61,886 nt of DNA from the IMG/VR virus record IMGVR_UViG_3300012683_000009; one strand, given 5' to 3'. The notes beneath the pieces were generated by a model. That model did not search any database and was not told the DNA's origin. It saw nothing but the letters and a program-made list of their open reading frames with translations. The translations under genes were made by a program, and so were the position numbers. The stretch is from a virus. Below, one piece after another: positions 1 through 61,886 of the stretch (the stretch's first letter is position 1; the number at the start of each line of letters is the position of its first letter).

Positions 1-1020
1 AGGGCACCGTGTCGAGCAGTGAGACGATATGCCTCGCCAAGTCGAACCTGGCCTCTGAGAGAGGCACAGACTCGGATAGCGCCGCTGTCATCCTTCGAGA
101 GGCGATGAGAGCCTCGGAGAAGGAGACAGTCGTCAGCAGAGGCTGGTGGAAGTCCGCCTTCGAGGTCATGGCATCGGAGGAGGAGACGCTCTCGTTCAGA
201 GCCACTACCGTCCTCTTCAGGGCAGCCAGGTTCTCCACCAAGGCATCTGTCTCAGCCAGGGGCTGAATGTAGTGCGCCAGGGACGCCAGGGACTCTGAGG
301 AGGGCACAGACTCTGCGAGCAGCGCCCTGAACTTGCCGATCGCAACCATGGCCTCTGAGAAGGACACGCTCTCTGCCAGAGGGATCACCACTCGGTAGAG
401 TGCAGCCAGGCTGTCGGAGAAGGGGACGGTCTCTGAGAGCAGAGGGTGCGCCCTCATGATTGCCGTCAGAGACTCAGTCAGGCCGACCGTCTCGGAGAGG
501 AAGAACTCAGCGTGGTTGCCAAGAGCTTCATTCAACGAGTCCGTCTCGTTCAAGAACTGAACGAAGTGCATCACGACGGTCTCTGCCTCTGAGAGGGTGA
601 CCGTCTCGCTCAGAGCCGCTGTCATTCCCTTGGATACGAGAAGTGTGTTCGCCAGCGTGACAGTCTCGTTCAGGGTGCTAAAGAAGTGGGCAAGGGAGAC
701 GAGCGACTCTGTGAGAGTCACCGTCTCATTCAGTGAGGCCTTGAAGGCCGCCAGGGCGACCATCGACTCCGACAGGCCCACCGTCTCGGACAACGAGTTG
801 AAGAGACGAGCAATGGACGCCAACGACTCGGAGAGCCCCACGGTCTCCGACAGCACCTTGAGCATGTGCTGACTCACAGAGACGCTGTCAGAGAAAGCTA
901 CGGTCTCCGGAAGAGGTTGGATGCCGGCGAAGCGGCTGGCCAGGGACTCTACGGAAGCCACCGTCTCCGGAAGAGGGGCCGAGAAAGCTACGACGTTGCC
1001 GCCGGCGTGGTCGGAAGGGT
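1..1020. repeat. About 17 copies of a degenerate 60-bp tandem repeat (each 60-nt line starts aggNcacNgNctc...), coding
   Basis: Seen directly: the 60-nt sequence lines are in register from 1 to about 1020. Confidence 0.8.
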
Positions 1021-1162
1021 TGAGACGGATCTCGTTGGTTGCGTCTTGCGATGGCCTCATCAAGAAGATGTTGACGAGGGTTCTTGTGGCCGCATCAACA
1101 GGCAGCAGAACGATGTTGCCTGGAGTGCCGTCCGCCTGGGCGAGGTAGACGTTGACGGACAT
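1..1162 (-). CDS. Partial (3'-truncated by window edge) fibre-like protein built of 20-aa tandem repeats (consensus about LSETVxLSESLxxLAxFxxx); ATG at 1162-1160
   Basis: Manual translation of the reverse strand from ATG 1162 gives an open frame with no stop to position 1 (over 380 aa); absent from the ORF track because it has no in-window stop; 60-bp periodicity of DNA; lies directly downstream of the 1172..1681 gene on the same strand. Confidence 0.6.
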   Translation of the reverse strand, partial: MSVNVYLAQADGTPGNIVLLPVDAATRTLVNIFLMRPSQDATNEIRLNPSDHAGGNVVAFSAPLPETVASVESLASRFAGIQPLPETVAFSDSVSVSQHMLKVLSETVGLSESLASIARLFNSLSETVGLSESMVALAAFKASLNETVTLTESLVSLAHFFSTLNETVTLANTLLVSKGMTAALSETVTLSEAETVVMHFVQFLNETDSLNEALGNHAEFFLSETVGLTESLTAIMRAHPLLSETVPFSDSLAALYRVVIPLAESVSFSEAMVAIGKFRALLAESVPSSESLASLAHYIQPLAETDALVENLAALKRTVVALNESVSSSDAMTSKADFHQPLLTTVSFSEALIASRRMTAALSESVPLSEARFDLARHIVSLLDTVP

Positions 1163-1171
1163 AGGAGGACC

Positions 1172-1681
1172 TCACGAAGGAACGAGGGTCCTCACCGACG
1201 ATCCGATGAAGTCTGGGGATCCAGCTTTGTAGGCGACCAGGAAGTGGTTCTGAGAGGGGTACTGCGAGATGAACTCGAAGTAGCCGCCAGAGTCGCTCGT
1301 GACTTCGGCGATGAACACCTCGGAGACGTCTGACGTGTTGATGAGGTACCCACGGATGAGGCAGCTTCCGAGTGGGTTGCCGTTTCCGTCCTTGGTCACG
1401 CCGACGATCTTGAGCTGCGACTGGCAGCCACCCTCTTGTGGAGGAGGGGCCCAACGCCCGGTGGCAGTGGCATCTTCACTCAGAATGCCACAGGACATCT
1501 CAGGGCCGCAGTAACGAGTCCTGGGCCACAGAACGGCATCGGCGAAGGGAGCTGTGGCAGTGAACGTACCTGCCTGCTCCGGCACCGACTGGTACTGAGG
1601 GGGAGCGCCACGATCATCGTTCGGCACCGTGAACCACACGGCGCTCGTGTTGCCGTTCGCTGGAAGAGTGAACTTGCTCAC
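1172..1681 (-). CDS. Beta-sandwich (carboxypeptidase-regulatory-like) domain protein, probable fibre/virion-associated
   Basis: ORF track; motif GVTKDGNGNPLGSCLIRGYLINTSD resembles CarbopepD_reg-like fold; same-strand cluster with fibre genes. Confidence 0.5.
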   Translation of the reverse strand: MSKFTLPANGNTSAVWFTVPNDDRGAPPQYQSVPEQAGTFTATAPFADAVLWPRTRYCGPEMSCGILSEDATATGRWAPPPQEGGCQSQLKIVGVTKDGNGNPLGSCLIRGYLINTSDVSEVFIAEVTSDSGGYFEFISQYPSQNHFLVAYKAGSPDFIGSSVRTLVPS

Positions 1682-1899
1682 GGTCGTACCAGGGTGGGGT
1701 CCGCAGGCTCGATGGAAACGTCTTTCGGTGGAACCACCAGAGGGGCGTTGGGCCTCCCATGGTTCCTCACGGCGTCGATGGCGTTGTTCAGCATGGCGAG
1801 GCAGAACACCTTGTCGGCGATCGGCCCTTCGACACTCAGCGCACCGTCAGGCCAGCACTTGATGACAAGGGCAACGACAGGTTGCTTCTGATCCGCCAT
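1678..1899 (-). CDS. Hypothetical protein (73 aa)
   Basis: ORF track; 4-nt overlap coupling with neighbours. Confidence 0.4.
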   Translation of the reverse strand: MADQKQPVVALVIKCWPDGALSVEGPIADKVFCLAMLNNAIDAVRNHGRPNAPLVVPPKDVSIEPADPTLVRP

Positions 1900-1908
1900 G
1901 GTACCACC

Positions 1909-2340
1909 TCATTCGTCGATCACGGCCCAGACGTCGCAGACCGGGGCGGTCGCGATGATCCAGACGACGATGCTGTTGCTGATGGGAACGCCGAGACCTC
2001 TTGGGAAGGTCCAGATGATACCAGCACCGATCGTGGCCGTGCAGGCGAAACGACGGAAGAAGTTGGTGGGGACGGTCGGAGCGGTACCCCACGCCACTGC
2101 CGCAGTCGTGAGACCCGTCGGGCCACCACCGTCTGCCTCGTCGAGGAAGGTCTGAGGCGAGGTCGGGGTGACGCCGATGGCGCCAGGACGGCCCAGGCCG
2201 TACACGCCGGCGGTCGCAGCGGTCTGGCTGATGCCGACCTCCATGATCTTCGGCTTGTTGGTTGCCGCCGTGCGGACTTCCCAGCTCGGGGTCGCAGCGG
2301 TACCCGAGGTGGTGCGCTGCGAGAGTGAGTAGATGGCCAT
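1909..2340 (-). CDS. Hypothetical protein (143 aa), G/A/T-rich, probably structural
   Basis: ORF track; compact same-strand packing. Confidence 0.45.
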   Translation of the reverse strand: MAIYSLSQRTTSGTAATPSWEVRTAATNKPKIMEVGISQTAATAGVYGLGRPGAIGVTPTSPQTFLDEADGGGPTGLTTAAVAWGTAPTVPTNFFRRFACTATIGAGIIWTFPRGLGVPISNSIVVWIIATAPVCDVWAVIDE

Positions 2341-2347
2341 GTTCGTC

Positions 2348-2935
2348 TTACCCCAGGGTGATGGTGTACGTGATCTCCAGCGTGTCGTTGAGCACGAGCG
2401 AACGCTGGGTGAAGGCGAGAACGTGGTTCATGGTGCCGCTGGATGACGCCGTGAAGAGCGCTGCCTTCTGAGCCGACTGCGAGCCGGTGGCCGTGAAGGT
2501 CTTGTCGACGGTGGTCTGGTTGCCTGCGCCGGTGGGCAGCACGACGATGCCCTGAGCTCTGGTGAGCCCGTTGGCTGCGATCTCGTTCGAGAGGGTGGTT
2601 GAGGTCGCCGTCTCGGTGAGAGCATCGTTCGAGAGGGCGACGTAGTTCAGCCCGTTCGCACCGAGACCGGAAGTGCCGTAGCCCTGGGTGTGAAGGAAGA
2701 TGCGGCCGGGGTTGGTGATGAGGTTCCAGACGACCTCTGGCTCATCCACCATCTTGAAACTGCGAGGGTCGGGGACGAAGAGCCCCGTGGCCTTGTCCAT
2801 CAGGAAGTCCGTCGGCCGACGGTGGGTGATCTTCATCTGAGCTCGGCCGATCGGGATGAACTCCTTCAGAGGCGAGCGGAGAAGAACGGAAGCTGCCATC
2901 TTCTCTGCACTACGAACGAGCTCTCGCATGTCCAT
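2348..2935 (-). CDS. Hypothetical structural-like protein (195 aa)
   Basis: ORF track; T/S/G-rich beta-like composition. Confidence 0.5.
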   Translation of the reverse strand: MDMRELVRSAEKMAASVLLRSPLKEFIPIGRAQMKITHRRPTDFLMDKATGLFVPDPRSFKMVDEPEVVWNLITNPGRIFLHTQGYGTSGLGANGLNYVALSNDALTETATSTTLSNEIAANGLTRAQGIVVLPTGAGNQTTVDKTFTATGSQSAQKAALFTASSSGTMNHVLAFTQRSLVLNDTLEITYTITLG

Positions 2936-3238
2936 GTCTTACTGCTCCTGAAGTGAGGGGCCCGATGGCCAAGGGAGAGAACTGGAGTTCCCGGACGTGA
3001 GGTGGCATGGTACCCGTCCGGGTGTTCGTCAGAGAAGCAAAAGTTTGGTGTCAAGAGTGATGGAAGGTTAACCGGTACGGGATACCGGGCTCCGCTCGAA
3101 ACGGATGCGCTCCCTCCGGGGAGTGGGCTTCGACTGCTCAACCTTCCGCTTCTGGAGAGTAAACAGCGTAGGTCGCTGGCCCGCCTGCTAAGCGGTGCGC
3201 CCCGAAAGGGGTGTGATTCGAGTTCACTGCTCTCCGCT

Positions 3239-6200
3239 TCACTTCTTCTTCTTGAAAACGACTTGGACGCTCGGACGAAGGATCTGAGAACCCTCGCCAA
3301 CGAGAAGAGTGACCTGGCCGTGGAGAAGTACCTTGCCGGTGGCGGTTCCCGCTTCGAAGATGACGTGGTCTCCCTCGTTGATCTCGTTCGGCGACTGACC
3401 TCCCTCGTTGACAGGGACGGGCGCAGCAAAGACGAAGTCCGGGAACGTCGGCATCCAGTCGGTGCTCGGCTCACGCTCCAGCTTGACGAAGAAGGAACCA
3501 CCCTCTTGAACAAGAGGAGCCTTCTGCCAGATGAAGTCCGGCATGATCGGCAGCCACTCGACATCTGGCACCCGGATGAAGATGCGTGTGTAACCAAACG
3601 CTCCTGTGTCGACAGGTCTTGGTGCTGCCCGAGCGAAGTCTGGGAAGTCCGGCGACCACGCAAGAGCGGGCGTGTAGTCGAGATCGAGGAACGAGATCGT
3701 CCCCGTGTCGACTGGACGAGGCAGAGCTCTTCCAGCGAAGTCAGGGTAGCTCGGCGCCCAGTCGACGTAGGGCTCGTATTCGAGGTGAGCACGGAAGACA
3801 CCGCCGACATTGACTGGAGGCTGAGCCTTCCTTGCGAAGTCTGGGTAGTCGGGGAGCCAGTCGACGGCGGGCTCACGCTCCTGGATGACGATGACGCTCT
3901 GGCCTTGCGGAACGAGAGGCGTCTTGCCCCGAGCGAAGTCCGGATAGTCCGGGTACCAGAGAGAGTTGACCGTCGGGGCAACGAAGCGCTGGAAGAAGTA
4001 ACCGCCTTCGTTGACGGCACGAGGCAGAGCTCTTGCTGCGAAGTCTGGGTAGTCCGGAGACCAGTCGAGCTGAGGCTCTCTCTCCAGATGGGTGCGGAAG
4101 ACGCCACCTTCATTGACCGGCCTCTTCGCCGCACGTGCGAAGTCTGGGTAGCTCGGTTCCCAGGAGAGCTTCGGAACGAAGTCCGGATCAAGGAACGAAG
4201 CCCCGCCCTCTCTCAGGGTCAACGCACGAGGGAGAGGAGCAACCGCATCCTGGTAGGACGGGAACCAGTCGGTGGGCTCGTACTCCAGATGAGTGCGGAA
4301 CTGCCCACCCTCGTTGACTGGACGAGGGGCAGCTCTGGCGAAGTCTGGGAAGTCTGGGAGCCAATCGACATCTGGCTCTCTCTCAAGCTTGACGAAGAAC
4401 GCTCCGCCGACGTTCAGCGGAGGACGAGCAGCACGAGCGAAGTCAGGGAAGCTCGGGGACCAAGAGAGCTTTGGTACGAAGTCGAAGTTGTCGAAGGGGG
4501 CGAGACCGCCTTCATTGACCGCTCTTGGGAGAGCTCGACCTGGGAAGTCTGGGTACTCAGGGCTCCAGTCAGTCGTCGGTTCGTACTCAAGATGCGTCCT
4601 GAAGACGCCGCCCTCATTGACGGGGCGTGCAGCCGCCCTGGCGAAATCCGGGAAGTCTGGGAGCCAATCCGTGACCGGAATGCGAGGAGGAGTGGCTGGG
4701 ACCCGGAAGACACCGCCTTCGTTGACAGGCCTCGGAGCTGCCCGAGCGAAGTCAGGAAAGTCCGGCAACCAGTCGGTGGTCGGCTCACGCTCTTGAATGA
4801 CGAGAGCGAAGAAGCCCTCTCGAACAAGAGGAGCACTGGTCCTGGCGAAGTCTGGAAATGCGGGGGACCAAGACAGTTTCGGAACGAAATCGAAGTTGTC
4901 GAGAGAGGCGTACCCGCCTTCGTTTACTGGCCGTAGAGCTTTCCTACCGGCGAAGTCTGGGTAATCCGGAAGCCAATCGGTCGTTGGCTCGTACTCAAGG
5001 TGAGCTCGGAAGACGCCACCCTCGTTGACCGGCCGAGGCGCTGCTCTGGCAAAGTCAGGGTAGTCGGGAAGCCAGTCAGTGACTGCTTCACGCTCTTGAA
5101 TGACGAGGACACTGAGACCGGTGTCGACGGGCCGAGGCTTCGCTCTTGCGAAGTCCGGGTAGCTCGGAGCCCACGCCAGCTTGGGAACGAAGTCTGGATC
5201 GAGGAACGAGAGACCCGTCTCGGCAAGAGCAGTTGCTCTCTTGGCTGCCTGACCTGGGAAGTCCGGATAGTCCGGGCTCCAGTCGGTGGTGGGCTCGTAT
5301 TCGAGGTGGGTTCTAAAGAGACCACCTTCGTTGACCGGTCGAAGAGCCGCACGACCAGCGAAGTCAGGGTAGTCAGGACTCCAATCGAGCTGTGGCTCCC
5401 TCTCCAGATTCGTCCAGAAGAGACCACCCTGTGGGTTTCGAGCAGCGGCCCGAACCTGATCAACACCTTGGTCCCACGGGAAGCCAGTTGACGGGTCGAA
5501 GCCTGTCGGAGTGAAGACGAAAGGAGCTTCTCCGCCCTTCTCGACAGGAACTGCTCTTGCCCGAGCGAAGTCCGAGAAGGTCGGCTGCCACGCCATCTTC
5601 GACACGAAGTCGAGAACGGGCCCTCGGATGTTCTCCCACTGGCTGACGGCGAACGGTGAGAGAGTGTTGCCGTTGACGGAAGAGTCGACGAGCTTGTCGG
5701 CTTCCGACGCGAACTTCCAGAACCCGCTCAGGTTCGAAGTTCTGACCGTGGTGAACGAAAGACGCTCAGCCTCGATCTCAGCGTCAGTGAGCTGGGCATC
5801 GTACAGCTTCCAAAGAGACAACCCTCCCGTTAGGAAGTTGGAAGTCGTGTACGAGAAGTACATCTTGAACGAGGCGCCCTGGGCGACGATCGTTCCTGTG
5901 GCACTGACGATGGCGTCGGTCTCGGTGCCACGGAAGATGGTAGCCGTGGTGCCGTTGACCCGAAGAGCGATGAAGTAATACTTCTGATCGACCAGCGCTC
6001 CGGAGATCGTCGCTGGCCGGGTGAAGCCGAAGGTGTCGACGAGAGCGACCTGCCCGGTCTTGAATTCAAGAGCGAGACCAGTGCCGGCGGCGTCACTGAC
6101 CCAGATCAGTGAGTCGTCGGCAGTAGCTGCATCGAACTTGGCCCAACCGCAGACCGTGTAGCTGGTGTTGTTCGCCGGAAGCCCGCTACGGAAGAGCGGG

Positions 6201-7375
6201 TCGTTGGCCGAATCGAACCTGATGGCCCCGAGCCCGGCTCTGGGGACCTCAAAGAGTCCGCCCTCAGGAACTAGACGTGGAAGCCTTCGAGCAAAGTCCG
6301 GGTACTGTGGAAGCCACGAAGGACTGTTCGCCGGGCTGAAGCCTGCTGGAACGAAGGTAAAGTCGACAGCCCCACCACCGTCTAGAACTCCTCGACTCTG
6401 CGGACGTAGAGCAGGAGCTTCCTCTACCTGTTCGAAGAAGGTCTTGAGAGACGGATCGAACGGCCCATCCTGGAGGAACGGACCTTCTTCCGTGCTCCAA
6501 GAACCGGCCCCGATGTCAGAGAGATTACGAACAAAGCCGCTGGAGTCGATTAGACGAGTAGCGGCATTCTCCAGCTTCCAGACGAACTCGATGTTCGCCG
6601 TACGAGCAGGGAGAATTCGCGTCGACTCGGCGAGAGCTTCGGCTGCCGACAGCGGAACACTGTGAACCTTGAAGCCAGTGAGGCGTCCATCGAAGTTGTC
6701 GAGGAAATCGTCGGTACCAATCTCGAAGGTGGTGGGCGTCCACCCCGTCGTCATTCCAGTGACAACAGTATGAGTAAGCGGACCGCCAACTACGCCAACG
6801 TATGCATCGGCGTTTCCTCCAGTGCCGACCGAGATGCAGGCAAACATCCACTTGCCTGGGACGAAGGTCTCGATGAGAACGAAGCCTCCGTTCCAAGCGA
6901 GGAGGATCTCGTTGTCGCTGAGGACTTCGATGTTGTGGTAGTTGGTCGGGCCAGCGTCGTTCAGGGTCCAGAACGCAGCGTCGCCAGCAGGCGTGGTGGT
7001 CTTATAGAAGAAGCAAGAGACCGAGTAGTTGGTCGGCCCTACGAGATTCGTGTCTCGATGGAGTCCGTTGTTGTGATCAAGACCAACGAGCTTGAGCGCC
7101 GTTCCGAACTGAGACGGTGGTTTCGACTCGGCGTCCTGACGAAGGCCCGGCGACCGTACGGCTGCTCTTGCCGGCTGATCAGGGTACGACGGAAGCCAGG
7201 TCGGAACTGCTCCGGGATCTACTCCCGGAGGAACAAAGACGAAGGCTGTCGCCGCCAGAAGAAGAGCAGTAGCCCTTCTCGGCACGCTATGCGCCGGAGG
7301 CCCAGGAGGCTGCTCGTAGGGAAACCCGTTAGCCGGGTCGAACGGTGCCGCTTGCGTGGAGAGTAGGAGCGACAA
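3239..7375 (-). CDS. Giant (1378 aa) repeat protein: two LamG/concanavalin-like lectin domains followed by about 25 copies of a 33-aa repeat (DW[LS]PD[YF]PDFAR..P.PVNEGG...); probable tail fibre/receptor-binding protein
   Basis: ORF track; LamG-like segments (NYSVSCFFYKT...WMFACISV and NTSYTVCGWAKF...YYFIALRV); repeats evident in translation; overlapping ORFs 3002..4936(+) and 2866..4191(-) are shadows of the repeats. Confidence 0.75.
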   Translation of the reverse strand: MSLLLSTQAAPFDPANGFPYEQPPGPPAHSVPRRATALLLAATAFVFVPPGVDPGAVPTWLPSYPDQPARAAVRSPGLRQDAESKPPSQFGTALKLVGLDHNNGLHRDTNLVGPTNYSVSCFFYKTTTPAGDAAFWTLNDAGPTNYHNIEVLSDNEILLAWNGGFVLIETFVPGKWMFACISVGTGGNADAYVGVVGGPLTHTVVTGMTTGWTPTTFEIGTDDFLDNFDGRLTGFKVHSVPLSAAEALAESTRILPARTANIEFVWKLENAATRLIDSSGFVRNLSDIGAGSWSTEEGPFLQDGPFDPSLKTFFEQVEEAPALRPQSRGVLDGGGAVDFTFVPAGFSPANSPSWLPQYPDFARRLPRLVPEGGLFEVPRAGLGAIRFDSANDPLFRSGLPANNTSYTVCGWAKFDAATADDSLIWVSDAAGTGLALEFKTGQVALVDTFGFTRPATISGALVDQKYYFIALRVNGTTATIFRGTETDAIVSATGTIVAQGASFKMYFSYTTSNFLTGGLSLWKLYDAQLTDAEIEAERLSFTTVRTSNLSGFWKFASEADKLVDSSVNGNTLSPFAVSQWENIRGPVLDFVSKMAWQPTFSDFARARAVPVEKGGEAPFVFTPTGFDPSTGFPWDQGVDQVRAAARNPQGGLFWTNLEREPQLDWSPDYPDFAGRAALRPVNEGGLFRTHLEYEPTTDWSPDYPDFPGQAAKRATALAETGLSFLDPDFVPKLAWAPSYPDFARAKPRPVDTGLSVLVIQEREAVTDWLPDYPDFARAAPRPVNEGGVFRAHLEYEPTTDWLPDYPDFAGRKALRPVNEGGYASLDNFDFVPKLSWSPAFPDFARTSAPLVREGFFALVIQEREPTTDWLPDFPDFARAAPRPVNEGGVFRVPATPPRIPVTDWLPDFPDFARAAARPVNEGGVFRTHLEYEPTTDWSPEYPDFPGRALPRAVNEGGLAPFDNFDFVPKLSWSPSFPDFARAARPPLNVGGAFFVKLEREPDVDWLPDFPDFARAAPRPVNEGGQFRTHLEYEPTDWFPSYQDAVAPLPRALTLREGGASFLDPDFVPKLSWEPSYPDFARAAKRPVNEGGVFRTHLEREPQLDWSPDYPDFAARALPRAVNEGGYFFQRFVAPTVNSLWYPDYPDFARGKTPLVPQGQSVIVIQEREPAVDWLPDYPDFARKAQPPVNVGGVFRAHLEYEPYVDWAPSYPDFAGRALPRPVDTGTISFLDLDYTPALAWSPDFPDFARAAPRPVDTGAFGYTRIFIRVPDVEWLPIMPDFIWQKAPLVQEGGSFFVKLEREPSTDWMPTFPDFVFAAPVPVNEGGQSPNEINEGDHVIFEAGTATGKVLLHGQVTLLVGEGSQILRPSVQVVFKKKK
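3500..5900. repeat. Coding tandem repeat region (about 99-bp period) inside the giant gene
   Basis: Periodicity of W-PDYPDFAR motif in translation; boundaries approximate. Confidence 0.6.
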
Positions 7376-7390
7376 CGCCCACCCCCAAGG

Positions 7391-7687
7391 TTACTTGCTC
7401 TGCTGAGCGAGGATGGCTGCGGCGATGCGGCTCACATCTTCGTCGCTGAGCTTCATGGTGACAACACGAGGCTCTTCGACTGTTGGCAGGCCAACCTCAG
7501 GTCCTGGGCGAGCGGCCACCGCTTCGGCCTCACCGGACCCGTCCCACACCTGGTAGAGGGTTGGTCCATTGCCCTTCTGGATCTCTTCGCGGCACTCGGC
7601 CTTTGGGTAAGTGCCAGCAGCCAGAATCTCTTCCAGCTTCTTGTGCGAAGCGTTTCGATCTGCCGTCTCGAACAGTTTCGTAGCCAT
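7391..7687 (-). CDS. Hypothetical protein (98 aa; start MATKLF)
   Basis: ORF track 7391..7735 trimmed to the ATG that overlaps the upstream stop (TAATG). Confidence 0.45.
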   Translation of the reverse strand: MATKLFETADRNASHKKLEEILAAGTYPKAECREEIQKGNGPTLYQVWDGSGEAEAVAARPGPEVGLPTVEEPRVVTMKLSDEDVSRIAAAILAQQSK

Positions 7688-8358
7688 TAGAAGATCGCCA
7701 CCTCTGCCCAAACGATGTTGACTGCTGCCGTCCAAGTACCGGTAGCTGGGACGGCCACGCTGCGAATGACGAGTCCTTCGTTCTGGACAAGGACAAAAGG
7801 GTGCCCAGCGTCTAGGTCACCAGCGTAGATGTCGGTACCTGGGCCGATGATCTGACCGTTCAGCGAAGCAGTGATGGGGCCGGGGGCGGCAATAGCTCCC
7901 ATCGAGTTGGCTTCGAGAGTGGAGGTACCGGCACCCAAAGCAGCAGTGGTGGCAATACGAATGTCACCAGCGGCCACCAGCGAAGAGCCCATGCTCGTGC
8001 GCTTCTTGAGGGTGGCCGATGGGGTAACCGAGGTACCACCGGTTCCCTGAGCCGACCAGGTCGTGACCTTCACAAGGTCTACTTGAACAGGAACACCAGC
8101 GGCGAAGAAGGTGGTGCTGACCACCGCAGAGATGCTGATGCGCTGAATGACGGCGAGGCGAGTGGCATCCGTCCAACGAAACTGGAAGATCTGCGAGTTC
8201 GCACCAAGAGCGGCGGGCAGAATGCCGGTGAAGCCACCGTACCGGTAGTGACCGAAGGAGGTGTACTCCAACGGCTTCGCTGACGTGCTGAGAGCACGGA
8301 ACGTAGTGCCCTGCACCTCGGCGACCGTTCCTCCGTTTCCCTGAACTTGAATCGCCAT
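7687..8358 (-). CDS. Hypothetical beta-rich G/A/T/S-rich protein (223 aa), structural-like
   Basis: ORF track; composition; same-strand cluster of similar small proteins. Confidence 0.5.
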   Translation of the reverse strand: MAIQVQGNGGTVAEVQGTTFRALSTSAKPLEYTSFGHYRYGGFTGILPAALGANSQIFQFRWTDATRLAVIQRISISAVVSTTFFAAGVPVQVDLVKVTTWSAQGTGGTSVTPSATLKKRTSMGSSLVAAGDIRIATTAALGAGTSTLEANSMGAIAAPGPITASLNGQIIGPGTDIYAGDLDAGHPFVLVQNEGLVIRSVAVPATGTWTAAVNIVWAEVAIF

Positions 8359-8361
8359 GCC

Positions 8362-8652
8362 TTACAGGCCTCCGGTCATTCCCGAGCTCAGGTATACCTC
8401 ACCTGACCCAACAGTGAGAGACAACTCTGTAGCCTTGTCTCTTGCAGCCGAAGCACAGGCGGCATGGATCTGAGCCACCGTTGGCGAGTTCTGCCCAACA
8501 CTCAGTTGCAAAGCCGTGATGTCGTGCGGCCCCTGAACCGCCCCGTTGTCATCGACATCTGAGCCGAAGAACGACACCGTGCAACTTACGTCGACCTCTG
8601 AGGTGTTCTGTCGGTTGAAGAACTGCTTGATCGACACAAATGCTTTGGCCAT
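8362..8652 (-). CDS. Hypothetical protein (96 aa)
   Basis: ORF track. Confidence 0.45.
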   Translation of the reverse strand: MAKAFVSIKQFFNRQNTSEVDVSCTVSFFGSDVDDNGAVQGPHDITALQLSVGQNSPTVAQIHAACASAARDKATELSLTVGSGEVYLSSGMTGGL

Positions 8653-8664
8653 TTGCTTTTCCTC

Positions 8665-9054
8665 TCAATTCCAAACCCAGGCAACGGTCCAGAGACCGTA
8701 GATGCGAGTACCAGCACCACCCACGCTTGTTACACCTTGCTGCGCTGCTGAAGATACAGGACCGAGACCGACGGCAGGACGAGTGCCAGTCAACTTGTCC
8801 AACGGCTCGTTGAGCTGACTGTTGTTGAATGCGTAGATCGTGAAACCCGTACCAGCCACGATCTTGCCGGCAAAGATGTTCATGGTCTCTACCATGTGCT
8901 CATCCGCAAGATGGTCCGCCGTATCAACTGGTCGGAGCCAGGCTTCTACGAGAGACCCAGCGACGATTCCCGCCTGTCCGGTGATGACGACAGACGCATC
9001 TGATCCACCTGGGAAGGCACCGAAGTCGATGGTGGTGGATCCTTGCGCTCCCAT
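8665..9054 (-). CDS. Hypothetical beta-rich protein (129 aa)
   Basis: ORF track. Confidence 0.45.
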   Translation of the reverse strand: MGAQGSTTIDFGAFPGGSDASVVITGQAGIVAGSLVEAWLRPVDTADHLADEHMVETMNIFAGKIVAGTGFTIYAFNNSQLNEPLDKLTGTRPAVGLGPVSSAAQQGVTSVGGAGTRIYGLWTVAWVWN

Positions 9055-9057
9055 GGC

Positions 9058-9321
9058 TCAGACTCCGATCGACTTCAGCATCCTCGCTCTCGCCTCGTCC
9101 TTCTCCATCTTCTTCTCGAACGGCGTGCAGGTTCCCGTGTTGTGACACGTCGGGCAGACCCCCTTCATGCAGAGCCGGCAGAACCCGCCGAGAGTAGACG
9201 GGTCCGCCTTTGGCTCGATGAAGACGATCTTGTTGCAGTGGCAGCAGGTGAACGTGTCCCGTTCCTTGGTGGTAGTTCCAAGGTCCGGGTCTGTCCAGGT
9301 GGCGTACCCCTGTACCCGCAT
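9058..9321 (-). CDS. Cys-rich putative zinc-binding protein (87 aa; CCHC...CxxC...CxxC)
   Basis: ORF track; cysteine pattern. Confidence 0.5.
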   Translation of the reverse strand: MRVQGYATWTDPDLGTTTKERDTFTCCHCNKIVFIEPKADPSTLGGFCRLCMKGVCPTCHNTGTCTPFEKKMEKDEARARMLKSIGV

Positions 9322-9324
9322 CGG

Positions 9325-16477: not shown

Positions 16478-18084
16478 AGCTCGACACGAAGGCAATGATC
16501 TTCGAGAAGGCCAAGGCCGGATACCCGGCGCTGTACCTGGTCAGTTCTGAAGACCAGCGGTCGCTGAGAGAGATCAAGGAAGCTGCGGACGAGCTCAAGC
16601 GGACGCTCTACATCTGGACGCTCGGCAAGGGCCTGGTGAAGGAAGGGTCCAACACCAAGGGCAGAGGAGGAGCTCCAACGCCTATCGCCGACACGGAGAT
16701 CCCTCCTGGAGCTCTCGCCGAGATGGCGAAGGCACCGGAGAAGTCCATCTTCGTCCTCCGGCTGTTCCACCACTTTCTCGAAGCTCCGAACATCCAGTCG
16801 ATGCTCATCGACCTCATCCCGGACTTCAAGCTGAACGCCAAGATGCTCATCATCTTGACCCCGGTTCAGAAGCTGCCGCCGGAGCTGGAGAAGGAGTTCG
16901 CCCTCATCGAGACGGCGCTCCCCGACAAGCAGATGCTGGAGCGGGTGCTCACGGGCATCATCGTCGGCTCTAGACTGCCGGACGACAAGAAGCCGTCACC
17001 AGAGGTGAAGAAGCTTCTCATCGACGCTGCGGCCGGTCTCACCACACCTGAGGCTGACAACGCCTTCGCTCTGTCGCTCCTGCGCCCGTCCATTCAGAAG
17101 ACCGGAATGGTGTGGGATCCGCAGGTGGTGCTCGAAGAGAAGATGGCCGCTCTGAAGAAGACGGGTCTGCTGGAGTACATCCCGGCCGGCACCGTCAGCA
17201 TGCAGTCGGTCGGAGGCATGAAGGCGCTGAAGCGGTGGATCGCACTCCGCAAGCGGGCCTTCACCGAAGAGGCCAAGACGTTCGGCCTGCCGGCGCCCAA
17301 GGGCATCCTGATGGTCGGTCCTCCTGGCTCCGGTAAGTCACTGGGTGCGAAGGCAGTGAGCAACGAGCTCAACCTGCCACTCATCCGCTGCGACTTCGGC
17401 AAGCTCCTCGGCAGCCTCGTCGGCCAGTCGGAGGGCAACATGCGGAAGGCCATCGACGTCGCTGAAGCAGCCTCGCCGTGCGTCCTCTGGATCGATGAGA
17501 TCGAGAAGGCTCTCGCAGGCTCGTCGGGTGGTTCTCACGACTCAGGCGTAGGAGCTCGACTCCTGGGCTACCTGCTGACGTGGATGGCGGAGAAGACCTC
17601 CCCTGTCTTCGTCTACGCCACCGCCAACGACGTGACCAGTCTCCCGCCCGAGCTTCTCCGCAAGGGCCGCTTCGACGAGATGTGGTCGGTACTGCTCCCG
17701 AACGAGGAGGAGCGGAAGGAGATCTTCAACATCCACCTGAAGAAGCGTGGGCGTGGTGATCTCGTCGGTGACAAGTCGAAGAACAAGCAGGCCATCGACC
17801 TGGACCACTTCTCCAAGGACACTGCCGGGTTCTCCGGTGCTGAGATCGAGGCCGCCGTCATCGAGTCTCTGTTCCTCGCCTTCGATGAGAAGCGAGAACT
17901 GACCTTCATGGATCTCCAGAACGCCATCGACGACACGATGCCGCTCTCGACGACCATGAGTGGGAAGATCAAGGCCCTCGAAGAGTGGTGCCGGGACAAG
18001 ACCCGTTCCTCGAACGGCGACGACAGCTACAACATCGACGCCATCCTCAAGGCAGGAGGAAGCCGCAAGGTCGAGACCGTCTGA
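16474..18084 (+). CDS. AAA-family ATPase (classic clade) with about 300-aa N-terminal domain
   Basis: ORF 16237..18084 trimmed to ATG 16474 (AAGGAG RBS, ATGA overlap); Walker A GPPGSGKS, Walker B VLWIDEIE, SRH TANDVTSLPPELLRKGRFDE. Confidence 0.85.
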   Translation: MKLDTKAMIFEKAKAGYPALYLVSSEDQRSLREIKEAADELKRTLYIWTLGKGLVKEGSNTKGRGGAPTPIADTEIPPGALAEMAKAPEKSIFVLRLFHHFLEAPNIQSMLIDLIPDFKLNAKMLIILTPVQKLPPELEKEFALIETALPDKQMLERVLTGIIVGSRLPDDKKPSPEVKKLLIDAAAGLTTPEADNAFALSLLRPSIQKTGMVWDPQVVLEEKMAALKKTGLLEYIPAGTVSMQSVGGMKALKRWIALRKRAFTEEAKTFGLPAPKGILMVGPPGSGKSLGAKAVSNELNLPLIRCDFGKLLGSLVGQSEGNMRKAIDVAEAASPCVLWIDEIEKALAGSSGGSHDSGVGARLLGYLLTWMAEKTSPVFVYATANDVTSLPPELLRKGRFDEMWSVLLPNEEERKEIFNIHLKKRGRGDLVGDKSKNKQAIDLDHFSKDTAGFSGAEIEAAVIESLFLAFDEKRELTFMDLQNAIDDTMPLSTTMSGKIKALEEWCRDKTRSSNGDDSYNIDAILKAGGSRKVETV

Positions 18085-18134
18085 AGACGTCAGGCATTCG
18101 TAGTAGAGTTGTCCAACACGCAGAGAGGAAACAC

Positions 18135-18584
18135 ATGAGCCACTTCACTGAAATCAAGGTCAACTTCGACCAGAAGTACGAGCCTCAGCTCATCAACGCC
18201 CTCGAAGAGCACTTCGGGAAGGGCAACGTCGAAGTCCACGAAGATGGAGAAGACCTCAAGACGTACTACGGGGAGGTCAACCGGGCGAACTCCGGTCTCG
18301 GCAAGACCGAGAAGTGCCATCTCATCGTCCGCAAGGAGACGCAGGAGAAGGCAGCCGGTCGCGGCCTCGCTACCAACGACGCCGGCTACTACCGGACCCA
18401 GGACGGGAAGGGCTACAAGGTCTTCCTCGATCACGCCGGCTTCAACGACCGGCTCCAGGGCCTGGTGGCGCAGTCGTACGGCCTCCTCGTCGCCGAGAAG
18501 AAGCTCAAGGCGGAGGGCTACATGACCAAGCGAGTCCAGAAGGAGGATGGCGTGGTCCGCCTGGAGGCTCGCATCTACACGTGA
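18135..18584 (+). CDS. Hypothetical protein (149 aa)
   Basis: ORF 17985..18584 trimmed to ATG 18135 with GAGAGGAAA RBS. Confidence 0.5.
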   Translation: MSHFTEIKVNFDQKYEPQLINALEEHFGKGNVEVHEDGEDLKTYYGEVNRANSGLGKTEKCHLIVRKETQEKAAGRGLATNDAGYYRTQDGKGYKVFLDHAGFNDRLQGLVAQSYGLLVAEKKLKAEGYMTKRVQKEDGVVRLEARIYT

Positions 18585-18589
18585 AGAAG

Positions 18590-19612
18590 ATGCTTCGTGA
18601 GTGGGTCGAGAAGTTTCGACCCACTCATGCACGTGAAGAGCTTCGTGGATTGTGGAGGGAGCGAGAAGCTCTGACCAAGATCGGCGTCGACTACGCCTCG
18701 AAGAAGATGGACTCTTGGGGTGCTTTTGCCGTTCACGATGGAGCGAAGCTAGAGTTTCTCCGGATTGATGACTGCGATCATCTACCTGAGCTCCAGGAAA
18801 TGATGGATCGGAACGCTCGGCAGATCGCCGCTGCCATGGGAGTGCCTCCCGAGCTTCTTAGGGAGGTAGAGGAGGCTAACAGACGAAGCGAGGAAGACAT
18901 CGCTAGACTGCTGGCTCAATCGACCATAGGTGCCCCGATGCCCCAAGTTCAACGAGGCGTGAGTCAGTACGATGAGAACGGCAGGCGAGTCTCTGTTCCA
19001 GACGATGAGGTCATCGACAGAGTCGGAGCACTAGCTCGTCATATGGTCGCTCAGGGGTTGGCGTTCAACGCATCCCAGTTGCGACAGGAACAACTCGGTC
19101 AGTTCCCTGAGCGAGAAGAAGACCAATACGAGCCACAACCGTCGTCTACCGCTTTGGTGGAGATGAGGCTCATCGAACTAGAGGAGTGGGAAACCGTGGC
19201 ACGCACGACAACGACAAGGAGACGCAGACCGGCCGGCGGTAGAGCAAACGTCGGTGGGCCTGCGACGAAGAACGATCCGATCTTCGTCTGGGGCATGCAA
19301 TCGAGCAAGCCTCGGAACGGTGGACACTTCATCACCTACGAGGTCCGACTGAACACCGACGGCACGACGAGCTGCAACTGCCCTGGCTGGATCTTCAAGA
19401 AGAAGACCGACGACCGAGGCTGCAAGCACACCAGGCATCCTGAGGTGATGAACAACTTCAAGGACTACTTCCAGCGCCACCAGAGGGGCGAGCAGCTTCC
19501 GACGGTCGATCCTCCGGCAGGTGCCCAGTCGTCCACCACGGTTCAGCCTGCGACCCCAACCGCCAAGGACAACATGAAGGGGTTCGGTCGCCTCGTCATC
19601 TTGGACGACTGA
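18590..19612 (+). CDS. SWIM zinc-finger protein (about 340 aa; CNCPGW...CKH)
   Basis: ORF 18314..19612 trimmed; CxC-x(n)-CxH SWIM signature near C-terminus. Confidence 0.6.
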   Translation: MLREWVEKFRPTHAREELRGLWREREALTKIGVDYASKKMDSWGAFAVHDGAKLEFLRIDDCDHLPELQEMMDRNARQIAAAMGVPPELLREVEEANRRSEEDIARLLAQSTIGAPMPQVQRGVSQYDENGRRVSVPDDEVIDRVGALARHMVAQGLAFNASQLRQEQLGQFPEREEDQYEPQPSSTALVEMRLIELEEWETVARTTTTRRRRPAGGRANVGGPATKNDPIFVWGMQSSKPRNGGHFITYEVRLNTDGTTSCNCPGWIFKKKTDDRGCKHTRHPEVMNNFKDYFQRHQRGEQLPTVDPPAGAQSSTTVQPATPTAKDNMKGFGRLVILDD

Positions 19613-19785
19613 TGTTCTTCCTCTGCCGAGTCGTAGCGTGGGTGCTGTACACGGCCCACTTCTATGAGCACGGGGCGTGGGGGTCGGACTACATTGCCAT
19701 CGCTTTCTACGCCAACTTCAACGAGGAGAAGGCAAAGGTCCTGGCAGACAAGATGTTCCCCGAAGAAACGAGAAAGGAAAACTGA
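19613..19785 (+). CDS. Small hydrophobic protein (57 aa; MFFLCRVVAWVLY...), missed by the 60-aa ORF cutoff
   Basis: ATG overlaps upstream TGA (TGATG); high GC3; stop abuts the next ATG. Confidence 0.4.
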
Positions 19786-19986
19786 ATGGCAAGCGAGAAG
19801 ATGATCACGATCGACTTCGACAAGAAGGGCGGATCGAAGATCGAAGCACACGGGTTCGCTGACAACACGTGCCTCAAGGCGACGAAGAGTGTCGAAGAGG
19901 CTCTGGGTGTGGTCGGCAAGCAGGACCTGAAGCCCGAGGGCATGAAGGCCCCGGACCTCACGCAGTCTCTGAAGGTCGGCGGCTGA
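19786..19986 (+). CDS. Hypothetical protein (66 aa)
   Basis: ORF track; RBS. Confidence 0.5.
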   Translation: MASEKMITIDFDKKGGSKIEAHGFADNTCLKATKSVEEALGVVGKQDLKPEGMKAPDLTQSLKVGG

Positions 19987-20013
19987 GCAGGGTCTCACCG
20001 TCGAAACAACCGC

Positions 20014-20050
20014 AGGCCCGGCTGCCTTCTTGGGGCCGGGCCTTTCTCTT
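20014..20050 (+). terminator. Rho-independent terminator (9-bp stem AGGCCCGGC/GCCGGGCCT plus TTCTCTT)
   Basis: Seen in sequence. Confidence 0.55.
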
Positions 20051-20058
20051 GGGCACTC

Positions 20059-22395
20059 ATGATCCCGAACCACAAAGAACGAAACGTTCAGACCTCTGGT
20101 CTGGATGAGCAGGCTGTCTTCGGCATCTCTGCCGACAACCAAGCTCACATCATGACGATCCTCCGTGACACGCTCTACACGGACAAGATCCTCGCAGTTC
20201 TTCGAGAGTACAGCGCCAACGCCTGGGACTCTCATCGGATGAACGGGAAGGACGAGCTGCCCATCAAGGTCACGCTCCCCAGTCCGGCAGAGCCGACTCT
20301 CGCCATCCGTGACTTCGGTCCTGGCCTCACGCAGGAGGAAGTCTTCACCGTCTTCACTCAGTACGGAGCCAGCACCAAGAGGACCACCGACAAGGCCGTC
20401 GGAACCCTCGGCATTGGGTGCAAGAGCGGCTTCGCCTACTCCGACAGCTTCAGCATCGACTCGTACAACAACGGGACGAAGAGCACGTACGTGGCGGTGC
20501 TCGACAAGTCAGAGAAGGGCATGATCTCGCTGCTGAACCGTGAACCGTGCGGAGAAGAGTCGGGCCTCTGCATTCAGATTCCGGTCAGGCCCGAGGACAT
20601 CCCGCTGTTCATCGACAAGGCGAAGGGCCTCTTCAGGTACTTCCTCCCGAAGCCGGACATCAACACCGAGGTCGCCGACATGGCGGAGATCTCGATGGAG
20701 ATGAAGACTGGGGTGCTCACCAAGTCTGGCGGCTGGGTGGCGGTGATGGGGTGCATCCCCTACCGCATCAACATCGATCAGCTTCAGGCCATCCGCAGCA
20801 AAGAAGAGGACACCGTCAGCATCAAGAGGTTCCTCTCCGGGCTGAGCGGGCTGCTGTTCTTCAAGATCGGCGAGATCCACATCGTCGCCAACCGAGAAGA
20901 GCTCCGCTACACGAACGAGACCAAGACCGCCCTCGTGAATCGGTTCAACGATCTCATCGAGGAGTACGTCACCTCGGCTCTGAAAGACATCCAGGAGTCC
21001 GGGCTCACCTACTTCGAACGGCGAATGCGCCTCATGAAGTTCGAGGCTCTGAAGTTCGCCATTCCGGAGGTGTTGACGGAGTTCCTGAACCCGAACCTCG
21101 ACGTGAAGCACGTGAAGGACTTCTCCTTCTGCCTGACGGACTACAACCGGCACAAGCAGATCATCGGCAACTCTACAGACACCCTCCACATCCACGACGA
21201 GACCACCCTCGTCCTCAAAGATGACCCCAGGGCGTTCAGTGGCTTCAAGCTCGAAGGCCGCCCATACATCGTCAAGATCAGCCCGAAGCCAGGGAAGAAT
21301 GCAGAGCCCTGGTCGAAGATGATGCCCAAGTTCGAGAAGTTCCTCGAAGAGTACAAGATCACGGGCGTCAAGATCATCAAGCTCAGTGAGTGCGCTTGGG
21401 AAGCTCCGAAACGTGACTACGAACGTGGAGAGGTGAACGAGAAGCACAAGGTCACCACCTTCAAGTTCAACCCTGACTCGCACGGCAGTGGGTCCGATCT
21501 TTGGACCATCACGAAGCACAAGCCGGATGCCGCCGACGTGTTCGTGGTGCTGGAGAAGTTCAAGACCACCAAGAAAAGCACCTACAATCCCACGAGGAGG
21601 GAGAAGTACAGGTTCAGGGACAAGTATCACGAGACGAAGGCTTGGCTGGAGTTCTTCGGCGAGAAGATGCCTGCCGTCTACGGGTACAAGTCGACCGAGA
21701 AGAAACCGGCGTTGGAGAAGGACTTACTCGGTACCGAGTTCATCGAATGGGCTGCTGCGAGGAAGAAAGAGCTCACCGCCAAGGCGGAGATGAATCCCGT
21801 CATCTTGGAGATGGCGGAGATGGTGGCCTGGGACGATCTGGCCGAGGAAATCTACCCGAGCACGAATGAGAACCGCATCGCTTCTGCTCCGAAGCTGAAG
21901 GGGCTCACAGAGGCACTGGGGAAGAACCACCCTCTGGTTGCCGTCCTCGAACCGTACGTCGAGGCAGAGCTGAAGAAGAAGGAGTCCTGGTCCGGCTTCA
22001 ACTCCATGGAGAGCTTCATCGTCTCCAGCCAGGCACTCTGCAAGATGAAAGACAAGGCCCTAAAGGCCTTCCGGAAGAAGCTGACGAAGACCGTCGCCAA
22101 GTACCCATTGCTGAGGTCGGTACAGGGCGGCATTTCGAACCTACTGCGTGACTCGTACCCGCACTGGGTTCCCTACGTGAAGATGATCGACAAGGAGCTG
22201 AAAGATGGAAGCCGAACCGAAGTACACGATGACCAACGAGTCGCTGACCCTGGTGTGGCAGGGCAAGACGCACACAGTCCGGAGCTCACAGCCGAACTTC
22301 GAGAGCCTCCGGCGGGCGATCTCCCAGAAGGACTGGGACAGTATCCCCAAGTTCCTGACGGTCAACAGAACGCTGGGGGAGTGGGCGCAGGGTGA
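20059..22395 (+). CDS. rIIA: rIIA-like GHKL (Bergerat-fold) ATPase; ORF stays open to 22395 but coding signal (GC3) switches to the rIIB frame at about 22205
   Basis: ORF track; N box EYSANAWD, G1 IRDFGPGLT, G2 GTLGIGCKSGF; immediately followed by an rIIB-like gene as in T4. Confidence 0.7.
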   Translation: MIPNHKERNVQTSGLDEQAVFGISADNQAHIMTILRDTLYTDKILAVLREYSANAWDSHRMNGKDELPIKVTLPSPAEPTLAIRDFGPGLTQEEVFTVFTQYGASTKRTTDKAVGTLGIGCKSGFAYSDSFSIDSYNNGTKSTYVAVLDKSEKGMISLLNREPCGEESGLCIQIPVRPEDIPLFIDKAKGLFRYFLPKPDINTEVADMAEISMEMKTGVLTKSGGWVAVMGCIPYRINIDQLQAIRSKEEDTVSIKRFLSGLSGLLFFKIGEIHIVANREELRYTNETKTALVNRFNDLIEEYVTSALKDIQESGLTYFERRMRLMKFEALKFAIPEVLTEFLNPNLDVKHVKDFSFCLTDYNRHKQIIGNSTDTLHIHDETTLVLKDDPRAFSGFKLEGRPYIVKISPKPGKNAEPWSKMMPKFEKFLEEYKITGVKIIKLSECAWEAPKRDYERGEVNEKHKVTTFKFNPDSHGSGSDLWTITKHKPDAADVFVVLEKFKTTKKSTYNPTRREKYRFRDKYHETKAWLEFFGEKMPAVYGYKSTEKKPALEKDLLGTEFIEWAAARKKELTAKAEMNPVILEMAEMVAWDDLAEEIYPSTNENRIASAPKLKGLTEALGKNHPLVAVLEPYVEAELKKKESWSGFNSMESFIVSSQALCKMKDKALKAFRKKLTKTVAKYPLLRSVQGGISNLLRDSYPHWVPYVKMIDKELKDGSRTEVHDDQRVADPGVAGQDAHSPELTAELREPPAGDLPEGLGQYPQVPDGQQNAGGVGAG

Positions 22396-23191
22396 GTTCA
22401 CGTACAAGAACGAGAAGTTCTTCTTCAAGGACGAAGAGCTTCCGTCGAATCTGAACCAGAAGATCGTTCAGATGGCGACCGAGGGGCAGGATCCCACGGT
22501 GATGTTCCGGTTCTACGAGAGGCTGAGCCGAAATCCCTCGTTCCGCTCAGTGCAGCAGCTCTTCAAGTTCCTCGACCACGGGAACATTCCGTTCACCAAG
22601 GATGGGTGCTTCCTGGCGTACAAGAGCGTTCGGAGCGACTACAAGGACGTTCACTCCGGAACCTGGGACAACAAGCCTGGTGCGGTCAACGAGATGCCTC
22701 GGAATCAGATCTCCGATGATCCGAACCACGCCTGCCACGAAGGCTTCCACGTCGGAGCTCTGAAGTACGCAAGGGGCTTCAGCGGGTCGAAGATGGTCGT
22801 CTGCAAAGTCGACCCGGAGCACGTGGTCTGCGTCCCGTACGACTCGTCGCAGGAGAAGATGCGAGTCTGCAAGTACAAGGTCCTCGGTGAGTGGAGCGGG
22901 CAGCCTCTCGACGAGCTTCTCCACGACGATGAGGCCCTGGCCGAGCCGCAGCCGAAGGAGCACTCGACTCCGCCTCTGTCGAAGAAGCCGAAGCAGGAGG
23001 TCAAGGTCCAGAAGAAGTCAGTGACCAAGGACTTCAAGAAGTACGACAAGATGACCACGGCGGAGCTGATGACCTGCTCCCTCGATGAGCTCCGGCAGTA
23101 CGCCGGCAAGGGTCTGGAGATCGTAGGCGCCTCGAAGATTCCAGGAGGCAAGGTCCGACTCGTCACGGCCATCGAGAAGGTCCGGAAGTGA
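22205..23191 (+). CDS. rIIB: rIIB-like protein (328 aa)
   Basis: ORF track; from-memory similarity to the T4 rIIB C-terminal half (ours VQQLFKFLDHGNIPFTKDGCFLAYKSVRS...MRVCKYKVLGE; remembered T4 counterpart segments in the rIIA/rIIB finding). Confidence 0.6.
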   Translation: MEAEPKYTMTNESLTLVWQGKTHTVRSSQPNFESLRRAISQKDWDSIPKFLTVNRTLGEWAQGEFTYKNEKFFFKDEELPSNLNQKIVQMATEGQDPTVMFRFYERLSRNPSFRSVQQLFKFLDHGNIPFTKDGCFLAYKSVRSDYKDVHSGTWDNKPGAVNEMPRNQISDDPNHACHEGFHVGALKYARGFSGSKMVVCKVDPEHVVCVPYDSSQEKMRVCKYKVLGEWSGQPLDELLHDDEALAEPQPKEHSTPPLSKKPKQEVKVQKKSVTKDFKKYDKMTTAELMTCSLDELRQYAGKGLEIVGASKIPGGKVRLVTAIEKVRK

Positions 23192-23541
23192 CGTACGACC
23201 GGGTGGTGCTCGCCCACTACCCATTCCCAGCAGAGATCCGCTCAGTGACTGTCCTCGGTGATCACACTGTGCCGCAGGGAGCACTGAAGCGGAATCTCTG
23301 GGTCTTCATCCTGATGGAGTACGGCGGCAAGCTGAGGGTCTACCTCGAAGAGAAGCACACCGAGGCCAGACTCTCGGCCCGCCATGGGTGGGCGAAAGAC
23401 GGCAGTTCCACGTACAGCCGAATCAACAAGAGGGACACGGCCGTGCAGAAAGAGCCCGAGGTCCCTGACATGTTCACGAACCTCGTGGTCGACCACTTCC
23501 GGAAGCAGATCTGGTTCGAGAAGTGGGTAGGGAGAGCCTGA
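23188..23541 (+). CDS. Hypothetical protein (117 aa), GTG start
   Basis: ORF track; GTGA overlap. Confidence 0.5.
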   Translation: MTYDRVVLAHYPFPAEIRSVTVLGDHTVPQGALKRNLWVFILMEYGGKLRVYLEEKHTEARLSARHGWAKDGSSTYSRINKRDTAVQKEPEVPDMFTNLVVDHFRKQIWFEKWVGRA

Positions 23542-24596
23542 TGCCTGATGAGAGAAACGAACTGACAGCAGCCCTGTTCCGGCGGGGAGCTCTGATGGAT
23601 CTGCACATCGGGCGCTGGACAGCGATGAAGAAGATGCAGCCCAACGACTTGCTGATGGGGGAAGTTGACCTCAACACCATCTACCTCGGGCACAAGAAGC
23701 TCCTCCCGAAGAAGGCAACGGAGAAGCTCGTCGAGATCGAAGGCAAGGCTCGTACAGCCCTGGCCAGCAAATCGCTGGAGTTCCCCCTCGCCGGGGCTCG
23801 TTTCGTGACCTACGGAACCATCCCCGACGTTGTTGATCGACTCCGGCAGCTCAAGGTCGATTGGAATCGAGAGATCGATTCCCTCGTCGTGGACTACCCG
23901 ACACTCCGAGAGACACAGTTGGCTCTCCTGGAGACCCAGGCTCAGAGGTTCATCCAGGAGGAGCTCCGGAAGTTCGGAGCGGTCAGCACGGCCGACGCCT
24001 GGCAGAACCGCAAGGGCGAGCTCGACGAGTGGCTCAAGAAGCAGAGAGCTTCGAACCTCAGCTTCTACCCACGTGACGTGGAGGAGCTGCGGAAGAAGTT
24101 CAGCTTCGGCTGGCGCATGTTCCAGGTCTCTTCTCTAGACGGCGTCGATGACCTCGACGTGGAAGAGGTCAGAGCGGCCCAGGATCAGCTCAGGGCCGAT
24201 CTTCAGGGCTGGGTGAGGTCTGCGGCTGCCTCAATGCACCAGGCCCTTGGGGAGGCTGCTGCGAACGCCAGAAGCATGTTGGAGAAGAACGGCAAGCTGA
24301 CACCGAGGAACCTCCAGCCGCTGTTCAACGCCTTCGAGAACTTCCTCAAGGTGGACTTCACTGGTCAGTCGACGTTCCGAGCGACCATCGACACCATCAA
24401 GCAGCGGTTCCTCATCCAGAACGCTGACGGCTCATACGACCTGCCGAAGATGGCAGAGAGCATGGGAACTGAAGCTCGCCAGGCGGAGTTCGGCAACCTG
24501 CTCGTCAGCATGGCCGACCTGGCAGTCGATGAGACGGCTGCCAAGGCCGGCATCAACAGCCTCCGAGCAGACTTCGGACGGCTGGTGGAGCTCTGA
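23541..24596 (+). CDS. Hypothetical protein (351 aa)
   Basis: ORF 23523..24596 trimmed to ATG overlapping upstream stop (TGATG). Confidence 0.55.
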   Translation: MPDERNELTAALFRRGALMDLHIGRWTAMKKMQPNDLLMGEVDLNTIYLGHKKLLPKKATEKLVEIEGKARTALASKSLEFPLAGARFVTYGTIPDVVDRLRQLKVDWNREIDSLVVDYPTLRETQLALLETQAQRFIQEELRKFGAVSTADAWQNRKGELDEWLKKQRASNLSFYPRDVEELRKKFSFGWRMFQVSSLDGVDDLDVEEVRAAQDQLRADLQGWVRSAAASMHQALGEAAANARSMLEKNGKLTPRNLQPLFNAFENFLKVDFTGQSTFRATIDTIKQRFLIQNADGSYDLPKMAESMGTEARQAEFGNLLVSMADLAVDETAAKAGINSLRADFGRLVEL

Positions 24597-24602
24597 AACA
24601 CT

Positions 24603-24633
24603 GAGAGGCGAAGCTGCCTCTCTTTTAGCTCTT
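24603..24633. terminator. Bidirectional terminator between convergent blocks: GAGAGGC-loop-GCCTCTC then TTTT-AGCTCTT
   Basis: Seen in sequence; carries the recurrent TTTAGCTC tail motif. Confidence 0.6.
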
Positions 24634-24837
24634 CTTCTCCGTGACGCCGTCGACGTAGTCGGCGACCTTGTCCTTCGCCTTGCCGAGGAGAATGACAGCC
24701 TCAGTCAGGCGAACGTCTGCCGGCATCTTCTCGACTTCCTGCATGGCCTTGAGGATGGCCGTCTCCGCAGGGACGTACAGGTCTTGGTAGACCCGTCGAG
24801 GGTGCTCCCGACCTTTGTTGTCGCCCTTGGGCATCAT
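24625..24837 (-). CDS. Hypothetical protein (70 aa; start MMPKGDN)
   Basis: ORF 24625..24912 trimmed to ATG forming ATGA overlap with upstream stop. Confidence 0.5.
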   Translation of the reverse strand: MMPKGDNKGREHPRRVYQDLYVPAETAILKAMQEVEKMPADVRLTEAVILLGKAKDKVADYVDGVTEKKS

Positions 24838-25268
24838 ACGGGCTTCTCTCCGACGCCGAAGTACGGCTTGGCGTGGCCAGCCTTGATCATGAGCTGGTTC
24901 AGGTTGGTCCACTCGCCCAGTGGGTCGTAGAAGGCCGACTTGGGATCTGCGACGTTGTGGAACTTCACCGGCAGCCAGAGCTCTCCCAGAATGCGACCTC
25001 CGTACTTGTCGTTCTGGTCCTTGTAGCTCTTCAGCCGAAGCTGCTTCGAGCTCACGGAAGCCTTCAGGAGGCTCTCCAGGAAGAGCTGGGCCACCTTCGC
25101 CGCCGGCGCCGTTGCTCCCTGCAACTCGGGAGTGTTGATGCCGTACATGCGGATGTTCTGCCCGACGGAGATCTGGAAACCGAGGTCGATGTCCACGGAC
25201 ACCGTGTCACCGTCGTGGTTCTTCACGTACGTCGCTCGATACCAGTAGAGATCGTCGTCTGAGATCAT
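24834..25268 (-). CDS. Thermonuclease (staphylococcal-nuclease-like, SNase) (144 aa)
   Basis: ORF 24834..25367 trimmed; SNase motifs DGDTVSV...RMYGINTPE. Confidence 0.75.
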   Translation of the reverse strand: MISDDDLYWYRATYVKNHDGDTVSVDIDLGFQISVGQNIRMYGINTPELQGATAPAAKVAQLFLESLLKASVSSKQLRLKSYKDQNDKYGGRILGELWLPVKFHNVADPKSAFYDPLGEWTNLNQLMIKAGHAKPYFGVGEKPV

Positions 25269-25423
25269 GCGAGCTTCACCCTCCTCCCAGTGAACTGGCA
25301 CTTCGTGCAGACAGAGACCTTGGGGTCCTTCGCCGAAGGAATCATGTTGCTGTTGCACTTCGGACACTTCATCTCCCCTGCCTTCGGGGCGGGCCGGTAG
25401 GCCCTTCTGTCGACGTCGTTCAT
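25265..25423 (-). CDS. Zinc-ribbon protein (52 aa; CPKC...CTKC)
   Basis: ORF 25265..25489 trimmed to ATG with GGAGGATGAC RBS. Confidence 0.5.
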   Translation of the reverse strand: MNDVDRRAYRPAPKAGEMKCPKCNSNMIPSAKDPKVSVCTKCQFTGRRVKLA

Positions 25424-25424
25424 G

Positions 25425-26138
25425 TCATCCTCCGAAGACGGTTGCGCCTTCCGGAGCGGGAGCCTCTTCCGGCGGCGGGCCCTGGTCAAGGCCTGACAGC
25501 TCCTTGCCTTCGGCCTTGACGAGCTCTTCCTTCATCTTCTGCTCCTTCGCCTCCCGCATCTTCTTGGCCCGCTCTTCTGCGGCGGCCTTCTGGGCCTCGA
25601 TCCTGTGCTGGCGTTCGGCCCTAATCTCCTCTTCGGCTTCCTTGACGAGGAGCTTCTGATCCTCTGAGCTGAGGCCGAGCTTCACGAGCATCTTGGCGAA
25701 GGCCCGGAAGTTGACCTCCATCGAGTCTGCGAGAACACCGTCGTTGTACTGGAGGGCGTTGATGTCCTGAGCCAGTCGGCGGCTCATGGCTGTGTCGAGT
25801 CGCTTGTACTCCTCGAACTTCTGGTCGAGAGGCTTGTTCTTGTAGTCCTCCTCCGCCAGCATGAGAGGGATCTTCTTCGGGTCGATGCCCTTGTTGACGA
25901 GCCGCTGGTAGCGCTCTCGCATGATCTTCTGGCGCTTGAGCTCGATGGCGTTCGGCTTCTTGTCGGCGAGGATGTACGTGTTGCCGTTCTCGTCGACTGC
26001 CTGCTTCTTCCCGTCTGCTCCGACGGTGACCGGGAGGAACTTGCCGTCGATCTCCACCATCTGGGTGGGTTCGACCTCTTCCGGCTCTGCTGCGACGACC
26101 TTCTTGTCTTCCTCTACGACAGTGGAGTCAGGGCTCAC
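25425..26138 (-). CDS. Hypothetical charged coiled-coil protein (237 aa)
   Basis: ORF track. Confidence 0.55.
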   Translation of the reverse strand: MSPDSTVVEEDKKVVAAEPEEVEPTQMVEIDGKFLPVTVGADGKKQAVDENGNTYILADKKPNAIELKRQKIMRERYQRLVNKGIDPKKIPLMLAEEDYKNKPLDQKFEEYKRLDTAMSRRLAQDINALQYNDGVLADSMEVNFRAFAKMLVKLGLSSEDQKLLVKEAEEEIRAERQHRIEAQKAAAEERAKKMREAKEQKMKEELVKAEGKELSGLDQGPPPEEAPAPEGATVFGG

Positions 26139-26551
26139 GACTGAACTTCTCCTTGGGTAGTGCTCTTGGAGGACTTCTTCTTCGTATCTGCTACCACGGG
26201 CGCCGGCACGGGAACAGGTGCTGGGGCGGTGATGACGACAGGCTGGACACCTGGTGGAACTGCCAGAGGACCTGGCGGAGTTGCCAGACCACCAGGGACG
26301 AGCAGAGGCATTCCCATGATCTGCTCGATCTCTTTGGTCACAGCTTCCAGACCACTGAAGAGCTCCTTCACGACCTGCTCGAAGAACTCGTCTCCGACCC
26401 GAACCTTCTCGTCGGTCATGAGCACCTTCTTCGCCTCGGCCCCAGCGACAGGACGGAAGTTCGTCTCCAGGTGGTCGATGAGGTGCTGGTAGATGGCCGC
26501 CTTGCTCCTGGCGGTGGAGACTCTCTTCTGAAGTTCTTGGAACGTGCTCAT
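26135..26551 (-). CDS. Hypothetical protein with Pro/Ala/Val-rich tail (138 aa)
   Basis: ORF track; ATGA coupling. Confidence 0.5.
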   Translation of the reverse strand: MSTFQELQKRVSTARSKAAIYQHLIDHLETNFRPVAGAEAKKVLMTDEKVRVGDEFFEQVVKELFSGLEAVTKEIEQIMGMPLLVPGGLATPPGPLAVPPGVQPVVITAPAPVPVPAPVVADTKKKSSKSTTQGEVQS

Positions 26552-26662
26552 ATCAATTCCTCTTCGGTCTTCGGTACAAGGTGAAGTTGTGACGGTGATA
26601 CGCAGCCGCTGCTCAGGGACCCCGCTGCCACTGCCCGCCGCAGCCGCCTGTGATGGTGAGGA

Positions 26663-27355
26663 CTACCGTTGGCCGATGGTCACGGGCGTGTTGTTCTTTC
26701 TTAGCTCCCGCCCCTGGCGGTGAGAGTCGAGAGCTATGTCAGTCCTCCGCTTGAGCTTCATGCCCTTGCCGATGGTCGCCCAGGCCGAGCTCGTCTTGAT
26801 GAGGCCAGCCTTGTAGAACTGCTTCACCGCCTTGATGTGATCGCAGTCCGTCCTGCGAACCGAGTGGTGGAACTGCCAGTCCTTGCACTCACAGGCGAGA
26901 CGCCCTGACGGCAGGACCTTGACCTTGTACTCTTTGCCCTCGGTCGTGCGGCTCGGAGCGACAGCGATGATGGTCTTCGAGGTGAGCTGGCCGCCGTAGT
27001 TCTTCACGTACTTCTTCAGCTTCGGGTCGGTGAGATCATGACCCAGCATGGCCCTCTGGAACGGCCGGTTCATCAGGTCCTTCTCGAAGCCCGGCCAGTC
27101 CTTCACCTCGGCAGTGTGGAAAGCCTCCGCCTTCTCCTTGTGCTCTTTGCCGGCGGTCTTCTGTTTCTCTCGTGCCAGCCTCCGAGCTCTCGCCTTGTCC
27201 TCTCCAGGAGTCGTCGGAGGCATGCCCTTCGCCACCCGTGCCTTGTTGCCATGGACGGGGCAGGTGGTGAGCCTCGCACTCGGGCAGATGCATTCCGGCT
27301 CAGCAGCGAGCTTCACGAGCTCTTGAGCGAAGGATGGGAGAAGGGCCTCAAGCAT
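26663..27355 (-). CDS. SWIM zinc-finger protein (230 aa; CECKDWQFHH...CDH)
   Basis: ORF track; SWIM signature. Confidence 0.55.
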   Translation of the reverse strand: MLEALLPSFAQELVKLAAEPECICPSARLTTCPVHGNKARVAKGMPPTTPGEDKARARRLAREKQKTAGKEHKEKAEAFHTAEVKDWPGFEKDLMNRPFQRAMLGHDLTDPKLKKYVKNYGGQLTSKTIIAVAPSRTTEGKEYKVKVLPSGRLACECKDWQFHHSVRRTDCDHIKAVKQFYKAGLIKTSSAWATIGKGMKLKRRTDIALDSHRQGRELRKNNTPVTIGQR

Positions 27356-27360
27356 GGCGT

Positions 27361-28020
27361 TCAGGATGTCAGAAAGACCTGGATGCGGCCAGCGAGAGCT
27401 GCTCCGTGGGCGGTGTCTCTCAGGATGTTCTTGAGAGGGTAGATGTGCATGCCCTTGAGCCGCTTGGCGACTTCAGGCCCCTTCGCCTTCTCCATCGCCA
27501 GGTAGCGAGCATCGAACCGGTGGTACTTCACGTAGATGTCGGCGCTGGAGTCGAGCTCTCGGAAGAGCTTCTCCAGGACGATGGAGAGGTTCTTCGTCGA
27601 CCACGAACCGACTCGGCCGTCGACCAGAAGGTTGGCGTTCACGCCCTTCTTGCAGTGAGGGCAGAAGCCGACGCCTCCCTTGAGGTAGTTCGACGTGATG
27701 ATCTTGCCACAGCCCTGCGTGGCGTCTGCGTTCATGCACCAGAAGGCGAGGTCGTCACCACCACCGTTCAGACGGCGACCGCTCTCCCAGAGCTTCACGA
27801 CGACGGTGTTGGGGCCGTTCATCGTGCGATCTGCGCCGAACAGGACTTCGATCTTGAACTTCGCCCTGATGGTGAGCTCTCCCATGCCGACTTCGGCACC
27901 GGTCTTGACGAGCTCGTCTCTCGACTTCTGGGCCGCTCGCTGGGAGGTGATGTCGCCTGCCCGACGCATCTCGTCGGACGGGCCACTCTCGGGCAGCTTG
28001 AGCATCTCTCGAACTCCCAT
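27361..28020 (-). CDS. Hypothetical Cys-rich protein (219 aa)
   Basis: ORF track. Confidence 0.5.
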   Translation of the reverse strand: MGVREMLKLPESGPSDEMRRAGDITSQRAAQKSRDELVKTGAEVGMGELTIRAKFKIEVLFGADRTMNGPNTVVVKLWESGRRLNGGGDDLAFWCMNADATQGCGKIITSNYLKGGVGFCPHCKKGVNANLLVDGRVGSWSTKNLSIVLEKLFRELDSSADIYVKYHRFDARYLAMEKAKGPEVAKRLKGMHIYPLKNILRDTAHGAALAGRIQVFLTS

Positions 28021-28022
28021 GA

Positions 28023-28694
28023 TCAGCTTCCTCCGCCAGATGTTGGGACAGCGCCCCCAGCGAACTTCAGAGGCCCTCCCTGAAGAGGCTTCGGGATGTT
28101 CTGCTCCCTGTACGTGTGAGGGAGAGGCATCTCCGTGATGTCCGTCGGACGCCCCTTCTCATCGACTCCACGAGCCACGACCTTGAGCTCTGGGCCTCTT
28201 GCTCGTGGAGGCGGCACTGGGTCAGGCCCCAGTCTCTCTGGAGCACGAGGAGTAGCGGTCGTCAATTGCTTGACCTTCTTCCCCGCCATGAGACGTCGAG
28301 CGACTGCCTGGTCGGTGTCGTAGCGAGGCTGAGATGGAACTTGAGCCTGCTGCGCCGGAGCGAGCTCAGGCTCGGCCTCATTCAGAACCTTGACGACTGC
28401 ACCAACCGCCTCGACAAGGCTCGCAGCGTTCTTCGCCTCGATTCCGAGGAACCATCCGAAGACCATGCCGCCTTGACGCCGTACGTAGCGGCGACAGATG
28501 TGGAAGTCGGAGAAGACTGGGTTCCCGTCGGTGGCAAGGAGGAGCTTGTCGACGACGGCGACCCAAGGCGCCTCTTGCCCAGGAAGCTGACGACACAGGA
28601 TGGAAACGCTCCCACCCCTGCCCTTGACGTCGACCGGTTGGACGAGTCCTGTCCCATACAGCGCCTCCCTCAGCGATTCGAGTGCCTTACTCAT
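28023..28694 (-). CDS. Hypothetical protein (223 aa)
   Basis: ORF track. Confidence 0.5.
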   Translation of the reverse strand: MSKALESLREALYGTGLVQPVDVKGRGGSVSILCRQLPGQEAPWVAVVDKLLLATDGNPVFSDFHICRRYVRRQGGMVFGWFLGIEAKNAASLVEAVGAVVKVLNEAEPELAPAQQAQVPSQPRYDTDQAVARRLMAGKKVKQLTTATPRAPERLGPDPVPPPRARGPELKVVARGVDEKGRPTDITEMPLPHTYREQNIPKPLQGGPLKFAGGAVPTSGGGS

Positions 28695-28971
28695 CGTTCC
28701 TCACGATCCGAAGCCGTGGCTCTTCTTTGACGTTGTCTCGAAGAGCTTCGAGCTCGTCGACTACTCTCTCTGCCGCATTGATGACGATGTCGAAGGTGTT
28801 CATCAGAGCGTGGGCCCCAGCCCATTCATGAAGCGGCGTGAGCTTGCTCTTTGACGAGTCTTGGACATCGACAATCCTCTTGAAGAGGATATCACGAGAC
28901 TGGAGAAGAGCCTGAACGTCCGCCTTCTTCTCGGCGAGCTCTTCCTCCAGTTCTCGACTCGTGAGCTCCAT
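28687..28971 (-). CDS. Hypothetical helical protein (94 aa)
   Basis: ORF track. Confidence 0.45.
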   Translation of the reverse strand: MELTSRELEEELAEKKADVQALLQSRDILFKRIVDVQDSSKSKLTPLHEWAGAHALMNTFDIVINAAERVVDELEALRDNVKEEPRLRIVRNDE

Positions 28972-28977
28972 GAGACC

Positions 28978-29262
28978 TCAGTGGACGGCGACGTTCGGTT
29001 GCTCCGCCGGCTGCTTGGTGAATGTCTCCTGGAGCTGCTCCGGCGTCTTCTTGTACTCGACCTTCAGGCCGCCGTACTCGACAGAGACGAGAAGACCGTT
29101 CTTCGAGGAGAGCTCGAAGTGGTAGTCGAGCTGAGGCTGCATCCGGATCTTCTCTCCGACGCAGCACGGGCCTACGAGAATCTTCTCCCCGTCGGGGAAC
29201 TCGTGGACCTTGATGTCCTCCGCCTTGATGCCCCTCGTGTAGCAGTTCTCACAGCTAGCCAT
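28978..29262 (-). CDS. Cys-rich protein (94 aa; start MASCENCY)
   Basis: ORF 28978..29292 trimmed to ATG with AAAGGAAACGG RBS. Confidence 0.5.
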   Translation of the reverse strand: MASCENCYTRGIKAEDIKVHEFPDGEKILVGPCCVGEKIRMQPQLDYHFELSSKNGLLVSVEYGGLKVEYKKTPEQLQETFTKQPAEQPNVAVH

Positions 29263-29431
29263 TGCCGTTTCCTTTCGACCGATCGAACTCACGGTAGATG
29301 AGCTCGCGAATCAACTGGGCAACGGATACCCGCCGGCGACGAGCTTCCTTCTCGAAGAACTCATGAACGTCCCTCTCCACTCGGACAAGGAACGTGTGGT
29401 CCTTCTTTGCCTTCTCGTCTTCAGCAGCCAA
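29255..29431 (-). CDS. Ribbon-helix-helix (Arc/CopG-like) protein, 58 aa, TTG start; not in the ORF track
   Basis: Manual translation: (L)AAEDEKAKKDHTFLVRVERDVHEFFEKEARRRRVSVAQLIRELIYREFDRSKGNGNG; GGAGGA 8 nt upstream of TTG; stop overlaps next ATG; coordinates +/- few nt. Confidence 0.5.
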   Translation of the reverse strand: MAAEDEKAKKDHTFLVRVERDVHEFFEKEARRRRVSVAQLIRELIYREFDRSKGNGNG

Positions 29432-29494
29432 ACCCAGTCCTCCACGACCATCAGGTCGTGTATACGGTCAGTATCAGTCCGAATACAACCGATG

Positions 29495-30028
29495 TCAAGG
29501 AGTGGTGGCGTAGGGGTCGTAAGTCTCGATCTTCTGAGACGAAACCTGGAGGCAGACGGGCTGGTCATCGGCGTAGAGCACAGTGCTCTCCATGACTCGG
29601 CCATCGACGGGCTTGACGCAGCCAGGCTGGTCGAGGTCGTTCCTGAACCGACGGATGCGGTACCCAGGCACGAACCACTCTTGCTTGATGTCCTCCATCC
29701 TGAAGTAGAGCCTGTTCATGCGATCGATGAGCGCCGGGTGCTGGCTGATGACGAGCTTCTCCTTCTCGTCGAAGAGGTCGACCTTCGTTGGCCAGCGGAG
29801 CTTGTCGAGGTCGAGCTGGGACTCCTTCAAGACCCGAGCCTTGTCGACCTCGTCGCCGATCTCCTCGGCCAGCTTGGTGAGCTGATCCCTCGTTGCGTCC
29901 TTGAAGGGGTCATTGTCGGGGATGAGATCGGCGGCTCCGTCTGGCAAGTTGCCCCACTTCTGGAGCATCTGAGCCATGTGCTTGTCGACTAGACCGCTCT
30001 TCAGAATCTTCTCGGTGAGTGGCTTCAT
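29495..30028 (-). CDS. Hypothetical protein (177 aa)
   Basis: ORF track. Confidence 0.5.
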   Translation of the reverse strand: MKPLTEKILKSGLVDKHMAQMLQKWGNLPDGAADLIPDNDPFKDATRDQLTKLAEEIGDEVDKARVLKESQLDLDKLRWPTKVDLFDEKEKLVISQHPALIDRMNRLYFRMEDIKQEWFVPGYRIRRFRNDLDQPGCVKPVDGRVMESTVLYADDQPVCLQVSSQKIETYDPYATTP

Positions 30029-30576
30029 TTCAGGTTCCTTTCGTCCATCAGCATCCGAAGGCTGAGCTTGATGTCGTCTTCCCCTGCCTCGGATGCCGTG
30101 AGCAGAAGAACATCGGGTGGGATCTCATCGACCTGCATGACGTCGATACCGCAGAGCTGGGAGAGATCCCAGAACTTGTCGACGTCGAGACTCGCTCGAA
30201 GGAGGTTGACGTTGCTCAGAAGGAAGGCCCGAGCCACGAGCCGCTTCTGGGTGAGAATGCCGAAGGCCCGGAAGAGGTACTCGTGGAACGAGTCGAGGGC
30301 CGTCGAGTCGAACTCCTGCATCTCGGTGTTGCGAGCGCTGGCGTAGAGGTCGTTGGACTTCATCTCCAACGGGCCAGTCGTATCGATGGCCGAGTAGCGG
30401 GAGATCTTGATGGGCTTGCCCACCTCGATCACGACCTTCTGAACTCCGCCCTGGCCCAGGATGGACTCGAACCGCAGGACGATGTCCTTCCTCGTCGAGG
30501 GCAGAGGAGACTCTTCGTGAATCAACTTCAGCGACTGCTTCTGTCCGTCGCCGAGTGATGGAGGGATGTCAGCCAT
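30025..30576 (-). CDS. Hypothetical protein (183 aa)
   Basis: ORF track; ATGA coupling. Confidence 0.5.
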   Translation of the reverse strand: MADIPPSLGDGQKQSLKLIHEESPLPSTRKDIVLRFESILGQGGVQKVVIEVGKPIKISRYSAIDTTGPLEMKSNDLYASARNTEMQEFDSTALDSFHEYLFRAFGILTQKRLVARAFLLSNVNLLRASLDVDKFWDLSQLCGIDVMQVDEIPPDVLLLTASEAGEDDIKLSLRMLMDERNLK

Positions 30577-30775
30577 GGTTCGGGAACTCCTTGTCGACGA
30601 ACGAGAACGGGTCGTGCTCGACCTTGAGCTGTTCGCCCGACTTCGTGTTCATGAAGTGAAGCACCACGATCTCAGTCACCGTGGTGCTCCGATCCTCTGC
30701 GTACTTCTTCATCCACTTCAGCAGATCAGCGGGAACCCGAAGGTTGAGCCGAGCTCGCTTGGGAGCCTTTTTCAC
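30569..30775 (-). CDS. Ribbon-helix-helix DNA-binding protein (68 aa; RLNLRVPADLLKWMKKYAE), GTG start
   Basis: ORF track; RHH beta-strand/helix pattern; GGAAGGTG RBS. Confidence 0.6.
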   Translation of the reverse strand: MKKAPKRARLNLRVPADLLKWMKKYAEDRSTTVTEIVVLHFMNTKSGEQLKVEHDPFSFVDKEFPNHG

Positions 30776-30881
30776 CGTTACACCTTCCGATCAGGTAGCC
30801 GTTGCAACCTACTGCGAAGAGGATGAGAAGCATCACTGTGTAGAGGATCTTGTCCAGCCCTCTGAACATGCCGGGTTCCAT
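30726..30881 (-). CDS. Possible small transmembrane peptide (51 aa; MEPGMFRGLDKILYTVMLLILFAVG...)
   Basis: 3' part of ORF 30726..31133; TGATG overlap with upstream stop; overlaps RHH start by 50 nt, so weak. Confidence 0.3.
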   Translation of the reverse strand: MEPGMFRGLDKILYTVMLLILFAVGCNGYLIGRCNGEKGSQASSAQPSGSR

Positions 30882-30997
30882 CAGAGCCTCGTAGCCAGGA
30901 CGTAGATCACGAAGGCGACACCGGCTGCTGCGAGAATGCCGCAGCCGATGATCGTCCATGGATGGAACGTCGTCATGTAGTTCTTGAACTTCTGCAT
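30881..30997 (-). CDS. Small transmembrane protein (38 aa; MQKFKNYMTTFHPWTIIGCGILAAAGVAFVIYVLATRL), holin-like candidate
   Basis: 3' part of ORF 30881..31222 starting at ATG with GAGGAGACCC RBS; directly downstream of the hydrolase gene. Confidence 0.4.
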   Translation of the reverse strand: MQKFKNYMTTFHPWTIIGCGILAAAGVAFVIYVLATRL

Positions 30998-31005
30998 GGG
31001 TCTCC

Positions 31006-31569
31006 TCAGTCGTGGGTGTAGAAGACGACCTGTGGCACCAGGTTGCCGTAGCCGACGGAGATGTCCTTGTCGAAGAAGTTGGTGCCTCCGGCCTGGGCGA
31101 TGTGAACGAAGTCGAGACCAGGAAGCACGACACAGACGTGGCCGATGCCGCCTGGGTTCTTCCAGAGACCGACGGTCGGGAAACCCTTCGAAGCCCTGCC
31201 CCGAGCCTGGATCTTTCCGCACTTCATCCAGCCGAAGTCGAGAGCGTGTTGCTCGAACCAGTCGCAGACACCGTTGGCCGAGAGCTCCTTGCCCTTGCCC
31301 ATCGGCACCTCGATGCCGGTCGCCGGGTCGACCCAGTGAGGCACCTCGACAGACATCGCCTTGGTGAAGTCCCAGAGGAAGATGTTGCAGTACGTCTCCA
31401 GGCCGTTGTTCGGGTTGTTGTCGTGGCCCTTGATGTAGCGAGGGTTGTTCTCGACGTCGAACTGCTTGGCCGCAACGACGAGGTTCACCGCCGCCCGATC
31501 CTCTGGACCATTGACGAAGTCCGGGGTCGCTTCGACCCAGGCGTTGGGGTTCTTCATGCTCTCGTTCAT
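31006..31569 (-). CDS. Putative peptidoglycan hydrolase (CHAP/NlpC-P60-like Cys-His), endolysin candidate
   Basis: ORF track; conserved C (YCNIFLWD) and H (GHVCVV) arrangement; followed by small TM genes. Confidence 0.5.
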   Translation of the reverse strand: MNESMKNPNAWVEATPDFVNGPEDRAAVNLVVAAKQFDVENNPRYIKGHDNNPNNGLETYCNIFLWDFTKAMSVEVPHWVDPATGIEVPMGKGKELSANGVCDWFEQHALDFGWMKCGKIQARGRASKGFPTVGLWKNPGGIGHVCVVLPGLDFVHIAQAGGTNFFDKDISVGYGNLVPQVVFYTHD

Positions 31570-31940
31570 CTTGTCCTCACTCCTCTGTAGCAGGGGATCC
31601 GAGACATCTGTTGGAACCCGTGTCTTGCGTGAACTTCAGGTGGCTTCCTCGGACTACTGAACCACGCCCGGAACTCTCTGGACGACTCGAACGCGAAGAA
31701 CTTGCCCTTCTCGAACAGCCTCTCTGTTGCGTTCTGAACCTTGATGTCGAGCTTTGGGTACTCGTAGGTGTTGGCGGCAGTGATGTTGGTGCCGACCCAG
31801 TAGCTCGTCGTCGTAGATGAGGTCGACGGTCCCCAGCTCGTGGCGAAACCCATGTCGTCGTTACCCCAGTACTCAGGCTCCCCCGTCCGTCGGTTCGGAT
31901 TCTGCGTCCTGCGGTAGTTCCTCGGACTGTTCGGCACCAT
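31566..31940 (-). CDS. Hypothetical protein (124 aa; start may be a later ATG about 31853)
   Basis: ORF track; overlaps upstream gene 3' end. Confidence 0.4.
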   Translation of the reverse strand: MVPNSPRNYRRTQNPNRRTGEPEYWGNDDMGFATSWGPSTSSTTTSYWVGTNITAANTYEYPKLDIKVQNATERLFEKGKFFAFESSREFRAWFSSPRKPPEVHARHGFQQMSRIPCYRGVRTR

Positions 31941-32367
31941 CCATGTTCTCCGGAGGCATGTTGTCGCCCTGCGGCATCTGCTGACCGAGTCCTGCCTCGG
32001 TCAACATCATCTCGGTCTGAGCCAGGCACAGGTTCCAGTCGCCATCGTAGGTGACGTGATTGTGCCCGATGAAGACGTCAGCCGCCGGCTTGGTGAAGCC
32101 CGACCAGACCTCCATGGGAGGGAAGCCGAAGGACTGGAGCTCCTGCTCGACCTGCTCCTTGAGCCTCTGCCGTTCTGAGTCCGGCATCGGAGCGAAGCGG
32201 GAGGTGTAGACCGTCAGTCGGTGCCCTTCGGCAGCGAGCTGACCGCATGCCTCCGGCGCACCCGGAACCGGCTGAGGGCCGAGGGCCTCTCCGGTCATCG
32301 GGTCGACAGCGTCAGGTTCTCCTTCGATGACCAGCGTGTGATCGAGATCGATGCAGATCCAAGCCAT
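31873..32367 (-). CDS. HAD-superfamily phosphatase (164 aa; MAWICIDLDHTLV)
   Basis: ORF 31873..32427 trimmed to ATG with GAGGAGAAC RBS; DxDxT motif I. Confidence 0.6.
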   Translation of the reverse strand: MAWICIDLDHTLVIEGEPDAVDPMTGEALGPQPVPGAPEACGQLAAEGHRLTVYTSRFAPMPDSERQRLKEQVEQELQSFGFPPMEVWSGFTKPAADVFIGHNHVTYDGDWNLCLAQTEMMLTEAGLGQQMPQGDNMPPENMDGAEQSEELPQDAESEPTDGGA

Positions 32368-32377
32368 GATGTTCTCC

Positions 32378-33307
32378 TCAGGGTGTCGGTGAGACAGGAC
32401 CCTTGCCTGCTTCAACCAGCAGAGCATTCAGGTCCGAGTTGTCGAGGGGCGCAGGGTACTTCGCCATCCTGCTGCCGTCGTACTTCTTTCGACTTTCCAG
32501 AACGATCTGAGTGCCTCGGTCAGCAGCTTCACGCCAGTTGTCCCCGCCGTAGCCGTAGCCGAAGAGGCCATCGGTACCACAGTCCCAGGAGTTCTCACCC
32601 TTGCCCTGGTGAGGAATGCCTTTTGGGATGTCGACGGTGATGCTGAGGTCAGGCTTGCCGAACCACCTGGGACGTTTCCTGATGGCGCTGACCAGCTTCC
32701 CCTTCGCCTTGTACTCACCTTCAGGCATCTGGATGACCATGTCCCGCTCTTCGAGAACCTTCTCGGTGTACTTCATGCGACCGAGCACGAGATCTGCGAA
32801 GTCGATGTGCCCGTCCATCCACTTCGGCATCTTGTGCGACCAGCCCCAGTCGAACTTCCAGATGTCCCAGTGCAGGCCCCAGTTGAAGAAGCTGACGTCG
32901 AAGAACGAGAACATCGTGTACTTCGAGCTCCCCTTGTAGCCGCCGTAGCTCTGGTTCCACTTGTCGACTCGCTCACTCGCCAGGAGCTTGTTCATCCACT
33001 TCGTGAAGAAGTTGTGGTGGAAGTAGAAGGCGAAAGGCGGGAAGGCGAGGCGAATGCCCCACCCGTGCTCTGACGGGTCGAAGTGAAGGTACACGCCGCA
33101 CGACGAGCTCCAGAGGTTCCATTCCAGGCTGCACTCCCTCTTGCGTCCCATGTGGAGGAACGCCTGCCCGTGGTACGGCGGGAACTTCGGATGCCCTTGC
33201 TTGTCCTCGTTGCGGTTGATGGTGTGCAGCCAGACCTTGCGGTCCCCGTCGGTGTCTCTTCCGAACAGGAAAGTGAAGATGCTGTCAGCGATGCGATCGA
33301 TGAACAT
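32378..33307 (-). CDS. Trp-rich hypothetical protein (309 aa)
   Basis: ORF 32378..33607 trimmed to ATG 33307 (GAAAGG RBS, 8-nt gap to upstream stop). Confidence 0.5.
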   Translation of the reverse strand: MFIDRIADSIFTFLFGRDTDGDRKVWLHTINRNEDKQGHPKFPPYHGQAFLHMGRKRECSLEWNLWSSSCGVYLHFDPSEHGWGIRLAFPPFAFYFHHNFFTKWMNKLLASERVDKWNQSYGGYKGSSKYTMFSFFDVSFFNWGLHWDIWKFDWGWSHKMPKWMDGHIDFADLVLGRMKYTEKVLEERDMVIQMPEGEYKAKGKLVSAIRKRPRWFGKPDLSITVDIPKGIPHQGKGENSWDCGTDGLFGYGYGGDNWREAADRGTQIVLESRKKYDGSRMAKYPAPLDNSDLNALLVEAGKGPVSPTP

Positions 33308-33315
33308 GGGGCCTT

Positions 33316-33741
33316 TCAGAGGTACTTCAGGGCGAGACCGTTGATGCAGACGTGCATCGTGTTGTCTGCAATGATCAAGAGCCAGACTGCCATCCAGGCT
33401 GGCCGGTCCTTGTGGTAACCTGTCGCCGAACACTCCGACCAGGGAAACCACCACTGTGTGCCGATGAGGTGTTCCGGTAACGTCGCCGGAAACGAGAGGA
33501 AGTTCTTGGCGTAGCAGACGTACCGAGCCAGGCGGTATCGGTCGATGAGGAAGTGGGTGCCGGCCATCACTCCCCAGGCAGCCCATGACATGTGCGGCGC
33601 CAGCCACACGAAGGGGATCGTGTAGAAGATGGCATGGACGATGGCGGCGAAGCTCTTCTTCGTCTTCTCGTTTGCCATCCAGTCGCTCTGGAGAACGTAG
33701 TCGCCGATCGCATGAGCGACGAGTTGGTCGGCGGTGATCAT
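33316..33741 (-). CDS. Membrane protein, DUF3307-like (HAIGDYVLQ motif)
   Basis: ORF track; motif recollection, weak. Confidence 0.45.
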   Translation of the reverse strand: MITADQLVAHAIGDYVLQSDWMANEKTKKSFAAIVHAIFYTIPFVWLAPHMSWAAWGVMAGTHFLIDRYRLARYVCYAKNFLSFPATLPEHLIGTQWWFPWSECSATGYHKDRPAWMAVWLLIIADNTMHVCINGLALKYL

Positions 33742-34049
33742 GGGGGAAGTTGCCCCTTCATCTCGTGCTCGAACTCGTTGCAGACGCCTTCGAGCTCCTT
33801 GGCAAGACGCCGAGCGGTGTCCACATCCATGCAGATGCCGCTCAGCGTCTTGATGTCGAGAAGGAGGCTGACGGGCTTGTCGCCCTCGATGAGCCCAATG
33901 CCGTTGGGAGTGTCGTCGTCATCGATGAACTCGAACGGCTCGAACTTGAAGAGCTCCCCGTCTTCATGCATCCGAGTAGCAGCGGCGTGGTTCCGCTTGA
34001 TCTTCTCGTCCATCAGGTTGACGACCTTCTTCTCCTCGTCCATGGTCAC
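33738..34049 (-). CDS. Hypothetical acidic protein (103 aa)
   Basis: ORF track; ATGA coupling. Confidence 0.5.
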   Translation of the reverse strand: MTMDEEKKVVNLMDEKIKRNHAAATRMHEDGELFKFEPFEFIDDDDTPNGIGLIEGDKPVSLLLDIKTLSGICMDVDTARRLAKELEGVCNEFEHEMKGQLPP

Positions 34050-34459
34050 TCCTTGATGTACTTCACCTTGAGAGTGAACTCGTACTCTCCCGTCGGCTCC
34101 AGACCGAGGAACTGACCCTCTTCCGTGACCGGCCGAGTCTTCTCGACGTTCTCGTGGCTCACCTTCACGATGCGGTGCTTGCCGCCACCGATGTCGTAGA
34201 TGATCTCCTGCCGGCCGCTGTCCTTGGTGTTCATGCCGATGATGACGGCGATGTCCATCACGGGAATGGCCCGAGGAGCCTGGCGAAGAGCTTGGCGACG
34301 AGCTTCGAGGCGCTCTCGCTGACCTGCCTCTTCTGAGTCCTGAGCCGCTGGAGCGTGGGGCGCAGCAGAGGGAGGAGGTGCCAGCGCCACAGGCGCTGCG
34401 ACAGGCGCCGGTACCGGGGCTTGAAGTGCTTCGGCTGCGACTGCAACTGGGGTTGGCAT
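34046..34459 (-). CDS. Hypothetical protein (137 aa; start MPTPVAVAAE)
   Basis: ORF 34046..34537 trimmed to ATG with GAAAGGAACAACG RBS. Confidence 0.5.
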   Translation of the reverse strand: MPTPVAVAAEALQAPVPAPVAAPVALAPPPSAAPHAPAAQDSEEAGQRERLEARRQALRQAPRAIPVMDIAVIIGMNTKDSGRQEIIYDIGGGKHRIVKVSHENVEKTRPVTEEGQFLGLEPTGEYEFTLKVKYIKE

Positions 34460-34472
34460 TTCGTTGTTCCTT

Positions 34473-34703
34473 TCACTTCTCGACGGAGGAGATGAAGCTG
34501 ATGTTGGTGAAGACGACGTCGTAGGGCTTGAAGACACCCTTCTTCGTTCTCTTGAACGGCCTTGAGGAGCTGACGTTGAGTATGCCGTTCATGACCTTGT
34601 GCTTGCTCTTGATCACGATCTTCTTGCCCTTGTCGTCGACTCCTCGAACGGTGAGCTCTACGACGTTGAAGAGGTTGGGCATCAGGTAGTTCCTGGGGTT
34701 CAT
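34473..34703 (-). CDS. Hypothetical protein (76 aa)
   Basis: ORF 34473..34823 trimmed to ATGA-overlap ATG. Confidence 0.45.
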   Translation of the reverse strand: MNPRNYLMPNLFNVVELTVRGVDDKGKKIVIKSKHKVMNGILNVSSSRPFKRTKKGVFKPYDVVFTNISFISSVEK

Positions 34704-35080
34704 TTCTTCTCCGGAACCTGCGGACGGCCCGAGTAGACACCGATCTGAACGCCTTCCGGAATGAACCCGAGAATGTCGTCCGAGCTCATGATGAAGTACT
34801 TCTTGTTCTGCCCGTCGGGCCACTTCTCATCGACTTCGATGGGGTTGGCGTGCTTCAGGAAGCCTCGGTACAGCACACGAACGTCCTTCGTGATGCCGAG
34901 CTTCTCGTTCTTCTCTCCGGGCCCGACTCGAACGACCCTGCCGGAGCCCTCACTGACGAGCTCAGCGCCGGTCTCATTCGGAGCGAGAATGATGCCCGAC
35001 TCCATCTCCTTCTTCCGTGGCTCGGCGAGCACCACGACCCAGCCGTTCATCGGACGGACCTTCAGAGGATCGAGTTCCAT
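34700..35080 (-). CDS. GroES-like co-chaperonin (Hsp10 family) with C-terminal extension (126 aa)
   Basis: ORF 34700..35128 trimmed; similarity to GroES: PLKVRPMNGWVVVLAEP...ESGIILAPN...GRVVRVGPG and KYFIMSSDDILGFI vs E. coli EVLIMSESDILAIV. Confidence 0.65.
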   Translation of the reverse strand: MELDPLKVRPMNGWVVVLAEPRKKEMESGIILAPNETGAELVSEGSGRVVRVGPGEKNEKLGITKDVRVLYRGFLKHANPIEVDEKWPDGQNKKYFIMSSDDILGFIPEGVQIGVYSGRPQVPEKK

Positions 35081-35361
35081 CACTTCTCCTTGCGGCCCAG
35101 GGCCTTGAAGATGCCGTCCTTCAGCCACTCCGAGGCGATGCCCTGCGGAGTCGTGGTCCGAGAGATGCCGAGCTGCCGGCTCTCCAGAAGGTGGACTGTG
35201 TTGTCACCGACCACGGCGAGCTGAACCTGCTGCTGGTTGCTGTCGTCCTGGTAGGTCACCAAGGCGAGCTCAACGACCTTGGCGGCGGTGACGGTCTTTG
35301 GGAGCCGGCTCTGCGCCATCTGCGGCTGGAGCGAGGGGAGAGGCTGGAGGGGTGTTGCCAT
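35080..35361 (-). CDS. Hypothetical protein (93 aa); overlaps upstream gene 3' end, start uncertain
   Basis: ORF track; high GC3 in this frame. Confidence 0.4.
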   Translation of the reverse strand: MATPLQPLPSLQPQMAQSRLPKTVTAAKVVELALVTYQDDSNQQQVQLAVVGDNTVHLLESRQLGISRTTTPQGIASEWLKDGIFKALGRKEK

Positions 35362-35614
35362 TCTGAACTCCTGTGACCGGTGTGAGTGGGATGGTGGAAG
35401 GCTGCTTGCCGGTCTTGCAGCCGCACTTCCTGACGACGACGTTGTGAGTGATGTCGATCTGGTAGTCGACGGCCTGGCAGCACACCGGGCACATGTTCCC
35501 GATGAAGTGCATCATCTTGTTCGGAGACGCATCGAGGAAGCCGAGTCGCCCCAAGACGAGGTCGATCTTGTGCTCGATGCGAAGGACTGCTTCAGCCAGG
35601 ATTCCCAGAGACAT
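35270..35614 (-). CDS. Zinc-finger protein (114 aa; CPVCC...CGCK)
   Basis: ORF track. Confidence 0.45.
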   Translation of the reverse strand: MSLGILAEAVLRIEHKIDLVLGRLGFLDASPNKMMHFIGNMCPVCCQAVDYQIDITHNVVVRKCGCKTGKQPSTIPLTPVTGVQNGNTPPASPLAPAADGAEPAPKDRHRRQGR

Positions 35615-36059
35615 GCTCTCTCTCCTTCGTCAGCTTGAGAACCTGCGCCCCATGAGGTCCAGAGGTCAGGTGAACCGTGATGCCGTTGTCGAGAATGAGC
35701 TCCGACAGGTAGACCTTTCCGAACGTCCTCTCCAGCTTGTAGTCCTTCACCTTGCACGCTGTGAGCATCGGTCCCAGCACTTCCGGGTGGACTTCGATCT
35801 CATCCGGAAGACCGAGGCCCTTCACCGCCTTGAAGAGCTCGGTGCCTGAGATCTTCAGCGGGTCACGCAGTCGGCGGTCTTTCATCGTGTCGTCGATGAC
35901 CGAGTCTCCGACCAGGTTGATGTGCCCTCCGCAGAGACGAGGGCAAGGGCACGTGTGGCCCTGCTCGTCGGCGATCTTCCGGATGAGATCGACCTCCTGC
36001 ACTCCCACCATGATCTGGTAGGTCTGGTGACAGGAGTTGCAGAGGGAGAGGAGCATCAC
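35592..36059 (-). CDS. Hypothetical Cys-containing protein (155 aa)
   Basis: ORF track. Confidence 0.5.
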   Translation of the reverse strand: MMLLSLCNSCHQTYQIMVGVQEVDLIRKIADEQGHTCPCPRLCGGHINLVGDSVIDDTMKDRRLRDPLKISGTELFKAVKGLGLPDEIEVHPEVLGPMLTACKVKDYKLERTFGKVYLSELILDNGITVHLTSGPHGAQVLKLTKEREHVSGNPG

Positions 36060-36451
36060 AGCGACTTGATCTCCGCTTCGGACTTCGGGACCTTCGGCAG
36101 CTCGAACGGACGCACCGGATCGGGGTCGTCGTCTCCTTCTTCGACATCCCCACCGAAGGTCGTGGCATCCGGATCCTCTTCATCGAGGTCAGGGTCATCG
36201 CTGGGAGGGTTCTCTTCCTCGTAGGCGATCTCCTTCTCCACTTCGTCCCTCTCTTCGTGCTCCACTTCCGGAGGAACCTCCTGCGGCGCTGCGAAGGCGA
36301 AACGAGTGATGGCCTCGATGGCTTCAGGCCCGACCGGCACCCGAAGCTCCTTCCCTTCGTCGTTGGTGAAGACCAGGAAGCTCTTCGGCTTCGTCGGGTC
36401 CTGAAGAGAGACCGTCTGCATGAAGTCTGTGAGAGTCAAGTTCATGTTCAA
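36056..36451 (-). CDS. Hypothetical protein with strongly acidic C-terminal half (131 aa)
   Basis: ORF track. Confidence 0.5.
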   Translation of the reverse strand: MNMNLTLTDFMQTVSLQDPTKPKSFLVFTNDEGKELRVPVGPEAIEAITRFAFAAPQEVPPEVEHEERDEVEKEIAYEEENPPSDDPDLDEEDPDATTFGGDVEEGDDDPDPVRPFELPKVPKSEAEIKSL

Positions 36452-36867
36452 TCCAGTTCGACCTTGCGTCCAAATCGACCCAGGCCGCCTTTCTCTTTTC
36501 GCTCTTTGAGCTTCTTCCTGAAGTCGTCCGGCAACGTCATCTGCTTTGCCGCTCTCTGGAACGGACTTGGAGCTGCAACCGGAGCGAACGTGATGGGACC
36601 CTTGTTCGCCTCTTTCTTCATCGCTGCTACGAGCTCCTGGTCCGAATCGCCTCTCGTCTTCACGGCGAACGGGAAGGCAACGTCGACGAAAGCCTTGTAG
36701 GCCTCGACCACGTTCTTCGAGCTCTCTTTCTGGATGAGGTCACCAACTGCGTTGACCAACATCGCTCCCTTGCGAACCTCCATCTCCTGCCGTCTGAGCC
36801 AGACGGTGAGGAAAAGCCCTTCTCGCAACGAGCCCACTGGGGGAAAGCGATTCGTCTTCTCGTACAA
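36448..36867 (-). CDS. Hypothetical protein (139 aa)
   Basis: ORF track. Confidence 0.5.
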   Translation of the reverse strand: MYEKTNRFPPVGSLREGLFLTVWLRRQEMEVRKGAMLVNAVGDLIQKESSKNVVEAYKAFVDVAFPFAVKTRGDSDQELVAAMKKEANKGPITFAPVAAPSPFQRAAKQMTLPDDFRKKLKERKEKGGLGRFGRKVELD

Positions 36868-36899
36868 GACGTTCGCCCTGGCCCAGCCCTCAGGGGACT

Positions 36900-37769
36900 C
36901 TATCCATTTTTTAAGTCGTCCGGGTTCAGCAGCTTCCGCACCCTGATGTCGAACCAGAAGAAGTTGATGCCGAGATCGGCGATGACGTACGCCGACTTCT
37001 TGAGCAGCATCTTCAGCTTCTTGTCGAAGAGGGCTTCCTGAGGAGCACCGGTCTCATCCAGGTGGCTCGGGAAGGGGATGCCGTTGATGGCCACCAGCGC
37101 CAGGCAGAGCTGCATGATGCCGTACTTCTCCAGCATGTACTGATCCGACTCGACCGTCTCGTTCGCCAGGAGCCTCTTCACGAGCAGGTTCTCTTGAGGC
37201 GTCGCCGAGCGGTAACGCACGACGAACTTGCCGGGCATGATGGGAACGTCCTGCTGGACCTCGTCCTTCATGATGAGGTCTTCGATCTTCATCGTCTCGC
37301 AGCGGGACTCGATCTCCGTCCGGCGCTTCTTGTTGTTGAGGATCCGGTCCGCCTCTGTCTTGCCGCTGAAGTCGAACATGTCGAAGAGGTCGTCCTTCTC
37401 CTTCTCGATGTCCTTCTTCAGGCCCGCTTCTGCCGCTGCTGCGTCAGGCTGCTTCTCCTGAGCCTTCTGCATGTCCTGAAGCTGCTGGACCGTCTCCGGA
37501 CGAACTGCTGGAGAGCCAGGAGGACGGGGCTGCACGCCGCCGTCTTCGCTGATGGGGCTTGCTGACCCAGAGGCTTGCTTGGCGAGAAGTGGCATCTGCG
37601 GTCTCGCCACGTGACCGATAGGGGTGTTCCCCTTCAGACCCGAGACCAGCTTCCCAGTTGCCTTCGCCGTGGCAACCATGTCGGAGTACTTCTTCGCCTC
37701 CTCCGGGTCGAGCTCCGTCTTACCGAAGACGATAGTCTTCGTTCCTTCTGGCTGATCAGCCATCTTCAT
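36900..37769 (-). CDS. Hypothetical protein (289 aa)
   Basis: ORF track. Confidence 0.55.
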   Translation of the reverse strand: MKMADQPEGTKTIVFGKTELDPEEAKKYSDMVATAKATGKLVSGLKGNTPIGHVARPQMPLLAKQASGSASPISEDGGVQPRPPGSPAVRPETVQQLQDMQKAQEKQPDAAAAEAGLKKDIEKEKDDLFDMFDFSGKTEADRILNNKKRRTEIESRCETMKIEDLIMKDEVQQDVPIMPGKFVVRYRSATPQENLLVKRLLANETVESDQYMLEKYGIMQLCLALVAINGIPFPSHLDETGAPQEALFDKKLKMLLKKSAYVIADLGINFFWFDIRVRKLLNPDDLKNG

Positions 37770-38106
37770 CTTCTCCTGGTGATGGGATTGGAGCTCCTTT
37801 GCGGAACTCCGTAGTGAGAGGCACCGCTCTCACTTCCTCTACTATCATACCCTTCTCGTTCTTTGTGAACGAGATGCCGGTCTTGATCGGGTCTTCCGGA
37901 GCGTGAGGGAGCTTGGGATCGATCGGCACATGAGGAAGACCACCATCCCATTGCTCACCGCAGCTACCGCAGGTGAAGTGAATGGCAGAGGCCCCGCCGA
38001 TACGCCGACCCGAGCACTTGTCACTACCACACTTCGGGCAGCCCCGCCTCTTCTGCTCTTCCTTCGGGATGAGGATGGGGTTGCGGTTCTTGTCCAGGGG
38101 GTTCAT
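37756..38106 (-). CDS. Zinc-ribbon protein (116 aa; CPKCGSDKC...CGSCG)
   Basis: ORF 37756..38226 trimmed to internal ATG. Confidence 0.45.
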   Translation of the reverse strand: MNPLDKNRNPILIPKEEQKRRGCPKCGSDKCSGRRIGGASAIHFTCGSCGEQWDGGLPHVPIDPKLPHAPEDPIKTGISFTKNEKGMIVEEVRAVPLTTEFRKGAPIPSPGEDEDG

Positions 38107-38111
38107 AGGTT

Positions 38112-38132
38112 CAAGTACAGACAGTGTACAGA
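38112..38132. promoter_or_regulatory. Tandem direct repeat GTACAGACA-gt-GTACAGACA (each with palindromic TGTACA core) just downstream of the HTH gene
   Basis: Seen in sequence; candidate regulator binding site. Confidence 0.35.
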
Positions 38133-38146
38133 CACTCGAAACGAAG

Positions 38147-38359
38147 TCAACCCTTCTCGACAACAACGATGCGGGCACCGATGGCCTTGGCGTAGCGCTC
38201 AAGAGAGCGGGCAGTCGGGTCCCCATCTCGTCCAGTCTCCATGGTGTAGAGGTGCTGGCGAGAGATGCCCATCCGGCGGGCGGCTTCGGAAGGCTTGATG
38301 CCCTTCCTACGCCTGAGCCGAATCAAGTCTCGGAAGAGCTTTGTGACCGGCCGGTCCAA
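38147..38359 (-). CDS. XRE-family helix-turn-helix transcriptional regulator (Cro/CI-like, 70 aa)
   Basis: ORF track; HTH KPSEAARRMGISRQHLYTMETG; position near head of the minus-strand operon. Confidence 0.7.
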   Translation of the reverse strand: MDRPVTKLFRDLIRLRRRKGIKPSEAARRMGISRQHLYTMETGRDGDPTARSLERYAKAIGARIVVVEKG

Positions 38360-38654
38360 CTAGACCCCTTACGACTTTGATGTTGATGGTGAAGCCTTCG
38401 TTCATCTCCCTCACGAGAACGCTCTTGAGGACTGCCTCGATGGTCTTCTCTTCGAAGGCTCTATCGATGCCGACAGTGATGTTGAAGGCGGTGGACTCCC
38501 CGCCCGGCACAGGGACGGCATGGACCCCTACGAAGTAGATTCCCGTCTCCGCCGGAAGTAGGTGGATGATCCTTTCGAGCTCCTGTGCTCGCTCGAACAC
38601 CCCGGAGCTGACGTACGGAAGTCCTTGAGAACCCATGAATCGGGACAGGAACAT
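38307..38654 (-). CDS. Hypothetical protein (115 aa), first gene of the minus operon
   Basis: ORF track. Confidence 0.45.
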   Translation of the reverse strand: MFLSRFMGSQGLPYVSSGVFERAQELERIIHLLPAETGIYFVGVHAVPVPGGESTAFNITVGIDRAFEEKTIEAVLKSVLVREMNEGFTINIKVVRGLVGPAGHKALPRLDSAQA

Positions 38655-38682
38655 GCCCCTAAGAGGGTGTCAAGGAATACCG

Positions 38683-38703
38683 CTACGTCGGTATAAGACG
38701 TAG
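38683..38703. promoter_or_regulatory. Divergent-promoter operator candidate: perfect inverted repeat CTACGTC-N7-GACGTAG enclosing a -10-like GGTATAAGA
   Basis: Seen in sequence, between divergent genes 38654(-) and 38720(+). Confidence 0.45.
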
Positions 38704-38719
38704 GAGGAGAACACTACCT

Positions 38720-39139
38720 ATGAGACTGCTTCTGAAGGTGAACTCGTCGAACGAGTACGATGATGAGATCGACACGGGCTTCATCAGTGTCGACCGCCAG
38801 TTGGCTGAGATCATCCTCAAGCGAAGGAAAGTCATGCTGACGGCGGCCGAATTCGATGGGTCCCTTCTTCGCATGGACTACTACGATGAGGCGTTCGTTT
38901 ACCTCTCGGACCCGGAACTCGACAAAGAGAAGAAGGACGACCTTCGAGAGGAGCTCGACGATGGGGTCATCTTCCCCGTCGAAGATGACTACTCGAAGCG
39001 CAAAGAGGTCGTCGAGATGGACTCGCAGTACATGCGCATCTTTCGAGAAGGAGTCTGCTTCTTCGGCTACCAGAAGTACTCCGTCACCGAGTACTACTCC
39101 GAGGCGATCCCCTACAATGAGATCGAGAAGGCGCTGTGA
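38720..39139 (+). CDS. Hypothetical acidic protein (139 aa)
   Basis: ORF track; TAGGAGGAG RBS. Confidence 0.55.
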   Translation: MRLLLKVNSSNEYDDEIDTGFISVDRQLAEIILKRRKVMLTAAEFDGSLLRMDYYDEAFVYLSDPELDKEKKDDLREELDDGVIFPVEDDYSKRKEVVEMDSQYMRIFREGVCFFGYQKYSVTEYYSEAIPYNEIEKAL

Positions 39140-39447
39140 AGATCAAGATCCACAAGTACCGGCTGGGTCCTGTCGATTCTCCACAGGACCACAAGATCCA
39201 GTGCGTCGTCGAGATGCCGTACGAGGCGAAGCTGCTCGATGCCGGCTACTCGGCGCTGGAGCCCGTCGTCTGGGCACAGTTCGACGTCGACCACGAGCAG
39301 AGGCTCGTCAAGCGTGTGTTCCATGTCTTGATGACGGGTGAGGAGTACGAGATCGAGTACAACAAGCTGGTGTACTTCAGGACCATCAGGCACCCGGCCT
39401 CGCAGATCTCCCCGCTCTTCTTTCACATCTTCCACGAACTGTGGTGA
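39136..39447 (+). CDS. Hypothetical protein (103 aa)
   Basis: ORF track; GTGA coupling. Confidence 0.5.
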   Translation: MKIKIHKYRLGPVDSPQDHKIQCVVEMPYEAKLLDAGYSALEPVVWAQFDVDHEQRLVKRVFHVLMTGEEYEIEYNKLVYFRTIRHPASQISPLFFHIFHELW

Positions 39448-39450
39448 CAC

Positions 39451-40065
39451 ATGCCCTTCAGAGGACCAGCAGAGCTCGAATCGATGCTGATGTCTCGTCT
39501 CCACCATCTGACCGTCAACAAGGTCTCAGGGGAGAACGCCAAAGAACGTCTTGAGACCGTCCTCGAAGTCGGCATCAAGTCGAACCTCCTTGAGATGGCC
39601 GGGAACAACCAGATCCCGAACGGCTTGATCAGGGAGGACATCGACAGGTGGTCTCAGAGAATGTCCGAAGTGGGCGTCTTCGGTTCCAGCATCGAGGTGA
39701 ACCGGACGCCGCAGATCGTCCTCAACCTGCGAGCAATGACGGAGGCGATCTTCAAGGACTACACGCCTCCTCGCACTCCCATCTCGCCTTTCGTTCAGCC
39801 TGGAGTCGGCTTCAGGGGACTGAGAGCAGCCAGAGTGATTCAAGACGAGAGCTTGTCACTGGAGCTCGAAGAGCGAGGCCTCAAGGAAGTCATCGTCCCC
39901 GGCACCATCAACAAGGAAGGCCGGAAGAGGATCGGTGCGAGCGTTCAACAAGCTCTCGCAGACGCAGAGACGCAGCGTAAGCAGCAGCTCGAAGAGCAGA
40001 AGAAGCTGGATGCGGAAGAGACCGAGATCGCGAAGACAGGCTTCGGTCGCAAGGTTGAGATCTAA
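39451..40065 (+). CDS. Hypothetical protein (204 aa)
   Basis: ORF track. Confidence 0.55.
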   Translation: MPFRGPAELESMLMSRLHHLTVNKVSGENAKERLETVLEVGIKSNLLEMAGNNQIPNGLIREDIDRWSQRMSEVGVFGSSIEVNRTPQIVLNLRAMTEAIFKDYTPPRTPISPFVQPGVGFRGLRAARVIQDESLSLELEERGLKEVIVPGTINKEGRKRIGASVQQALADAETQRKQQLEEQKKLDAEETEIAKTGFGRKVEI

Positions 40066-40225
40066 CCGAACTTCCGGGTCGTCATCGGGCCAATGAGCTG
40101 GTGCGGACCCATACGGGTTCTACGCACGAGGGTTGAGGCCGTCACCACGTTGCCCGCCTTCATCCGGCGTTCTCGATCGAGTGGTCACTCTTCACCTACC
40201 GTTCGGCGGGTTCCTCTTCGCCCCA

Positions 40226-40588
40226 ATGGAGGAGCTGGCCAGGAAGTTGTCCGTCAACGGACTCGCTACTGGGAAACCGGTGCCCGTCTTACACCAAACG
40301 GAGGTCGAAGTCATGAGCAGGATGATGGATCGCGAGGGGTACTTCCGGCCCGAGATTTACAAGAAGCCGAAGTGGGGAAAGACGCTCGCCAAGATCTACA
40401 AGGCCATGGAGAGCTTCTGCATCGACGTTTACTTGGAGGGAGGAACTCTTCCGGAGGCTATGACGCACCTCACCTTTGAAGCACATCGAGCAGTTGGTAA
40501 CGCTCGGGTCCACTTCTTGGCTCGTGACGGTGCCTACCAGAAGAAGCTAAGAAGAAAGAGAAAGCTCGCTGCTAGGAGGTCTACGTGA
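40226..40588 (+). CDS. Hypothetical protein (120 aa)
   Basis: ORF 40133..40588 trimmed to first ATG. Confidence 0.45.
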   Translation: MEELARKLSVNGLATGKPVPVLHQTEVEVMSRMMDREGYFRPEIYKKPKWGKTLAKIYKAMESFCIDVYLEGGTLPEAMTHLTFEAHRAVGNARVHFLARDGAYQKKLRRKRKLAARRST

Positions 40589-40863
40589 TTCGACGTGTGC
40601 TGTTCGTGCTCCTTTTCGCCGTCAGTCTCGGAGTCGCAGGAGCAGTTGGGTACTACGTGAACGAGTACCAGCATCTGAAGAAGGACTACGAGGACCTTCG
40701 GATCATCACTCGCAGCACGATGATGGAGAACGAGAGGAACCAGGAGAACTCTCGTTCCTGCCTGGCGAGTCTTCACGTCATAAGGAAAGAGCTGTTCATG
40801 CCGACCCTGGACCTGGACTTCACAGATTCACCGACACCCCTGAAATTCGCACAAGGACGGTAG
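40585..40863 (+). CDS. Hypothetical membrane protein (92 aa)
   Basis: ORF track. Confidence 0.45.
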   Translation: MIRRVLFVLLFAVSLGVAGAVGYYVNEYQHLKKDYEDLRIITRSTMMENERNQENSRSCLASLHVIRKELFMPTLDLDFTDSPTPLKFAQGR

Positions 40864-40864
40864 T

Positions 40865-41107
40865 GTGGCGTTGCTCAACAAGGACCCGAAAGAGGGTTGG
40901 GTCTTTGGAGGCAGGAACGGATCGAAGCACAGAGGCAAGACCTTGGAGAAAGTGGCCGAGGTCGATCCAAGCTACCTGACCTTCATGTGGACCAACTCGT
41001 TGAAGTACCTCTCCGAGCCGGCCATCGACGCACTCGATGACGTCATGGAGGGGAAGAAGATCCCCAGAGAGTTCCCGAGAAAGAAGAAAGAGAAGAAGAC
41101 CAAATGA
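40865..41107 (+). CDS. Hypothetical protein (80 aa)
   Basis: ORF track. Confidence 0.45.
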   Translation: MALLNKDPKEGWVFGGRNGSKHRGKTLEKVAEVDPSYLTFMWTNSLKYLSEPAIDALDDVMEGKKIPREFPRKKKEKKTK

Positions 41108-41253
41108 ACATCTTCCAGTTCATGTCCGACAGTCCGTGGTTGACGTTCTTCCTGGCCTGCACGCTCGGCAGCACGTTGGTAGGCGTCGTCAGGGGCATTC
41201 GAGGGCTGAAAGAGAAGGACGAGGATGAAGACTCTGAAGAAAAGACCAACTGA
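41104..41253 (+). CDS. Small membrane protein (49 aa), below ORF-track cutoff
   Basis: ATGA overlap; hydrophobic core then acidic tail. Confidence 0.4.
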   Translation: MNIFQFMSDSPWLTFFLACTLGSTLVGVVRGIRGLKEKDEDEDSEEKTN

Positions 41254-41497
41254 CATCCCGTTCAACCAGTTCCTCGTAGTCGTGGGCTACAACCGAGCGC
41301 TCCCGAAGTACGGAGACAGGAAGAAGTACCCGATGGGAGATCCGGACAGGAACATCATGTTCGGTCACGTCTCAGCGGACATGGGGATGGAACCTCCGCA
41401 GCCGGAGCTGACTGCCGAAGAGATGCAGTCGGTGGCCTTTGCGGCCAAGATGGCCCTCTACAAAGTCGTGATGAACCGAAAGAAGAAGAGCAAATGA
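41225..41497 (+). CDS. Hypothetical protein (90 aa)
   Basis: ORF track. Confidence 0.45.
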   Translation: MKTLKKRPTDIPFNQFLVVVGYNRALPKYGDRKKYPMGDPDRNIMFGHVSADMGMEPPQPELTAEEMQSVAFAAKMALYKVVMNRKKKSK

Positions 41498-41652
41498 AAG
41501 AGAAAGCCGACGATCCGAAGACCTTCGCCTGTGCGAAGTGCGGTCAGACGAAGAAGCGGAAGTACCAGGCCAAGCGCATCAGGGTCGGGGGTAAGATCGA
41601 GCGTACCTGCACTCTCTGCGTGAAGGTTCCCACTCAGGCTGCGGCCCAGTAG
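41494..41652 (+). CDS. Zinc-ribbon protein (52 aa; CAKCG...CTLC)
   Basis: ATGA overlap; Cys pairs. Confidence 0.45.
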   Translation: MKEKADDPKTFACAKCGQTKKRKYQAKRIRVGGKIERTCTLCVKVPTQAAAQ

Positions 41653-41655
41653 GCT

Positions 41656-41898
41656 TTGGCCATGGTTCTGAAGCATCTACATCCTCTTCTCGCAGCATTC
41701 GCCGCCGAGCTCGACAAGCAGGCAGGCATCAAGGAAGACCTGAAGGCCGGCACCAAGAAGCTGGTGTCGACCCTCAAGAAGGTTCCTCAGCACGCCAGTG
41801 ACGCGGCGCTGAAGGCAGTAGTGAAGGTTCACCAGCTTCCTGGCGGAGACAAGGTCATGGCACACGGACCTGACTTCCTCAGGAAGCTGATGACCTAG
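41656..41898 (+). CDS. Hypothetical protein (80 aa)
   Basis: ORF track. Confidence 0.5.
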   Translation: MAMVLKHLHPLLAAFAAELDKQAGIKEDLKAGTKKLVSTLKKVPQHASDAALKAVVKVHQLPGGDKVMAHGPDFLRKLMT

Positions 41899-42263
41899 AG
41901 ACGAGCGCACCTGCGGTGGAACTCCGAGCAGTACGGAGCCACCTCAGGTGCAGACTCTCCGCCGCATTCAGGGCAGCCGCCAACAGGCAGGACTACCCCT
42001 CTCTCGGTCGAGTCTCGGATGTCGTCGTGGATCGACTTCGCCACGAGCAAGTGGTGTTTCATCGCTGAGAGAGCGGCCTGGAGAGCTACGCACCACTCCT
42101 TGTTGGTAATGCCGGTCGGTCTCTGGAACATGAGCCAGCCGGCATCGACGTCGCAGCAAATGACGCTCCCGTCAACGGACACTAGGAAGACGTGCCGCTT
42201 CGGGTACTTCTTTGGATCAAGAGCCTCCCGAACTACTTCGGGACCGAGCACGAGGGTTTTCAT
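41895..42263 (-). CDS. Hypothetical Cys-containing protein (122 aa), lone minus-strand gene
   Basis: ORF track. Confidence 0.5.
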   Translation of the reverse strand: MKTLVLGPEVVREALDPKKYPKRHVFLVSVDGSVICCDVDAGWLMFQRPTGITNKEWCVALQAALSAMKHHLLVAKSIHDDIRDSTERGVVLPVGGCPECGGESAPEVAPYCSEFHRRCARL

Positions 42264-42409
42264 CGGGCACCTCGCCCAGTCGAACAGGTGCAGTGCGAAC
42301 CTCGAAAACGAGGTTTTCCTTCACACCATCTATACACCCTACCCCTGACATCGACACGTCACTAGAGGTAGCGTTTCGGAGTGGTAACGAGAGAATCGAA
42401 AGGACTCAA

Positions 42410-42757
42410 ATGGCTACGGATGAGCAGCAGCTCTTCAGCAACGAGAAGACGAGGATGGTCACCAGGTTCTTGTGGTGGCTGGCGCTGATCGTCGTCTCCG
42501 GCGTTCTGGGCGGTATGTACATGTACATCAACAGGCCGGCTCGGGCAGCCAAGATCACTCCTGAGAGCTGCACGACGATGTGCGGTGAGAACGGGCTGGA
42601 GGAGTACAACTTGGACGAGTGCAGGTGTCGTCGGGCGCCTGTTCAAGTGCCGTCCATCAACATCACCCCGACAACGGTCGAGAAGATCGAGAACGTAGTA
42701 TGCACCTGCCGTCCTGCAACAAGACTGGAGGAAGACGTCGCAAGACTGAAGAAGTAG
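42410..42757 (+). CDS. Membrane protein (115 aa) with Cys-rich ectodomain
   Basis: ORF 42212..42757 trimmed to ATG with AAAGGACTC RBS. Confidence 0.5.
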   Translation: MATDEQQLFSNEKTRMVTRFLWWLALIVVSGVLGGMYMYINRPARAAKITPESCTTMCGENGLEEYNLDECRCRRAPVQVPSINITPTTVEKIENVVCTCRPATRLEEDVARLKK

Positions 42758-42764
42758 TTGGTAC

Positions 42765-43146
42765 GGGCCCGACCTGGTTTCGACAGGGACGTAGAGATTC
42801 TTCGCTGCATGCCGAGCTGGCTCACAAGCTCGTAAATCCAAGAGAGCAAAACAACAAAAGCCAACGACAACGTTGAGCTGGCTGACAGCCCGGTTCGCCT
42901 GGCTGCTTGACCCCTGGTCTCGGTAAGCAGGCACCGAGTAGCTGAGACTGGGAAACCCATCCGGTGCTGGGGCTCGTTCAATCCTCAAGAGCGAGTTCGA
43001 GAGTCGTAACAGAGGCGTGCTGCCGAGGTGAGCCTGTCCGGGCTTCGCCCTACTCGGCATCGTCGTACAGAGTGAGAAACGGACTACGCATGTAGAAGTG
43101 ATGAGTCGAAGGTTTCTGGACGAGGGTTCGATTCCCTCCGGGTCCA
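42765..43146 (+). ncRNA. ssrA: tmRNA (ssrA), about 382 nt, with tag reading frame ANDNVELADSPVRLAA-stop (42860..42910)
   Basis: 5' GGGCCCGACCTGGTTTCGACAGGG and 3' ...GCATGTAGAAGTG...GGACGAGGGTTCGATTCCCTCCGGGTCCA align to the E. coli ssrA ends; acceptor pairing 42765-71 with 43139-45 includes a G3-U70 pair; tag ORF ends LAA-TGA. Confidence 0.85.
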
Positions 43147-43159
43147 CTTGGGAGAAGTC

Positions 43160-43327
43160 ATGAAGATTGTGAAGTGCTCTTGCCGGATGTGTCGGCGAGG
43201 GCTGAGAACGAAGTGCACCTCGAAGCTCGTCACGAAGAAGGTGAGAGCAGCGAGGCGTAAGGCGAAGCAAGACCTGAGGGCCGGCAAGGAGCCGGACACC
43301 AAGGTGATGTTGCCGTACACCGACTAG
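43160..43327 (+). CDS. Small basic Cys-containing protein (55 aa)
   Basis: GGGAGAAG RBS; below ORF-track cutoff. Confidence 0.4.
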   Translation: MKIVKCSCRMCRRGLRTKCTSKLVTKKVRAARRKAKQDLRAGKEPDTKVMLPYTD

Positions 43328-43335
43328 GAGGAACC

Positions 43336-43719
43336 ATGGGAGAGTTGGAGAAGACCGCAGCAGACGTGCTGAACAGGGCGATGGCAGAGAGGATCGCTCC
43401 GTTCTGTCACGAGGCGAATCGCATCATCACCGGCGTCGTGAAGGACGTGCCGGTCCAGCCTTCGTGGGACGACAGCCCCGAAGAGATGAAGAAGAGCTCC
43501 ATCCAGGGCGTTCTCTTCGCTCTGGAGAACCCGGACGCCACCCCGAAGGCGCAGCACGAGGAGTGGAGCCGGGGGAAGATCGCCGACGGATGGACCTTCG
43601 GTGAGGTCAAAGACCCCGTCAAGAAGACCCACCCGGCACTGGTGGACTTCGAGAAGCTCCCGGAGGGCACTCGGGCCAAGGACGCCCTGTTCCAGCTCAT
43701 CGTGAAGGCCGTGCGCTGA
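43336..43719 (+). CDS. RyR (ryanodine-receptor) domain protein
   Basis: ORF track; HEEWSRGKIADGWTFGEVKDPVKKTHPALVDFEKLPEGTRAKD matches the RyR-domain signature H..W...K...GW.YG...D...K.HP.LV.Y..LPE..K..D. Confidence 0.7.
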   Translation: MGELEKTAADVLNRAMAERIAPFCHEANRIITGVVKDVPVQPSWDDSPEEMKKSSIQGVLFALENPDATPKAQHEEWSRGKIADGWTFGEVKDPVKKTHPALVDFEKLPEGTRAKDALFQLIVKAVR

Positions 43720-43726
43720 GGGCGAC

Positions 43727-44578
43727 ATGAACGAGCCCCAGGCGAAGTTGATCGACCTGCTGAAGCAACGGCAGGAGCAGTTGAAGTACCTCGGCACTCC
43801 GCCTGGGACCGTGAGCGTTGCCATCGCTCCAAGTCAGGCCGAGATGCAGGTGATGGCTCAGGTCGCAGATGAGCCACCAGAGACCTTCTTCTACGCCAGG
43901 AACCAGACGGAGATGTCCCTGGCCCAGGAGTCTCTCGTGGCTTGGGCCACTACAAAGGTGAGAGCTCTCAGGAAGGAGCTCAAAGAGGCGCAGGAGAACC
44001 TCGACATCGCCACGAAGCGGAAGTGGAAGAAGGGGCCGTTCGAGAATCTCGTACGGAGAGTGTCGAAGAGAGTCACGTTCTACGAGAAGGTCGAAGCTGC
44101 TCTGAAGGCCGGGTACACCATCATCCCGGATATGCAGGCTGACCTCTTCGCCATTCGCACGACGAGAAAGTCCGTGAAGCAGAACAAGGTCAAGGGACCG
44201 TGGTCTCGGCCTAAGCACCAAGAGAGCAACAGCCCTATGATGGGGGAAGGTCGGTACGTAACTCCACAAGGCGAACAAGTCTGGGCCAACGAAGTGAAGA
44301 AACACGAGCCTGGGAAGGCTCCTGAGTACGAGATGGCTCGGTGGGTCGAGGCGCATGACGAGGAGATCGACTTCCCGTTTCGGATGGCCAAGCCGGCGAT
44401 TCTGAACTCCACGGCGCAAGCAATGGCCATGAAGGTCTTCGACGAAATTGGATGCCTTCCTCGATTCCGAGTGCAGGCTGACCCTGTCATCGTCGGGAAG
44501 ATCGTCCTCAAAGAGGGCTACCACACGAAGCGGTTCAACTTCCTCGTCGTATGGTTCATCGACACCAAGGAGCTGTGA
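43727..44578 (+). CDS. Hypothetical protein (283 aa)
   Basis: ORF track. Confidence 0.55.
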   Translation: MNEPQAKLIDLLKQRQEQLKYLGTPPGTVSVAIAPSQAEMQVMAQVADEPPETFFYARNQTEMSLAQESLVAWATTKVRALRKELKEAQENLDIATKRKWKKGPFENLVRRVSKRVTFYEKVEAALKAGYTIIPDMQADLFAIRTTRKSVKQNKVKGPWSRPKHQESNSPMMGEGRYVTPQGEQVWANEVKKHEPGKAPEYEMARWVEAHDEEIDFPFRMAKPAILNSTAQAMAMKVFDEIGCLPRFRVQADPVIVGKIVLKEGYHTKRFNFLVVWFIDTKEL

Positions 44579-44835
44579 TGATCGCCTTTGCAGGCATGCT
44601 GATGAAGGCAGCGGAAGAGGCAGGCATGAAGGTGCCACCGAACCCTGATGAGTACGATCAGGAGAAGTTCCCCCACTTCCATGTCTTCTGTGGGGTGCAG
44701 CTCGGCAGGTCGATGACTTCCTGGACCGAGCACTGGGACAACGCCAAGGTTGTGGCGGAAGTCCCAGAGAAAGAGATCCGAACCATCACGGTCCAGGGTC
44801 TACTCGACAAAGGACTGAAGGCGGTGATGGGCTGA
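44578..44835 (+). CDS. Hypothetical protein (85 aa)
   Basis: ORF 44551..44835 trimmed to ATGA-overlap ATG. Confidence 0.5.
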   Translation: MIAFAGMLMKAAEEAGMKVPPNPDEYDQEKFPHFHVFCGVQLGRSMTSWTEHWDNAKVVAEVPEKEIRTITVQGLLDKGLKAVMG

Positions 44836-45074
44836 TGTTCAACTTCCCCAAGATGCCGAAGTTCTCGAAGCTGGTGGAGAACGCCTTCAAGACGTTCGAC
44901 AAGGGCTTCGAGCAGGTGGAAGAGGCCTTCGATCAGCTCGACGAAGAGATGCCGAAGCTCGATCGAGACCTGAAGGACATCAAGCCTGGCGAAGAGAAGG
45001 AAACCGTGACAGAAGAACGTCGACCAGATGGAACTGTCATCACGACACGCACCGTCATCAGGAAGACTTCGTAG
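44835..45074 (+). CDS. Hypothetical protein (79 aa)
   Basis: ORF track. Confidence 0.5.
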   Translation: MFNFPKMPKFSKLVENAFKTFDKGFEQVEEAFDQLDEEMPKLDRDLKDIKPGEEKETVTEERRPDGTVITTRTVIRKTS

Positions 45075-45164
45075 TGGCCGAGACGTAGGCGGCCTGGTGG
45101 AGGCGGCGGCCCAGAACATCGGGTCGCCTCCCTTTTACTGATCGGTAACACCCAGGAGGGGATC

Positions 45165-45497
45165 TTGAAGTTCACCGAGTCGCTGAAGAAGATCCCAATC
45201 GGGGGAGAAGTGGGTCGACTAGAGAACTCAGGACGGATCTACCCGTGCGTCGTATGTGGGACTCGGACGGGCTGGAGGAATAACGGAGATGGCAGTTGTC
45301 CGGGAGTTCCCTGTTGTAGCGACGAGTGTTTAGATGTGATGGACGAATGGTCGAAAGAGAGCGGTTCGAACACATCTGAAACGAACCGTATCTCCAGCGC
45401 TGAACCCGTTCTTGCGAGGCCAGAGGTGAGTCAGACCCATGAGCGAGAATCGGGCAATGAGGAAGCTGCTGCCAGTTCGGAAGATCCTGCTCGTTGA
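45165..45497 (+). CDS. Cys-rich protein (110 aa), TTG start with AGGAGGGG RBS
   Basis: ORF track. Confidence 0.5.
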   Translation: MKFTESLKKIPIGGEVGRLENSGRIYPCVVCGTRTGWRNNGDGSCPGVPCCSDECLDVMDEWSKESGSNTSETNRISSAEPVLARPEVSQTHERESGNEEAAASSEDPAR

Positions 45498-45846
45498 TGA
45501 TGACGAGCTGATCCGTTCGTTGATGAAGCTCTACATGACCGGGCTCGGCAACTTCGAGTTCTGGGAAGAAGGGAACGGCATGGGTGCTCTCAACCTGACC
45601 CGGCAAGTTCACCCTGACATCATCATCACCGATCTCACCATGCCAGTGATGGATGGAGCGATGCTCACCGCTGAGATCAGAAAAGACCCGGACGAGCTCG
45701 TCCGGAAAGTCCCCATCATCGTCGTCACCGGTGCTGGTGAGGACTTCAAGACCGCCGCCTACAAAGCTGGTGCGAGCCTGGTTCTGGAGAAGCCACTCTC
45801 CAGGAAGACCTTCGCCTCAGCTCTCGAACGGCTACTCCCCAAATAG
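45439..45846 (+). CDS. Stand-alone CheY-like receiver (REC) domain protein
   Basis: ORF track; all REC hallmarks: DD (LVDDDE), phospho-Asp (IIITDLTMPVMDG), T (IIVVTG), K (LEKPL). Confidence 0.75.
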   Translation: MSENRAMRKLLPVRKILLVDDDELIRSLMKLYMTGLGNFEFWEEGNGMGALNLTRQVHPDIIITDLTMPVMDGAMLTAEIRKDPDELVRKVPIIVVTGAGEDFKTAAYKAGASLVLEKPLSRKTFASALERLLPK

Positions 45847-45857
45847 GAGTTCCCCAC

Positions 45858-46034
45858 ATGAAGAAGAAAGTGAAAACCGTCTACGAAGTCGTGGACGCTG
45901 AGGACGCTTTGTCTCACGACTCCAACTACTGGTACCGAACGAAGACGGCACTAAGTGCCAAGGCGAAGGTCTCGAACGTCCCTGCTCAGTACAAGGTCGT
46001 CGTTCGGAAGGTCACAGTCGAAGTCATGAAGTGA
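45858..46034 (+). CDS. Small protein (58 aa)
   Basis: AGGAG RBS; below cutoff. Confidence 0.4.
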   Translation: MKKKVKTVYEVVDAEDALSHDSNYWYRTKTALSAKAKVSNVPAQYKVVVRKVTVEVMK

Positions 46035-46047
46035 AAGGAGAAGTTCA

Positions 46048-47337
46048 ATGGCGAAGAAAGCGGTGCTGGTGATCACGGATCCTGGGATGCCTCCAACGGT
46101 GTTCGTTGTACCGGACGAGGCCCTCAACGAAGGAGACATCAAGAGGCTGAACCGTCTCCTGGAGTACGTCGGCAGCTACGACTTCGACGCCGAGGACTTT
46201 CGGGAGTGCTCCAACCTGAAGGAAGTGCATGACGCACTGATCGAGCAGTTGGGCCTCAAGGACGATGAGGAGGCACCAGAGTTCGATTGGTACCCGGACC
46301 AGAAGCTCGCCGTGACTCGGGCCGAGGTGAAGAAGCGGGAGCTCGAAGAGCACTACAAGAAGTATCCTCACGGGACCGTCACCGGGAGGATGAGTTCGAA
46401 GGATGGCCACTTGTCGAACTTGCCGAAGCCTGGGCCTTCACTTCGACAGGCGGCCAAGAGAGTCGACTTCGGCTCGCCGTCTCCCACGGGACGCTTTCCT
46501 TCAGCGCTCGAACAGCAGCACATCAACCCTTTTCTGAAGACGAACCCCAGAGTCGACGCAGAGTTCAACTTCAACTTCGACTACGCAGAGATCGAGAGGA
46601 GACTGTTCGCAGCCATCGGACCACCCATCGCCAAGATCTATGACGAGTACGTCTTCGAGGTTGCGGACAAGGATGCACCAGCAGCTCGGGAAGCGATGAA
46701 GCAGTTCTGTGAGGAAGTGTTCAAGAACGTCAAGTTCCCCCTCGTTCGAGTCGGCGACTTCACCATGTACGAAGGTGGCGTGGGTCACTGGAAGTCGGAG
46801 AAGTCGAACCTCCAGGAGCTGCCCAAGCACGTCAAGACCCAGAACGGCACGCTCGTGACGATCAACTGGGGCCAGTGCTCACCAGAGTGTGCTGGCTGGC
46901 TCCACATGAACGAGCCGTACGAGATCGAGCAGTGCGACGAGTGCAGGAGGTTCGAGCTGACCCCTGACGGGCACGAAGCAGCACGCAAAGCCCATCGGGA
47001 GGAGTGTGGCTGCGGCTGGCCGGAGTTCGACATCCAGGACGCAGCAATGGCCTGGGTCACAGACCTGATCGAAGACCACGTCATCACGAAGGACGACATC
47101 AAAGAGCTGTCGGACCTTCTCTGCTGCCGTGACACTGAGTTCATGGACAACGTGGTGCCGGCTGTCTACGCCTGCTCCAGGCTCGTGGAGAAGGCAAGGA
47201 GCGCCACCAACCCCAACAGGAACAGCCTCGAAGGTCTGGCGAAGCTCCTCAAGGAAACCCGAGATGGCATCGAGAACGAAACGCTCAAGCTCAAAGACTT
47301 CGGCAGCCCTCCCGGCTCCGAAGAAGAAAGTGACTAG
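46048..47337 (+). CDS. Hypothetical protein (429 aa)
   Basis: ORF track. Confidence 0.6.
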   Translation: MAKKAVLVITDPGMPPTVFVVPDEALNEGDIKRLNRLLEYVGSYDFDAEDFRECSNLKEVHDALIEQLGLKDDEEAPEFDWYPDQKLAVTRAEVKKRELEEHYKKYPHGTVTGRMSSKDGHLSNLPKPGPSLRQAAKRVDFGSPSPTGRFPSALEQQHINPFLKTNPRVDAEFNFNFDYAEIERRLFAAIGPPIAKIYDEYVFEVADKDAPAAREAMKQFCEEVFKNVKFPLVRVGDFTMYEGGVGHWKSEKSNLQELPKHVKTQNGTLVTINWGQCSPECAGWLHMNEPYEIEQCDECRRFELTPDGHEAARKAHREECGCGWPEFDIQDAAMAWVTDLIEDHVITKDDIKELSDLLCCRDTEFMDNVVPAVYACSRLVEKARSATNPNRNSLEGLAKLLKETRDGIENETLKLKDFGSPPGSEEESD

Positions 47338-47686
47338 GGAGGACGTACTGGCAGGAAGGGCACTGTTTCGACCCAAGATTCCGGAGTGCGAGACACCGTG
47401 CCCTTCCTGTCCCTTCTCCAACGGCAACGACAAAGAGTTCGGCGCAGTGATGAACAAGCTCGCCGTTGCCACAGGAGAAGAGTTTCCCGTTCCCACCAGC
47501 GTATCCCGTGCTCGTGTGCGGATGGAGCTCCAACACAACGGAGACTTCATCTGCCACTTCACGGCGTACAACATCGAAGACATGTCACTGAAACCAAGGA
47601 AAGGACACCGGCAATGCCCAGGAGCAACGAAGTGGTACAAGACGGTAGTGACAGACGGCACTCTTCGAAGACTGAACGGGAAGTAG
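47264..47686 (+). CDS. Hypothetical Cys-rich protein (about 140 aa; start uncertain)
   Basis: ORF 47129..47686 trimmed to first ATG. Confidence 0.4.
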   Translation: MASRTKRSSSKTSAALPAPKKKVTREDVLAGRALFRPKIPECETPCPSCPFSNGNDKEFGAVMNKLAVATGEEFPVPTSVSRARVRMELQHNGDFICHFTAYNIEDMSLKPRKGHRQCPGATKWYKTVVTDGTLRRLNGK

Positions 47687-47895
47687 AGCGCACGCTCGTC
47701 TACGACACGAAGTTGATGCGACCAGCCTGTGCCCTTCTCCAAGCTGCCTTTGGTGGGACGGTCGCCAACTTCGACACTATGCAGATGGGTGAGTGGATAA
47801 CCTTTCCGACCCCCGACATGAGAACGTTCATCGTCACGGAAAAAGACATCGAAGACCTGAAGAAGTACGACGCACTGCGGAGGGGAAAGAAATGA
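47614..47895 (+). CDS. Hypothetical protein (93 aa)
   Basis: ORF 47386..47895 trimmed. Confidence 0.4.
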   Translation: MPRSNEVVQDGSDRRHSSKTEREVERTLVYDTKLMRPACALLQAAFGGTVANFDTMQMGEWITFPTPDMRTFIVTEKDIEDLKKYDALRRGKK

Positions 47896-48176
47896 GCACC
47901 GACTACGAGTTGTACAAGGACGGGACGCACGAGTGCTGGATCATCGAGGGGTCGAGCCAGTTCACCATCGGAGTGAAGGAAGAGGATCCGGTGCGCCACC
48001 CTGACGTAGAGGATGGCATCTGCATCATCGACTTCCCGAGGGGCAGGAGCCTCACTGCCGAAGAGGTCGTCGACATGGCGATGAAGCTGATCCAGCCCAC
48101 CCTCTACAACGTCGAGGACCCGGAGAAGTTCTTCAAGGAAGTCATCCTCAAGAAGGTCAAAGAGCTCCACGTATGA
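47892..48176 (+). CDS. Hypothetical protein (94 aa)
   Basis: ORF 47793..48176 trimmed to ATGA-overlap ATG. Confidence 0.5.
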   Translation: MSTDYELYKDGTHECWIIEGSSQFTIGVKEEDPVRHPDVEDGICIIDFPRGRSLTAEEVVDMAMKLIQPTLYNVEDPEKFFKEVILKKVKELHV

Positions 48177-48361
48177 AGACCGACTGGAAGCAGTACGAGA
48201 AGGTCTTCGAAGAGATGAGAGAGCTCGCCAAGAAGTACCGGGTCCCTGTCATCATGCCCACACAGCATCCGAGGCCGCCTGGGTTCGGGCCTCTGGCCCC
48301 AAGACGCAGGTTCGGAGAGCCCGACTTCATCTTCATCGACTACCCGGACGTGCTGCGATGA
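48173..48361 (+). CDS. Hypothetical protein (62 aa)
   Basis: ORF track. Confidence 0.45.
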   Translation: MKTDWKQYEKVFEEMRELAKKYRVPVIMPTQHPRPPGFGPLAPRRRFGEPDFIFIDYPDVLR

Positions 48362-48678
48362 CGGACCAACCTCCCAAGAAGAAGCGGAAGCTGCTCATCG
48401 TCGACATCGGGGAAGACGGAAAGCCGATCGTTGACCCTTCCGTGCCGCAACAGAGGCTCGCAGGCATCGAGAGTACACACCAGCAGCTCCAGAAGTACGT
48501 TCAAGATCTGGCCATTCACTTCCAGTTCCAAGGTCAAGTCGACCAGGAGGTCTGGAAGAAGGTAGACCTGGTCCTCACCGCACAAACACAGGAGGAAGCA
48601 AATGCACTCATCAACGCAGCATCCCAGCACGCACTTGCCTTCTTCCAGGGTGCGGCCGGAGGTAGTCCAGGTCGTTGA
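48358..48678 (+). CDS. Hypothetical protein (106 aa)
   Basis: ORF track. Confidence 0.5.
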   Translation: MTDQPPKKKRKLLIVDIGEDGKPIVDPSVPQQRLAGIESTHQQLQKYVQDLAIHFQFQGQVDQEVWKKVDLVLTAQTQEEANALINAASQHALAFFQGAAGGSPGR

Positions 48679-49015
48679 GAACAAGTGGGAAGGGCCGTAC
48701 ACGAAGCTCCACCTCACCCTCTTCGACCGAGGCCTCTACTTCGGTGAGGCCGTAGCCACCTCGTGGGAGTGGATCGAAAAGGGCTGGTGGTACCTCAACA
48801 ACATCGATGTCGACCCCGACTTCCAGGGCTTCGGCTTCGGAAGTCTGCTCATCCTGCGACTCTGCGAGGAGCTGAAGAAGAGGGGCATGATCGGGCTCTA
48901 CGTTGCCCCTGCTGCGACGGAGAACGACCTAGAGCGGTTGGAGCGCTTCTACCTGCGGAACGGCTTCGTGAAGACCGATGAGGGTCAAATGCCGTGGAAG
49001 AAAAGACTCCCCTGA
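48602..49015 (+). CDS. GNAT-family acetyltransferase-like protein
   Basis: ORF track; WYLNNIDVDPDFQGFGFGSLLI resembles GNAT motif A; start uncertain. Confidence 0.5.
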   Translation: MHSSTQHPSTHLPSSRVRPEVVQVVENKWEGPYTKLHLTLFDRGLYFGEAVATSWEWIEKGWWYLNNIDVDPDFQGFGFGSLLILRLCEELKKRGMIGLYVAPAATENDLERLERFYLRNGFVKTDEGQMPWKKRLP

Positions 49016-49070
49016 GATCGGCATAAGAAGAGAGCAGGGAAATCACTCTGCCTTTTCCTCGGGAGGGGAC

Positions 49071-49427
49071 TTGTCGAACCTGGCGCAGGAGCTGTTGATC
49101 AACACCGAACACTTGAAGCACCTCATCTTCGTTATGGTCTCTTCCGGAACTCTGGAGGAGAAGCTCAGGCCTTACAGAGAGCAGCTCCACGTGGTGCAGT
49201 CCCTCGACATGGAGCTCTCCGCCTTCTGCTTGAACATCGAGAGGGAGGGGCTCAGGGTCGAAGAGACCATCAAAGTCACTGAACGGATCGACGAGCTCGT
49301 CGAGCAGTGCAAGGCGTTCCTTCGAGTGCAGAGTCGAGAACTCGCCAGGGAGAGTCTGAAGCAGCTCAGGGACGAACACCGGGTGTTCCTGCATGCGATG
49401 GACGTCCGTCGGAAGGCTCGTTCATGA
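49071..49427 (+). CDS. Hypothetical protein (118 aa), TTG start after CCTCGGGAGGGGAC
   Basis: ORF 48978..49427 trimmed by analogy with the conserved SD cassette spacing. Confidence 0.45.
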   Translation: MSNLAQELLINTEHLKHLIFVMVSSGTLEEKLRPYREQLHVVQSLDMELSAFCLNIEREGLRVEETIKVTERIDELVEQCKAFLRVQSRELARESLKQLRDEHRVFLHAMDVRRKARS

Positions 49428-49714
49428 GCCAGTTCGGCTGTTACACCCTCGACCGTGCCTTCTGCACCTGTGGTAGTTGCGAGGCGTGCAAGCACCGAGC
49501 TCTCATCGAGGGTGAGGAGAAGGCGAAGCAGATGAAGACGGCCGTCGGGAGAGCCATCAACGGCTTCTACCGGAGGGTCAGCGCAGGGAAGTACAACAGC
49601 CCTGAGGACAAGAAGGAAAAGGCAAAGCAGCGCCTTGAAGACGAGCGGCGTAAGGAAGATGCGAAACAAGACCGGCTCTGGAGAAACCCAGAGCTCTTTC
49701 CACGGGGACCCTAA
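49424..49714 (+). CDS. Cys-rich protein (96 aa; CTCGSCEACKH)
   Basis: ORF 49307..49714 trimmed to ATGA-overlap ATG. Confidence 0.5.
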   Translation: MSQFGCYTLDRAFCTCGSCEACKHRALIEGEEKAKQMKTAVGRAINGFYRRVSAGKYNSPEDKKEKAKQRLEDERRKEDAKQDRLWRNPELFPRGP

Positions 49715-50605
49715 GTGACGACGACACCGACGACGACAAGCAGGCTGGTCGAGGCCACGCAGTTCACCATCCAGGACTACGAGATCTTCAAGACCGGAAC
49801 GAAGTTCGACAACAAGTTCCGCCAGGCTGCCATGGAGAAGATGGCCCTGGACGAGAAGGATCCGAAGTCCGAGCTCAACAAGCTCGGCTTCAAGGAGGTG
49901 CGTCGGGTCCGTGTTCTCCGGGAAGCAGGGGACACAGAGGGAACGAACCTGACGCTCGTCTACGAGACGAAGACCGACAAACGAACCCTGGAGATGGCGG
50001 CCTACAAGAAGGATCAGCAGAAGGCTGCCGACGTGAGGTACACCTTCCCGGTCTGGATCGCCGATGCGAAGGTCTACTTGAAGGCCGTCTTCACAGAGCT
50101 CGTGGAGTGGGTCGACGCCAAGACGACCCTCGCTGATCCACACAACCCAGAGCGCAACGTCCAGAAGGACATCGCAGACCAACTGGAAGTGCTCTGCAAG
50201 AAGATGGAAGAGTCGAAGCTGTCGAGCCAGGAGCTCGCCGTGATCCGAGTCGACGTCTACAAGATTCTCCACTCGCACACGAACGCTCAGTTCATCCCGA
50301 ACCTCGACGACACGACGGCCGAGGACTGGCCGAAGGAGAAGCTGGAGAAGGTGCAGGCGACGAATGCGGCACGAAGCGAGCTCTTCCTACGGCTCGACTT
50401 CCTCTCGTCGGCGCTCTGCTTCCTCCCGAAACCGCTGTTCGACAAGTCGTCGCTCCTCACCTACGCCACCTCTCTTCGTCCTCCTCGCCAAGCCCCCAAA
50501 GGGAACGCAGGAAGGCCGCCGAGGGAGAACAAGGGCAACGAGAAGCCGCAGAACCGTCAGCACCGCAATCCGAAGTCAGCAGAGAAGCCTCGTACTCAAG
50601 CGTAG
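49715..50605 (+). CDS. Hypothetical protein (296 aa)
   Basis: ORF track. Confidence 0.55.
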   Translation: MTTTPTTTSRLVEATQFTIQDYEIFKTGTKFDNKFRQAAMEKMALDEKDPKSELNKLGFKEVRRVRVLREAGDTEGTNLTLVYETKTDKRTLEMAAYKKDQQKAADVRYTFPVWIADAKVYLKAVFTELVEWVDAKTTLADPHNPERNVQKDIADQLEVLCKKMEESKLSSQELAVIRVDVYKILHSHTNAQFIPNLDDTTAEDWPKEKLEKVQATNAARSELFLRLDFLSSALCFLPKPLFDKSSLLTYATSLRPPRQAPKGNAGRPPRENKGNEKPQNRQHRNPKSAEKPRTQA

Positions 50606-50662
50606 CGGGTACAGTTCTGGGGATGCCGGCGCTTGTCAGCCTGCCGGCCCGCAACGTGGTGC

Positions 50663-50698
50663 CGGTCCTCGAAAGGGGGCCGGCACATTTCATTTAGG
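50663..50698 (+). terminator. Terminator-like hairpin (TGCCGGTCC / GGGCCGGCA) followed by CATTTCATTT
   Basis: Seen in sequence. Confidence 0.45.
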
Positions 50699-50704
50699 AG
50701 CCCT

Positions 50705-51088
50705 ATGGGACCGAGAAGAATGTGCATCATGCTGGGATGCCCGAACTACGCACTGGAGACGAAGGACACGTGCGGAGGGTGTACTGCCGGGGCCAGCATC
50801 GCAGGTCCGGCCCTGTCGGCTCCCTCTCCTGCTGCCATCGCAGCAGCCGAAGAGATGTTGAGGATTCCCAACGCTCTGGCTGCGGCGGTCAAGACGGCCG
50901 AGGAAGTCACGAAGCAGATGCACGTCCTGTGTGGACAGATGGAGCTCATTGCCCATCTCTTCACGGAGCGCCAACGAGCAACGTCAGCCCCTCCTGCTAA
51001 GAACTACTTCCTCAATGAACAACACACCACACACGTGTCCAAAGCACAGATCCGAAGAGAACGGCGAGAGGCCAAAGCGAGAAGCTGA
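50705..51088 (+). CDS. Cys-rich protein (127 aa)
   Basis: ORF 50633..51088 trimmed to ATG with AGGAGCC RBS. Confidence 0.5.
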   Translation: MGPRRMCIMLGCPNYALETKDTCGGCTAGASIAGPALSAPSPAAIAAAEEMLRIPNALAAAVKTAEEVTKQMHVLCGQMELIAHLFTERQRATSAPPAKNYFLNEQHTTHVSKAQIRRERREAKARS

Positions 51089-51197
51089 GAGCAAGCCTGC
51101 ACGCATTCGCCGCAAGACTCGGAAGTCTGGGTCCGGCCGTTCTCGTAGTCGCTGACTTCATCGGCCACATCTTCGGCATCGAACTCGGAGTCCACTG

Positions 51198-51554
51198 ATG
51201 GCACGCAAGAAGAAGGATCGGCCGTACGAGACCAACCGTTACCGGATGGGCATTCAGGTGACGGCAGGTGGTGTCTCTCTACCCAATGCCCACGTCGTCT
51301 ACGAGGTCTGCTACTCGGACGGCACTTCCCGACTCGAACGAGGGAGGTCCGTGTTCGGAGTGCAGGCAACGAACATCCGAAACAAGAAAGAGAGATTGGA
51401 GGCCGGGCTCACCAGTCGGCCTGATCTCTACACGGTGATGCACGCCGCAGCTCTGCTCAACAGACAGGTCGAAGAGGCCTGCCTCAGCGCTGATGGACAC
51501 TACGACCGGGCCGAGAGGCTCAAGAAGAAGCGCTACAAGGACGACTACTCATGA
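51198..51554 (+). CDS. Hypothetical protein (118 aa)
   Basis: ORF track. Confidence 0.5.
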   Translation: MARKKKDRPYETNRYRMGIQVTAGGVSLPNAHVVYEVCYSDGTSRLERGRSVFGVQATNIRNKKERLEAGLTSRPDLYTVMHAAALLNRQVEEACLSADGHYDRAERLKKKRYKDDYS

Positions 51555-52951
51555 ACAGAGAAGACATCACGCAGATCATCGAGAAACAGAAGACCATCGT
51601 CAGCCTCGCTCTCAGCAAGGGGATCGGAAGCGCCGACATTCGAGTCGATGAAGTCGTCGCCGAGAACGCCAACGAGACCATCGAGAAACTCAAGGCGATG
51701 ATCGAGCTCCCGATGCATCCAGATCCGGAGATCAACAAGGAAGTGAACGCCGACCTTCAAGCAGGAGAGGCAGCCGACAGAGTTGCAGGCCTTCCTTCTC
51801 AGAAGTTCGAAGAGAGCGAGCGAGAGCTGGATGAACGCTTTCGAGGGTGGACACCCACGCCCGAGAACGTCAATCGGCTTCCGGAGCCTCTTCGGCAGTA
51901 CATCCACGACATCGAGACGAAGTGCGATCCGGCTGGTGATGCTCAGCAGATCCTCCTTCTGAAGGACACCGTCAACGGCCAGGTCGTTCGCATCAAAGAG
52001 CTGGAGAACGCCTGCGACACCTTCGAGAAGAACTCGAACGAGGCCTCTCAGGTGTTCGAGGTGCTGATGCGCTACAGCCTGGTGCCTGCTGAGAAACCAG
52101 GTCCGACGTTGGCCGCCATCGTCTCGACTGCGCTGTTGGAGGTCGAGAAGGTCCACACGGCTCTGGGCAAGTTCCCTGGCAGCACCCTTTCCCTGGCAGC
52201 CGAAGTTCGCCTCAACGAGTACCGAGCGATGACCGAGAAGTACGAAGCGATGAAGCTTCAGGTCGAAGAGGCCGAGAAGAGCGTCAAGTTCCTGCTGGAT
52301 ACGGAGGCGATGTCGGCTCCGGACGTGGCAGCTCTGGTCGCTGCGGCCTTGGTCGTCAAAGACCTTCCGGAACCTGGGAGGAAAGCAGTGCAGGCCTTCG
52401 TTCGGAACATCCAGCGGCTCGAAGACAAGCTCGAAACGAAGACCTCGGACTACAACCGGCTCGTCCTCGCAGTGAAGAAGCACCACGATCAGAAGGGCGA
52501 CGACCGCTGCTGGCTCGATGATGCGACGCTCTACCAGGAGACCGGTCTCCAAGGAGCTGAGACAGCTCTTCCCGGCAGGGATGAATTCCTCGAAAACTGC
52601 TCCAGGTTCCATGAGAGCCGGGTGCATCCGAGCGACAAGAACAAGTACATCACCGTGGAGCAGCGCATCGTCAATGCTCGGACGCAGTGGGAGACGGAGG
52701 GCAACGAGCAGCTCAAAGAGAAAGAGAAGACGATCAAGAAGCTCGGCAACATGCTCGACAAGACCGTCGGGGATCTCCGGGCCGCTGTGAAGGTCCAGAG
52801 AGCCTTCAACGAGACCAAGACCATCAGTGGGAGGCAGTTCGCTTCCTCGATGACCAAGTACGTTCTCCCGGCCCTGAAGCGTCTCGGCTGGATTCCAACG
52901 AAAGAGGAGGCACGGGTTGGCAAAGCCAACGGCAGAGTTCGAGGACGTTGA
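51551..52951 (+). CDS. Hypothetical coiled-coil protein (466 aa)
   Basis: ORF track. Confidence 0.6.
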   Translation: MNREDITQIIEKQKTIVSLALSKGIGSADIRVDEVVAENANETIEKLKAMIELPMHPDPEINKEVNADLQAGEAADRVAGLPSQKFEESERELDERFRGWTPTPENVNRLPEPLRQYIHDIETKCDPAGDAQQILLLKDTVNGQVVRIKELENACDTFEKNSNEASQVFEVLMRYSLVPAEKPGPTLAAIVSTALLEVEKVHTALGKFPGSTLSLAAEVRLNEYRAMTEKYEAMKLQVEEAEKSVKFLLDTEAMSAPDVAALVAAALVVKDLPEPGRKAVQAFVRNIQRLEDKLETKTSDYNRLVLAVKKHHDQKGDDRCWLDDATLYQETGLQGAETALPGRDEFLENCSRFHESRVHPSDKNKYITVEQRIVNARTQWETEGNEQLKEKEKTIKKLGNMLDKTVGDLRAAVKVQRAFNETKTISGRQFASSMTKYVLPALKRLGWIPTKEEARVGKANGRVRGR

Positions 52952-53114
52952 GTGCATCGCTGAAACAACCGATGCCATCCTTGTCGTCGTGGAGGGCAAA
53001 GAGCACTGGATCCCCAAGAACCAGGTCAACGAAGACAGCGAAGTCTACGAGAAGGGTGGGGAGGGCACTCTCATCGTCACTCAGTGGATCGCAGAGAAGG
53101 AGGGACTCGTTTGA
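52917..53114 (+). CDS. Hypothetical protein (65 aa)
   Basis: ORF track. Confidence 0.4.
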   Translation: MAKPTAEFEDVECIAETTDAILVVVEGKEHWIPKNQVNEDSEVYEKGGEGTLIVTQWIAEKEGLV

Positions 53115-53512
53115 AAGAGCCCAAGAGCCTGAACGCCATTGAGGAGAGAGCTCGGCGCCGAAGCAAGGAGGGGGAATTCAAGCACCTCATTCGGCTCATC
53201 AACGATCTGCGGAAACAGGACTCCAAGATCAAGAACAAGCTCCACGTCGGAGCCGAACCTCCCAAGGTCGGCGAGGACATCTACGTCGGTGGGAGCATGT
53301 ACATCGATCACGGAGAGGATGACACCGAGGGTGGTCTTGCGGAGGTCACCAAGGTCGAATGGGCGCCTGAGATCAACGGAGGCACCTTCGAGATCGAGGT
53401 CGCTGAGCTCCCCAGCAAAGGCTTCTACTGGAATTCTCTCGTGAACGACCAAGAGATGCTCAAGAAGGAGCACGGCAAGAGCAGAGCTCATCCGGACCCA
53501 GACAACGGGTGA
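53111..53512 (+). CDS. Hypothetical protein (133 aa), TTG start
   Basis: ORF 53084..53512 trimmed; TTGA overlap. Confidence 0.45.
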   Translation: MKEPKSLNAIEERARRRSKEGEFKHLIRLINDLRKQDSKIKNKLHVGAEPPKVGEDIYVGGSMYIDHGEDDTEGGLAEVTKVEWAPEINGGTFEIEVAELPSKGFYWNSLVNDQEMLKKEHGKSRAHPDPDNG

Positions 53513-53532
53513 GAAAAACAGCTCCTCCCGAG

Positions 53533-53540
53533 GGCATAAG
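53533..53540 (+). promoter_or_regulatory. GGCATAAG promoter-like element, then hairpin, then CTTCTCGGGAGGAAG SD and ATG 53598
   Basis: Motif recurrence. Confidence 0.45.
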
Positions 53541-53597
53541 AGAGGTGAGCAAATCGGAAACGTACTTGCTCATCAACTCGCTTCTCGGGAGGAAGCC

Positions 53598-53987
53598 ATG
53601 GATAACATGCAGAAGAACGAATGCGAAACGTGTGGTGGCGGTTTCGATGGGTACACCGCACCAGAGGCTCGGTGCAGGTGCAAGGAGGAGGCGAAGCACG
53701 AGATGCTGCTCGCGGAGACCAAGTACCTGAAGCGCTCCGGGTGGGAGCCTGTCGATCACATCTCGCTGGCGGAGGGCTCCTCGTGGAAAGCTCCGACCGG
53801 CGACGGACCGATCAGCCAGGCGGCTGCGGTCGACATCCAGAAGCAGCTCGATCGTCGGCCGGCCGTTCGTGGTGTGTGGCTGAGGGGGATCACCACGACC
53901 ACCCTCCGCTCGGAGATGAAGGACGCTCACGAGACCGCCAAGATGCAGATTGCGGAGATGAAGCTCCGTCACAAGGTTCACTGCTGA
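53598..53987 (+). CDS. Cys-rich protein (129 aa)
   Basis: ORF track. Confidence 0.55.
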   Translation: MDNMQKNECETCGGGFDGYTAPEARCRCKEEAKHEMLLAETKYLKRSGWEPVDHISLAEGSSWKAPTGDGPISQAAAVDIQKQLDRRPAVRGVWLRGITTTTLRSEMKDAHETAKMQIAEMKLRHKVHC

Positions 53988-54026
53988 CAGCACTGGAGTA
54001 GAATCCCCCCTCCACTCTGGTGCGTC

Positions 54027-54065
54027 CAGAAGCACGAGAACATCCGTGCTTCTGTTTTAGCTCTT
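54027..54065 (+). terminator. Terminator: 10-bp stem CAGAAGCACG/CGTGCTTCTG then TTTT-AGCTCTT
   Basis: Seen in sequence. Confidence 0.65.
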
Positions 54066-54084
54066 GGAGAGGTACCCTGAACGC

Positions 54085-54336
54085 ATGGCACTCCCGGCGG
54101 CAATGAAGAAGGCGTTGATCGACGAGCTCTCGAAGATGGGCGACAAGCACGTCGCCAAGGCGCTCAACAAGATCCTCTTCCAAGAGCCCCTTCAGAAGCA
54201 GGAAGTCGGCCTGCCAGGGAACCAGGGGACCCCTCCCAACCCGAATGGTGGGCAGGACATGGGTGCAGGGCAGTCGCAGAACAACGTCGGCACCAGCCAG
54301 GGACAGGACCCAACAACAGGCCCAGGAGGAGCATGA
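54085..54336 (+). CDS. Hypothetical Gly/Gln-rich protein (83 aa)
   Basis: ORF 54064..54336 trimmed. Confidence 0.45.
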   Translation: MALPAAMKKALIDELSKMGDKHVAKALNKILFQEPLQKQEVGLPGNQGTPPNPNGGQDMGAGQSQNNVGTSQGQDPTTGPGGA

Positions 54337-54509
54337 AGGCGAAGAAGATCATCTCTAAGGTCGGGCGCTGCGCCAGGTGTGGAAAGAACCACCGGGCAGT
54401 GGTCTTCAAGAAGTTCCGTCGGCCGTTGCAGTTCAAGAGCAAAGAGATCCCGACTCACTGGGGCATTTGCCCGGTCACGAAAGAGCCGATTCTCTTCTGG
54501 ATTGGCTGA
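54333..54509 (+). CDS. Small Cys protein (58 aa)
   Basis: ATGA overlap; below cutoff. Confidence 0.4.
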   Translation: MKAKKIISKVGRCARCGKNHRAVVFKKFRRPLQFKSKEIPTHWGICPVTKEPILFWIG

Positions 54510-54528
54510 GCAAAGCACTCTGGTACGA

Positions 54529-54537
54529 GGGGATAAG
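54529..54537 (+). promoter_or_regulatory. GGGGATAAG promoter-like element followed by two hairpins and a GGGGG SD before ATG 54621
   Basis: Motif recurrence. Confidence 0.4.
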
Positions 54538-54620
54538 AACCTTGATGAGAGAGGCAATTCAGCCTCCTCCGTAAAGGAGTGTCCCGTTGAGAGGCAACCA
54601 CCACAACGGGGGTTCGTAAG

Positions 54621-54920
54621 ATGGAACCGGAAAGTACGAACCCTCCAGTTGAAAGCTCTCCGTACCCAGAGCTGAAAGAAGCTCTAGAAGTCTTCGAACA
54701 GGTCGTGTTCTACGAGAAGGAACTAGCTGCCGAGTCCATCTTCATTGGTCATCTGAGCGACCACGTGAAGGGAACAGCGCTGAGGTATCTCCTGGAGGGG
54801 AGACCTGTGCCAGAGATCATTGCGTACCTCGAAGAGGCGCAACGGAGCTTCAAGCAGTACCGTCGAGATCAACTCCCTCGTAGCAACCCTATTCGGGTCT
54901 ACAAGAAGGAGCATCTGTAG
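54621..54920 (+). CDS. Hypothetical protein (99 aa)
   Basis: ORF track. Confidence 0.5.
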   Translation: MEPESTNPPVESSPYPELKEALEVFEQVVFYEKELAAESIFIGHLSDHVKGTALRYLLEGRPVPEIIAYLEEAQRSFKQYRRDQLPRSNPIRVYKKEHL

Positions 54921-55077
54921 TGGAGCCGGGTTCCACAAGAAGACCGAGGTAGAGCAGCCTCCGGTCCCTCCTCCCGAGGCCCGTGTTTCACGGGGGAAAG
55001 AGGCCAGTTCGGCTCTCTCCCTTTAGGTGTCAGACCCACCTGATAGACCAGCAGTGCCACTCAACCAAGGAGCAGTC

Positions 55078-55995
55078 ATGAGCAACAACCACCCACTCAC
55101 GAAGCAGGACGTCATGCAGGAGCTGAGCTCGATGGAGGGCCGCTTGGAGGCTCTTCTGACCCAGTGGCAGTCCACTGAGGAGGAAATCAAGACAGCAGAG
55201 CAGCACCTGGTGGAACGCAAGGAGGCCCTGGACACCATCAAGAAGGAAGTCGACGAGCACCGTACCGGCATCGCCAACATGAGGAACACCCTCGGGACCT
55301 ACCAGCAGATGGAGCTGGTCGCCTCTGGGAACGACGAAGACTTCAACGGTTGCCCTCATGAGTGGCAGCGAGAAGTCATCGTCTTCATGCGTCGCCAGCC
55401 CGGAGTGAAGTTCCACTTCAGCACCATGTTGACCCTCGTGGACAAGAAGCTGCCGACGGAGGTCTTCACGAAGAACCGATCGGCGATGCTGAATCTGATG
55501 GGCCACCTCATCACGAAGGGGAAGGTCGCCAAGGGCAAGAACGGCAACTACTCGTGGGCCGTCTTCCCGAAGGACTGGAAGACGCCTGCTCCAGTGGTGT
55601 CTCTCTTCAAGACTGGGGAGACGATCGATCGCACCAAGGTCGCCAGCAAGTTCGTCGACTGGATCGTCGCTGGCAAAGAGTACATCCAGAAGGATCTGGA
55701 GAAGGAGTTCCACCAGAAGTGCATTGAGGAGGAGCTCTCGTTCGGCACGCCGGACGACTTCAAGAACGACGCCCAGTTCATCGAGCGCCACATCTACGAG
55801 AGGTCGCAGCACGCCACGGGCATCATCTCCGTCTACGAGAAGGACCCCTCAGGTCGAAAGGGAGATGAGATCTCGACACACCTGATCATCTCCAGGATGC
55901 GGCAGCCTCCGAAGGCGCCCTGGGTCATCGTGCCGAACCCCACCTTCAAGATGCCGCCCCTCGGCATCAAGAGACCGGGTGCCAAGGGAGCCTAG
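55078..55995 (+). CDS. Hypothetical protein (305 aa)
   Basis: ORF 55027..55995 trimmed to ATG with AAGGAGCAG RBS. Confidence 0.55.
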   Translation: MSNNHPLTKQDVMQELSSMEGRLEALLTQWQSTEEEIKTAEQHLVERKEALDTIKKEVDEHRTGIANMRNTLGTYQQMELVASGNDEDFNGCPHEWQREVIVFMRRQPGVKFHFSTMLTLVDKKLPTEVFTKNRSAMLNLMGHLITKGKVAKGKNGNYSWAVFPKDWKTPAPVVSLFKTGETIDRTKVASKFVDWIVAGKEYIQKDLEKEFHQKCIEEELSFGTPDDFKNDAQFIERHIYERSQHATGIISVYEKDPSGRKGDEISTHLIISRMRQPPKAPWVIVPNPTFKMPPLGIKRPGAKGA

Positions 55996-56013
55996 AAACT
56001 GAGCTCCGTCCTG

Positions 56014-56021
56014 GGGATAAG
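56014..56021 (+). promoter_or_regulatory. GGGATAAG promoter-like element, then 13-bp-stem hairpin, then CTCTCGGGAGGAG SD and ATG 56073
   Basis: Motif recurrence. Confidence 0.45.
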
Positions 56022-56072
56022 GTGAAGAGGACAGAAGCACTTTGTCCTCTTCACCGCTCTCGGGAGGAGCAC

Positions 56073-56315
56073 ATGAACCAATACATGGAGTCGGAAGTCG
56101 TCAGGGAATTCGAGAAGAAGCTCATCGCACTGCTGTTGAAGAACGAGCCCAATGGCGGGGCTCTCGGTCTAATCGCCTGGATGTGCCGCAACCTTCACGA
56201 AGCGGATCTTCTCATCTTGGAGAGGGTCGAGAAGGAGATCGGCGAAGAGGGTGCGAGAGACTGGCTGGACCGGGTCATCCGCACTGCATTCCCCCAAACC
56301 ATCGCAGCAGCCTGA
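56073..56315 (+). CDS. Hypothetical protein (80 aa)
   Basis: ORF 56022..56315 trimmed. Confidence 0.5.
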   Translation: MNQYMESEVVREFEKKLIALLLKNEPNGGALGLIAWMCRNLHEADLLILERVEKEIGEEGARDWLDRVIRTAFPQTIAAA

Positions 56316-56323
56316 GGAGGCAC

Positions 56324-56968
56324 ATGTCCACGTACGATCCAGACAGTCTCGTAGGCTACACGATGATTCACGCAGAAGAGAGCTGGGGCGGGAAGGGAAC
56401 CTTCGGGATCAAGATCTTCATCAAGGACACAGAGCGAGACAAGCTCGATGTCCCGGTGAACCGTCACGGCAAGAAGGCGAAGTTCAACACCGACGGAGAC
56501 TGGAAGTCTGTCTACGACGCCGTCAAGCTCATCACCATCGGCATCCGGGGCAGCACGGAGAAGCTGAAGCCGGACTTCGCCGAGAAGAAGGTGAAGCAGC
56601 AGGAGTACTACAAGAACCTCTTCGTCGAGGCTGGCATCACCACCGTCTACATGCAGGAGCTGCCAAACGGCTACTGCCCGGAGGGTGGCTGGTGCTGTCT
56701 CGACAAGCCGTGGTTCAAGGTCACCACGCCCTTCGGTCACGTCAAGATCGGCTGGAGGAAGAGCGTCATCAACATCGACTGGACTGAGAGCGACATTCGC
56801 CCAGGCGGAGAAGAGCTTTTTCCGAACGAGAACGTGACTCGCGGAGGGAAGTACAGCGACGAGGCGAAGTACATCCACGCTCATGGCGACAAGAAGGCCA
56901 TCGAGTATCTCAAGGTGCTGAAGCAGGAAGCGGAGAATCCGACACCCGAAAAGAAGGAGGAGCCATGA
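56324..56968 (+). CDS. Hypothetical protein (214 aa)
   Basis: ORF 56042..56968 trimmed to ATG with GAGGAGG RBS. Confidence 0.55.
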   Translation: MSTYDPDSLVGYTMIHAEESWGGKGTFGIKIFIKDTERDKLDVPVNRHGKKAKFNTDGDWKSVYDAVKLITIGIRGSTEKLKPDFAEKKVKQQEYYKNLFVEAGITTVYMQELPNGYCPEGGWCCLDKPWFKVTTPFGHVKIGWRKSVINIDWTESDIRPGGEELFPNENVTRGGKYSDEAKYIHAHGDKKAIEYLKVLKQEAENPTPEKKEEP

Positions 56969-57792
56969 AGTACCTCACGATTCTGATGACGGGGATCGAC
57001 CCCTTCACCAACTCTGCCTCCATCGGGCTCTATCGATGGAAGTGGGTGGCATGGCTCTTCGGTCTCTGGGCCAAGCTTCACTACGGTGGCGGGCTCTTCG
57101 TCCTCTGGCACATCCCGGAGAGTCACCCGCCCAGGTTCAACAAGAAGAACACTCCGTGGAGCTCAATCCAGCAGATCCAGGAGTGCACGAGGTGCGAGTC
57201 AAGGTGGATCTGGGACGGAGTCTTTGCTCCCACGTGGGTGTGGTCGAAGGCGCCTTGCTTCGACTGCGTCTGCGAGGCGAAGGCTCAGGGGTTCGACTCT
57301 CCTAAGAAGGCTCTAGGCAGAGTCACCGTCTCGGTCAAAGGAGAGGTGATCACCGCAGAGGCGATCCCCATTCCAAGGAAGCAGCTCGGGGTCCCTCTCC
57401 TTCCTTCTGGTGAGCCCGATTGCCCTGAGTGCGCCAACGGCATGACCCATGACCAGTGCAGAACGGGCTGGAAGGCGGTCTTGCAGGCCAACCTGGAGGC
57501 CAAGGTCGCAGACGGCTCTCTTCCGAAGTGGCGACCTCCGTGCAACACCTGCGGCAGCAACTGCGGCCAGTGCGGTAGCAGTCACTGCGGAATCTGCGGT
57601 GTGAAAGGTGGGTATCCGCACAACGGAAAGTGCGACCAGGCGATGCACGCAGCCTACGAGGCCACGAAGTGTGGGCTGTGTGGGAAGTACGCAGCTCACT
57701 TCTGCGTGGACAACAAGGTCGCCGGTGAACAGTACAGCGCCAGAAGCACGTACAAGAAGGGTGAGAAAGACGCCATGGGAGATTCCATGTGA
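56965..57792 (+). CDS. Cys-rich (about 20 Cys) membrane-anchored protein (275 aa)
   Basis: ORF track. Confidence 0.55.
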   Translation: MKYLTILMTGIDPFTNSASIGLYRWKWVAWLFGLWAKLHYGGGLFVLWHIPESHPPRFNKKNTPWSSIQQIQECTRCESRWIWDGVFAPTWVWSKAPCFDCVCEAKAQGFDSPKKALGRVTVSVKGEVITAEAIPIPRKQLGVPLLPSGEPDCPECANGMTHDQCRTGWKAVLQANLEAKVADGSLPKWRPPCNTCGSNCGQCGSSHCGICGVKGGYPHNGKCDQAMHAAYEATKCGLCGKYAAHFCVDNKVAGEQYSARSTYKKGEKDAMGDSM

Positions 57793-57919
57793 GAAGCCTT
57801 CTCGTGAAGAGCGGAGTGCGAGGCAATTGGGGCTACGCCTGGCACTGCGCCAACTACAAGAAGCCCCGTTTCCCGAAGAGGGTACTCAGGACGGTTCTGA
57901 TGTACCTGGGGTTCATGCC

Positions 57920-58132
57920 ATGAAGAATCTGAAGAAGGATGCACCGTCTCGCAACGTTGGGGAAGTGGGCAAGGGCGACTTCATCAAGGTGGGATCCGTC
58001 TGGAAGGAGATTGCTCACAACTCAGGAGAAGGTCCAGAGTACCAGAGTGACTGGTCGGTCGAGACCACCGACGGAAGTCGTCACGGCATGTTCAACATCA
58101 AGCGGTACGCCAAGAAGGAAGACCTGGAGTAG
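57920..58132 (+). CDS. Hypothetical protein (70 aa)
   Basis: ORF 57608..58132 trimmed. Confidence 0.5.
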   Translation: MKNLKKDAPSRNVGEVGKGDFIKVGSVWKEIAHNSGEGPEYQSDWSVETTDGSRHGMFNIKRYAKKEDLE

Positions 58133-58137
58133 GGGTC

Positions 58138-58168
58138 GGAGAGAGGCCGTCGCCTTTCTCCTTTAGCC
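58138..58168 (+). terminator. Terminator hairpin (GGAGAGAGGC / GCCTTTCTCC) then TTTAGCC
   Basis: Seen in sequence. Confidence 0.5.
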
Positions 58169-58326
58169 TTCACTTTTCCTGCTCAAACCACCCTCCTGGT
58201 GGCCCATTAGAGAGTGAGGCGTTTCGAACCGACCGGTTCACGCCCCTCTGTAACGGACCCACCCTCTATTTCCGGGTTGTCACGCTTCGCCCTATTCAAG
58301 GGAGAGCGACCGGGGTCTATCAGGAG

Positions 58327-58542
58327 ATGAACATGTCACCACAGGCGAAGGCTCTCTGGCAGCGGTACTTTGGACAGTTCCCCAAGTCGATGAGGTACCG
58401 GCCCGATGGCATCACGGCTCGGCCCATGGAGCTGATGAGCTACCTGGTGGTCACGGTCGAAGGACCGGGTGGAGTGATAAGCTCGGGCGGCTACAAGTGC
58501 GGCCCTCTGCCTGCTTCTGGAGGTAGGAAGTGGCCTGGCTGA
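58327..58542 (+). CDS. Hypothetical protein (71 aa)
   Basis: ORF track. Confidence 0.5.
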   Translation: MNMSPQAKALWQRYFGQFPKSMRYRPDGITARPMELMSYLVVTVEGPGGVISSGGYKCGPLPASGGRKWPG

Positions 58543-58567
58543 CAGAGGCAAACAGTCTTCTCCCCAC

Positions 58568-58575
58568 GGCATAAG
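58568..58575 (+). promoter_or_regulatory. GGCATAAG promoter-like element, then hairpin, then CTCTCGGGAGGAG SD and ATG 58627
   Basis: Motif recurrence. Confidence 0.45.
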
Positions 58576-58626
58576 GGAAGAGCAGGAAGAAGCATTCAGC
58601 TTCTTTCAGTCTCTCGGGAGGAGACA

Positions 58627-58971
58627 ATGGATCGATACGCTTGGGTGCAGAACTACAACCGGGTCGCAAAGCAGTGGAACGACAGCTACGAGAAGTTCTC
58701 GACGCTGCCTCCTGGCCGCATCAGGGAGAGTGCTCTGGAGCTGCTCCAGATCCAGGGTGCGGACATCATCTTCTTCTTGAACCTGGTCTGGGGCGCCCTC
58801 ACGCCCGAGGACTTCAAGAACCTGGGGCTCATGCAGGGAGCGATGCCGGTGCTGGTCGACGTGGATGATCCTCACGTCATCGCCGGCTTCCTCCTCTTCC
58901 AGGACAACAAGGGGCCGAAGGTCGAGGGCTACGTCGAGGCGCTTCAGAAGGCGGTGAGCTATGCCAACTGA
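58627..58971 (+). CDS. Hypothetical protein (114 aa)
   Basis: ORF track. Confidence 0.55.
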   Translation: MDRYAWVQNYNRVAKQWNDSYEKFSTLPPGRIRESALELLQIQGADIIFFLNLVWGALTPEDFKNLGLMQGAMPVLVDVDDPHVIAGFLLFQDNKGPKVEGYVEALQKAVSYAN

Positions 58972-59200
58972 CATCCCAGAGCTCGTCATCGCCAACAGCC
59001 AGATGGAACCCAACATGTGGTACGTGCGCCGAGGAGACGGGAGCACGAGCCACCAAGACGTGGCCGTCATCTTCGTCTTCGGAAAGGTGAGTCAACATCT
59101 CCCCTCTCCGGAGGTGCTGGACTTCATCAACGAGAAGCTCGGTGCGAAGACGATCGAGCAGCTCTTGCAGGAAGCTGAGAACCGAAAGGGGCAGCGATGA
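58961..59200 (+). CDS. Hypothetical protein (79 aa)
   Basis: ORF track. Confidence 0.5.
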   Translation: MPTDIPELVIANSQMEPNMWYVRRGDGSTSHQDVAVIFVFGKVSQHLPSPEVLDFINEKLGAKTIEQLLQEAENRKGQR

Positions 59201-59472
59201 ACTTCTACCGGTTCACACTGGCAGACCTCATCACGGAGCTCATCTTGCTGCCGCTTCGCCCCATAGCGAGGTGGTACTACCGGGAGTCTCCGAAGCCGCC
59301 CCACTACGGGAACACGACCTACGTGGTGAAGAGGCACTTCATCAACGGAGAGGAGCCGATGGAAGTGGGACGAACCACGGACTACGGGGCCGCTCTGGAG
59401 CTCGCCGAGAAGGTGAAGATGACGGAGAACTTCGACCCGTTCTTCAAAGAGGCACGCATCCACGTGGAGTGA
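59197..59472 (+). CDS. Hypothetical protein (91 aa)
   Basis: ORF track. Confidence 0.5.
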   Translation: MNFYRFTLADLITELILLPLRPIARWYYRESPKPPHYGNTTYVVKRHFINGEEPMEVGRTTDYGAALELAEKVKMTENFDPFFKEARIHVE

Positions 59473-59537
59473 GAACTCCAAGGAGGAGCCCAGGGTCTTA
59501 CCTGGCGCTTCTTCTAGCTCCCAAACCAAGGAGACAA

Positions 59538-59777
59538 ATGACGTTCTCATCAATCAGGTACGAAGGACCGATGTGCCAGGCGATGGTGGTGGCCGAGGTG
59601 AAACATCGTCTCGAACTCGCCATCACAGAGCTCAGGAAGATGAACGACGGGTTCGCTGCGATCGGAGCCGAGGGGACCAACACCAAGCTGAACAACATCA
59701 TCGGCAGGTTGCTGGACCAGAAGGAAGACCTCTACTACCTCCACTGCGAGCTCGAACAGGATCTCAAGAACCGATGA
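59538..59777 (+). CDS. Hypothetical protein (79 aa)
   Basis: ORF 59142..59777 trimmed to ATG with AAGGAGAC RBS. Confidence 0.5.
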   Translation: MTFSSIRYEGPMCQAMVVAEVKHRLELAITELRKMNDGFAAIGAEGTNTKLNNIIGRLLDQKEDLYYLHCELEQDLKNR

Positions 59778-59977
59778 AGACGAAAGAAGAAGCCATGCTG
59801 GAGCTGGAGATGAGGCTGTTCGTCCAGAAGATGGACAAGGTCCCAGATGTAGAGGACCTCAGCACTCAGGCCAAGGAACAGACCATCGAGAGGCATACTC
59901 TCTGGGCCGCCGAGAGCGCCATACAAGAAGCCAAAGTCTTCTTCTCGGTGCGTAGTTTGGGCCCGGACCCGACATAG
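59774..59977 (+). CDS. Hypothetical protein (67 aa)
   Basis: 3' part of ORF 59573..59977 from ATGA-overlap ATG. Confidence 0.45.
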   Translation: MKTKEEAMLELEMRLFVQKMDKVPDVEDLSTQAKEQTIERHTLWAAESAIQEAKVFFSVRSLGPDPT

Positions 59978-59987
59978 GAGTCCTACA

Positions 59988-60260
59988 ATGAACGGCAAGA
60001 AGATGACGAAGAGGGAGATTCTGACCGATCTCAACACGGTCTTGGGCAGGACTTACGAGAAGCTCGTGAAGAGCGAAGAAGAGCTTGAGAAGCTGGAATA
60101 CGCCTTCACCGTGCTGGGCCATGGCAACGGTGGGCAGATCATTCGGCGACTGAGATACGAGATTCAGCAGTCGAAGACCGACGTGAACTGGGCTCTCAAG
60201 ATGGTGAAAGAGGAGGGTCTCGCCCTCCTCAAGGTGAAGTCCAAGAGCAAAAAGACGTGA
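59988..60260 (+). CDS. Hypothetical protein (90 aa)
   Basis: ORF track. Confidence 0.5.
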   Translation: MNGKKMTKREILTDLNTVLGRTYEKLVKSEEELEKLEYAFTVLGHGNGGQIIRRLRYEIQQSKTDVNWALKMVKEEGLALLKVKSKSKKT

Positions 60261-60324
60261 CTCTTCGGGACAAGGTCGTAACGGAAGACATCTCGTCTTC
60301 TGGTTCTCTCGGGAGGAGAACATC

Positions 60325-60474
60325 ATGACCATCGGAACCTACTTGAAGATCCTCGTTCACGGCATCGCCATCGGGTATGCGTACCACGATGAAATCAACG
60401 AAGGCATCGAGCTCGGGGCGAAGGCGGCGGTGAAGGGCTACCGGCTGCTTCGTCGGAAGCTGGCGCAGGCCTGA
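60325..60474 (+). CDS. Small protein (49 aa) preceded by CTCTCGGGAGGAG SD
   Basis: Manual; below cutoff; coordinates +/- 2 nt. Confidence 0.4.
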   Translation: MTIGTYLKILVHGIAIGYAYHDEINEGIELGAKAAVKGYRLLRRKLAQA

Positions 60475-60476
60475 CA

Positions 60477-60566
60477 TGTACCTCGAACTGGCAGGCGTGG
60501 TGATGATCGTCTGGGCACTCTGTATGAGCACCTACTGGGTCATCAGGATCGTGAAGAAGCGCTGAC
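60477..60566 (+). CDS. Possible 29-aa transmembrane peptide (MYLELAGVVMIVWALCMSTYWVIRIVKKR)
   Basis: Manual; very short. Confidence 0.3.
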
Positions 60567-60688
60567 CCGTTGGGTCGGCTCGGAGGGTACCCACCCTCCT
60601 CTTAGCTCTTCGCCGAAATTCTTCCTGATGATGTGGGACAAGGAGGGAGTGGGAGACATCTTGTCTCTCGTTCTCGGGAGGAACACAC

Positions 60689-61024
60689 ATGCCGCATACC
60701 AAGACGGTCATCACCATCGAGCTCGATCAGCAGCTCGCACCTGAGGTGAAGAAGGAGCTCGCTGAGCTCTTTGCTGATGCCCTGCACGAGTTCAAGGGCA
60801 ACCGGTTGCCCATCTACAGCTACTTCGAGCGGAACTACGGGAACAAGTCGGTCTACAAGACCGAGGCGGAGAAGGCCCGGAAGATGGCCCAGATTGACCG
60901 ACGGGTGACTCTGGCCGGGATGCTCCACAACCCGGTGCTGCGGCTGGAGGTCAAAGAAGAGGAGGTCCCCGACAAGTTCGAGCCGGGGTCTCCGGAGTAC
61001 GAGGCCGTCGCAAGGAGCGAGTGA
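60689..61024 (+). CDS. Hypothetical protein (111 aa) preceded by TTCTCGGGAGGAAC SD
   Basis: ORF track. Confidence 0.5.
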   Translation: MPHTKTVITIELDQQLAPEVKKELAELFADALHEFKGNRLPIYSYFERNYGNKSVYKTEAEKARKMAQIDRRVTLAGMLHNPVLRLEVKEEEVPDKFEPGSPEYEAVARSE

Positions 61025-61266
61025 GCATGCCCTTTTGCGCCTGTCACCAGAACCTCCGGGATGTAGACCTCGTGGTCATGCTGGAGAAGGACGCCACGAA
61101 GTGTGACTCCCTCTGGGTTCGTTGGTGCGCTGTGCACCAGGACGAAATCGAAAGGGAGGTCATGGCCTGGCTGAACAAGCACTCCCTGGTCGGCCGCATC
61201 ATGAAGCTCCGGGACCTACCAAAAGAGCAGCGCAACATCGGCAACCTCGGAAGGACCAAGCCATGA
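61021..61266 (+). CDS. Cys-containing protein (81 aa)
   Basis: ORF track. Confidence 0.5.
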   Translation: MSMPFCACHQNLRDVDLVVMLEKDATKCDSLWVRWCAVHQDEIEREVMAWLNKHSLVGRIMKLRDLPKEQRNIGNLGRTKP

Positions 61267-61700
61267 GCCACGGGCACTCTAAGTGGTACACCGACTTGGC
61301 CATGGTGCGAGAGCGCCTGGACGTCCGTGGGCGCACCATGAAGGAGACCATCGAGGCGCTCACGAAGCTCGGCCTGATGAGCCCCGTAGTCGAGGAGATG
61401 GTGCTGACGGTGAAGGTCCTGGGAGAGTGCGCCAACACGGTGAACAACTCGATCCAGGAGGTCAGCATCACCCTCAACGAGATGGGCTACGAGCTCGAAC
61501 GGGCCAAGAAGCTGTCGTCTGGGCCTGTACATGCGCTGGAGAAGAGCACGGGCACCCTCAAGGAGTTCCAGAGTCTGGCGGCCATCCCAGAGGGGTGGGT
61601 CCATGTTCAGAGGGTCATCGGCCAGGAAGGCACGAACTTCAAGCCATGGAAGGACAACCTGGTGAAGCGTAAGAAGTCCAAGCGCAAGGCCAAGAAGTAG
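61263..61700 (+). CDS. Hypothetical protein (145 aa) with basic tail
   Basis: ORF 61122..61700 trimmed to ATGA-overlap ATG. Confidence 0.55.
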   Translation: MSHGHSKWYTDLAMVRERLDVRGRTMKETIEALTKLGLMSPVVEEMVLTVKVLGECANTVNNSIQEVSITLNEMGYELERAKKLSSGPVHALEKSTGTLKEFQSLAAIPEGWVHVQRVIGQEGTNFKPWKDNLVKRKKSKRKAKK

Positions 61701-61705
61701 GGTCT

Positions 61706-61737
61706 GGGGGAGCACTTCCCCCTTTCCTTAGCTCTCT
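61706..61737 (+). terminator. Terminator: GGGGGAG-cac-TTCCCCC then TTTCC-TTAGCTCTCT
   Basis: Seen in sequence. Confidence 0.55.
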
Positions 61738-61886
61738 GACCGGCACTTCAGCATGACATCACCCGGACGAACCCCTCCAGAACTACCCCAAGAAAAAACA
61801 GAGCCTCCCTTCTGAGGTGGGGTTTCTCGGTGGGTGACCGGGTGGGGGTCCTAACAAATCCCCCCCAAGATAGGGGTACCACTGTC

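Follow-up and report, generated by a model that had tools for sequence, protein, structure and literature searches.

The left edge of a 61,886-nt stretch of viral DNA (IMG/VR record IMGVR_UViG_3300012683_000009; the whole stretch is called the window here) is crossed by a minus-strand reading frame that encodes a series of 20-aa repeats, which raises the questions of whether the frame is a gene, whether its repeats are unstable as DNA, and what a protein built in this way may do for the phage. The frame lies in the genome of a large uncultured phage of about 60% GC.

Reading frame and completion of the left-edge gene

The frame begins with an ATG at 1162..1160 (-) and contained 387 codons with zero stops down to base 1; each of the other five frames across 1..1162 contained 6-24 stops. 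The GC contents at the three codon positions (GC1/GC2/GC3 of 0.58/0.44/0.78) resembled those of confident genes in the window. A GAGG ribosome-binding box was found at 1170..1173 (-), 7 nt 5' of the ATG, where it overlaps the TGA of the preceding gene, and this overlap suggests translational coupling within the operon. Two plus-strand ORFs occupy the same region, at 9..266 (+) and 597..872 (+). In both, GC1 was lower than GC2 (0.47 and 0.58 in the former, 0.44 and 0.53 in the latter), which is an antisense pattern, and the former lies inside a minus-strand gene with homologues; as the original prediction had proposed, the two ORFs are shadows and not genes.

To extend the gene leftwards, an exact-protein look-up of the neighboring gene product p195 was used, which led to contig L017 (ENA ERZ27253174 k141_1051315, 88.9 kb). 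L017 was identical to the window across 12,935 nt save for three mismatches, none of which fell within the repeat gene. In L017, the gene occupies 11774..13210, running 91 codons past the window edge to a stop codon 274 nt past it, and the frame is open throughout its 478 codons. The feature that had been described as an edge-truncated gene open to the edge is a real gene, and its 5' four-fifths (387 of 478 codons; 1..1162 (-)) lie within the window. The complete protein of 478 aa consists of a 64-aa N-terminal region, 19 units (aa 65-444) and a 34-aa basic C-terminal tail, PQLLAPGASVTQFIGAKPTYPKIITIDLKKLKGR. The genes located 3' of the repeat gene in L017 are on the opposite strand, indicating that the repeat gene is the last of its operon; a terminator-like site was looked for after the gene, and none was found. 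An exact-match search of IMG/VR with the first 50 nt of the window found nothing, and a circular window as the source of the missing 3' end was rejected, as the junction gave an immediate stop and there was no terminal overlap.

Period and divergence of the repeat units

The array within the window (1..970 (-)) comprised 16 units and the start of a 17th, so the earlier count of about 17 was fair, and it had the consensus S-E-T-V-x-L-S-E-S-L-A-A-L-A-R-F-x-x-x-L. The 16 units spanned aa 65-382; 15 of them were exactly 20 aa long and one was 18 aa long. The amino-acid autocorrelation at lags 20 and 40 was 0.34 and 0.36, respectively, far above the maximum of 0.17 among 1000 shuffles, which bears out the 20-aa tandem period. 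The repeats had also been called near-perfect, and this was wrong. Pairwise identity between units averaged 36% at the amino-acid level (range 10-60%) and 48% at the DNA level (maximum 63%). Exact direct repeats in the DNA of the gene were no longer than 16 nt, and Tandem Repeats Finder reported no 60-bp array. Additionally, the Ser at the conserved positions was encoded by both TCN and AGY codons, which shows that the motif is kept at the protein level. The units are old and diverged, and they are alike only as a protein motif.

These values bear directly on the proposal that the gene is a slippage-prone, contingency-type DNA repeat, a hotspot for length variation whose frequent copy-number changes tune host range. 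A period of exactly 60 nt in all but one of the in-window units agrees with that proposal, and so does the unequal unit number among distant relatives, whose proteins were 391, 478 and 856 aa long. However, a contingency locus is built of near-identical DNA units, and units as diverged as these give slippage or unequal recombination nothing to act on, so the hotspot mechanism fails. The repeat gene was also unchanged between two independent assemblies of the same phage (the window and L017). The relatives that differ in unit number shared a mutual identity of only 31-37%, which indicates long-term modular evolution, and none above approximately 40% identity was present in 5.8 billion proteins, so that recent copy-number variants are beyond comparison. 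We consider a contingency locus very improbable. An exact period in a protein need not mean that the repeat is unstable at the DNA level.

The repeat family, its operon and its partner gene

A phmmer search revealed 13 unnamed metagenomic proteins that share the repeat (E = 1e-27 to 1e-4). When 1.84 billion cluster representatives were searched with a profile, the set grew to 4,545 proteins at E <= 1e-3, 276 of them at E <= 1e-30, all of which were unnamed and which reached lengths of up to 4,608 aa. The family motif is S-E-T-V-x-L-S-E-S-L followed by a variable half, and across 179 retrieved members the spacing was exactly 20 aa in 1,523 of approximately 2,600 motif spacings of <= 45 aa. When a degenerate two-unit DNA pattern was applied to IMG/VR, six stretches were found, five of which carried a repeat-protein ORF; the strict two-unit pattern, applied to 185,579 reference genomes, hit no true member and only two unrelated Gaiellaceae lipoproteins. 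Searches of Pfam (E <= 0.1), NCBIfam and PDB sequences with the repeat protein gave no match, and a PDB profile search at E <= 10 gave no fibre or decoration-protein match for the repeat. The sole profile match, a designed TPR-like protein (E = 6.6e-4), was taken as compositional. No cultured relative of the repeat protein was found: four members of the family, used as tblastn queries against 50,697 GenBank phage records, gave no match, and neither did blastn of the repeat-gene region against GenBank phages. Among curated profiles, phrog_12240 alone (PHROGs v4, function unknown) overlaps the repeat, and it was matched by six of 43 strong family members, down to E = 4.7e-43. The match of the window protein to it was weak (E = 1e-3 to 3e-3) and lies below a safe threshold. 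As judged from these sequence searches, the repeat protein belongs to a large metagenome-only family that no curated library describes.

Several members of the family carry other domains fused to the repeat. Laminin_G_3 was present in 11 of the 43 top members, and in many members it is placed before or between repeat arrays; GDSL esterase, GH5 cellulase and polysaccharide deacetylase domains were also found. In one IMG/VR member, a region that by eye looks like a beta-helix lies ahead of the repeat. The genes next to the homologues encode a pectate lyase and Phage_Wedge1 in one context and an apiosidase/Collagen_bind_2 protein in another.

In the window, the repeat gene closes a 13-gene minus-strand operon that runs from 10242 to beyond base 1 in the following order: a gp80 homologue, six small genes, a gene for a 1348-aa protein, p195, p143, p73, p169 and the repeat gene. 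The first gene (9850..10242 (-)) is homologous to gp80, the fibre I protein of the Ralstonia podophage GP4 (PF23140, E = 6.6e-33; 114 bits compared with a Pfam cut-off of 27; PDB 8JOU chain a, E = 1e-7), although the repeat protein itself is dissimilar to it. The Gp80 homologues of cultured phages are particle proteins encoded in tail or baseplate modules. The 1348-aa protein (3239..7285 (-)) contains two Laminin_G_3 domains and, after them, 20 consecutive units of 33-35 aa. These units carry 'W-x-P-x-[YF]-P-D-F...P-V-N-E-G-G', a repeat that is covered by no curated family; L001 has a related repeat in a 264-aa gene that adjoins its repeat-protein gene.

The four genes between the 1348-aa protein gene and the repeat gene are p195 (2348..2935 (-)), p143 (1909..2340 (-)), p73 (1678..1899 (-)) and p169 (1172..1681 (-)), the last of which lies directly upstream of the repeat gene. 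In the syntenic relative L012, identity to the window was 79% for p143, 72% for p195, 49% for p169 and 37% for the repeat protein. The repeat protein is thus far less conserved than p195 and p143, an evolution typical of host-recognition proteins. L012 also encodes a p73 homologue, and its repeat is fused to a LamG head (protein P0018), whereas the LamG domains of the window are in a separate protein. A second set of homologues was found in L023, the P22-like podophage MW202691.1, which has homologues of p73 and of p143 (53% identical). The C-terminal half of p169 shares 36% identity with the gene located just before the fibre-like gene of this podophage.

The conserved partner of the repeat gene is p195. 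Homologues with 46-79% identity were found in ten other contexts (L001, L003, L004, L005, L006, L008, L009, L012, L014 and L016), and in all 11 contexts, which were retrieved independently and include the window, p195 is located upstream of the repeat gene, either directly before it or elsewhere in the shared operon. When loci were picked through p195 alone, two of three had the repeat protein in the operon, one of these with Gp80 directly before p195. At least 1,158 protein clusters make up the very conserved p195 family; none of them has a name or a Pfam domain, and identities were 55-83% among the best 120 listed. No match to p195 was found in Pfam, PHROG or PDB. The similarity of p195 to the Gp80 family was weak; BLASTP was not significant, and the hhalign alignment was collinear but had E = 0.008 and a probability of 5%. 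As a separate observation, variable cassettes of fibre genes begin at p195 in many uncultured phages.

The two ends of the repeat protein were also compared with those of other proteins. The N-terminal non-repeat region (aa 1-64; 971..1162 (-)) contains two copies of a V-x-V-Y-L-x-x-x-D-G-T-P-x-x-I-V-L-x-P-type motif, and this duplication, recognized from the sequence, covers aa 3-48 (1021..1156 (-)). This motif also stands at the start of the L026 repeat protein, whose operon includes a p195 homologue, and of the fibre-like protein of L023 (6268..7302), which follows the p143/p73/p169 homologues and has a shaft that differs from the 20-aa repeat. The C-terminal tail (L017 13109..13207) ends in ...DLKKLKGR. 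A ...KLKGR ending was found in six other members, syntenic ones included, and in P0002, P0014, P0018 and P0042 KLKGR is followed by D plus 2-3 residues. This ending could be a putative attachment peptide or a processing site.

Unit pattern and a possible role as a fibre shaft

In a profile of 1,642 units, positions 2 and 8 were acidic, positions 4, 6, 10 and 20 were hydrophobic, and positions 1, 3, 7 and 9 held small polar residues. Positions 11-19 were variable, with weaker hydrophobic sites at 13/14 and 16/17, and Gly and Pro together accounted for at most 19% at every position, so there was no conserved turn. The column counts of the window units agreed with this family profile. The hydrophobic power peaked at periods of 2.0 and 3.33, positions 3-7 being strand-like and positions 8-20 helix-like. 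The repeat had been described as helical and amphipathic, which is half supported: the hydrophobic spacing of the variable half is helix-like, and the conserved half is strand-like. The pattern also differed from a canonical coiled coil, as 3-4 spacing was present only at positions 6-20 and was broken once per unit.

AlphaFold2 was run twice on the monomer, once with the full window fragment and 11 sequences and once with eight units and 34 in-phase repeat segments. Both runs gave a pLDDT of about 40 (39 and 41) and no usable model. Obligate oligomeric fibres often do badly in monomer structure prediction, and the low confidence proves nothing about the fold or about whether the protein is a fibre.

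Viral fibre shafts built of short repeats include the triple beta-spiral of adenovirus (15-aa repeats), the helix-turn-helix supercoil of phi29 gp8.5 and the repeats of T4 fibres. The window protein would resemble these by analogy, since a short repeat is iterated, flanked by attachment or binding modules and found in phage structural contexts; it differs from them in its 20-aa period, its motif, the lack of a conserved Gly/Pro turn and the lack of a match to any solved chain. In particular, the triple beta-spiral of adenovirus and reovirus calls for approximately 15 aa and a Gly/Pro turn, compared with 20 aa here. A PDB sequence match to the phi29 gp8.5 stem was looked for and not found, even by profile at E <= 10; this result bears on the sequence and not on the fold. 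The pattern was also similar to that of short (20-22 aa) leucine-rich repeats, as 11 conserved residues are followed by nine variable ones with strand-like and then helix-like spacing. However, the window motif is L-x3-V-x-L-x3-L, in contrast to L-x2-L-x-L-x2-N-x-L; there was no Asn ladder or conserved Asn, Pfam gave no LRR match at E <= 0.1, and the AlphaFold models of the window repeat showed no solenoid. Phage adhesins with Laminin_G_3, a concanavalin-like lectin domain, share this domain with many family members, but the window repeat protein has no lectin of its own, and the Laminin_G_3 domains sit in the neighboring 1348-aa protein.

On balance, we lean towards the interpretation that the array is the extended shaft of a modular, fast-evolving, host-binding fibre or adhesin on the virion surface. 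Each unit would contribute two segments, one conserved, acidic and strand-like (L-S-E-T-V-x-L-S-E) and the other variable, with helix-like hydrophobic spacing, and stacked units would build a rod whose length depends on how many of them there are. This rod may be mounted on the particle together with p195, p143, p73 and p169 and with the gp80-like fibre protein encoded further upstream. In relatives, the rods would bear lectin-like (Laminin_G_3), esterase or glycosidase heads, and the rod would thereby hold sugar-binding or sugar-cutting modules off the particle for host-surface recognition. The gp80 homologue in the operon and the Phage_Wedge1, pectate lyase and apiosidase genes near homologues link the repeat to fibre, baseplate and tailspike genes, and the fused lectin, esterase and glycosidase domains also speak for this role. 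The gene, its repeat, the family, the fusions, the operon and the partner gene are established by the data, and a place in the virion, the rod shape, the oligomeric state and the role in adhesion are inferred. The earlier description of the protein as fibre-like thus fits its context, although the structure predictions were unusable and lend no support to a rod shape or an oligomeric state. The surroundings of the operon also count against a fibre shaft, as it is placed amid early-type genes (the major-vault-protein-like gene, the AAA ATPase gene and rIIA/B), with no recognizable tail block.

The contexts of the homologues bear on where such a rod would be attached. The gene for homologue P0006 has a Mu-type portal gene on one side and the protease, cement and capsid genes on the other, and in the podophage MW202691.1 the cassette of p143, p73, p169 and the fibre gene lies between the portal and scaffold genes. 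Lineage relatives keep the C-terminal tail and vary the N-terminal head, a polarity known from Hoc. Together with the PHROGs label of the Gp80-like family, 'head protein', these features would suit a capsid fibre or decoration protein whose rod projects from the capsid, as phi29 gp8.5 or T4 Hoc does, and aids reversible attachment. We consider this reading unlikely, as Pfam and the GP4 structure place gp80 in the tail fibre, other homologues adjoin baseplate-wedge and tailspike genes, and the sequence resembles neither phi29 gp8.5 nor any decoration protein of solved structure. For the mount itself, Gp80 and the baseplate and tailspike neighbors favor the tail, and the portal-capsid contexts favor the capsid.

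In L014, the pair of p195 and the repeat gene is isolated, surrounded by replication genes that lie on the opposite strand. This context and the portal-capsid contexts indicate that a tail location is not general, and the isolated position of the pair also accords with a protein that acts during infection outside the virion, in surface binding, as a scaffold or in anti-defence, with the repeat as a flexible spacer or a solenoid binding surface. The position of the window operon among non-structural genes and the lack of a confident AlphaFold fold point in the same direction. Nevertheless, a non-virion role appears less probable again than a capsid fibre, because it does not agree with the lectin, esterase and glycosidase fusions or with the linkage to a Gp80 fibre homologue and, in other phages, to tailspike and baseplate genes; by eye, the N-terminus has no obvious signal peptide or transmembrane segment.

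If the array is a fibre shaft, the SETV repeat and p195 may together represent a widespread, undescribed fibre system of uncultured phages, in which a modular rod is swappable between tail and head positions and bears interchangeable lectin or enzyme heads. The fold of such a rod would be new, with a strand and a helix in each unit, and probably oligomeric. This wider proposal is possible but rather doubtful. Were it true, thousands of 'hypothetical' metagenomic phage proteins could be annotated as fibre shafts through the 20-residue motif, and p195 would become a marker for locating host-recognition genes in the genomes of uncultured phages, which would be useful in host prediction and in the engineering of receptor-binding modules. 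The resistance of the repeat to AlphaFold also makes it a candidate for a new fibrous fold.

The window carries several other recognizable genes, namely rIIA/rIIB, an AAA ATPase, a major-vault-protein-like gene, a tmRNA and a tRNA. The major-vault-protein-like gene (11127..13817 (+)) matched MVP_shoulder (E = 1.6e-30) and Vault_3, and its product was 64-72% identical in L001 and L012; a literature search for viral MVPs found a single report, a 2023 preprint (doi 10.1101/2023.11.10.566534). The rIIA and rIIB homologues (20059..23191 (+)) matched phrog_612 (E = 7e-96) and phrog_609 (E = 7e-68), respectively, and are followed by a DUF3150 protein gene (23523..24596). A tRNA-Ser(cga) was called by ARAGORN at 3062..3149 (+), antisense to the operon, but Rfam did not confirm the call at its gathering score. 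Of the three positions at which the window and L017 differ, two (3073 and 3087) fell inside this putative tRNA. Finally, a one-piece tmRNA was found at 42765..43149 (+) (Rfam RF00023, 151 bits), with the predicted tag ANDNVELADSPVRLAA.

Follow-up and report, generated by a model that had tools for sequence, protein, structure and literature searches.

Several described systems bear on the locus reported here. Fibres made of short-repeat arrays with conserved hydrophobic, proline and glycine positions are known from adenovirus and reovirus (the triple beta-spiral) and from the long and short tail fibres of T4; they fold solely as trimers and bear receptor-binding domains. Tandem short repeats with conserved aromatic residues also build surface-adhesion proteins, such as those with choline-binding repeats and the CROPs of clostridial toxins, and carbohydrate-binding solenoid repeats are usually modelled confidently as monomers. 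LamG (Concanavalin A-like) domains occur in proteins of tailed phages, among them large structural proteins of uncultured Caudovirales and cyanophage 'baseplate wedge initiator' proteins (BFVD A0A6J5T0T1, A0A0E3FQU4), which are roughly 500-1500 aa long. Finally, in the podophage GP4 (~60-kb genome; gp80, PF23140, PDB 8JOU), the tail is surrounded by several sets of fibres, and fibers I and II join it through a tail-fiber adapter, according to a paper that cites the GP4 cryo-EM study (PMC11445570).

The gene studied here lies in a 61,886-nt stretch of viral DNA, hereafter the window. The initial annotation had reported an open reading frame of 1378 codons at 3239-7375, which is real and has these very coordinates; the strand, left unstated there, is the minus strand. 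The gene and its parts are as follows.

3239..7375, minus strand: whole coding sequence, 1378 codons plus stop, TTG start at 7375
7199..7375, minus strand: aa 1-59, with a 'SLLLS' motif, the variant unit FDPANGFPYEQ and the conserved hydrophobic stretch RRATALLLAATAFVFVPP (alignment and reading by eye)
7109..7198, minus strand: aa 60-89, first half of a W unit (WLPSYPDQPARAAVRSPG...), broken by LamG1 (motif reading)
6476..7108, minus strand: aa 90-300, LamG1, a Laminin_G_3/pentraxin-like beta-sandwich (Pfam, AlphaFold2, Foldseek)
6317..6475, minus strand: aa 301-353, low-confidence linker ending 'VDFTFVPAGFSPANSPS' (AlphaFold2, unit comparison)
6239..6316, minus strand: aa 354-379, first half of a W unit (WLPQYPDFARRLPRLVPEGGLF), broken by LamG2 (motif reading)
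5612..6238, minus strand: aa 380-588, LamG2, Laminin_G_3 (Pfam, 32.5 bits)
5384..5611, minus strand: aa 589-664, split-unit tail LDFVSKMA, W unit at aa 596 (WQPTFSDFAR...) and variant unit FDPSTGFPWDQGVDQVR...
3356..5383, minus strand: aa 665-1340, tandem array of 20 units of 32-36 aa (motif, HMM)
3242..3355, minus strand: aa 1341-1378, small beta-rich C-terminal tail (GKVLLHGQVTLLVGEGSQILRPSVQVVFKKKK) (sequence, AlphaFold2)

A Shine-Dalgarno-like run, GGGGGTGGG, lies ahead of the TTG at 7375. The metagenome's own gene call for the same frame (P0001) starts 30 codons downstream. The TTG start is nevertheless backed by two homologues whose N-termini match 'SLLLSTQAAPFDPANGFPY' of the window protein: that of L007 opens with ATG and reads 'MSLLLSG...', and that of P0041 reads 'MSLLLSQAGPPYDPANGFPW'.

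The hydrophobic stretch of aa 1-59 is kept in the aligned closer relatives P0002, P0003, P0007 and P0041, and a similar one can be seen by eye in P0013, P0016, P0023, P0032 and P0033; AlphaFold2 places a low-confidence helix at aa 33-43. It is possible that this segment serves as an attachment or oligomerisation element. At the other end, the tail resembles by eye the C-termini of P0002, P0007 and the L007 protein, and is given two short strands at low confidence by AlphaFold2. No trimerisation or chaperone domain was recognised in the protein. The conserved hydrophobic residues (aa 34-48) could also be read as a membrane-interacting segment and, as association with the virion is deduced from context, the protein could instead be secreted or modify the cell surface during infection, for example in superinfection exclusion or polysaccharide masking. 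However, the hydrophobic run covers a mere 14 residues or so before prolines follow, the N-terminus read by eye has no signal-peptide-like features, the operon is of structural type with a gp80-like fibre protein, and relatives lie within tail modules. We therefore hold a non-virion role to be highly improbable.

Two LamG-like domains had been proposed, and Pfam places both above threshold. On the whole protein Laminin_G_3 (PF13385) scores 47 bits (E 4e-12) over two stretches; when each was scored alone against the gathering score of 27.6 bits, LamG1 (aa 110-246) reached 28.5 and LamG2 (aa 402-534) 32.5 bits. LamG2 shares 53% identity with the first LamG in P0004, a carrier of PF13385. AlphaFold2 models LamG1 confidently (aa 90-300, pLDDT 75-95, 13 strands in aa 92-297), and the predicted fold is a two-sheet jelly-roll beta-sandwich. 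The domain takes in the C-terminal 'VWKLENAATRLIDSSG...GAGSW' strands. Searched against the PDB with Foldseek, the LamG1 model finds as its best matches, at E about 1e-7, pentraxin, neurexin LNS and PAPP-A LamG domains (8PVQ, 2R1D, 1SAC, 8D8O), which share the beta-sandwich at a target-normalised TM-score of about 0.6 and 13-18% identity but, unlike the window protein, belong to eukaryotic extracellular proteins devoid of a fibre repeat. In BFVD the best matches reach E about 1e-11; the phage LamG proteins mentioned above are matched at E 1e-11 to 1e-7 with probability 1.0, and the likeness is limited to the LamG beta-sandwich, at 11-23% identity.

The domain order first described (a repeat copy, two LamG domains, then a long array) stands, but it missed how the domains are placed. 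Ahead of LamG1 stands 'W.P.YPD...', and behind it comes the tail of a B-type unit, 'DFTFVPAG...SW'; LamG2 likewise lies between 'W.P.YPD...' and the B-type tail 'DFVSKMAW'. By comparison with B-type units, the linker end 'VDFTFVPAGFSPANSPS' also resembles such a tail. Both LamG domains sit within repeat units, the second and the third, and not between them. LamG2-type modules are elsewhere fused to quite different repeat arrays (P0004, P0005, P0006), which we count as module shuffling and, together with the insertion of LamG into repeat units, as support for a fibre.

The count of about 25 repeats was accurate: there are 23 copies of W-x-P-x-[YF]-P-D-F-A-R, 20 of them in tandem, and two variant 'FDPxxGFP[YW]' units (aa 11-58 and aa 620-664). 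The isolated W-motif copies are at aa 60, 354 and 596, and the first of these, WLPSYPDQPAR, bears out the earlier remark that the motif is already present in the proline-rich N-terminus. The family HMM recognises 24 stretches (E 7.8e-281). The strict motif W.P.[YFM]PDF, present 20 times, never turned up in 2000 shuffled versions of the protein. A unit spans about 33 aa: a Pro- and aromatic-rich core, (P-x-L-S/D)-W-x-P-x-[YF]-P-D-F-A-R, is followed by some 20 variable residues that usually hold one amphipathic beta-strand. The array contains three flavours of unit, in the order ABCABCxABCABAxCABxCx; A units end in ...F-R-T-H-L-E-Y-E-P-T-T-D, B units in ...F-D-x-F-D-F-V-P-K-L-S and C units in ...V-I-Q-E-R-E-P-x-x-D. 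Among 62 aligned units the Trp is invariant (62/62), and P3, D7 and P30 are conserved in at least 90%. No tandem repeat was found in the gene at the DNA level, and synonymous codons are scrambled among the copies (Pro CCA/CCG/CCT/CCC; Arg AGR and CGN; Ser AGC and TCN). It follows that the copies are old and that selection has preserved them as protein sequence.

The LamG domains are of an ordinary, sugar-binding type; the 33-residue repeat, as far as sequence comparison goes, is new and described in no database. That it belongs to no known family, as had been stated, agrees with our searches: the unit has no Pfam match at E <= 1, neither the protein nor the repeat matches a PHROGs family at E <= 0.1, no PDB chain matches the protein (E <= 1) or the repeat profile (E <= 10), and tblastn against 50,697 deposited phage records returns nothing, even at E <= 1. 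Homology of the protein to an annotated tail fibre was likewise absent from PHROGs, Pfam (LamG only) and the phages searched by tblastn. It has no Pfam match to the choline-binding or CROP families either, and its period of 33-37 aa and Trp-Pro-Tyr-Pro-Asp-Phe core are unlike the repeats of the triple beta-spiral and of T4 fibres.

What the initial annotation overlooked is that the repeat, judged from its sequence relatives, defines a real family that reaches beyond this protein and in which further kinds of domain are inserted. The unit profile finds 73 protein clusters out of 1.84 billion, all metagenomic. Across this family 72% of 552 W-to-W distances fall within 31-41 aa, with modes at 33 and 37 aa, and the repeat blocks flank LamG domains, an apiosidase-like glycosidase or globular domains of no known type. 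LamG lies between repeat blocks in the window protein and in P0002, P0003, P0007, P0009 and P0041; the cargo of P0020 is an apiosidase-like glycosidase with Collagen_bind_2. These cargo domains are probably directed at carbohydrates.

An intrinsically disordered proline-rich linker was considered and is ruled against by the invariant Trp, the 15% of aromatic residues in the array and its mean hydropathy, which at 0.452 narrowly exceeds the charge-hydropathy boundary (0.433) and so falls on the folded side. The repeat also departs from typical disordered linkers in its regular spacing, and we count these features for a fibre.

Structure prediction is less favourable. The initial annotation had set against its reading the lack of a LamG match together with a repeat region predicted fully disordered; the LamG match is present, but the array came out with no secondary structure (AlphaFold2, monomer, 12-row alignment, pLDDT 34). 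In this it differs from carbohydrate-binding solenoids. Trimeric fibre shafts usually give such low-confidence results when predicted as monomers. A folded shaft is thus an assumption, since AlphaFold2 gives the array no secondary structure, and the isolated monomer may be disordered. The array could instead be a string of docking motifs on an extended Pro-rich chain carrying the LamG domains as cargo, each W-x-P-x-YPDFAR core binding a repeated partner such as an operon protein, stacked virion subunits or host polysaccharide, the last directly through its Trp/Tyr/Phe/Asp/Arg cluster. The lack of predicted intrachain structure fits this, as do the 14% of proline in the array, the presence of seven small uncharacterised proteins in the same operon and the pattern of conservation, which is strong over some 14 core residues and gives way to variable sequence and length (18-27 aa) in the other ~20. 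However, no candidate partner was identified, the narrow spacing kept across very divergent members better suits a structural repeat, and the amphipathic strand of the variable half and the hydropathy point to folding. We consider docking motifs unlikely.

The genomic context favours a tail fibre. The 1378-aa gene is the last of an eight-gene operon, the other genes of which are listed here.

9850..10242, minus strand: first gene, 130-aa homologue of the GP4 'fiber I' protein gp80 (Pfam, PDB, PHROGs)
7391..9783, minus strand: six small genes, no family matches in profile searches, namely:
9325-9783, minus strand: 152 aa, no family match, 67% identical to its L007 counterpart
9058-9321, minus strand: 87 aa, Cys-rich, no family match
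8665-9054, minus strand: 129 aa, no family match
8362-8652, minus strand: 96 aa, no family match
7687-8358, minus strand: 223 aa, no family match
7391-7687, minus strand: 98 aa, no family match, TAATG overlap with the preceding gene

The clear counterpart of the GP4 fibre apparatus is the 130-aa gene and not the 1378-aa protein; it matches PF23140 (E 6.6e-33), PDB 8JOU (chain E 1e-7) and PHROG 240. The gene order of the operon recurs in L001 (a 202.8-kb contig) and L007 (a 196.8-kb IMG/VR contig). From this synteny, the source is most likely an uncultured phage whose genome, unlike that of GP4, measures about 200 kb. The window also carries RIIA and a phage ATPase family. Between the window and L007 the 1378-aa protein is 40% identical and the adjacent 152-aa protein 67%; host-recognition proteins usually diverge faster.

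The link to a tail rests on relatives, because we could identify no gene for a sheath, tube, baseplate, portal or capsid protein in the 62-kb window. In the jumbo myophage Xanthomonas phage BUDD, the gp80 homologue comes directly after the baseplate hub and wedge genes. Among the repeat-family relatives, P0008 belongs to a run of genes that immediately precedes one of 840 aa and one for a Phi812-type tail tube, and its C-terminal domain matches a protein of Myxococcus phage Mx1 whose gene comes two places ahead of that for the tail sheath; P0019 is four genes upstream of a GH25 endolysin on a temperate phage contig, and P0025 has a LamG protein and a weak tail-fibre match in its neighbourhood.

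The protein may instead be located on the capsid, since PHROG 240 is labelled 'head protein' and several deposited phages annotate their gp80 homologue in the same way. It would then be a head fibre or decoration whisker on the capsid or neck of a jumbo phage, its LamG domains serving for loose adherence to polysaccharide-rich surfaces and not for specific receptor recognition. Capsid decoration proteins often bear lectin domains of LamG or Ig type, which we count for this explanation, and the operon stands apart from any recognisable tail genes within the window. Against it, the Pfam name of the gp80 family is 'fiber I protein', the BUDD homologue follows baseplate genes, the repeat-family relatives adjoin sheath or tube genes or precede an endolysin, and GP4 fibers I and II surround the tail according to PMC11445570. 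A capsid fibre seems to us distinctly unlikely.

On balance, we think it somewhat more likely than not that the gene encodes a long virion fibre, probably on the tail or at the periphery of the baseplate, with an oligomeric shaft and laterally inserted lectin domains. The receptor-binding fibre or glycan-binding adhesin first suggested is the reading best supported by gene context. The data establish the ORF with its start, both LamG domains, the repeat with its family and its protein-level selection, the phage setting and the operon of fibre type; we infer the location in the virion, the oligomeric structure of the shaft, the binding of glycans and the end that attaches to the particle. The chain would be built nearly end to end of one ~33-aa modular unit, and the units would form an extended shaft solely when several chains associate or when the chain joins a partner. 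The variable half of the unit would accept the insertion of whole domains, so that LamG1 and LamG2 would stick out laterally from the N-terminal part of the shaft and could there bind host-surface polysaccharide, giving reversible, multivalent adsorption. Against such a fibre speak the absence of sequence similarity to annotated tail fibres, the array's lack of predicted structure, the want of a recognised trimerisation or chaperone domain, the 'head protein' label of PHROG 240 and the position of the LamG domains, which are unusually near the N-terminus; fibres typically anchor via the N-terminus and bind the receptor at the C-terminus.

More tentatively, the W-x-P-x-[YF]-P-D-F-A-R unit could be an unseen fibre-shaft fold, or one that obligately forms on a partner as template, serving as a 'plug-in' scaffold in which lectin or glycosidase domains may enter the variable half of any unit while the shaft stays intact. 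The repeat is found in phages with genomes of ~200-275 kb, in a temperate phage of ~60 kb and in small groundwater phages. If the scaffold were real, uncultured phages of very different lineages would be building side-decorated, multivalent adsorption fibres from it.

Lastly, the gene of P0020 adjoins one for a cupin-type Asp/Asn hydroxylase. This neighbouring gene is the whole basis for a further possibility, that an enzyme hydroxylates the invariant Asp of the unit or, in 'VNEGG', the Asn.

The repeat protein is encoded where the initial annotation had placed it, at window 3239-7375, in an open reading frame of 1378 codons on the minus strand. It opens with a TTG at 7375, 15 nt past the stop of the preceding gene and immediately after a GGGGGTGGG run. 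In the metagenome annotation, the corresponding protein P0001 (1348 aa) begins 30 codons further downstream. The TTG is the better start, because the residues ahead of the P0001 start are conserved in relatives: the homologue on the phage contig L007 opens with ATG and 'MSLLLSGAGGSTPPFNPASGFPY', and another related protein, P0041, opens with 'MSLLLSQAGPPYDPANGFPW'. The other long ORFs overlapping this region are without support and are of the kind that a G+C content of 60% commonly produces.

The motif W-x-P-x-[YF]-P-D-F-A-R is found in 20 tandem copies between aa 665 and 1340, with a period of 32-36 aa, and its strict regular expression, which matches 20 times in the protein, gave no match in any of 2000 shuffles. 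Further W-motif copies lie at aa 60, 354 and 596, and two units (aa 11-58 and aa 620-664) carry a variant core, 'FDPxxGFP[YW]xQ...D.VR'. These 23 motif copies and two variant units bear out the W-motif array proposed at the outset. The array is rich in proline (14%) and aromatic residues (15%), and its tandem units come in three flavours, which differ at their ends:

Flavour A, ending in ...G-G-V-F-R-T-H-L-E-Y-E-P-T-T-D
Flavour B, ending in ...F-D-N-F-D-F-V-P-K-L-S
Flavour C, ending in ...V-L-V-I-Q-E-R-E-P-x-x-D

Read in order, ABCABCxABCABAxCABxCx, the flavours largely form a super-repeat about 101 aa long. At the DNA level there is no tandem repeat: Tandem Repeats Finder gave only a trivial 9-bp array, which rules out a recent DNA duplication of the repeats. 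Between motif copies, codon third positions are 55% identical, against 75% at positions 1 and 2, and Arg and Ser change codon family. The copies are old and maintained by selection on the protein.

In Pfam, the sole match of the whole protein is Laminin_G_3 (E 4e-12). When the two domains were scanned singly, aa 110-246 (within LamG1, ~aa 90-300) scored 28.5 bits and aa 402-534 (within LamG2, ~aa 380-588) 32.5 bits, both exceeding the gathering score of 27.6 bits. For aa 1-370, AlphaFold2 with a 13-row alignment (A7) gave a model whose pLDDT is 75-95 over aa 90-300 and below 50 elsewhere. The stretch 'VWKLENAATRLIDSSGFVRNLSDIGAGSW', C-terminal to the Pfam match, belongs to the confident region and adds strands to the LamG1 sandwich. 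Foldseek matches the LamG1 model to pentraxins, to LNS domains of neurexin and to the LamG domain of PAPP-A (E about 1e-7). Among predicted viral structures, it finds numerous large proteins of uncultured Caudovirales labelled 'Concanavalin A-like', with E values down to 1.7e-11. In three other proteins (P0004, P0005 and P0006), LamG2-type modules are joined to quite different repeat arrays, and the first LamG of P0004 is 53% identical to LamG2. The two LamG-like domains recognised by the initial annotation are real and ordinary, members of a very common family; giant LamG-bearing structural proteins are common in uncultured phages.

Each LamG domain is preceded by a half-unit ('WLPSYPDQPARAAVRSPG' ahead of LamG1, 'WLPQYPDFARRLPRLVPEGGLF' ahead of LamG2) and followed by a sequence resembling the end of a B unit ('...VDFTFVPAGFSPANSPS' and '...LDFVSKMA', each directly before a W). 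These flanks make the protein a single repeat array, spanning residues ~11 to 1340, into which two domains are inserted close to the N-terminal end; both LamG domains thus appear to sit inside repeat units. The C-terminal tail of ~38 residues resembles, by eye, the C-termini of two relatives (P0002 and P0007) and of the L007 protein.

The repeat is without a match in Pfam or PHROGs, and PDB sequences match neither the protein nor the repeat profile, the latter even at E <= 10. Among 50,697 deposited phage genomes, tblastn found no match for the whole protein, for the array alone even at E <= 1, or for three of its relatives (P0010, P0014 and P0019). The remark that the repeat had no recognisable family thus held in all four collections. 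We then used a 33-position HMM of 62 units (alignment A1) against 1.84 billion cluster representatives. At E <= 1e-3 it gave 73 proteins, of which 34 also passed E <= 1e-10; the repeat was seen only in metagenomes. A word-index protein search with the whole protein gave only 6 matches and missed P0007, and the same kind of search with a two-unit-segment profile (A3) returned only one irrelevant 125-aa protein. Related loci were sought with a degenerate DNA pattern of the motif. In a motif scan of a genome collection, the multi-copy loci were confined to short contigs of MAGs, from bins of Actinomycetes and Gemmatimonadota, and the 29 single matches were close to the rough estimate of about 35 by chance; for these reasons no host is assigned.

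Among 552 W-to-W distances in the family proteins, 72% fall between 31 and 41 aa, peaking at 33 and 37, and another 12% are about double, one motif having decayed there. Repeats accompany LamG domains in P0002, P0003, P0007, P0009 and P0041, flank an apiosidase-like glycosidase with Collagen_bind_2 in P0020 (and, by eye, in P0021 and P0039), occur with unknown globular inserts in P0013, P0015, P0016 and P0022, and are fused to a C-terminal globular domain in P0008 and P0012. Small members of 160-350 aa are nearly all repeat, and many open with 'FQYQQxAEP'. What is new is the repeat, a short unit of 33-37 aa under strong selection that neither curated libraries nor cultured phages contain; it is found in diverse uncultured phages and apparently tolerates domain insertion. 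The carbohydrate-binding or -cutting domains of the family appear to be inserted within the array and not at its tip. Immediately upstream of P0020 (L049:7749-12170), L049:7266-7745 encodes a 159-aa cupin of the Asp/Asn beta-hydroxylase type (PF05118), which prompts the idea of hydroxylation at the repeat's conserved Asp or Asn; no cupin hydroxylase gene was found near our protein or in the other loci examined.

The AlphaFold2 monomer model of aa 590-1378 has a mean pLDDT of 34 and a pTM of 0.17, and is devoid of secondary structure save two short strands in the C-terminal tail. The initial annotation had counted the lack of a LamG match together with a disordered array as evidence against a fibre; the LamG matches are there, whereas the array is indeed predicted without structure, so only half of this objection stands. 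We do not read this prediction as proof of disorder, since it concerns a monomer and used a shallow 12-row alignment of repeat regions (A5) with an arbitrary repeat register. Moreover, the Trp is invariant, the Pro and Asp positions are near-invariant, the period is tightly held, the variable half of the unit contains an alternating hydrophobic/polar strand, and the array has a mean hydropathy of 0.452, slightly to the folded side of the charge-hydropathy boundary at 0.433 (LamG domains, about 0.51). Trimer-only fibre shafts usually look unstructured like this in monomer predictions. The same model could describe a string of docking motifs that does not fold by itself and binds a repeated partner or polysaccharide directly, a reading that we consider unlikely. 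A monomeric beta-solenoid was rejected, as the model has no strands in aa 665-1340 and only two, of 3 residues each, in the C-terminal tail. A tape-measure or internal protein was also rejected, as our protein lacks helical character and its cargo domains are directed at carbohydrate.

The window, a whole metagenome contig of 61,886 bp, is phage DNA, with a phage ATPase family gene and many small ORFs. Its RIIA homologue (778 aa; PHROG 612, E 7e-96) has best deposited relatives only 26-32% identical, in Pseudomonas, Streptomyces, Rhizobium, Aeromonas and Ruegeria phages, and the phage is therefore far from any cultured one. The repeat protein is the last of an eight-gene operon whose genes abut or overlap, with one TAATG stop/start overlap, and which is flanked by two tRNA genes:

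3062-3149, plus strand: tRNA-Ser(CGA), ARAGORN only, below the Rfam threshold; 90 nt past the stop of the repeat protein, on the opposite strand
10242-3239, minus strand: eight-gene fibre operon
10926-10999, plus strand: tRNA-Arg(TCT), ARAGORN and Rfam
20059-22395, plus strand: RIIA homologue
42765-43149, plus strand: tmRNA, Rfam RF00023, 151 bits, full-length model; ARAGORN tag peptide ANDNVELADSPVRLAA

Neither promoters nor terminators rose above shuffled expectation when the surroundings of the gene and the operon were scanned. The first operon gene is a homologue of gp80, the 'fiber I' of podophage GP4 (PF23140, E 6.6e-33; PDB 8JOU, E 1e-7). Such homologues occur across podophages and jumbo myophages, and in Xanthomonas phage BUDD one comes directly after the genes for the baseplate hub and wedge. 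The six other genes have no family in PHROGs or Pfam, and PDB sequence searches with three operon proteins gave nothing meaningful. An 87-aa ORF inside the operon (9058-9321, minus strand) has eight Cys in a zinc-ribbon-like CCHC...C..C...C..C pattern, with no family match. Since the module recurs beside P0002 on the related contig L001 (202,773 bp) and on IMG/VR L007 (196,807 bp), the window most probably represents part of a phage genome of some 200 kb. Compared with L007, identity is 40% for the fibre protein and 67% for the adjoining 152-aa protein.

Third-position G+C is 0.63-0.66 in the repeat protein gene and the four operon genes just upstream (3239-9054), 0.69 in the gp80-like gene and 0.75-0.87 in most other genes of the contig; the lower values may reflect acquisition of the fibre module by horizontal exchange. 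Divergent to the operon, an 896-aa protein (11127-13817, plus strand) matches MVP_shoulder (E 1.6e-30), Vault_3 (E 2.2e-7) and, weakly, the Vault repeat, and this major-vault-type protein is kept in the related 202-kb contig (L001:3986-6652). A vault-like protein is unusual in a phage; a full-text literature search for one in jumbo phages gave only a preprint on Borgs.

PHROGs and Pfam annotated almost nothing around the family relatives. P0008 lies in the series of genes immediately preceding an 840-aa gene and one for a Phi812-type tail tube. Its C-terminal domain matches a protein of Myxococcus phage Mx1 whose gene stands two places ahead of the tail sheath gene. P0019 is encoded four genes upstream of a GH25 endolysin on a 61.6-kb contig with an integrase, and P0025 close to a LamG protein of 722 aa and to a weak match to a tail fibre. 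By sequence homology no named tail-fibre family fits our protein, and we infer a fibre-like working from gene context only; an adsorption fibre is the conventional and likely function. We lean, with modest confidence, towards a virion fibre at the tail or baseplate periphery. Its 33-aa units would be assembled into a shaft as an oligomer or with a partner, and LamG1 and LamG2 would project sideways near the N-terminal end and bind host-surface polysaccharide. Next to these tail-module neighbours, a capsid or neck fibre looks distinctly improbable, and, beside a gp80 homologue in the same operon, a protein working outside the virion is very hard to credit. A hydrophobic 'RRATALLLAATAFVFVPP' is conserved at the N-terminus among the closer relatives, and several distant ones have a similar stretch; this, with the conserved 'FQYQQ' starts of small members, suggests N-terminal anchoring of the peripheral fibre to the particle. 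In the P0008 lineage, homology of the C-terminal domain to the stand-alone Mx1 tail-module protein suggests C-terminal anchoring.

Host-recognition fibres set which bacteria a phage infects and are favoured for re-engineering, and fibre-shaft structures are known almost entirely from a few cultured phages. The observation itself is solid, and the repeat family is new to databases: our protein is a well-defined example of a metagenome-only shaft-type repeat (73 clusters in 1.84 billion, none in 50,697 phage genomes). Should the array be a new, insertion-tolerant oligomeric fold, it would give those who engineer receptor-binding proteins of phages or tailocins an extra building block, and would provide a sequence signature to detect adsorption proteins in unannotated viral contigs. 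Should it be a flexible tether, the protein would be no more than a conventional structural protein of a phage that carries LamG domains and has an unusual linker.

Four small members (P0030, P0034, P0037 and P0043) combine the 'FQYQQxAEP' start with an arginine-run end (for example ...GSYIPQFRRRRK or ...NVTTRRRRR); their sources are groundwater and other metagenomes, and the contigs are short and nearly devoid of annotatable genes. The longer relatives P0002, P0003 and P0008 have an extra N-terminal motif of the 'YLLESGAPDGYQLEDGSGVLLLE' type before the first FDP unit, of which our protein and those of L007 and P0041 retain only 'SLLLS'.

Follow-up and report, generated by a model that had tools for sequence, protein, structure and literature searches.

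The window analysed here, a 61,886-nucleotide stretch of viral DNA (IMG/VR record IMGVR_UViG_3300012683_000009), carries an rIIA–rIIB gene pair (Table 1). Both reading frames, of 778 and 328 amino acids, are present as the initial annotation described them, and rIIA lies directly upstream of rIIB on the same strand, the order that had been likened to that of T4. The same arrangement is found at 22 related loci with both genes and in RcXuper and Mildred21. In T4, rIIA and rIIB are the classic rII cistrons, the anti-RexAB 'lysis inhibitor' pair; the function associated with them is to overcome RexAB-type exclusion, with rapid lysis as the mutant phenotype (for context, PMC10312443, PMC7824862). 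Two further genes continue the conserved block, and the hairpin downstream of the pair is the sole terminator-like one on the plus strand within the scanned interval 19500–24800. Ten other large open reading frames of the window were scanned against PHROGs: eight were without a match, the matches of the other two were confined to unannotated or generic ATPase families, and none was recognised as a structural gene. The relatives were found on viral contigs of 160–220 kb. The phage may be a T4-like or jumbo myovirus, as the initial annotation argued from the gene order.

Table 1. Features of the rII locus in window coordinates
Feature	Position	Strand	Remarks
rIIA	20059..22395	+	778 codons + TGA; GHKL/Hsp90-like body (aa 1–716), then an acidic tail predicted to be disordered
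Bergerat N box, E50-Y-S-A-N54-A-W-D57	20206..20229	+	aligns with T4 rIIA RELITNMIDAH
G1 box, D85-F-G87-P-G89	20311..20325	+	equals T4 rIIA RDFGPG
G2 box / ATP lid, G115-T-L-G118-I-G120-C-K122-S-G-F125	20401..20433	+	aligns with T4 GGFGLGSKSPF
rIIB Shine–Dalgarno (SD), AAGGAG	22192..22197	+	7 nt upstream of the rIIB ATG; within rIIA Lys-Glu codons
TGA in rIIB frame	22199..22201	+	two codons ahead of the rIIB ATG; rIIB frame open only from 22202
Dual-coding overlap	22205..22395	+	191 nt; rIIB codons 1–64 = rIIA codons 716–778; acidic tail DGSRTEVHDDQRVADPGVAGQDAHSPELTAELREPPAGDLPEGLGQYPQVPDGQQNAGGVGAG
rIIB	22205..23191	+	328 codons + stop; +1 frame relative to rIIA
rIIA stop, TGA	22393..22395	+	third base of rIIB Gly63 (GGT) + GA of Glu64
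117-aa ORF	23188–23541	+	same conserved block; 4-nt overlap of its start with the rIIB stop
DUF3150-family gene	23523–24596	+	same conserved block; PF11348 on orthologues, synteny
Terminator-like hairpin with T-run	24603..24622	+	downstream of the rII pair

The family phrog_612 matches rIIA with E = 7e-96 and 324 bits, aligning residues 1–692 with profile positions 1–706 of 725, and BLASTP against T4 rIIA gives E = 9e-27 with 27% identity over the N-terminal 353 residues. These matches bear out the earlier proposal of an rIIA-like GHKL ATPase. The described layout of rIIA, a GHKL ATPase at the N-terminus with a C-terminal part that varies (PMC7824862), is shared by the window protein. The three Bergerat-fold motifs that had been picked out in the sequence align with T4 rIIA, and across 119 rIIA homologues we found E50, N54, A55, W56, and D57 of the N box, D85, G87, and G89 of the G1 box, and G115, G118, G120, K122, and F125 of the G2 box to be invariant.

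The AF2 model of rIIA has a mean pLDDT of 83.8, and a Foldseek search with the model returned Hsp90, TRAP1, GRP94, and HtpG as the top matches. Among solved structures, the Hsp90-family GHKL chaperones (Hsc82, TRAP1, GRP94, and HtpG) match best, with about 500–680 aligned columns and E ~ 1e-12; the identities are 11–16% and the TM-scores 0.2–0.46. As modelled, the likeness of rIIA to Hsp90 is a fold resemblance and not family membership, and it does not imply a chaperone function. The curated profile scores are all far under their cut-offs: Pfam HATPase_c is sub-threshold (E = 0.0075–0.028), and the NCBIfam HSP90 and sacsin profiles match the ATP-binding domain weakly. We rejected a defence-system GHKL ATPase of the MORC, Gabija, or PARIS type, which the initial annotation had named as the identification that would displace rII. 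The PHROG matches to both genes are strong, and PADLOC gave no match of rIIA to Gabija, PARIS, or MORC-type models, returning only weak GHKL-level TmtA matches of 20.6 and 16.9 bits, against 324 bits for the rIIA PHROG.

The identity of rIIB holds as well, with E = 7e-68 to phrog_609 and E = 4e-44 to T4 rIIB (BLASTP, 34% identity over 223 residues). The T4 rIIB string that had been quoted earlier is correct and aligns as claimed within this region, which corresponds to T4 rIIB residues of about 88–310. PF26926 (Phage_T4_rIIB) is a precomputed annotation on rIIB orthologues in relatives; the local Pfam copy gave no match to the window rIIB. T4 rIIB has an N-terminal region of about 87 residues that is absent from the window protein, the alignment beginning at T4 residue 88, and the window protein has instead a C-terminal extension of about 100 residues containing a conserved '...DELRQYAGKGLEIVGASKIPGGK...' module. 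The missing N-terminal region is a difference of domain architecture and no argument against homology of the core. The N-terminus of the window rIIB is homologous to that of rIIB in relatives whose two genes do not overlap.

The T4 proteins are homologous to those of the window and are encoded in the same order and orientation by adjacent genes; the junction differs. An 11-nt spacer lies between the two T4 cistrons, with the end of rIIA at 12 and the start of rIIB at 168903, whereas in the window the rIIA frame extends out of frame into rIIB for 191 nt, close to the 190 nt noted before. The rIIB start is preceded by its own SD sequence, and a TGA closes the rIIB frame just upstream, so that rIIB is not an in-frame continuation of anything. 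The third-position GC content (GC3) is high in the rIIA frame (about 0.8–0.9) and then in the rIIB frame (about 0.9) from about position 22205.

We assembled an overlap-type set of 14 loci, comprising the window and 13 relatives from at least 11 samples. In all 14, the overlap is present (176–299 nt), rIIB is in the +1 frame, and the rIIA ORF contains both the SD and the ATG of rIIB. Purine-rich SD-like motifs precede the rIIB start in nearly all 14 loci, that of locus L013 being weak by eye; every locus has a start codon, and most have a stop in the rIIB frame 1–7 codons upstream of it. The tails encoded past the boundary vary from 58 to 99 codons. The way in which the rIIA stop is formed is shared as well, as a GGT-GAx arrangement is found in seven of nine close relatives, and AGT-GAA in L012 and L013, which are sister loci. 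A neighbour-joining tree does not resolve its deep branches; the overlap may be either ancestral or of repeated origin.

The recurrence of this architecture bears directly on the suspicion that a sequencing or assembly indel near 22150–22220 had deleted the genuine stop of rIIA or divided one gene in two. Such an error is plausible a priori for any single metagenomic contig, and that is all that speaks for it. We regard it as excluded for practical purposes, because the same architecture recurs in another 13 contigs, which come from 11 or more samples and several assemblers (Logan, JGI, NCBI, and ENA). JGI, Logan, and ENA all list the identical 778-residue protein, and the overlap is retained while the rIIA identity of the overlap-type relatives to the window falls from 84% to 37%.

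A programmed +1 (or −2) frameshift within the overlap, yielding an rIIA–rIIB fusion with the long rIIA frame as the non-shifted product, had also been suggested. The constant +1 relation of the frames would fit such an event, as would the GGG-TGA stop context of seven close relatives, at which re-pairing of a Gly-tRNA on GGT is conceivable; and the 1055-position profile phrog_609 covers the rIIA N-terminus as well as rIIB, a possible hint of fused relatives. However, no conserved slippery motif was found at the junction or at the rIIA stop among the 14 loci, the stop contexts including CAG TGA, ACT TAG, GGC TAA, ATA TAA, GCC TGA, and GGT TAG. Nor did we find a stimulatory RNA structure, the junction having no significant or conserved fold (z = 0.29, empty consensus). 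The independent initiation signals of rIIB argue further against a fusion, as does the expectation that the conserved N-terminus of rIIB would be replaced if the shift took place at the stop of rIIA. The genes are separate in both cultured phages checked, and a frameshift would leave the composition of the tail unexplained. We therefore consider this reading very unlikely.

More serious is a neutral reading, in which the rIIA stop at the boundary was lost, the frame happens to be open for about 60 codons owing to the high GC of the genome and the scarcity of T at rIIB third positions, and the tail is functionless translated junk. The window by itself is compatible with it: a 63-codon open alternative frame is not improbable under synonymous shuffling (P = 0.17), and across the window and the other high-GC overlap-type loci 7–23% of shuffles leave the frame open (individual P 0.07–0.23). 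Long spurious ORFs are also common in this relative frame within the window. Comparative data are needed, since an open frame in a single high-GC window could arise by chance; they include those of the four overlap-type loci of lower GC (Table 2).

Table 2. Stops in the rIIA frame at four overlap-type loci of lower GC
Locus	GC3	Stops/codons downstream	Stops/codons in overlap	Poisson P	Shuffle P
L012	0.53	26/264	0/57	0.0036	0.0034
L013	0.55	30/267	0/61	0.0011	0.0014
L021	0.50	27/308	0/58	0.0062	0.05
L022	0.61	20/283	0/98	0.0010	0.0019

At these loci, rIIA-frame stops occur across the rest of rIIB at 7–11 per 100 codons (about one per 10–14) and are dense immediately past the tail end, yet there is none in the overlap. 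At-risk codon pairs with T at the third position (T3) number 0/85 in the overlap against 103/387 downstream when the four loci are pooled (Fisher p ≈ 7e-11), a pooled value that overstates independence because the overlap-type loci are phylogenetically related. No such sparing is seen in the third frame. Within the overlap only, and at all 14 loci, rIIB third positions are enriched in G (G3) and depleted of T (for example 0.64 versus 0.39, p = 3e-5); this shift is absent from the overlap-free relatives, and it extends to positions at which no stop can arise, which speaks against the neutral reading.

Synonymous-site conservation is only modestly raised, the observed/expected ratio being 1.13 in the overlap as against 1.05 for the core of rIIB and 0.98 for the body of rIIA. 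This small excess could be cited for neutrality, but it points to a constraint on openness and composition rather than on a specific sequence. By comparison with the relatives, the open overlap is more than chance would be expected to give.

The composition of the encoded peptide separates the two kinds of loci further. The tails are acidic (net charge −5 to −18) and predicted to be disordered at all 14 overlap-type loci. In the window, the tail of about 62 residues is rich in Gly, Ala, and Pro; the last confident helix of the AF2 model ends at residue 716, the point where rIIB starts, and residues 728–778 have pLDDT values of 34–49 and no secondary structure. In contrast, the homologous frame at nine overlap-free loci is basic (net +1 to +9) and interrupted by 1–4 stops (Mann–Whitney p = 0.0001 versus the tails). 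High GC does not account for the difference, as high-GC overlap-free loci are interrupted too, with a stop at codon 36 in L001–L003 and L019. Taken together, the comparison of loci shows that the tail frame is kept open by selection, which probably also biases its composition toward acidic and predicted disordered residues, and we judge the neutral reading unlikely. The GC3 switch near 22205 that had been reported is real, but the conclusion drawn from it, that coding in the overlap is confined to the rIIB frame and that the end of rIIA is ambiguous, is not supported: since selection maintains the rIIA frame there, the true end of rIIA is probably its TGA at 22393–22395.

Acidic rIIA tails are not confined to the overlapping loci. 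Sister uncultured phages have the same rIIA family at about 38–42% identity, the body likewise ending at a W..Y[IV]K.[IM]D motif, and the same rIIB N-terminus, and many of their rIIA proteins likewise end in an acidic tail. They differ from the window in where this tail is encoded, which is in unshared sequence upstream of rIIB, or in having none (the class II junction, IDKG-TAG-ATG). Their rIIA stop lies 0–9 nt from the rIIB start, whereas the window rIIA overruns it by 191 nt, and their alternative frame over the rIIB start is basic and has stops. Among 109 anchored rIIA homologues, 26 have tails of at least 45 residues with a mean net charge of −9.3, and 34 have tails of 15–44 residues, many ending in poly-Asp/Glu (e.g., '...TPVSDEEEDEEDE'); about 45% are tail-less, ending in KG directly before the stop. 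The tail is therefore not universally needed, since these homologues and T4 rIIA do without it.

It might be argued that the overlap matters for regulation only, with rIIA ribosomes crossing the rIIB start to set rIIB translation and the peptide itself irrelevant. Such control could act by occluding or unmasking the rIIB ribosome-binding site, or by preventing termination–reinitiation at internal starts. The placement of the rIIB SD and ATG inside rIIA at every overlap-type locus fits this idea, as do the constraint on openness more than on sequence and the variable tail length. The absence from the junction of any RNA structure that is significant or conserved does not fit it, and regulation alone gives no reason to expect an acidic composition rich in Gly, Ala, and Pro, a depletion of T3 where no stop is at risk, or the contrast with the class II junctions. 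It also leaves unexplained the parallel with dedicated poly-Asp/Glu tails and the need for at least 57 open codons. A purely regulatory overlap thus appears improbable.

We favour, with a probability of roughly 70%, the reading that the locus is a real rIIA–rIIB operon of a large uncultured phage in which a selected, acidic rIIA tail has been overprinted on rIIB and the two proteins are made independently. The gene pair is a known one, and the overprinted tail would be what is new. No stop interrupts the rIIA frame at the cistron boundary, and it runs on for 63 codons, out of frame, across rIIB codons 1–64. Translation of rIIA from the ATG at 20059 to its TGA would give a 716-residue Hsp90-like GHKL body followed by a disordered tail of about 62 residues, while rIIB would initiate independently in the +1 frame at its own SD and ATG. 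The rIIB frame is the ancestral one, being homologous in the overlap-free relatives and in T4, and the tail frame would have been overprinted onto it. As a side effect, ribosomes completing rIIA would cross the rIIB initiation site, which may tune the rIIA:rIIB ratio.

By analogy, we infer that the tail plays a role equivalent to that of the dedicated poly-Asp/Glu tails of the sister lineages, and most likely it would serve as an electrostatic handle for partner binding or ATPase auto-regulation. Cytosolic Hsp90 likewise ends in an acidic, disordered, partner-binding tail (MEEVD), which together with the acidic tails of phage single-strand-binding proteins offers an analogy. A bolder version, which we hold to be doubtful, is that the tail is a functional rII module gained at least twice by different routes, through dedicated poly-Asp/Glu codons and through overprinting on the rIIB start. 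The overprinted tail would then make direct contact with rIIB, with a host target, or with a defence target; it might, for instance, mimic a nucleic acid or form an auto-inhibitory lid over the Hsp90-like ATPase. The interleaving would lock the cistrons together and couple their translation. If true, the tail would provide a handle on the molecular mechanism of rII.

Overprinted genes with a disordered novel frame are well known from RNA viruses and from small viruses, phiX174 among them. The rII overlap resembles them in its length and out-of-frame geometry, in a strongly conserved ancestral frame (here rIIB), and in a novel frame with a biased composition, disorder, and weak sequence constraint. 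It differs in that a large protein already in existence has been extended at its C-terminus, in having conventionally encoded parallel tails in sister lineages, and in that the dsDNA phage, at about 190 kb, is under no obvious pressure for genome compression. The locus would be a clean case of overprinting in a large dsDNA phage, for which genome-size pressure is no likely explanation.

Both the cistron and the triplet code were defined with the help of rIIA and rIIB. Throughout a clade of large uncultured phages, the A cistron appears to enter the B cistron for about 60 codons in another frame under selection, blurring the divide between them. The need for a disordered acidic end appears to recur in rIIA, whether that end comes from dedicated poly-Asp/Glu codons or from overprinting, and the tail offers a concrete, mutable element for studying rIIA function. 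The overlap also has a practical consequence, as public gene calls shorten rIIB by about 50–100 residues in 12 of the 13 related contigs (the remaining one, L016, came without gene calls), so that automatic annotation of this family is systematically wrong.

The rIIA and rIIB genes of the window share 191 nt (22205–22395), with rIIB in the +1 frame relative to rIIA. The initial annotation had the limits of both ORFs exactly, and the GC3 switch it placed near 22205 is borne out, with values of about 0.8–0.9 in the first frame before this point and about 0.9 in the second frame after it. The identification of the two genes is right and ordinary. By PHROGs, rIIA matches phrog_612 (E=7e-96; residues 1–692 against profile positions 1–706 of 725) and rIIB matches phrog_609 (E=7e-68); by BLASTP, they match T4 rIIA (E=9e-27; 27% identity across residues 1–353) and T4 rIIB (E=4e-44; 34% identity across 223 residues), and a T4 rIIB string quoted in the initial annotation is accurate in the alignment. 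The Bergerat motifs noted there are real: E50-x3-N54-x2-D57, D85-x-G87-x-G89 and G115-x2-G118-x-G120 are invariant in 119 homologues. The AlphaFold2 model of rIIA on the alignment of these homologues has a mean pLDDT of 83.8, and its best matches among solved structures are Hsp90-family GHKL proteins (500–680 columns, E~1e-12). A defence ATPase had been named as the alternative identity; PADLOC gave only GHKL-level TmtA matches of about 20 bits, and the rIIA identity survives. PDB sequence searches with rIIA and rIIB returned zero matches for either, and our local Pfam copy gave only a sub-threshold HATPase_c for rIIA. Previous work recognised an N-terminal GHKL ATPase and a variable C-terminal domain in rIIA (PMC7824862), and presented rIIB as a factor against RexAB that bacterial gasdermin systems also sense (PMC10312443). 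Since both genes match these families, the pair is a further member of known families.

The overlap itself recurs in relatives. We searched 5.8 billion proteins for rIIA homologues and found the identical 778-aa protein recorded from JGI, Logan and ENA, besides a graded series of homologues. We compared the DNA of 13 homologues with a long C-terminus, from at least 11 samples, whose rIIA proteins are 84% to 37% identical to that of the window. The layout is alike in all 13: rIIB has a start codon of its own in the +1 frame, and rIIA reads on for 176–299 nt beyond it. In nearly all loci an SD-like motif lies ahead of the rIIB start, and most have a stop shortly upstream in the rIIB frame. A sequencing indel near the junction, one of the explanations offered initially, is excluded because independent assemblies carry the same layout. 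Scans of viral_contigs and metagenome_contigs with an rIIB alignment added only six new loci. In the relatives that lack the overlap (class II), rIIA ends in '...IDKG' with its stop 0–9 nt from the rIIB ATG. The two genes are separated by an 11-nt spacer in T4 and a 17-nt spacer in RcXuper, and overlap by 8 nt in Mildred21. Among cultured phage genomes, tblastn found no close relatives; the best matches are 25–41% identical and are useful for the junction only as outgroups. Our literature search found no report of an rIIA–rIIB overlap.

Could the rIIA frame be open over rIIB by chance? Stops in this frame need a T at the rIIB third position, and T is scarce there in the window genome (59% GC), so that when the window's rIIB is shuffled synonymously the 63-codon run stays open in 17% of trials. 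The window by itself cannot decide between chance and selection, and a neutral run-on would suit the high-GC members of the group. The informative loci are those of lower GC, L012 and L013 (both 43%), L021 (49%) and L022 (52%). In each of these four loci the rIIA frame contains 20–30 stops over the remainder of rIIB, about 7–11 per 100 codons; the first 57–98 codons contain none, and stops appear within a few codons past the end of the tail. For each locus, the Poisson P is 0.001–0.006 and the synonymous-shuffle P is 0.0014–0.05. At codon pairs at risk of forming a stop (second codon beginning AA, AG or GA), a third-position T occurs at 0/85 positions in the overlap versus 103/387 downstream (Fisher p=7e-11). 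Where it is harmless, a third-position T is still used in the overlap, and the third reading frame enjoys no such protection. What is specifically avoided is thus a stop in the rIIA frame, so that loss of the rIIA tail by truncation is selected against. The initial annotation had taken only the rIIB frame to be coding in the overlap; this is contradicted by the selection on the rIIA frame in the relatives.

The composition of the encoded tail also speaks against a chance opening. In all 14 overlap-type loci, the window included, the tails are acidic (net charge −5 to −18; Asp+Glu 14–27%, Lys+Arg 3–10%), and Gly and Pro are abundant in them. Read farther into rIIB, the same frame yields net-basic or neutral peptides. 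In nine loci without the overlap, high-GC members included, this frame across the homologous N-terminal part of rIIB yields peptides of net charge +1 to +9 with 14–25% Lys+Arg and 1–4 stops (charge versus the tails, Mann-Whitney p=0.0001). As both controls differ from the tails, the acidity does not simply follow from the rIIB sequence. At rIIB third positions, the first codon positions of the tail, G is raised and T lowered inside the overlap only, in 14 of 14 loci; the G fraction inside versus outside is 0.64 versus 0.39 in L023 (p=3e-5) and 0.47 versus 0.22 in L021. Synonymous-codon identity across the 14 loci, as observed over expected, is 1.13 in the overlap (rIIB core 1.05, rIIA body 0.98), an excess that is small and not decisive alone for dual coding. 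No particular sequence is strongly constrained; composition is. In the AlphaFold2 model, the last confident helix (700–716) ends exactly at the rIIB start, and residues 728–778 have a pLDDT of 34–49 without secondary structure. A neutral run-on is therefore at odds with the lower-GC members, with the biased composition and with the class II controls. The comparisons indicate that selection holds the tail frame open and pushes its composition towards an acidic, disordered peptide, and they mark the overlap as dual-coding DNA under selection, from which rIIA would gain an overprinted acidic tail.

The rIIA product would then consist of an Hsp90-like GHKL body and, after it, an acidic and disordered stretch of about 62 residues, and rIIB would initiate internally from its own SD and ATG. 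Our scan of the plus strand found no terminator between the two genes. Ribosomes finishing rIIA would traverse the rIIB initiation site, and the rIIA:rIIB ratio may shift as a result. It could be argued that this regulation is all that matters and the peptide does not; such a reading fails to predict the tail composition, and the junction has no RNA structure (z=0.29, empty consensus). With no structure there, we rejected a stimulator of frameshifting and likewise a hairpin that would sequester the RBS. The programmed frameshift or rIIA–rIIB fusion floated initially is unlikely: there is no conserved slippery site, stop contexts vary by lineage, rIIB carries its own initiation signals, and the two cultured phages compared, RcXuper and Mildred21, have separate rIIA and rIIB genes. 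The overprinted tail gives experiments on rIIA function a precise target. As to its biochemical role, we infer by analogy with sister poly-Asp/Glu tails that it probably serves as an electrostatic handle, either to bind a partner or in auto-regulation. Comparable acidic ends are those of Hsp90 (MEEVD) and of phage single-strand-binding proteins.

The rIIB N-terminus is homologous among overlap-type loci, class II and T4, and the rIIB frame is therefore ancestral and the tail frame overprinted on it. We anchored 109 rIIA homologues at the W..Y[IV]K.[IM]D motif and measured what follows. A tail of at least 45 residues with the rIIB-shadow signature is present in 26 (mean net charge −9.3), one of 15–44 residues in 34, many of them dedicated acidic ends such as '...TPVSDEEEDEEDE' or '...EEEEDDIDIFEDD', and the tail is essentially absent from 49. 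An acidic C-terminus is thus recurrent in the rIIA family, with two encodings. In a rough NJ tree, whose deep nodes are without resolution, the overlap is fixed in the clade of the window and occurs sporadically outside it. The overlap blurs the historic rII 'cistron divide', and it exposes a systematic misannotation of rIIB. Because of it, the public gene calls, available for 12 of the 13 contigs (L007–L014 and L021–L024), in every case keep the long rIIA and shorten rIIB to 234–318 residues, starting after, or just before, the rIIA stop and losing some 50–100 conserved N-terminal residues.

The gene pair lies in a synteny block (16237–24622) that is also found in the related loci L007–L014: AAA+ ATPase, two ORFs, DUF2997, rIIA, rIIB, an ORF of about 117 residues, DUF3150 and a hairpin. 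Directly 3' of this rII operon is a divergent gene module (~24800–38000), where the AT skew changes sign and most high-GC3 ORFs are on the minus strand. A PHROG scan of ten other large window ORFs, for phage typing, gave almost no matches to bear on the T4-like myovirus suggested initially.

Table. Features of the window around the rII genes and elsewhere
Feature	Position	Strand	Remarks
tRNA-Ser(cga)	3062–3149	+	ARAGORN only; below Rfam gathering score
tRNA-Arg(tct)	10926–10999	+	ARAGORN and Rfam
AAA+ ATPase (PF00004)	16237–18084		phrog_8638; synteny block
ORF with SWIM-like zinc-finger motif	18314–19612	+	'CNCPGWIFKKKTDDRGCKHTRH', read from translation; no PHROG match
DUF2997	19786–19986		synteny block, 5' of rIIA
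rIIA	20059–22395	+	778 aa
AAGGAG	22192–22197	+	perfect Shine-Dalgarno, 7 nt before rIIB ATG
TGA	22199–22201	+	closes rIIB frame two codons 5' of rIIB ATG
rIIB	22205–23191	+	328 aa
Predicted rIIA tail peptide	overlap, up to 22395	+	DGSRTEVHDDQRVADPGVAGQDAHSPELTAELREPPAGDLPEGLGQYPQVPDGQQNAGGVGAG; rIIA frame
DUF3150	23523–24596		synteny block, 3' of rIIB
Terminator-like hairpin	24603–24622	+	sole plus-strand one in scanned stretch (19500–24800); 3' of DUF3150 gene
tmRNA gene	42765–43149	+	ARAGORN, predicted tag ANDNVELADSPVRLAA then stop; Rfam RF00023, 151 bits, full model

Compared with T4 rIIB, the window protein lacks the first ~87 residues and has a C-terminal extension of about 100 residues with a conserved module common to relatives. 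Residues 235–328 (22907–23188) comprise a variable acidic or Lys-rich linker and then the module, with the consensus '..AELM.CS[LI]DELRQYAGKGL.IVGASKIPGGK.ALV..I.KVR'; the same arrangement ends rIIB in L001–L003, L007–L011, L013, L014 and L016–L024. Our local Pfam copy gave nothing meaningful for rIIB or this extension, and the module looks like a helix-extended-helix of the HeH/SAP/Rho-N type. Between rIIA tail type and the charge at the C-terminal end of rIIB we found no pattern of correlation. The phrog_609 profile (1055 positions, labelled 'RIIB') matches the rIIA N-terminus at profile positions 22–303 and rIIB at 816–1044, and represents either a naturally fused rIIA–rIIB family or a mixed cluster. 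One 1070-aa rIIA homologue (P0093) is some 300 residues longer than the others and matches PF14528 (LAGLIDADG_3); the insertion is probably an intein or homing endonuclease. The distant overlap-type relatives L021 and L022 have a Thy1 (ThyX) gene 5' of rIIA and, about 0.7–1 kb 3' of rIIB, encode a protein with WGR, PARP_reg and PARP catalytic domains (6851–8226 in L021, 7228–8391 in L022).

Follow-up and report, generated by a model that had tools for sequence, protein, structure and literature searches.

A recurrent sequence architecture, in which a GC-rich stem is followed by 0–3 pyrimidines and then by the motif TAGC[T/C]C[T], was found in a 61,886-nt stretch of DNA (the window) that is part of an 88.9-kb metagenomic contig of an uncultivated large phage with a 59% GC genome. 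The unit always lies on the sense strand, past a stop codon. Judged from its sequence and placement, the phage clade, from which contigs of up to 111–203 kb were recovered, seems to make RNA 3′ ends via a specific signal and not just a U run. We see about an even chance that the sites are factor-independent (intrinsic-type) terminators ending transcription units in this clade.

Hairpins and tails in the window

The earlier note had reported at least six hairpins with a common tail, and all six were located in the sequence (Table 1). The exact word TTAGCTC occurs at four of them and the variants TTTAGCC and TCTAGCTC at the other two. In site 1, the TTA at 24625–24627 doubles as a stop codon, being the TAA that ends the 70-aa gene on the minus strand, and in site 6 (T)AGCTCC stands directly 3′ of the extended hairpin. 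Within 85 nt 3′ of the site 3 motif come GGGACAAGG, which resembles a promoter, a 5′ hairpin and a ribosome-binding site. A second hairpin near site 3 (60561–60579) overlaps the stop codon upstream.

Table 1. Hairpins and motifs at the six window sites (dG in kcal/mol)
Feature	Coordinates	Strand	Sequence	dG; z	Context
Site 1 hairpin	24603..24622	+	GAGAGGC-GAAGCT-GCCTCTC (stem GAGAGGC/GCCTCTC), then TTTTAGCTCTT	-13.2; -2.0	Convergent junction; 3′ of DUF3150 gene (23541-24596), shared with minus-strand gene 24625-24837
Site 1 motif	24626..24632	+	TAGCTCT		TTT just 5′
Site 2 hairpin	54027..54054	+	10-bp stem, then TTTTAGCTCTT	-18.8; -2.8	Flanked by genes 53598-53987 and 54085-54336
Site 2 motif	54058..54064	+	TAGCTCT		GGAGAGG ribosome-binding site of next gene directly 3′
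Site 3 hairpin	60582..60599	+	GGAGGGT-ACCC-ACCCTCC (stem GGAGGGT/ACCCTCC), then TCTTAGCTCTT
Site 3 motif	60603..60609	+	TAGCTCT
Site 4 hairpin	61706..61722	+	GGGGGAG-CAC-TTCCCCC (stem GGGGGAG/(T)TCCCCC), then TTTCCTTAGCTCTCT		3′ of gene 61263-61700
Site 4 motif	61729..61735	+	TAGCTCT		Orthologues TAGCCCT
Site 5 hairpin	58138..58161	+	GGAGAGAGGC-CGTC-GCCTTTCTCC (10-bp stem), then TTTAGCCTT	-19.4; -3.0	3′ of gene 57920-58132
Site 5 motif	58164..58170	+	TAGCCTT (variant)		Orthologues TAGCTCT (L100), TAGTCTT (L101)
Site 6 hairpin	59481..59515	+	Extended hairpin, short core 59490-59505	-23.2; -3.1	3′ of gene 59197-59472
Site 6 motif	59515..59521	+	TAGCTCC		Then ribosome-binding site and ATG (59538) of next gene

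Two copies once counted as variants, a minus-strand TTAGCA (about 3195) and a TTAGC in a hairpin at 11065–11086, do not belong to the hairpin-then-tail family. The former, at about 3187, lies inside a hairpin loop, in 3181–3195, and not after the stem, and the latter, at 11090, is in the loop of a hairpin whose coordinates are 11080–11101, slightly off those given before. About four other terminator-like hairpins in the window (45105, 50659, 20010 and 14020) are without the motif, and the phage makes heavy use of 5′ and 3′ hairpins.

Recurrence and conservation in relatives

A search of related genomes, as the earlier note had proposed, was carried out in five syntenic relatives with 31–82% protein identity to the window contig. 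The hairpin with its TAGC tail recurs about 39 times, at no fewer than 14 loci. Hairpin stability ranges from -11 to -27 kcal/mol across the 39 sites, and the six window sites have z from -0.6 to -3.1. Stems consistently have a pyrimidine-rich 3′ arm, and the 5′ arm is purine-rich. In 35 of the 39 sites 0–3 nt separate TAG from the final G:C pair of the stem, which argues for a single hairpin-plus-motif unit. Within the motif, T, A and G are as strictly kept as C and almost invariant; position +3 is C in 25/30 and +6 is T in 22/30, with variation at +7 and +8. Base pairing between the motif and the sequence 5′ of the hairpin was considered and rejected (mean 3.5 vs 3.57 in shuffled flanks).

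The tail outlasts the stem that precedes it. Orthologous stems differ completely or via compensatory changes with the tail retained, even in a relative with 31% anchor-protein identity and 54% GC; from site to site the stems are unrelated, and the loops too lack conservation. At the site 1 junction, the orthologues in L095, L096 and L097 have different stems and keep the motif, with three different coding arrangements in relatives around it. Site 2 displays two compensatory pair changes among five orthologues, and TAGCTC is kept in the site 6 orthologues of L099, L100 and L101.

As a strictly conserved heptamer with a set spacing from a helix, a single orientation relative to transcription and many copies per genome, the motif could also be bound by a phage or host protein, either on RNA (hairpin base plus tail) or on DNA. 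The role of such a protein would be to impose or modulate termination, or to regulate translation of the gene that follows; Nun or N at nut sites and the cluster A mycobacteriophage stoperators are comparable. We regard this as improbable: seven bases are short for a DNA-binding protein, a hairpin-specific protein is unlikely because neither stems nor loops are conserved, and no candidate was recognized among the 106 window proteins. Stoperators are 13–14 bp repressor sites with no adjoining hairpin. They resemble the phage motif as short asymmetric intergenic repeats with one orientation relative to transcription, whereas the phage motif is 7 nt long and tied to a stem.

Positional and strand bias

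Calling hairpins by energy alone was of no use in such GC-rich DNA, since -9 kcal/mol or better was reached at half of all positions; stem rules and a pyrimidine-context test were used instead. The enrichment check suggested earlier gave no excess of TTAGCTC over the whole window, with 5 copies seen vs 3.66 expected and 5 reached in 30 of 100 shuffles. TTAGCTC is nonrandom in position, not in whole-window number: four of the five exact copies stand at a gene end, 3–6 nt past a hairpin, and the fifth (26701) is antisense within a minus-strand gene. A similar TTAGCTC frequency in coding sequence had been named as grounds for dismissing the signal, which survived this comparison once context was counted. 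Among YYYY-RR-YYY words of the window, the T-AG-C center accounts for 5/18 in sense-oriented intergenic DNA vs 5/333 elsewhere (Fisher p = 4e-5). Pooling the window with its relatives gave 29/79 vs 24/1057 (p = 3e-22), a set whose sites are not independent because many are orthologous. By context, the same 29/79 in sense-oriented intergenic DNA compare with 3/109 for intergenic DNA of the opposite orientation and about 2% for coding sequence. After a stem-loop and pyrimidine run, TAGC is the commonest next word (10/116 vs 2/1134; p = 2e-9).

These counts bear on whether the motif has any function of its own, the alternatives being chance, a composition effect of AT-rich words in noncoding sequence when the genome is 59% GC, relics of a tRNA D-arm (TAGCTCA), a back-up stop, or common descent of duplicated terminators. 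In favor of such origins are the chance-level whole-window count, the rarity of TTA and TAA in coding DNA, by which these words gather in spacers, and the fact that TAGCTC also begins the tRNA D-arm in a contig with at least 31 tRNAs. They are nonetheless largely refuted, and we consider them very improbable. Context-matched controls yield about 2% vs 37%, opposite-oriented intergenic DNA lacks enrichment, and stems are unrelated between sites with tails kept across deep divergence. Streptomyces phage Mildred21, a negative control that also carries a tRNA array, has no hairpin-motif association. A tRNA or tRNA-derived element (cloverleaf, D-arm TAGCTCAG) was rejected, since ARAGORN and Rfam found none at the sites and the T at +6 is not the A of tRNA. 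A back-up stop codon was likewise rejected, as only 10 of 30 TAGs share the reading frame of the upstream gene (frames 10, 13 and 7). A mini-ORF across the hairpin was rejected by inspection, and a sigma-70 -10 element because TAGCTC is without T at the last position.

Proposed intrinsic-type termination

In most cases 28–45 nt separate the motif from the stop codon of the same-strand gene before it, and all major convergent gene junctions that were checked have the motif. The convergent junction of site 1 bears it in four genomes, a second such junction in L099 (16403) and L100 (16584), and the L002 junction of two converging tRNA arrays on both strands. About 60% of sites are then followed by a promoter-like GGG(C/A)(A/T)(T/C)AAG, a 5′ hairpin and a ribosome-binding site, which is the usual terminator-then-promoter order. 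As in canonical intrinsic terminators, a stable GC-rich stem-loop with a U-containing tail stands on the sense strand just past the stop codon, at operon ends and convergent junctions. The phage tail is unlike the canonical one in that it is not a U-tract but 0–3 pyrimidines and an almost invariant UAGC(U/C)C(U), behind a pyrimidine-rich 3′ arm. On average about 2 U separate stem and UAG, so the E. coli rule would class the tails as weak. U makes up about 53% and C about 39% of the eight positions preceding TAG, and the scan-tool rule of at least 5 T in 8 is passed by three of the six window sites.

RNA is released by polymerase at terminators 7–9 nt past the stem. The heptamer, at about +2 to +10 past the stem, would coincide with the RNA–DNA hybrid segment expected at release. 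It may take the place of the distal U-tract, acting in cis as a sequence-specific element for pausing or release; the polymerase that transcribes these genes, whichever it is, would read it on the nascent RNA or the nontemplate strand. From the sequences we infer that RNA 3′ ends would form at the motif, with the polymerase as its reader. It is possible, if doubtful, that UAGCYCU constitutes a true code for transcript 3′ ends, read by a clade-specific noncanonical phage RNA polymerase or sigma factor or by a dedicated endoribonuclease; promoters also look noncanonical (GGGCATAAGA-like). No polymerase, sigma factor or termination factor was recognized among the 106 window proteins.

The earlier proposal of a conserved termination or processing signal is partly supported. 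A motif kept with changing stems, on the sense strand only and at transcription-unit ends including convergent junctions, speaks for such a signal, with host RNA polymerase, a phage polymerase or an RNase as candidate readers. An antiterminator, also suggested there, is unlikely because the motif comes 3′ of the hairpin, stands at convergent junctions, at which transcription has to end, and is without the UUUA of boxA.

Endonucleolytic cleavage as the main alternative

The main rival to termination, which we rate as rather unlikely, is that an endoribonuclease cleaves long transcripts within single-stranded UAG|CUC, immediately past the hairpin. RNA upstream of the cut would then end in a protective 3′ stem-loop, and RNA downstream of it would begin with a short leader. 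Candidate enzymes are host nucleases of the RNase E or RNase Y type or an unrecognized phage enzyme. At sites 2 and 6 and at L099 12406, the ribosome-binding site of the next gene is immediately 3′ with no promoter between, an arrangement that suits processing over termination. As terminators, these three sites would be leaky or otherwise employed, since an efficient terminator there would silence the downstream gene. Where the tRNA array ends, one motif copy lies 3′ of a tRNA-like element, and the extensive use of hairpins by the phage was also counted toward cleavage. Against this reading, no motif stands between the 31 closely packed tRNAs, where processing is required, yet every major convergent junction checked has one.

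In single-stranded RNA, the cleavage context of mycobacterial RNase E is RN|CNU, and 85–90% of sites have C at +1 (PMC10641625). AG|CUC matches four of the five positions, including R(-2) and C(+1), and is single-stranded, C/U-rich and beside structure. RNase E preferences are weak outside +1 (PMC10641625), whereas T, A and G of the phage motif are as strict as C and +3 is mostly C, not the U of the RNase E context. The stem spacing is also tighter than a single-strand cleavage site requires.

Comparison with known phage signals

The jumbo phage phiKZ uses its own polymerases. Its terminators, mapped by 3′-end sequencing, consist of a stem-loop followed by TTAT, with the consensus 5′-BCCYCCCCHWWDGGGRRGGBYTTATKYYGT-3′ (PMC10914365). 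This conserved stem-loop with TTAT is the nearest precedent: both signals are phage-specific, many terminators share an element directly 3′ of the stem, and the tails begin Y-U-U-A. The 3′ ends of phiKZ were mapped experimentally; those at the sites described here are predicted. The phiKZ stem is conserved with a pyrimidine-rich 5′ arm and its tail is TTAT-KYYGT, whereas here stems are free, the 5′ arm is purine-rich and only TAGCYCT is fixed; no phage polymerase was recognized among the 106 window proteins. Assignment to the phiKZ type itself (stem CCYCCCC...GGGRRGG with YTTATKYYGT) was rejected, the stems being mutually unrelated and the tail TAGCYCT.

The class II signal of T7 RNA polymerase, ATCTGTT followed by a U-run, works without a hairpin. 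It is likewise a sequence-specific signal of about 7 nt at which a phage polymerase pauses or terminates; it was rejected as a match because the sequence differs and no polymerase family was found among the 106 window proteins. The boxA of nut sites and rRNA antiterminators reads YGCUCUU(U)A, with the core GCUCUUUA upstream of the terminators that are overridden. Three window sites have the boxA hexamer GCUCUU in common near a hairpin. Unlike boxA, the motif has no UUUA end and is variable at +7 and +8, many copies read GCCCU or GCUCC, and a location past the terminator at convergent junctions is the wrong place for antitermination; boxA was therefore rejected. REP elements or RAYT substrates, which would call for a conserved palindrome beside a conserved tetranucleotide together with a RAYT transposase, were also rejected, as the palindromes are not conserved and no transposase family matched among the 106 window proteins.

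Implications and searches beyond the relatives

If the heptamer is needed for 3′ ends, this would be the second large phage, after phiKZ, with its own terminator signature, and one in which the information is carried by the single-stranded tail alone, not by the stem. Were the motif read by a clade-specific factor, the clade would run its own promoter/terminator punctuation, independent of the host U-tract rule. The element would be a compact and portable terminator, a simple marker of transcription units in genomes of an uncultivated clade, and a handle for finding the factor that reads the heptamer; terminator predictors tuned to U-tracts would miss such elements.

Megablast of 50000–61886 against GenBank phages gave no match. 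Nothing was retrieved by an IMG/VR protein-seeded search with the DUF3150 protein, metagenome scans with ORF 55078–55995 and its alignment, an IMG/VR scan with a 429-aa protein alignment, or a search for the host in GTDB genomes with the phage Cpn10, and looking up the clusters of the NCBI-sourced homologues yielded no names. When IMG/VR was scanned for a pattern joining promoter and ribosome-binding site (ATAAG-N20-50-TCTCGGGAGGA), single chance-level matches were all that was returned. The rIIA alignment retrieved one match from GTDB genomes, at 27% identity in an Actinomycetota MAG, which is uninformative on the host. IMG/VR relatives with at most 40% rIIA identity contained one clear terminator each, with the tail TTTTTTAGCTTC; these are suggestive and stand outside the count of about 39.

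Hairpin-Linked TAGC Motif

A recurrent unit composed of a GC-rich stem, a short pyrimidine run, and the motif TAGC(T/C)C(T) was characterized in the window and in related phage genomes. All of the hairpins and tails cited in an earlier note, which had described at least six hairpins ending in TTT(T)AGCTC(T), are present in the window, and the observation now extends to the whole phage clade. Two additional "variants" proposed there do not share the architecture, their TTAGC sitting in hairpin loops.

TAGCTCT (15), TAGCCCT (9), TAGCTCC (4), and TAGCCTT (3) are the most frequent forms among 39 curated sites; in 35 of these, the stem's final G:C pair is separated from TAG by 0–3 nt, pyrimidines only. 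Within a 30-site set, C occupies position +3 in 29 sites and +5 in 25, position +4 is T (20) or C (10), and position +6, which was not used when choosing sites, is T in 22. The stems pair a purine-rich 5′ arm with a pyrimidine-rich 3′ arm; together with the tail, the latter therefore forms a long RNA pyrimidine tract interrupted only by the A–G of the motif. Origins as tRNA relics, back-up stop codons, boxA, or REP elements were tested and rejected, as was pairing of the motif with its 5′ flank.

The count of TTAGCTC over the whole window is not significant (5 versus 3.66 expected); its placement is, with four of the five copies beginning 3–6 nt past a hairpin that itself follows a stop codon. 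Since TTA is scarce in the genome (57 plus-strand copies), plain word counts favor spacers, and a context-matched test was used instead, in which all purine pairs within pyrimidine tracts (YYYY-RR-YYY) were scored for the fraction with a T-AG-C center. In the window, this center occurs in 5 of 18 sense-oriented intergenic tracts versus 5 of 333 in all other contexts (p = 4e-5). Pooling with the relatives gave 29/79 for sense-oriented intergenic DNA, 15/663 antisense to coding sequence, 6/285 in sense coding sequence, and 3/109 in opposite-oriented intergenic DNA, and chance or composition was rejected on these counts. In sense-oriented spacers, a stem-loop with 7 or more pairs and a pyrimidine run is followed by TAGC more often than by any other word (10/116, versus 2/1134 elsewhere; p = 2e-9). 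Many sites being orthologous, such pooled p-values overstate independence; about 14 independent loci carry the unit. Nearly all coding-strand, pyrimidine-flanked TAGC words in the relatives' stretches follow a strong hairpin.

The fifth TTAGCTC (window 26701-26707, +) lies antisense within a minus-strand gene. Its TTAGC forms a conserved island in each of the four genomes (L095 15966, L096 16005, and L097 15976 in the relatives) and adjoins a conserved block, GGACTACCGTTGGCCGATGGTCAYGGGCG.

Phage Genome and Relatives

The 61,886-base window (59% GC) matches bases 1-61886, reversed, of the 88,861-bp metagenomic contig ENA ERZ27253174 k141_1051315 except at positions 1400, 3073, and 3087. The last two form a compensatory pair, C–G in the window and T–A in the record, in a hairpin (3072-3088) within an ARAGORN tRNA-Ser(cga) call; given these three differences, the window seems to derive from a variant assembly of this phage. 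Plus-strand genes occupy 10.3–24.6 and 38.7–61.9 kb, with minus-strand genes in the remainder. Recognized products include rIIA- and rIIB-like proteins, an AAA ATPase, Cpn10, and an SNase-like nuclease, alongside one tmRNA and two or three tRNAs; other proteins are mostly without family. An 896-aa vault-shoulder protein is kept in all relatives, its best GenBank matches being three uncultured huge phages (LR756500, LR756501, and LR756503; 37–41% identity).

No close cultured phage was found (rIIA identity about 30% at best), and window bases 50000-61886 had no nucleotide match among GenBank phages. Searching with the rIIA-like protein retrieved graded homologues (82, 75, 75, 73, 62, 53 ... % identity) on contigs as long as 203 kb, and ORF 55078-55995 recovered the same genomes. 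Syntenic stretches were fetched from five further phage genomes (L095, L096, L097, L099, L100, L101, L163, and L164); L095 and L099 belong to one contig, L096 and L100 to another, and L163 is a more distant relative (anchor protein 31% identical, 54% GC).

Coordinates of features in the window, in the relatives, and in L002, the stretch holding tRNA arrays beyond the window start
Feature	Location	Strand	Remarks
Hairpin-motif units, sites 1–6	window ~24603, 54027, 60582, 61706, 58138, 59481-59515	+	
tmRNA	window 42765-43149	+	Rfam score 151 bits; tag ANDNVELADSPVRLAA
Vault-shoulder protein, 896 aa	window 11127-13817	+	major-vault-protein shoulder domain (Pfam E = 1.6e-30) and vault repeat
tRNA array, 31 genes	L002 12341-20432, within the 8 kb just past window start		interspersed HNH endonuclease and small ORFs
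Inserted 70-aa gene and SNase-like nuclease	window 24625-25268	-	between site 1 terminator and 52-aa gene
Second spacer architecture	window 49016-49070, 53513-53597, 54510-54560, 55996-56072, 58543-58626, 60261-60324, 60620-60688, 11030-11126, 38680-38719		
Terminator-like hairpin GCGCCGGTCCTCGAAAGGGGGCCGGCGC	window 50659-50686; orthologues L099 5600, L100 5303, L101 3904		stem itself conserved
Non-coding stretch 3′ of site 5, ~170 nt	window 58170-58330; L099 12930-13085; L100 12040-12200; L101 13145-13343		CCTGCAC..CTCTGGTGGCCCATTAG..TTTCATTTCCGGGTTGTCACG
Non-coding block CTTCAGCATGACATCACCCGGACGAACCCCTCCAGAACTACCCCAAGAAAAAACAGAGCC 3′ of site 4	window 61745-61815; L101 16470-16545; L099 ~16960-17000 (-)		

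Retention of the Tail

At orthologous sites, the tail is retained while stems are rewritten. At site 1, each of four genomes has a stem unrelated to the others; sites 3–6 undergo similar turnover, and comparison of five sequences at site 2 reveals two compensatory pair changes. Occasional tail losses are TACC at site 2 (L100) and TAGT at sites 5 (L101) and 3 (L100). The site 1 motif is non-coding in L097; a convergent gene of 52 aa terminates on it (...AGC TAA) in both L095 and L096, and in the window, where two genes have been inserted, a different 70-aa gene does so. These three coding arrangements around an unchanged motif indicate that the coding sequence adapted to the motif rather than the motif to the coding sequence. 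A second convergent junction (L099 16402, L100 16583) likewise uses TTA of the motif to supply the minus-strand stop. The site 1 unit forms the boundary of the insertion, and the 52-aa gene abuts it directly in L095, L096, and L097.

Proposed Function at Transcript Ends

Units usually lie 28–45 nt past a same-strand gene's stop codon and were found at every major convergent junction checked; the L002 junction between two tRNA arrays carries one on both strands. The general interpretation of the earlier note, a conserved signal at transcript 3′ ends, is supported by these sequence patterns; no candidate factor for reading the motif turned up in the window, as polymerase, sigma factor, and RNase families were not found among its 106 proteins, and the window represents at most half of the genome.

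Counted from the stem, the motif covers roughly +2 to +10, the stretch that would lie in a terminating polymerase's final RNA–DNA hybrid. We consider it an even call that the unit is an integrated terminator whose heptamer takes the place of the distal U-tract, as tight stem spacing, strict sense orientation, and placement at transcription-unit ends all fit. The main rival, which we judge rather unlikely, is that an endonuclease cuts at UAG|CUC next to a protective hairpin. Such cutting accounts better for promoter-less sites, and the sequence bears a loose resemblance to RN|CNU, the preference of mycobacterial RNase E (PMC10641625). Closely spaced tRNAs, which must be processed, lack the motif between them, and this favors the integrated terminator. 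A bound protein ranks third and appears improbable.

The nearest precedent is phiKZ, in which 61 terminators mapped by 3′-end sequencing have in common a stem-loop and, after it, TTAT (PMC10914365); the present units differ in conserving only a tail, of different sequence. Streptomyces Term-seq reported no sequence motif beyond stem and U-tract (PMC8269248), and the hairpin-motif association was not seen in Streptomyces phage Mildred21, which is alike in lifestyle (tRNA array, tmRNA, rIIA, and rIIB). A lone terminator with the tail TTTTTTAGCTTC in IMG/VR relatives at ~40% rIIA identity hints that the motif may extend further.

Neighboring Elements

About 60% of units are followed by GGG(C/A)(A/T)(T/C)AAG, a hairpin, TCTCGGGAGGAG, and ATG, which we take to be a phage promoter and leader. 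The same architecture recurs in spacers as a promoter-like GG(G/C)(C/A)(A/T)(T/C)AAG(A/G), not sigma-70-like, then 5–20 nt, a hairpin, and TCTCGGGAGGAG with ATG. Kept in L099, L100, L101, and L164, it may combine a phage-specific promoter, a stabilizing 5′ hairpin, and a fixed ribosome-binding context. At sites 2 and 6 and at L099 12406, the next ribosome-binding site lies directly 3′ of the unit.

About four terminator-like hairpins of the window lack the motif, including 45105-45128 and GCGCCGGTCCTCGAAAGGGGGCCGGCGC. The latter, followed by TTTTCTTTAGGAGCC, whose T-run leads straight into an AGGAG ribosome-binding site, is of a different class from the TAGC units.

The conserved stretch after site 5 could be a small RNA or promoter region. 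Block CTTCAGCATGACATCACCCGGACGAACCCCTCCAGAACTACCCCAAGAAAAAACAGAGCC, which sits at or close to a contig end both in the window and in L100, might be regulatory or mark the vicinity of a genome terminus. At a tRNA array end, a tRNA-Ser-like sequence (L002 13905-13990, -; acceptor GGAGAGT.../...GCTCTCC, atypical T-loop, no ARAGORN call) sits directly upstream of the motif copy CTGTTTCTCTTAGCTC.
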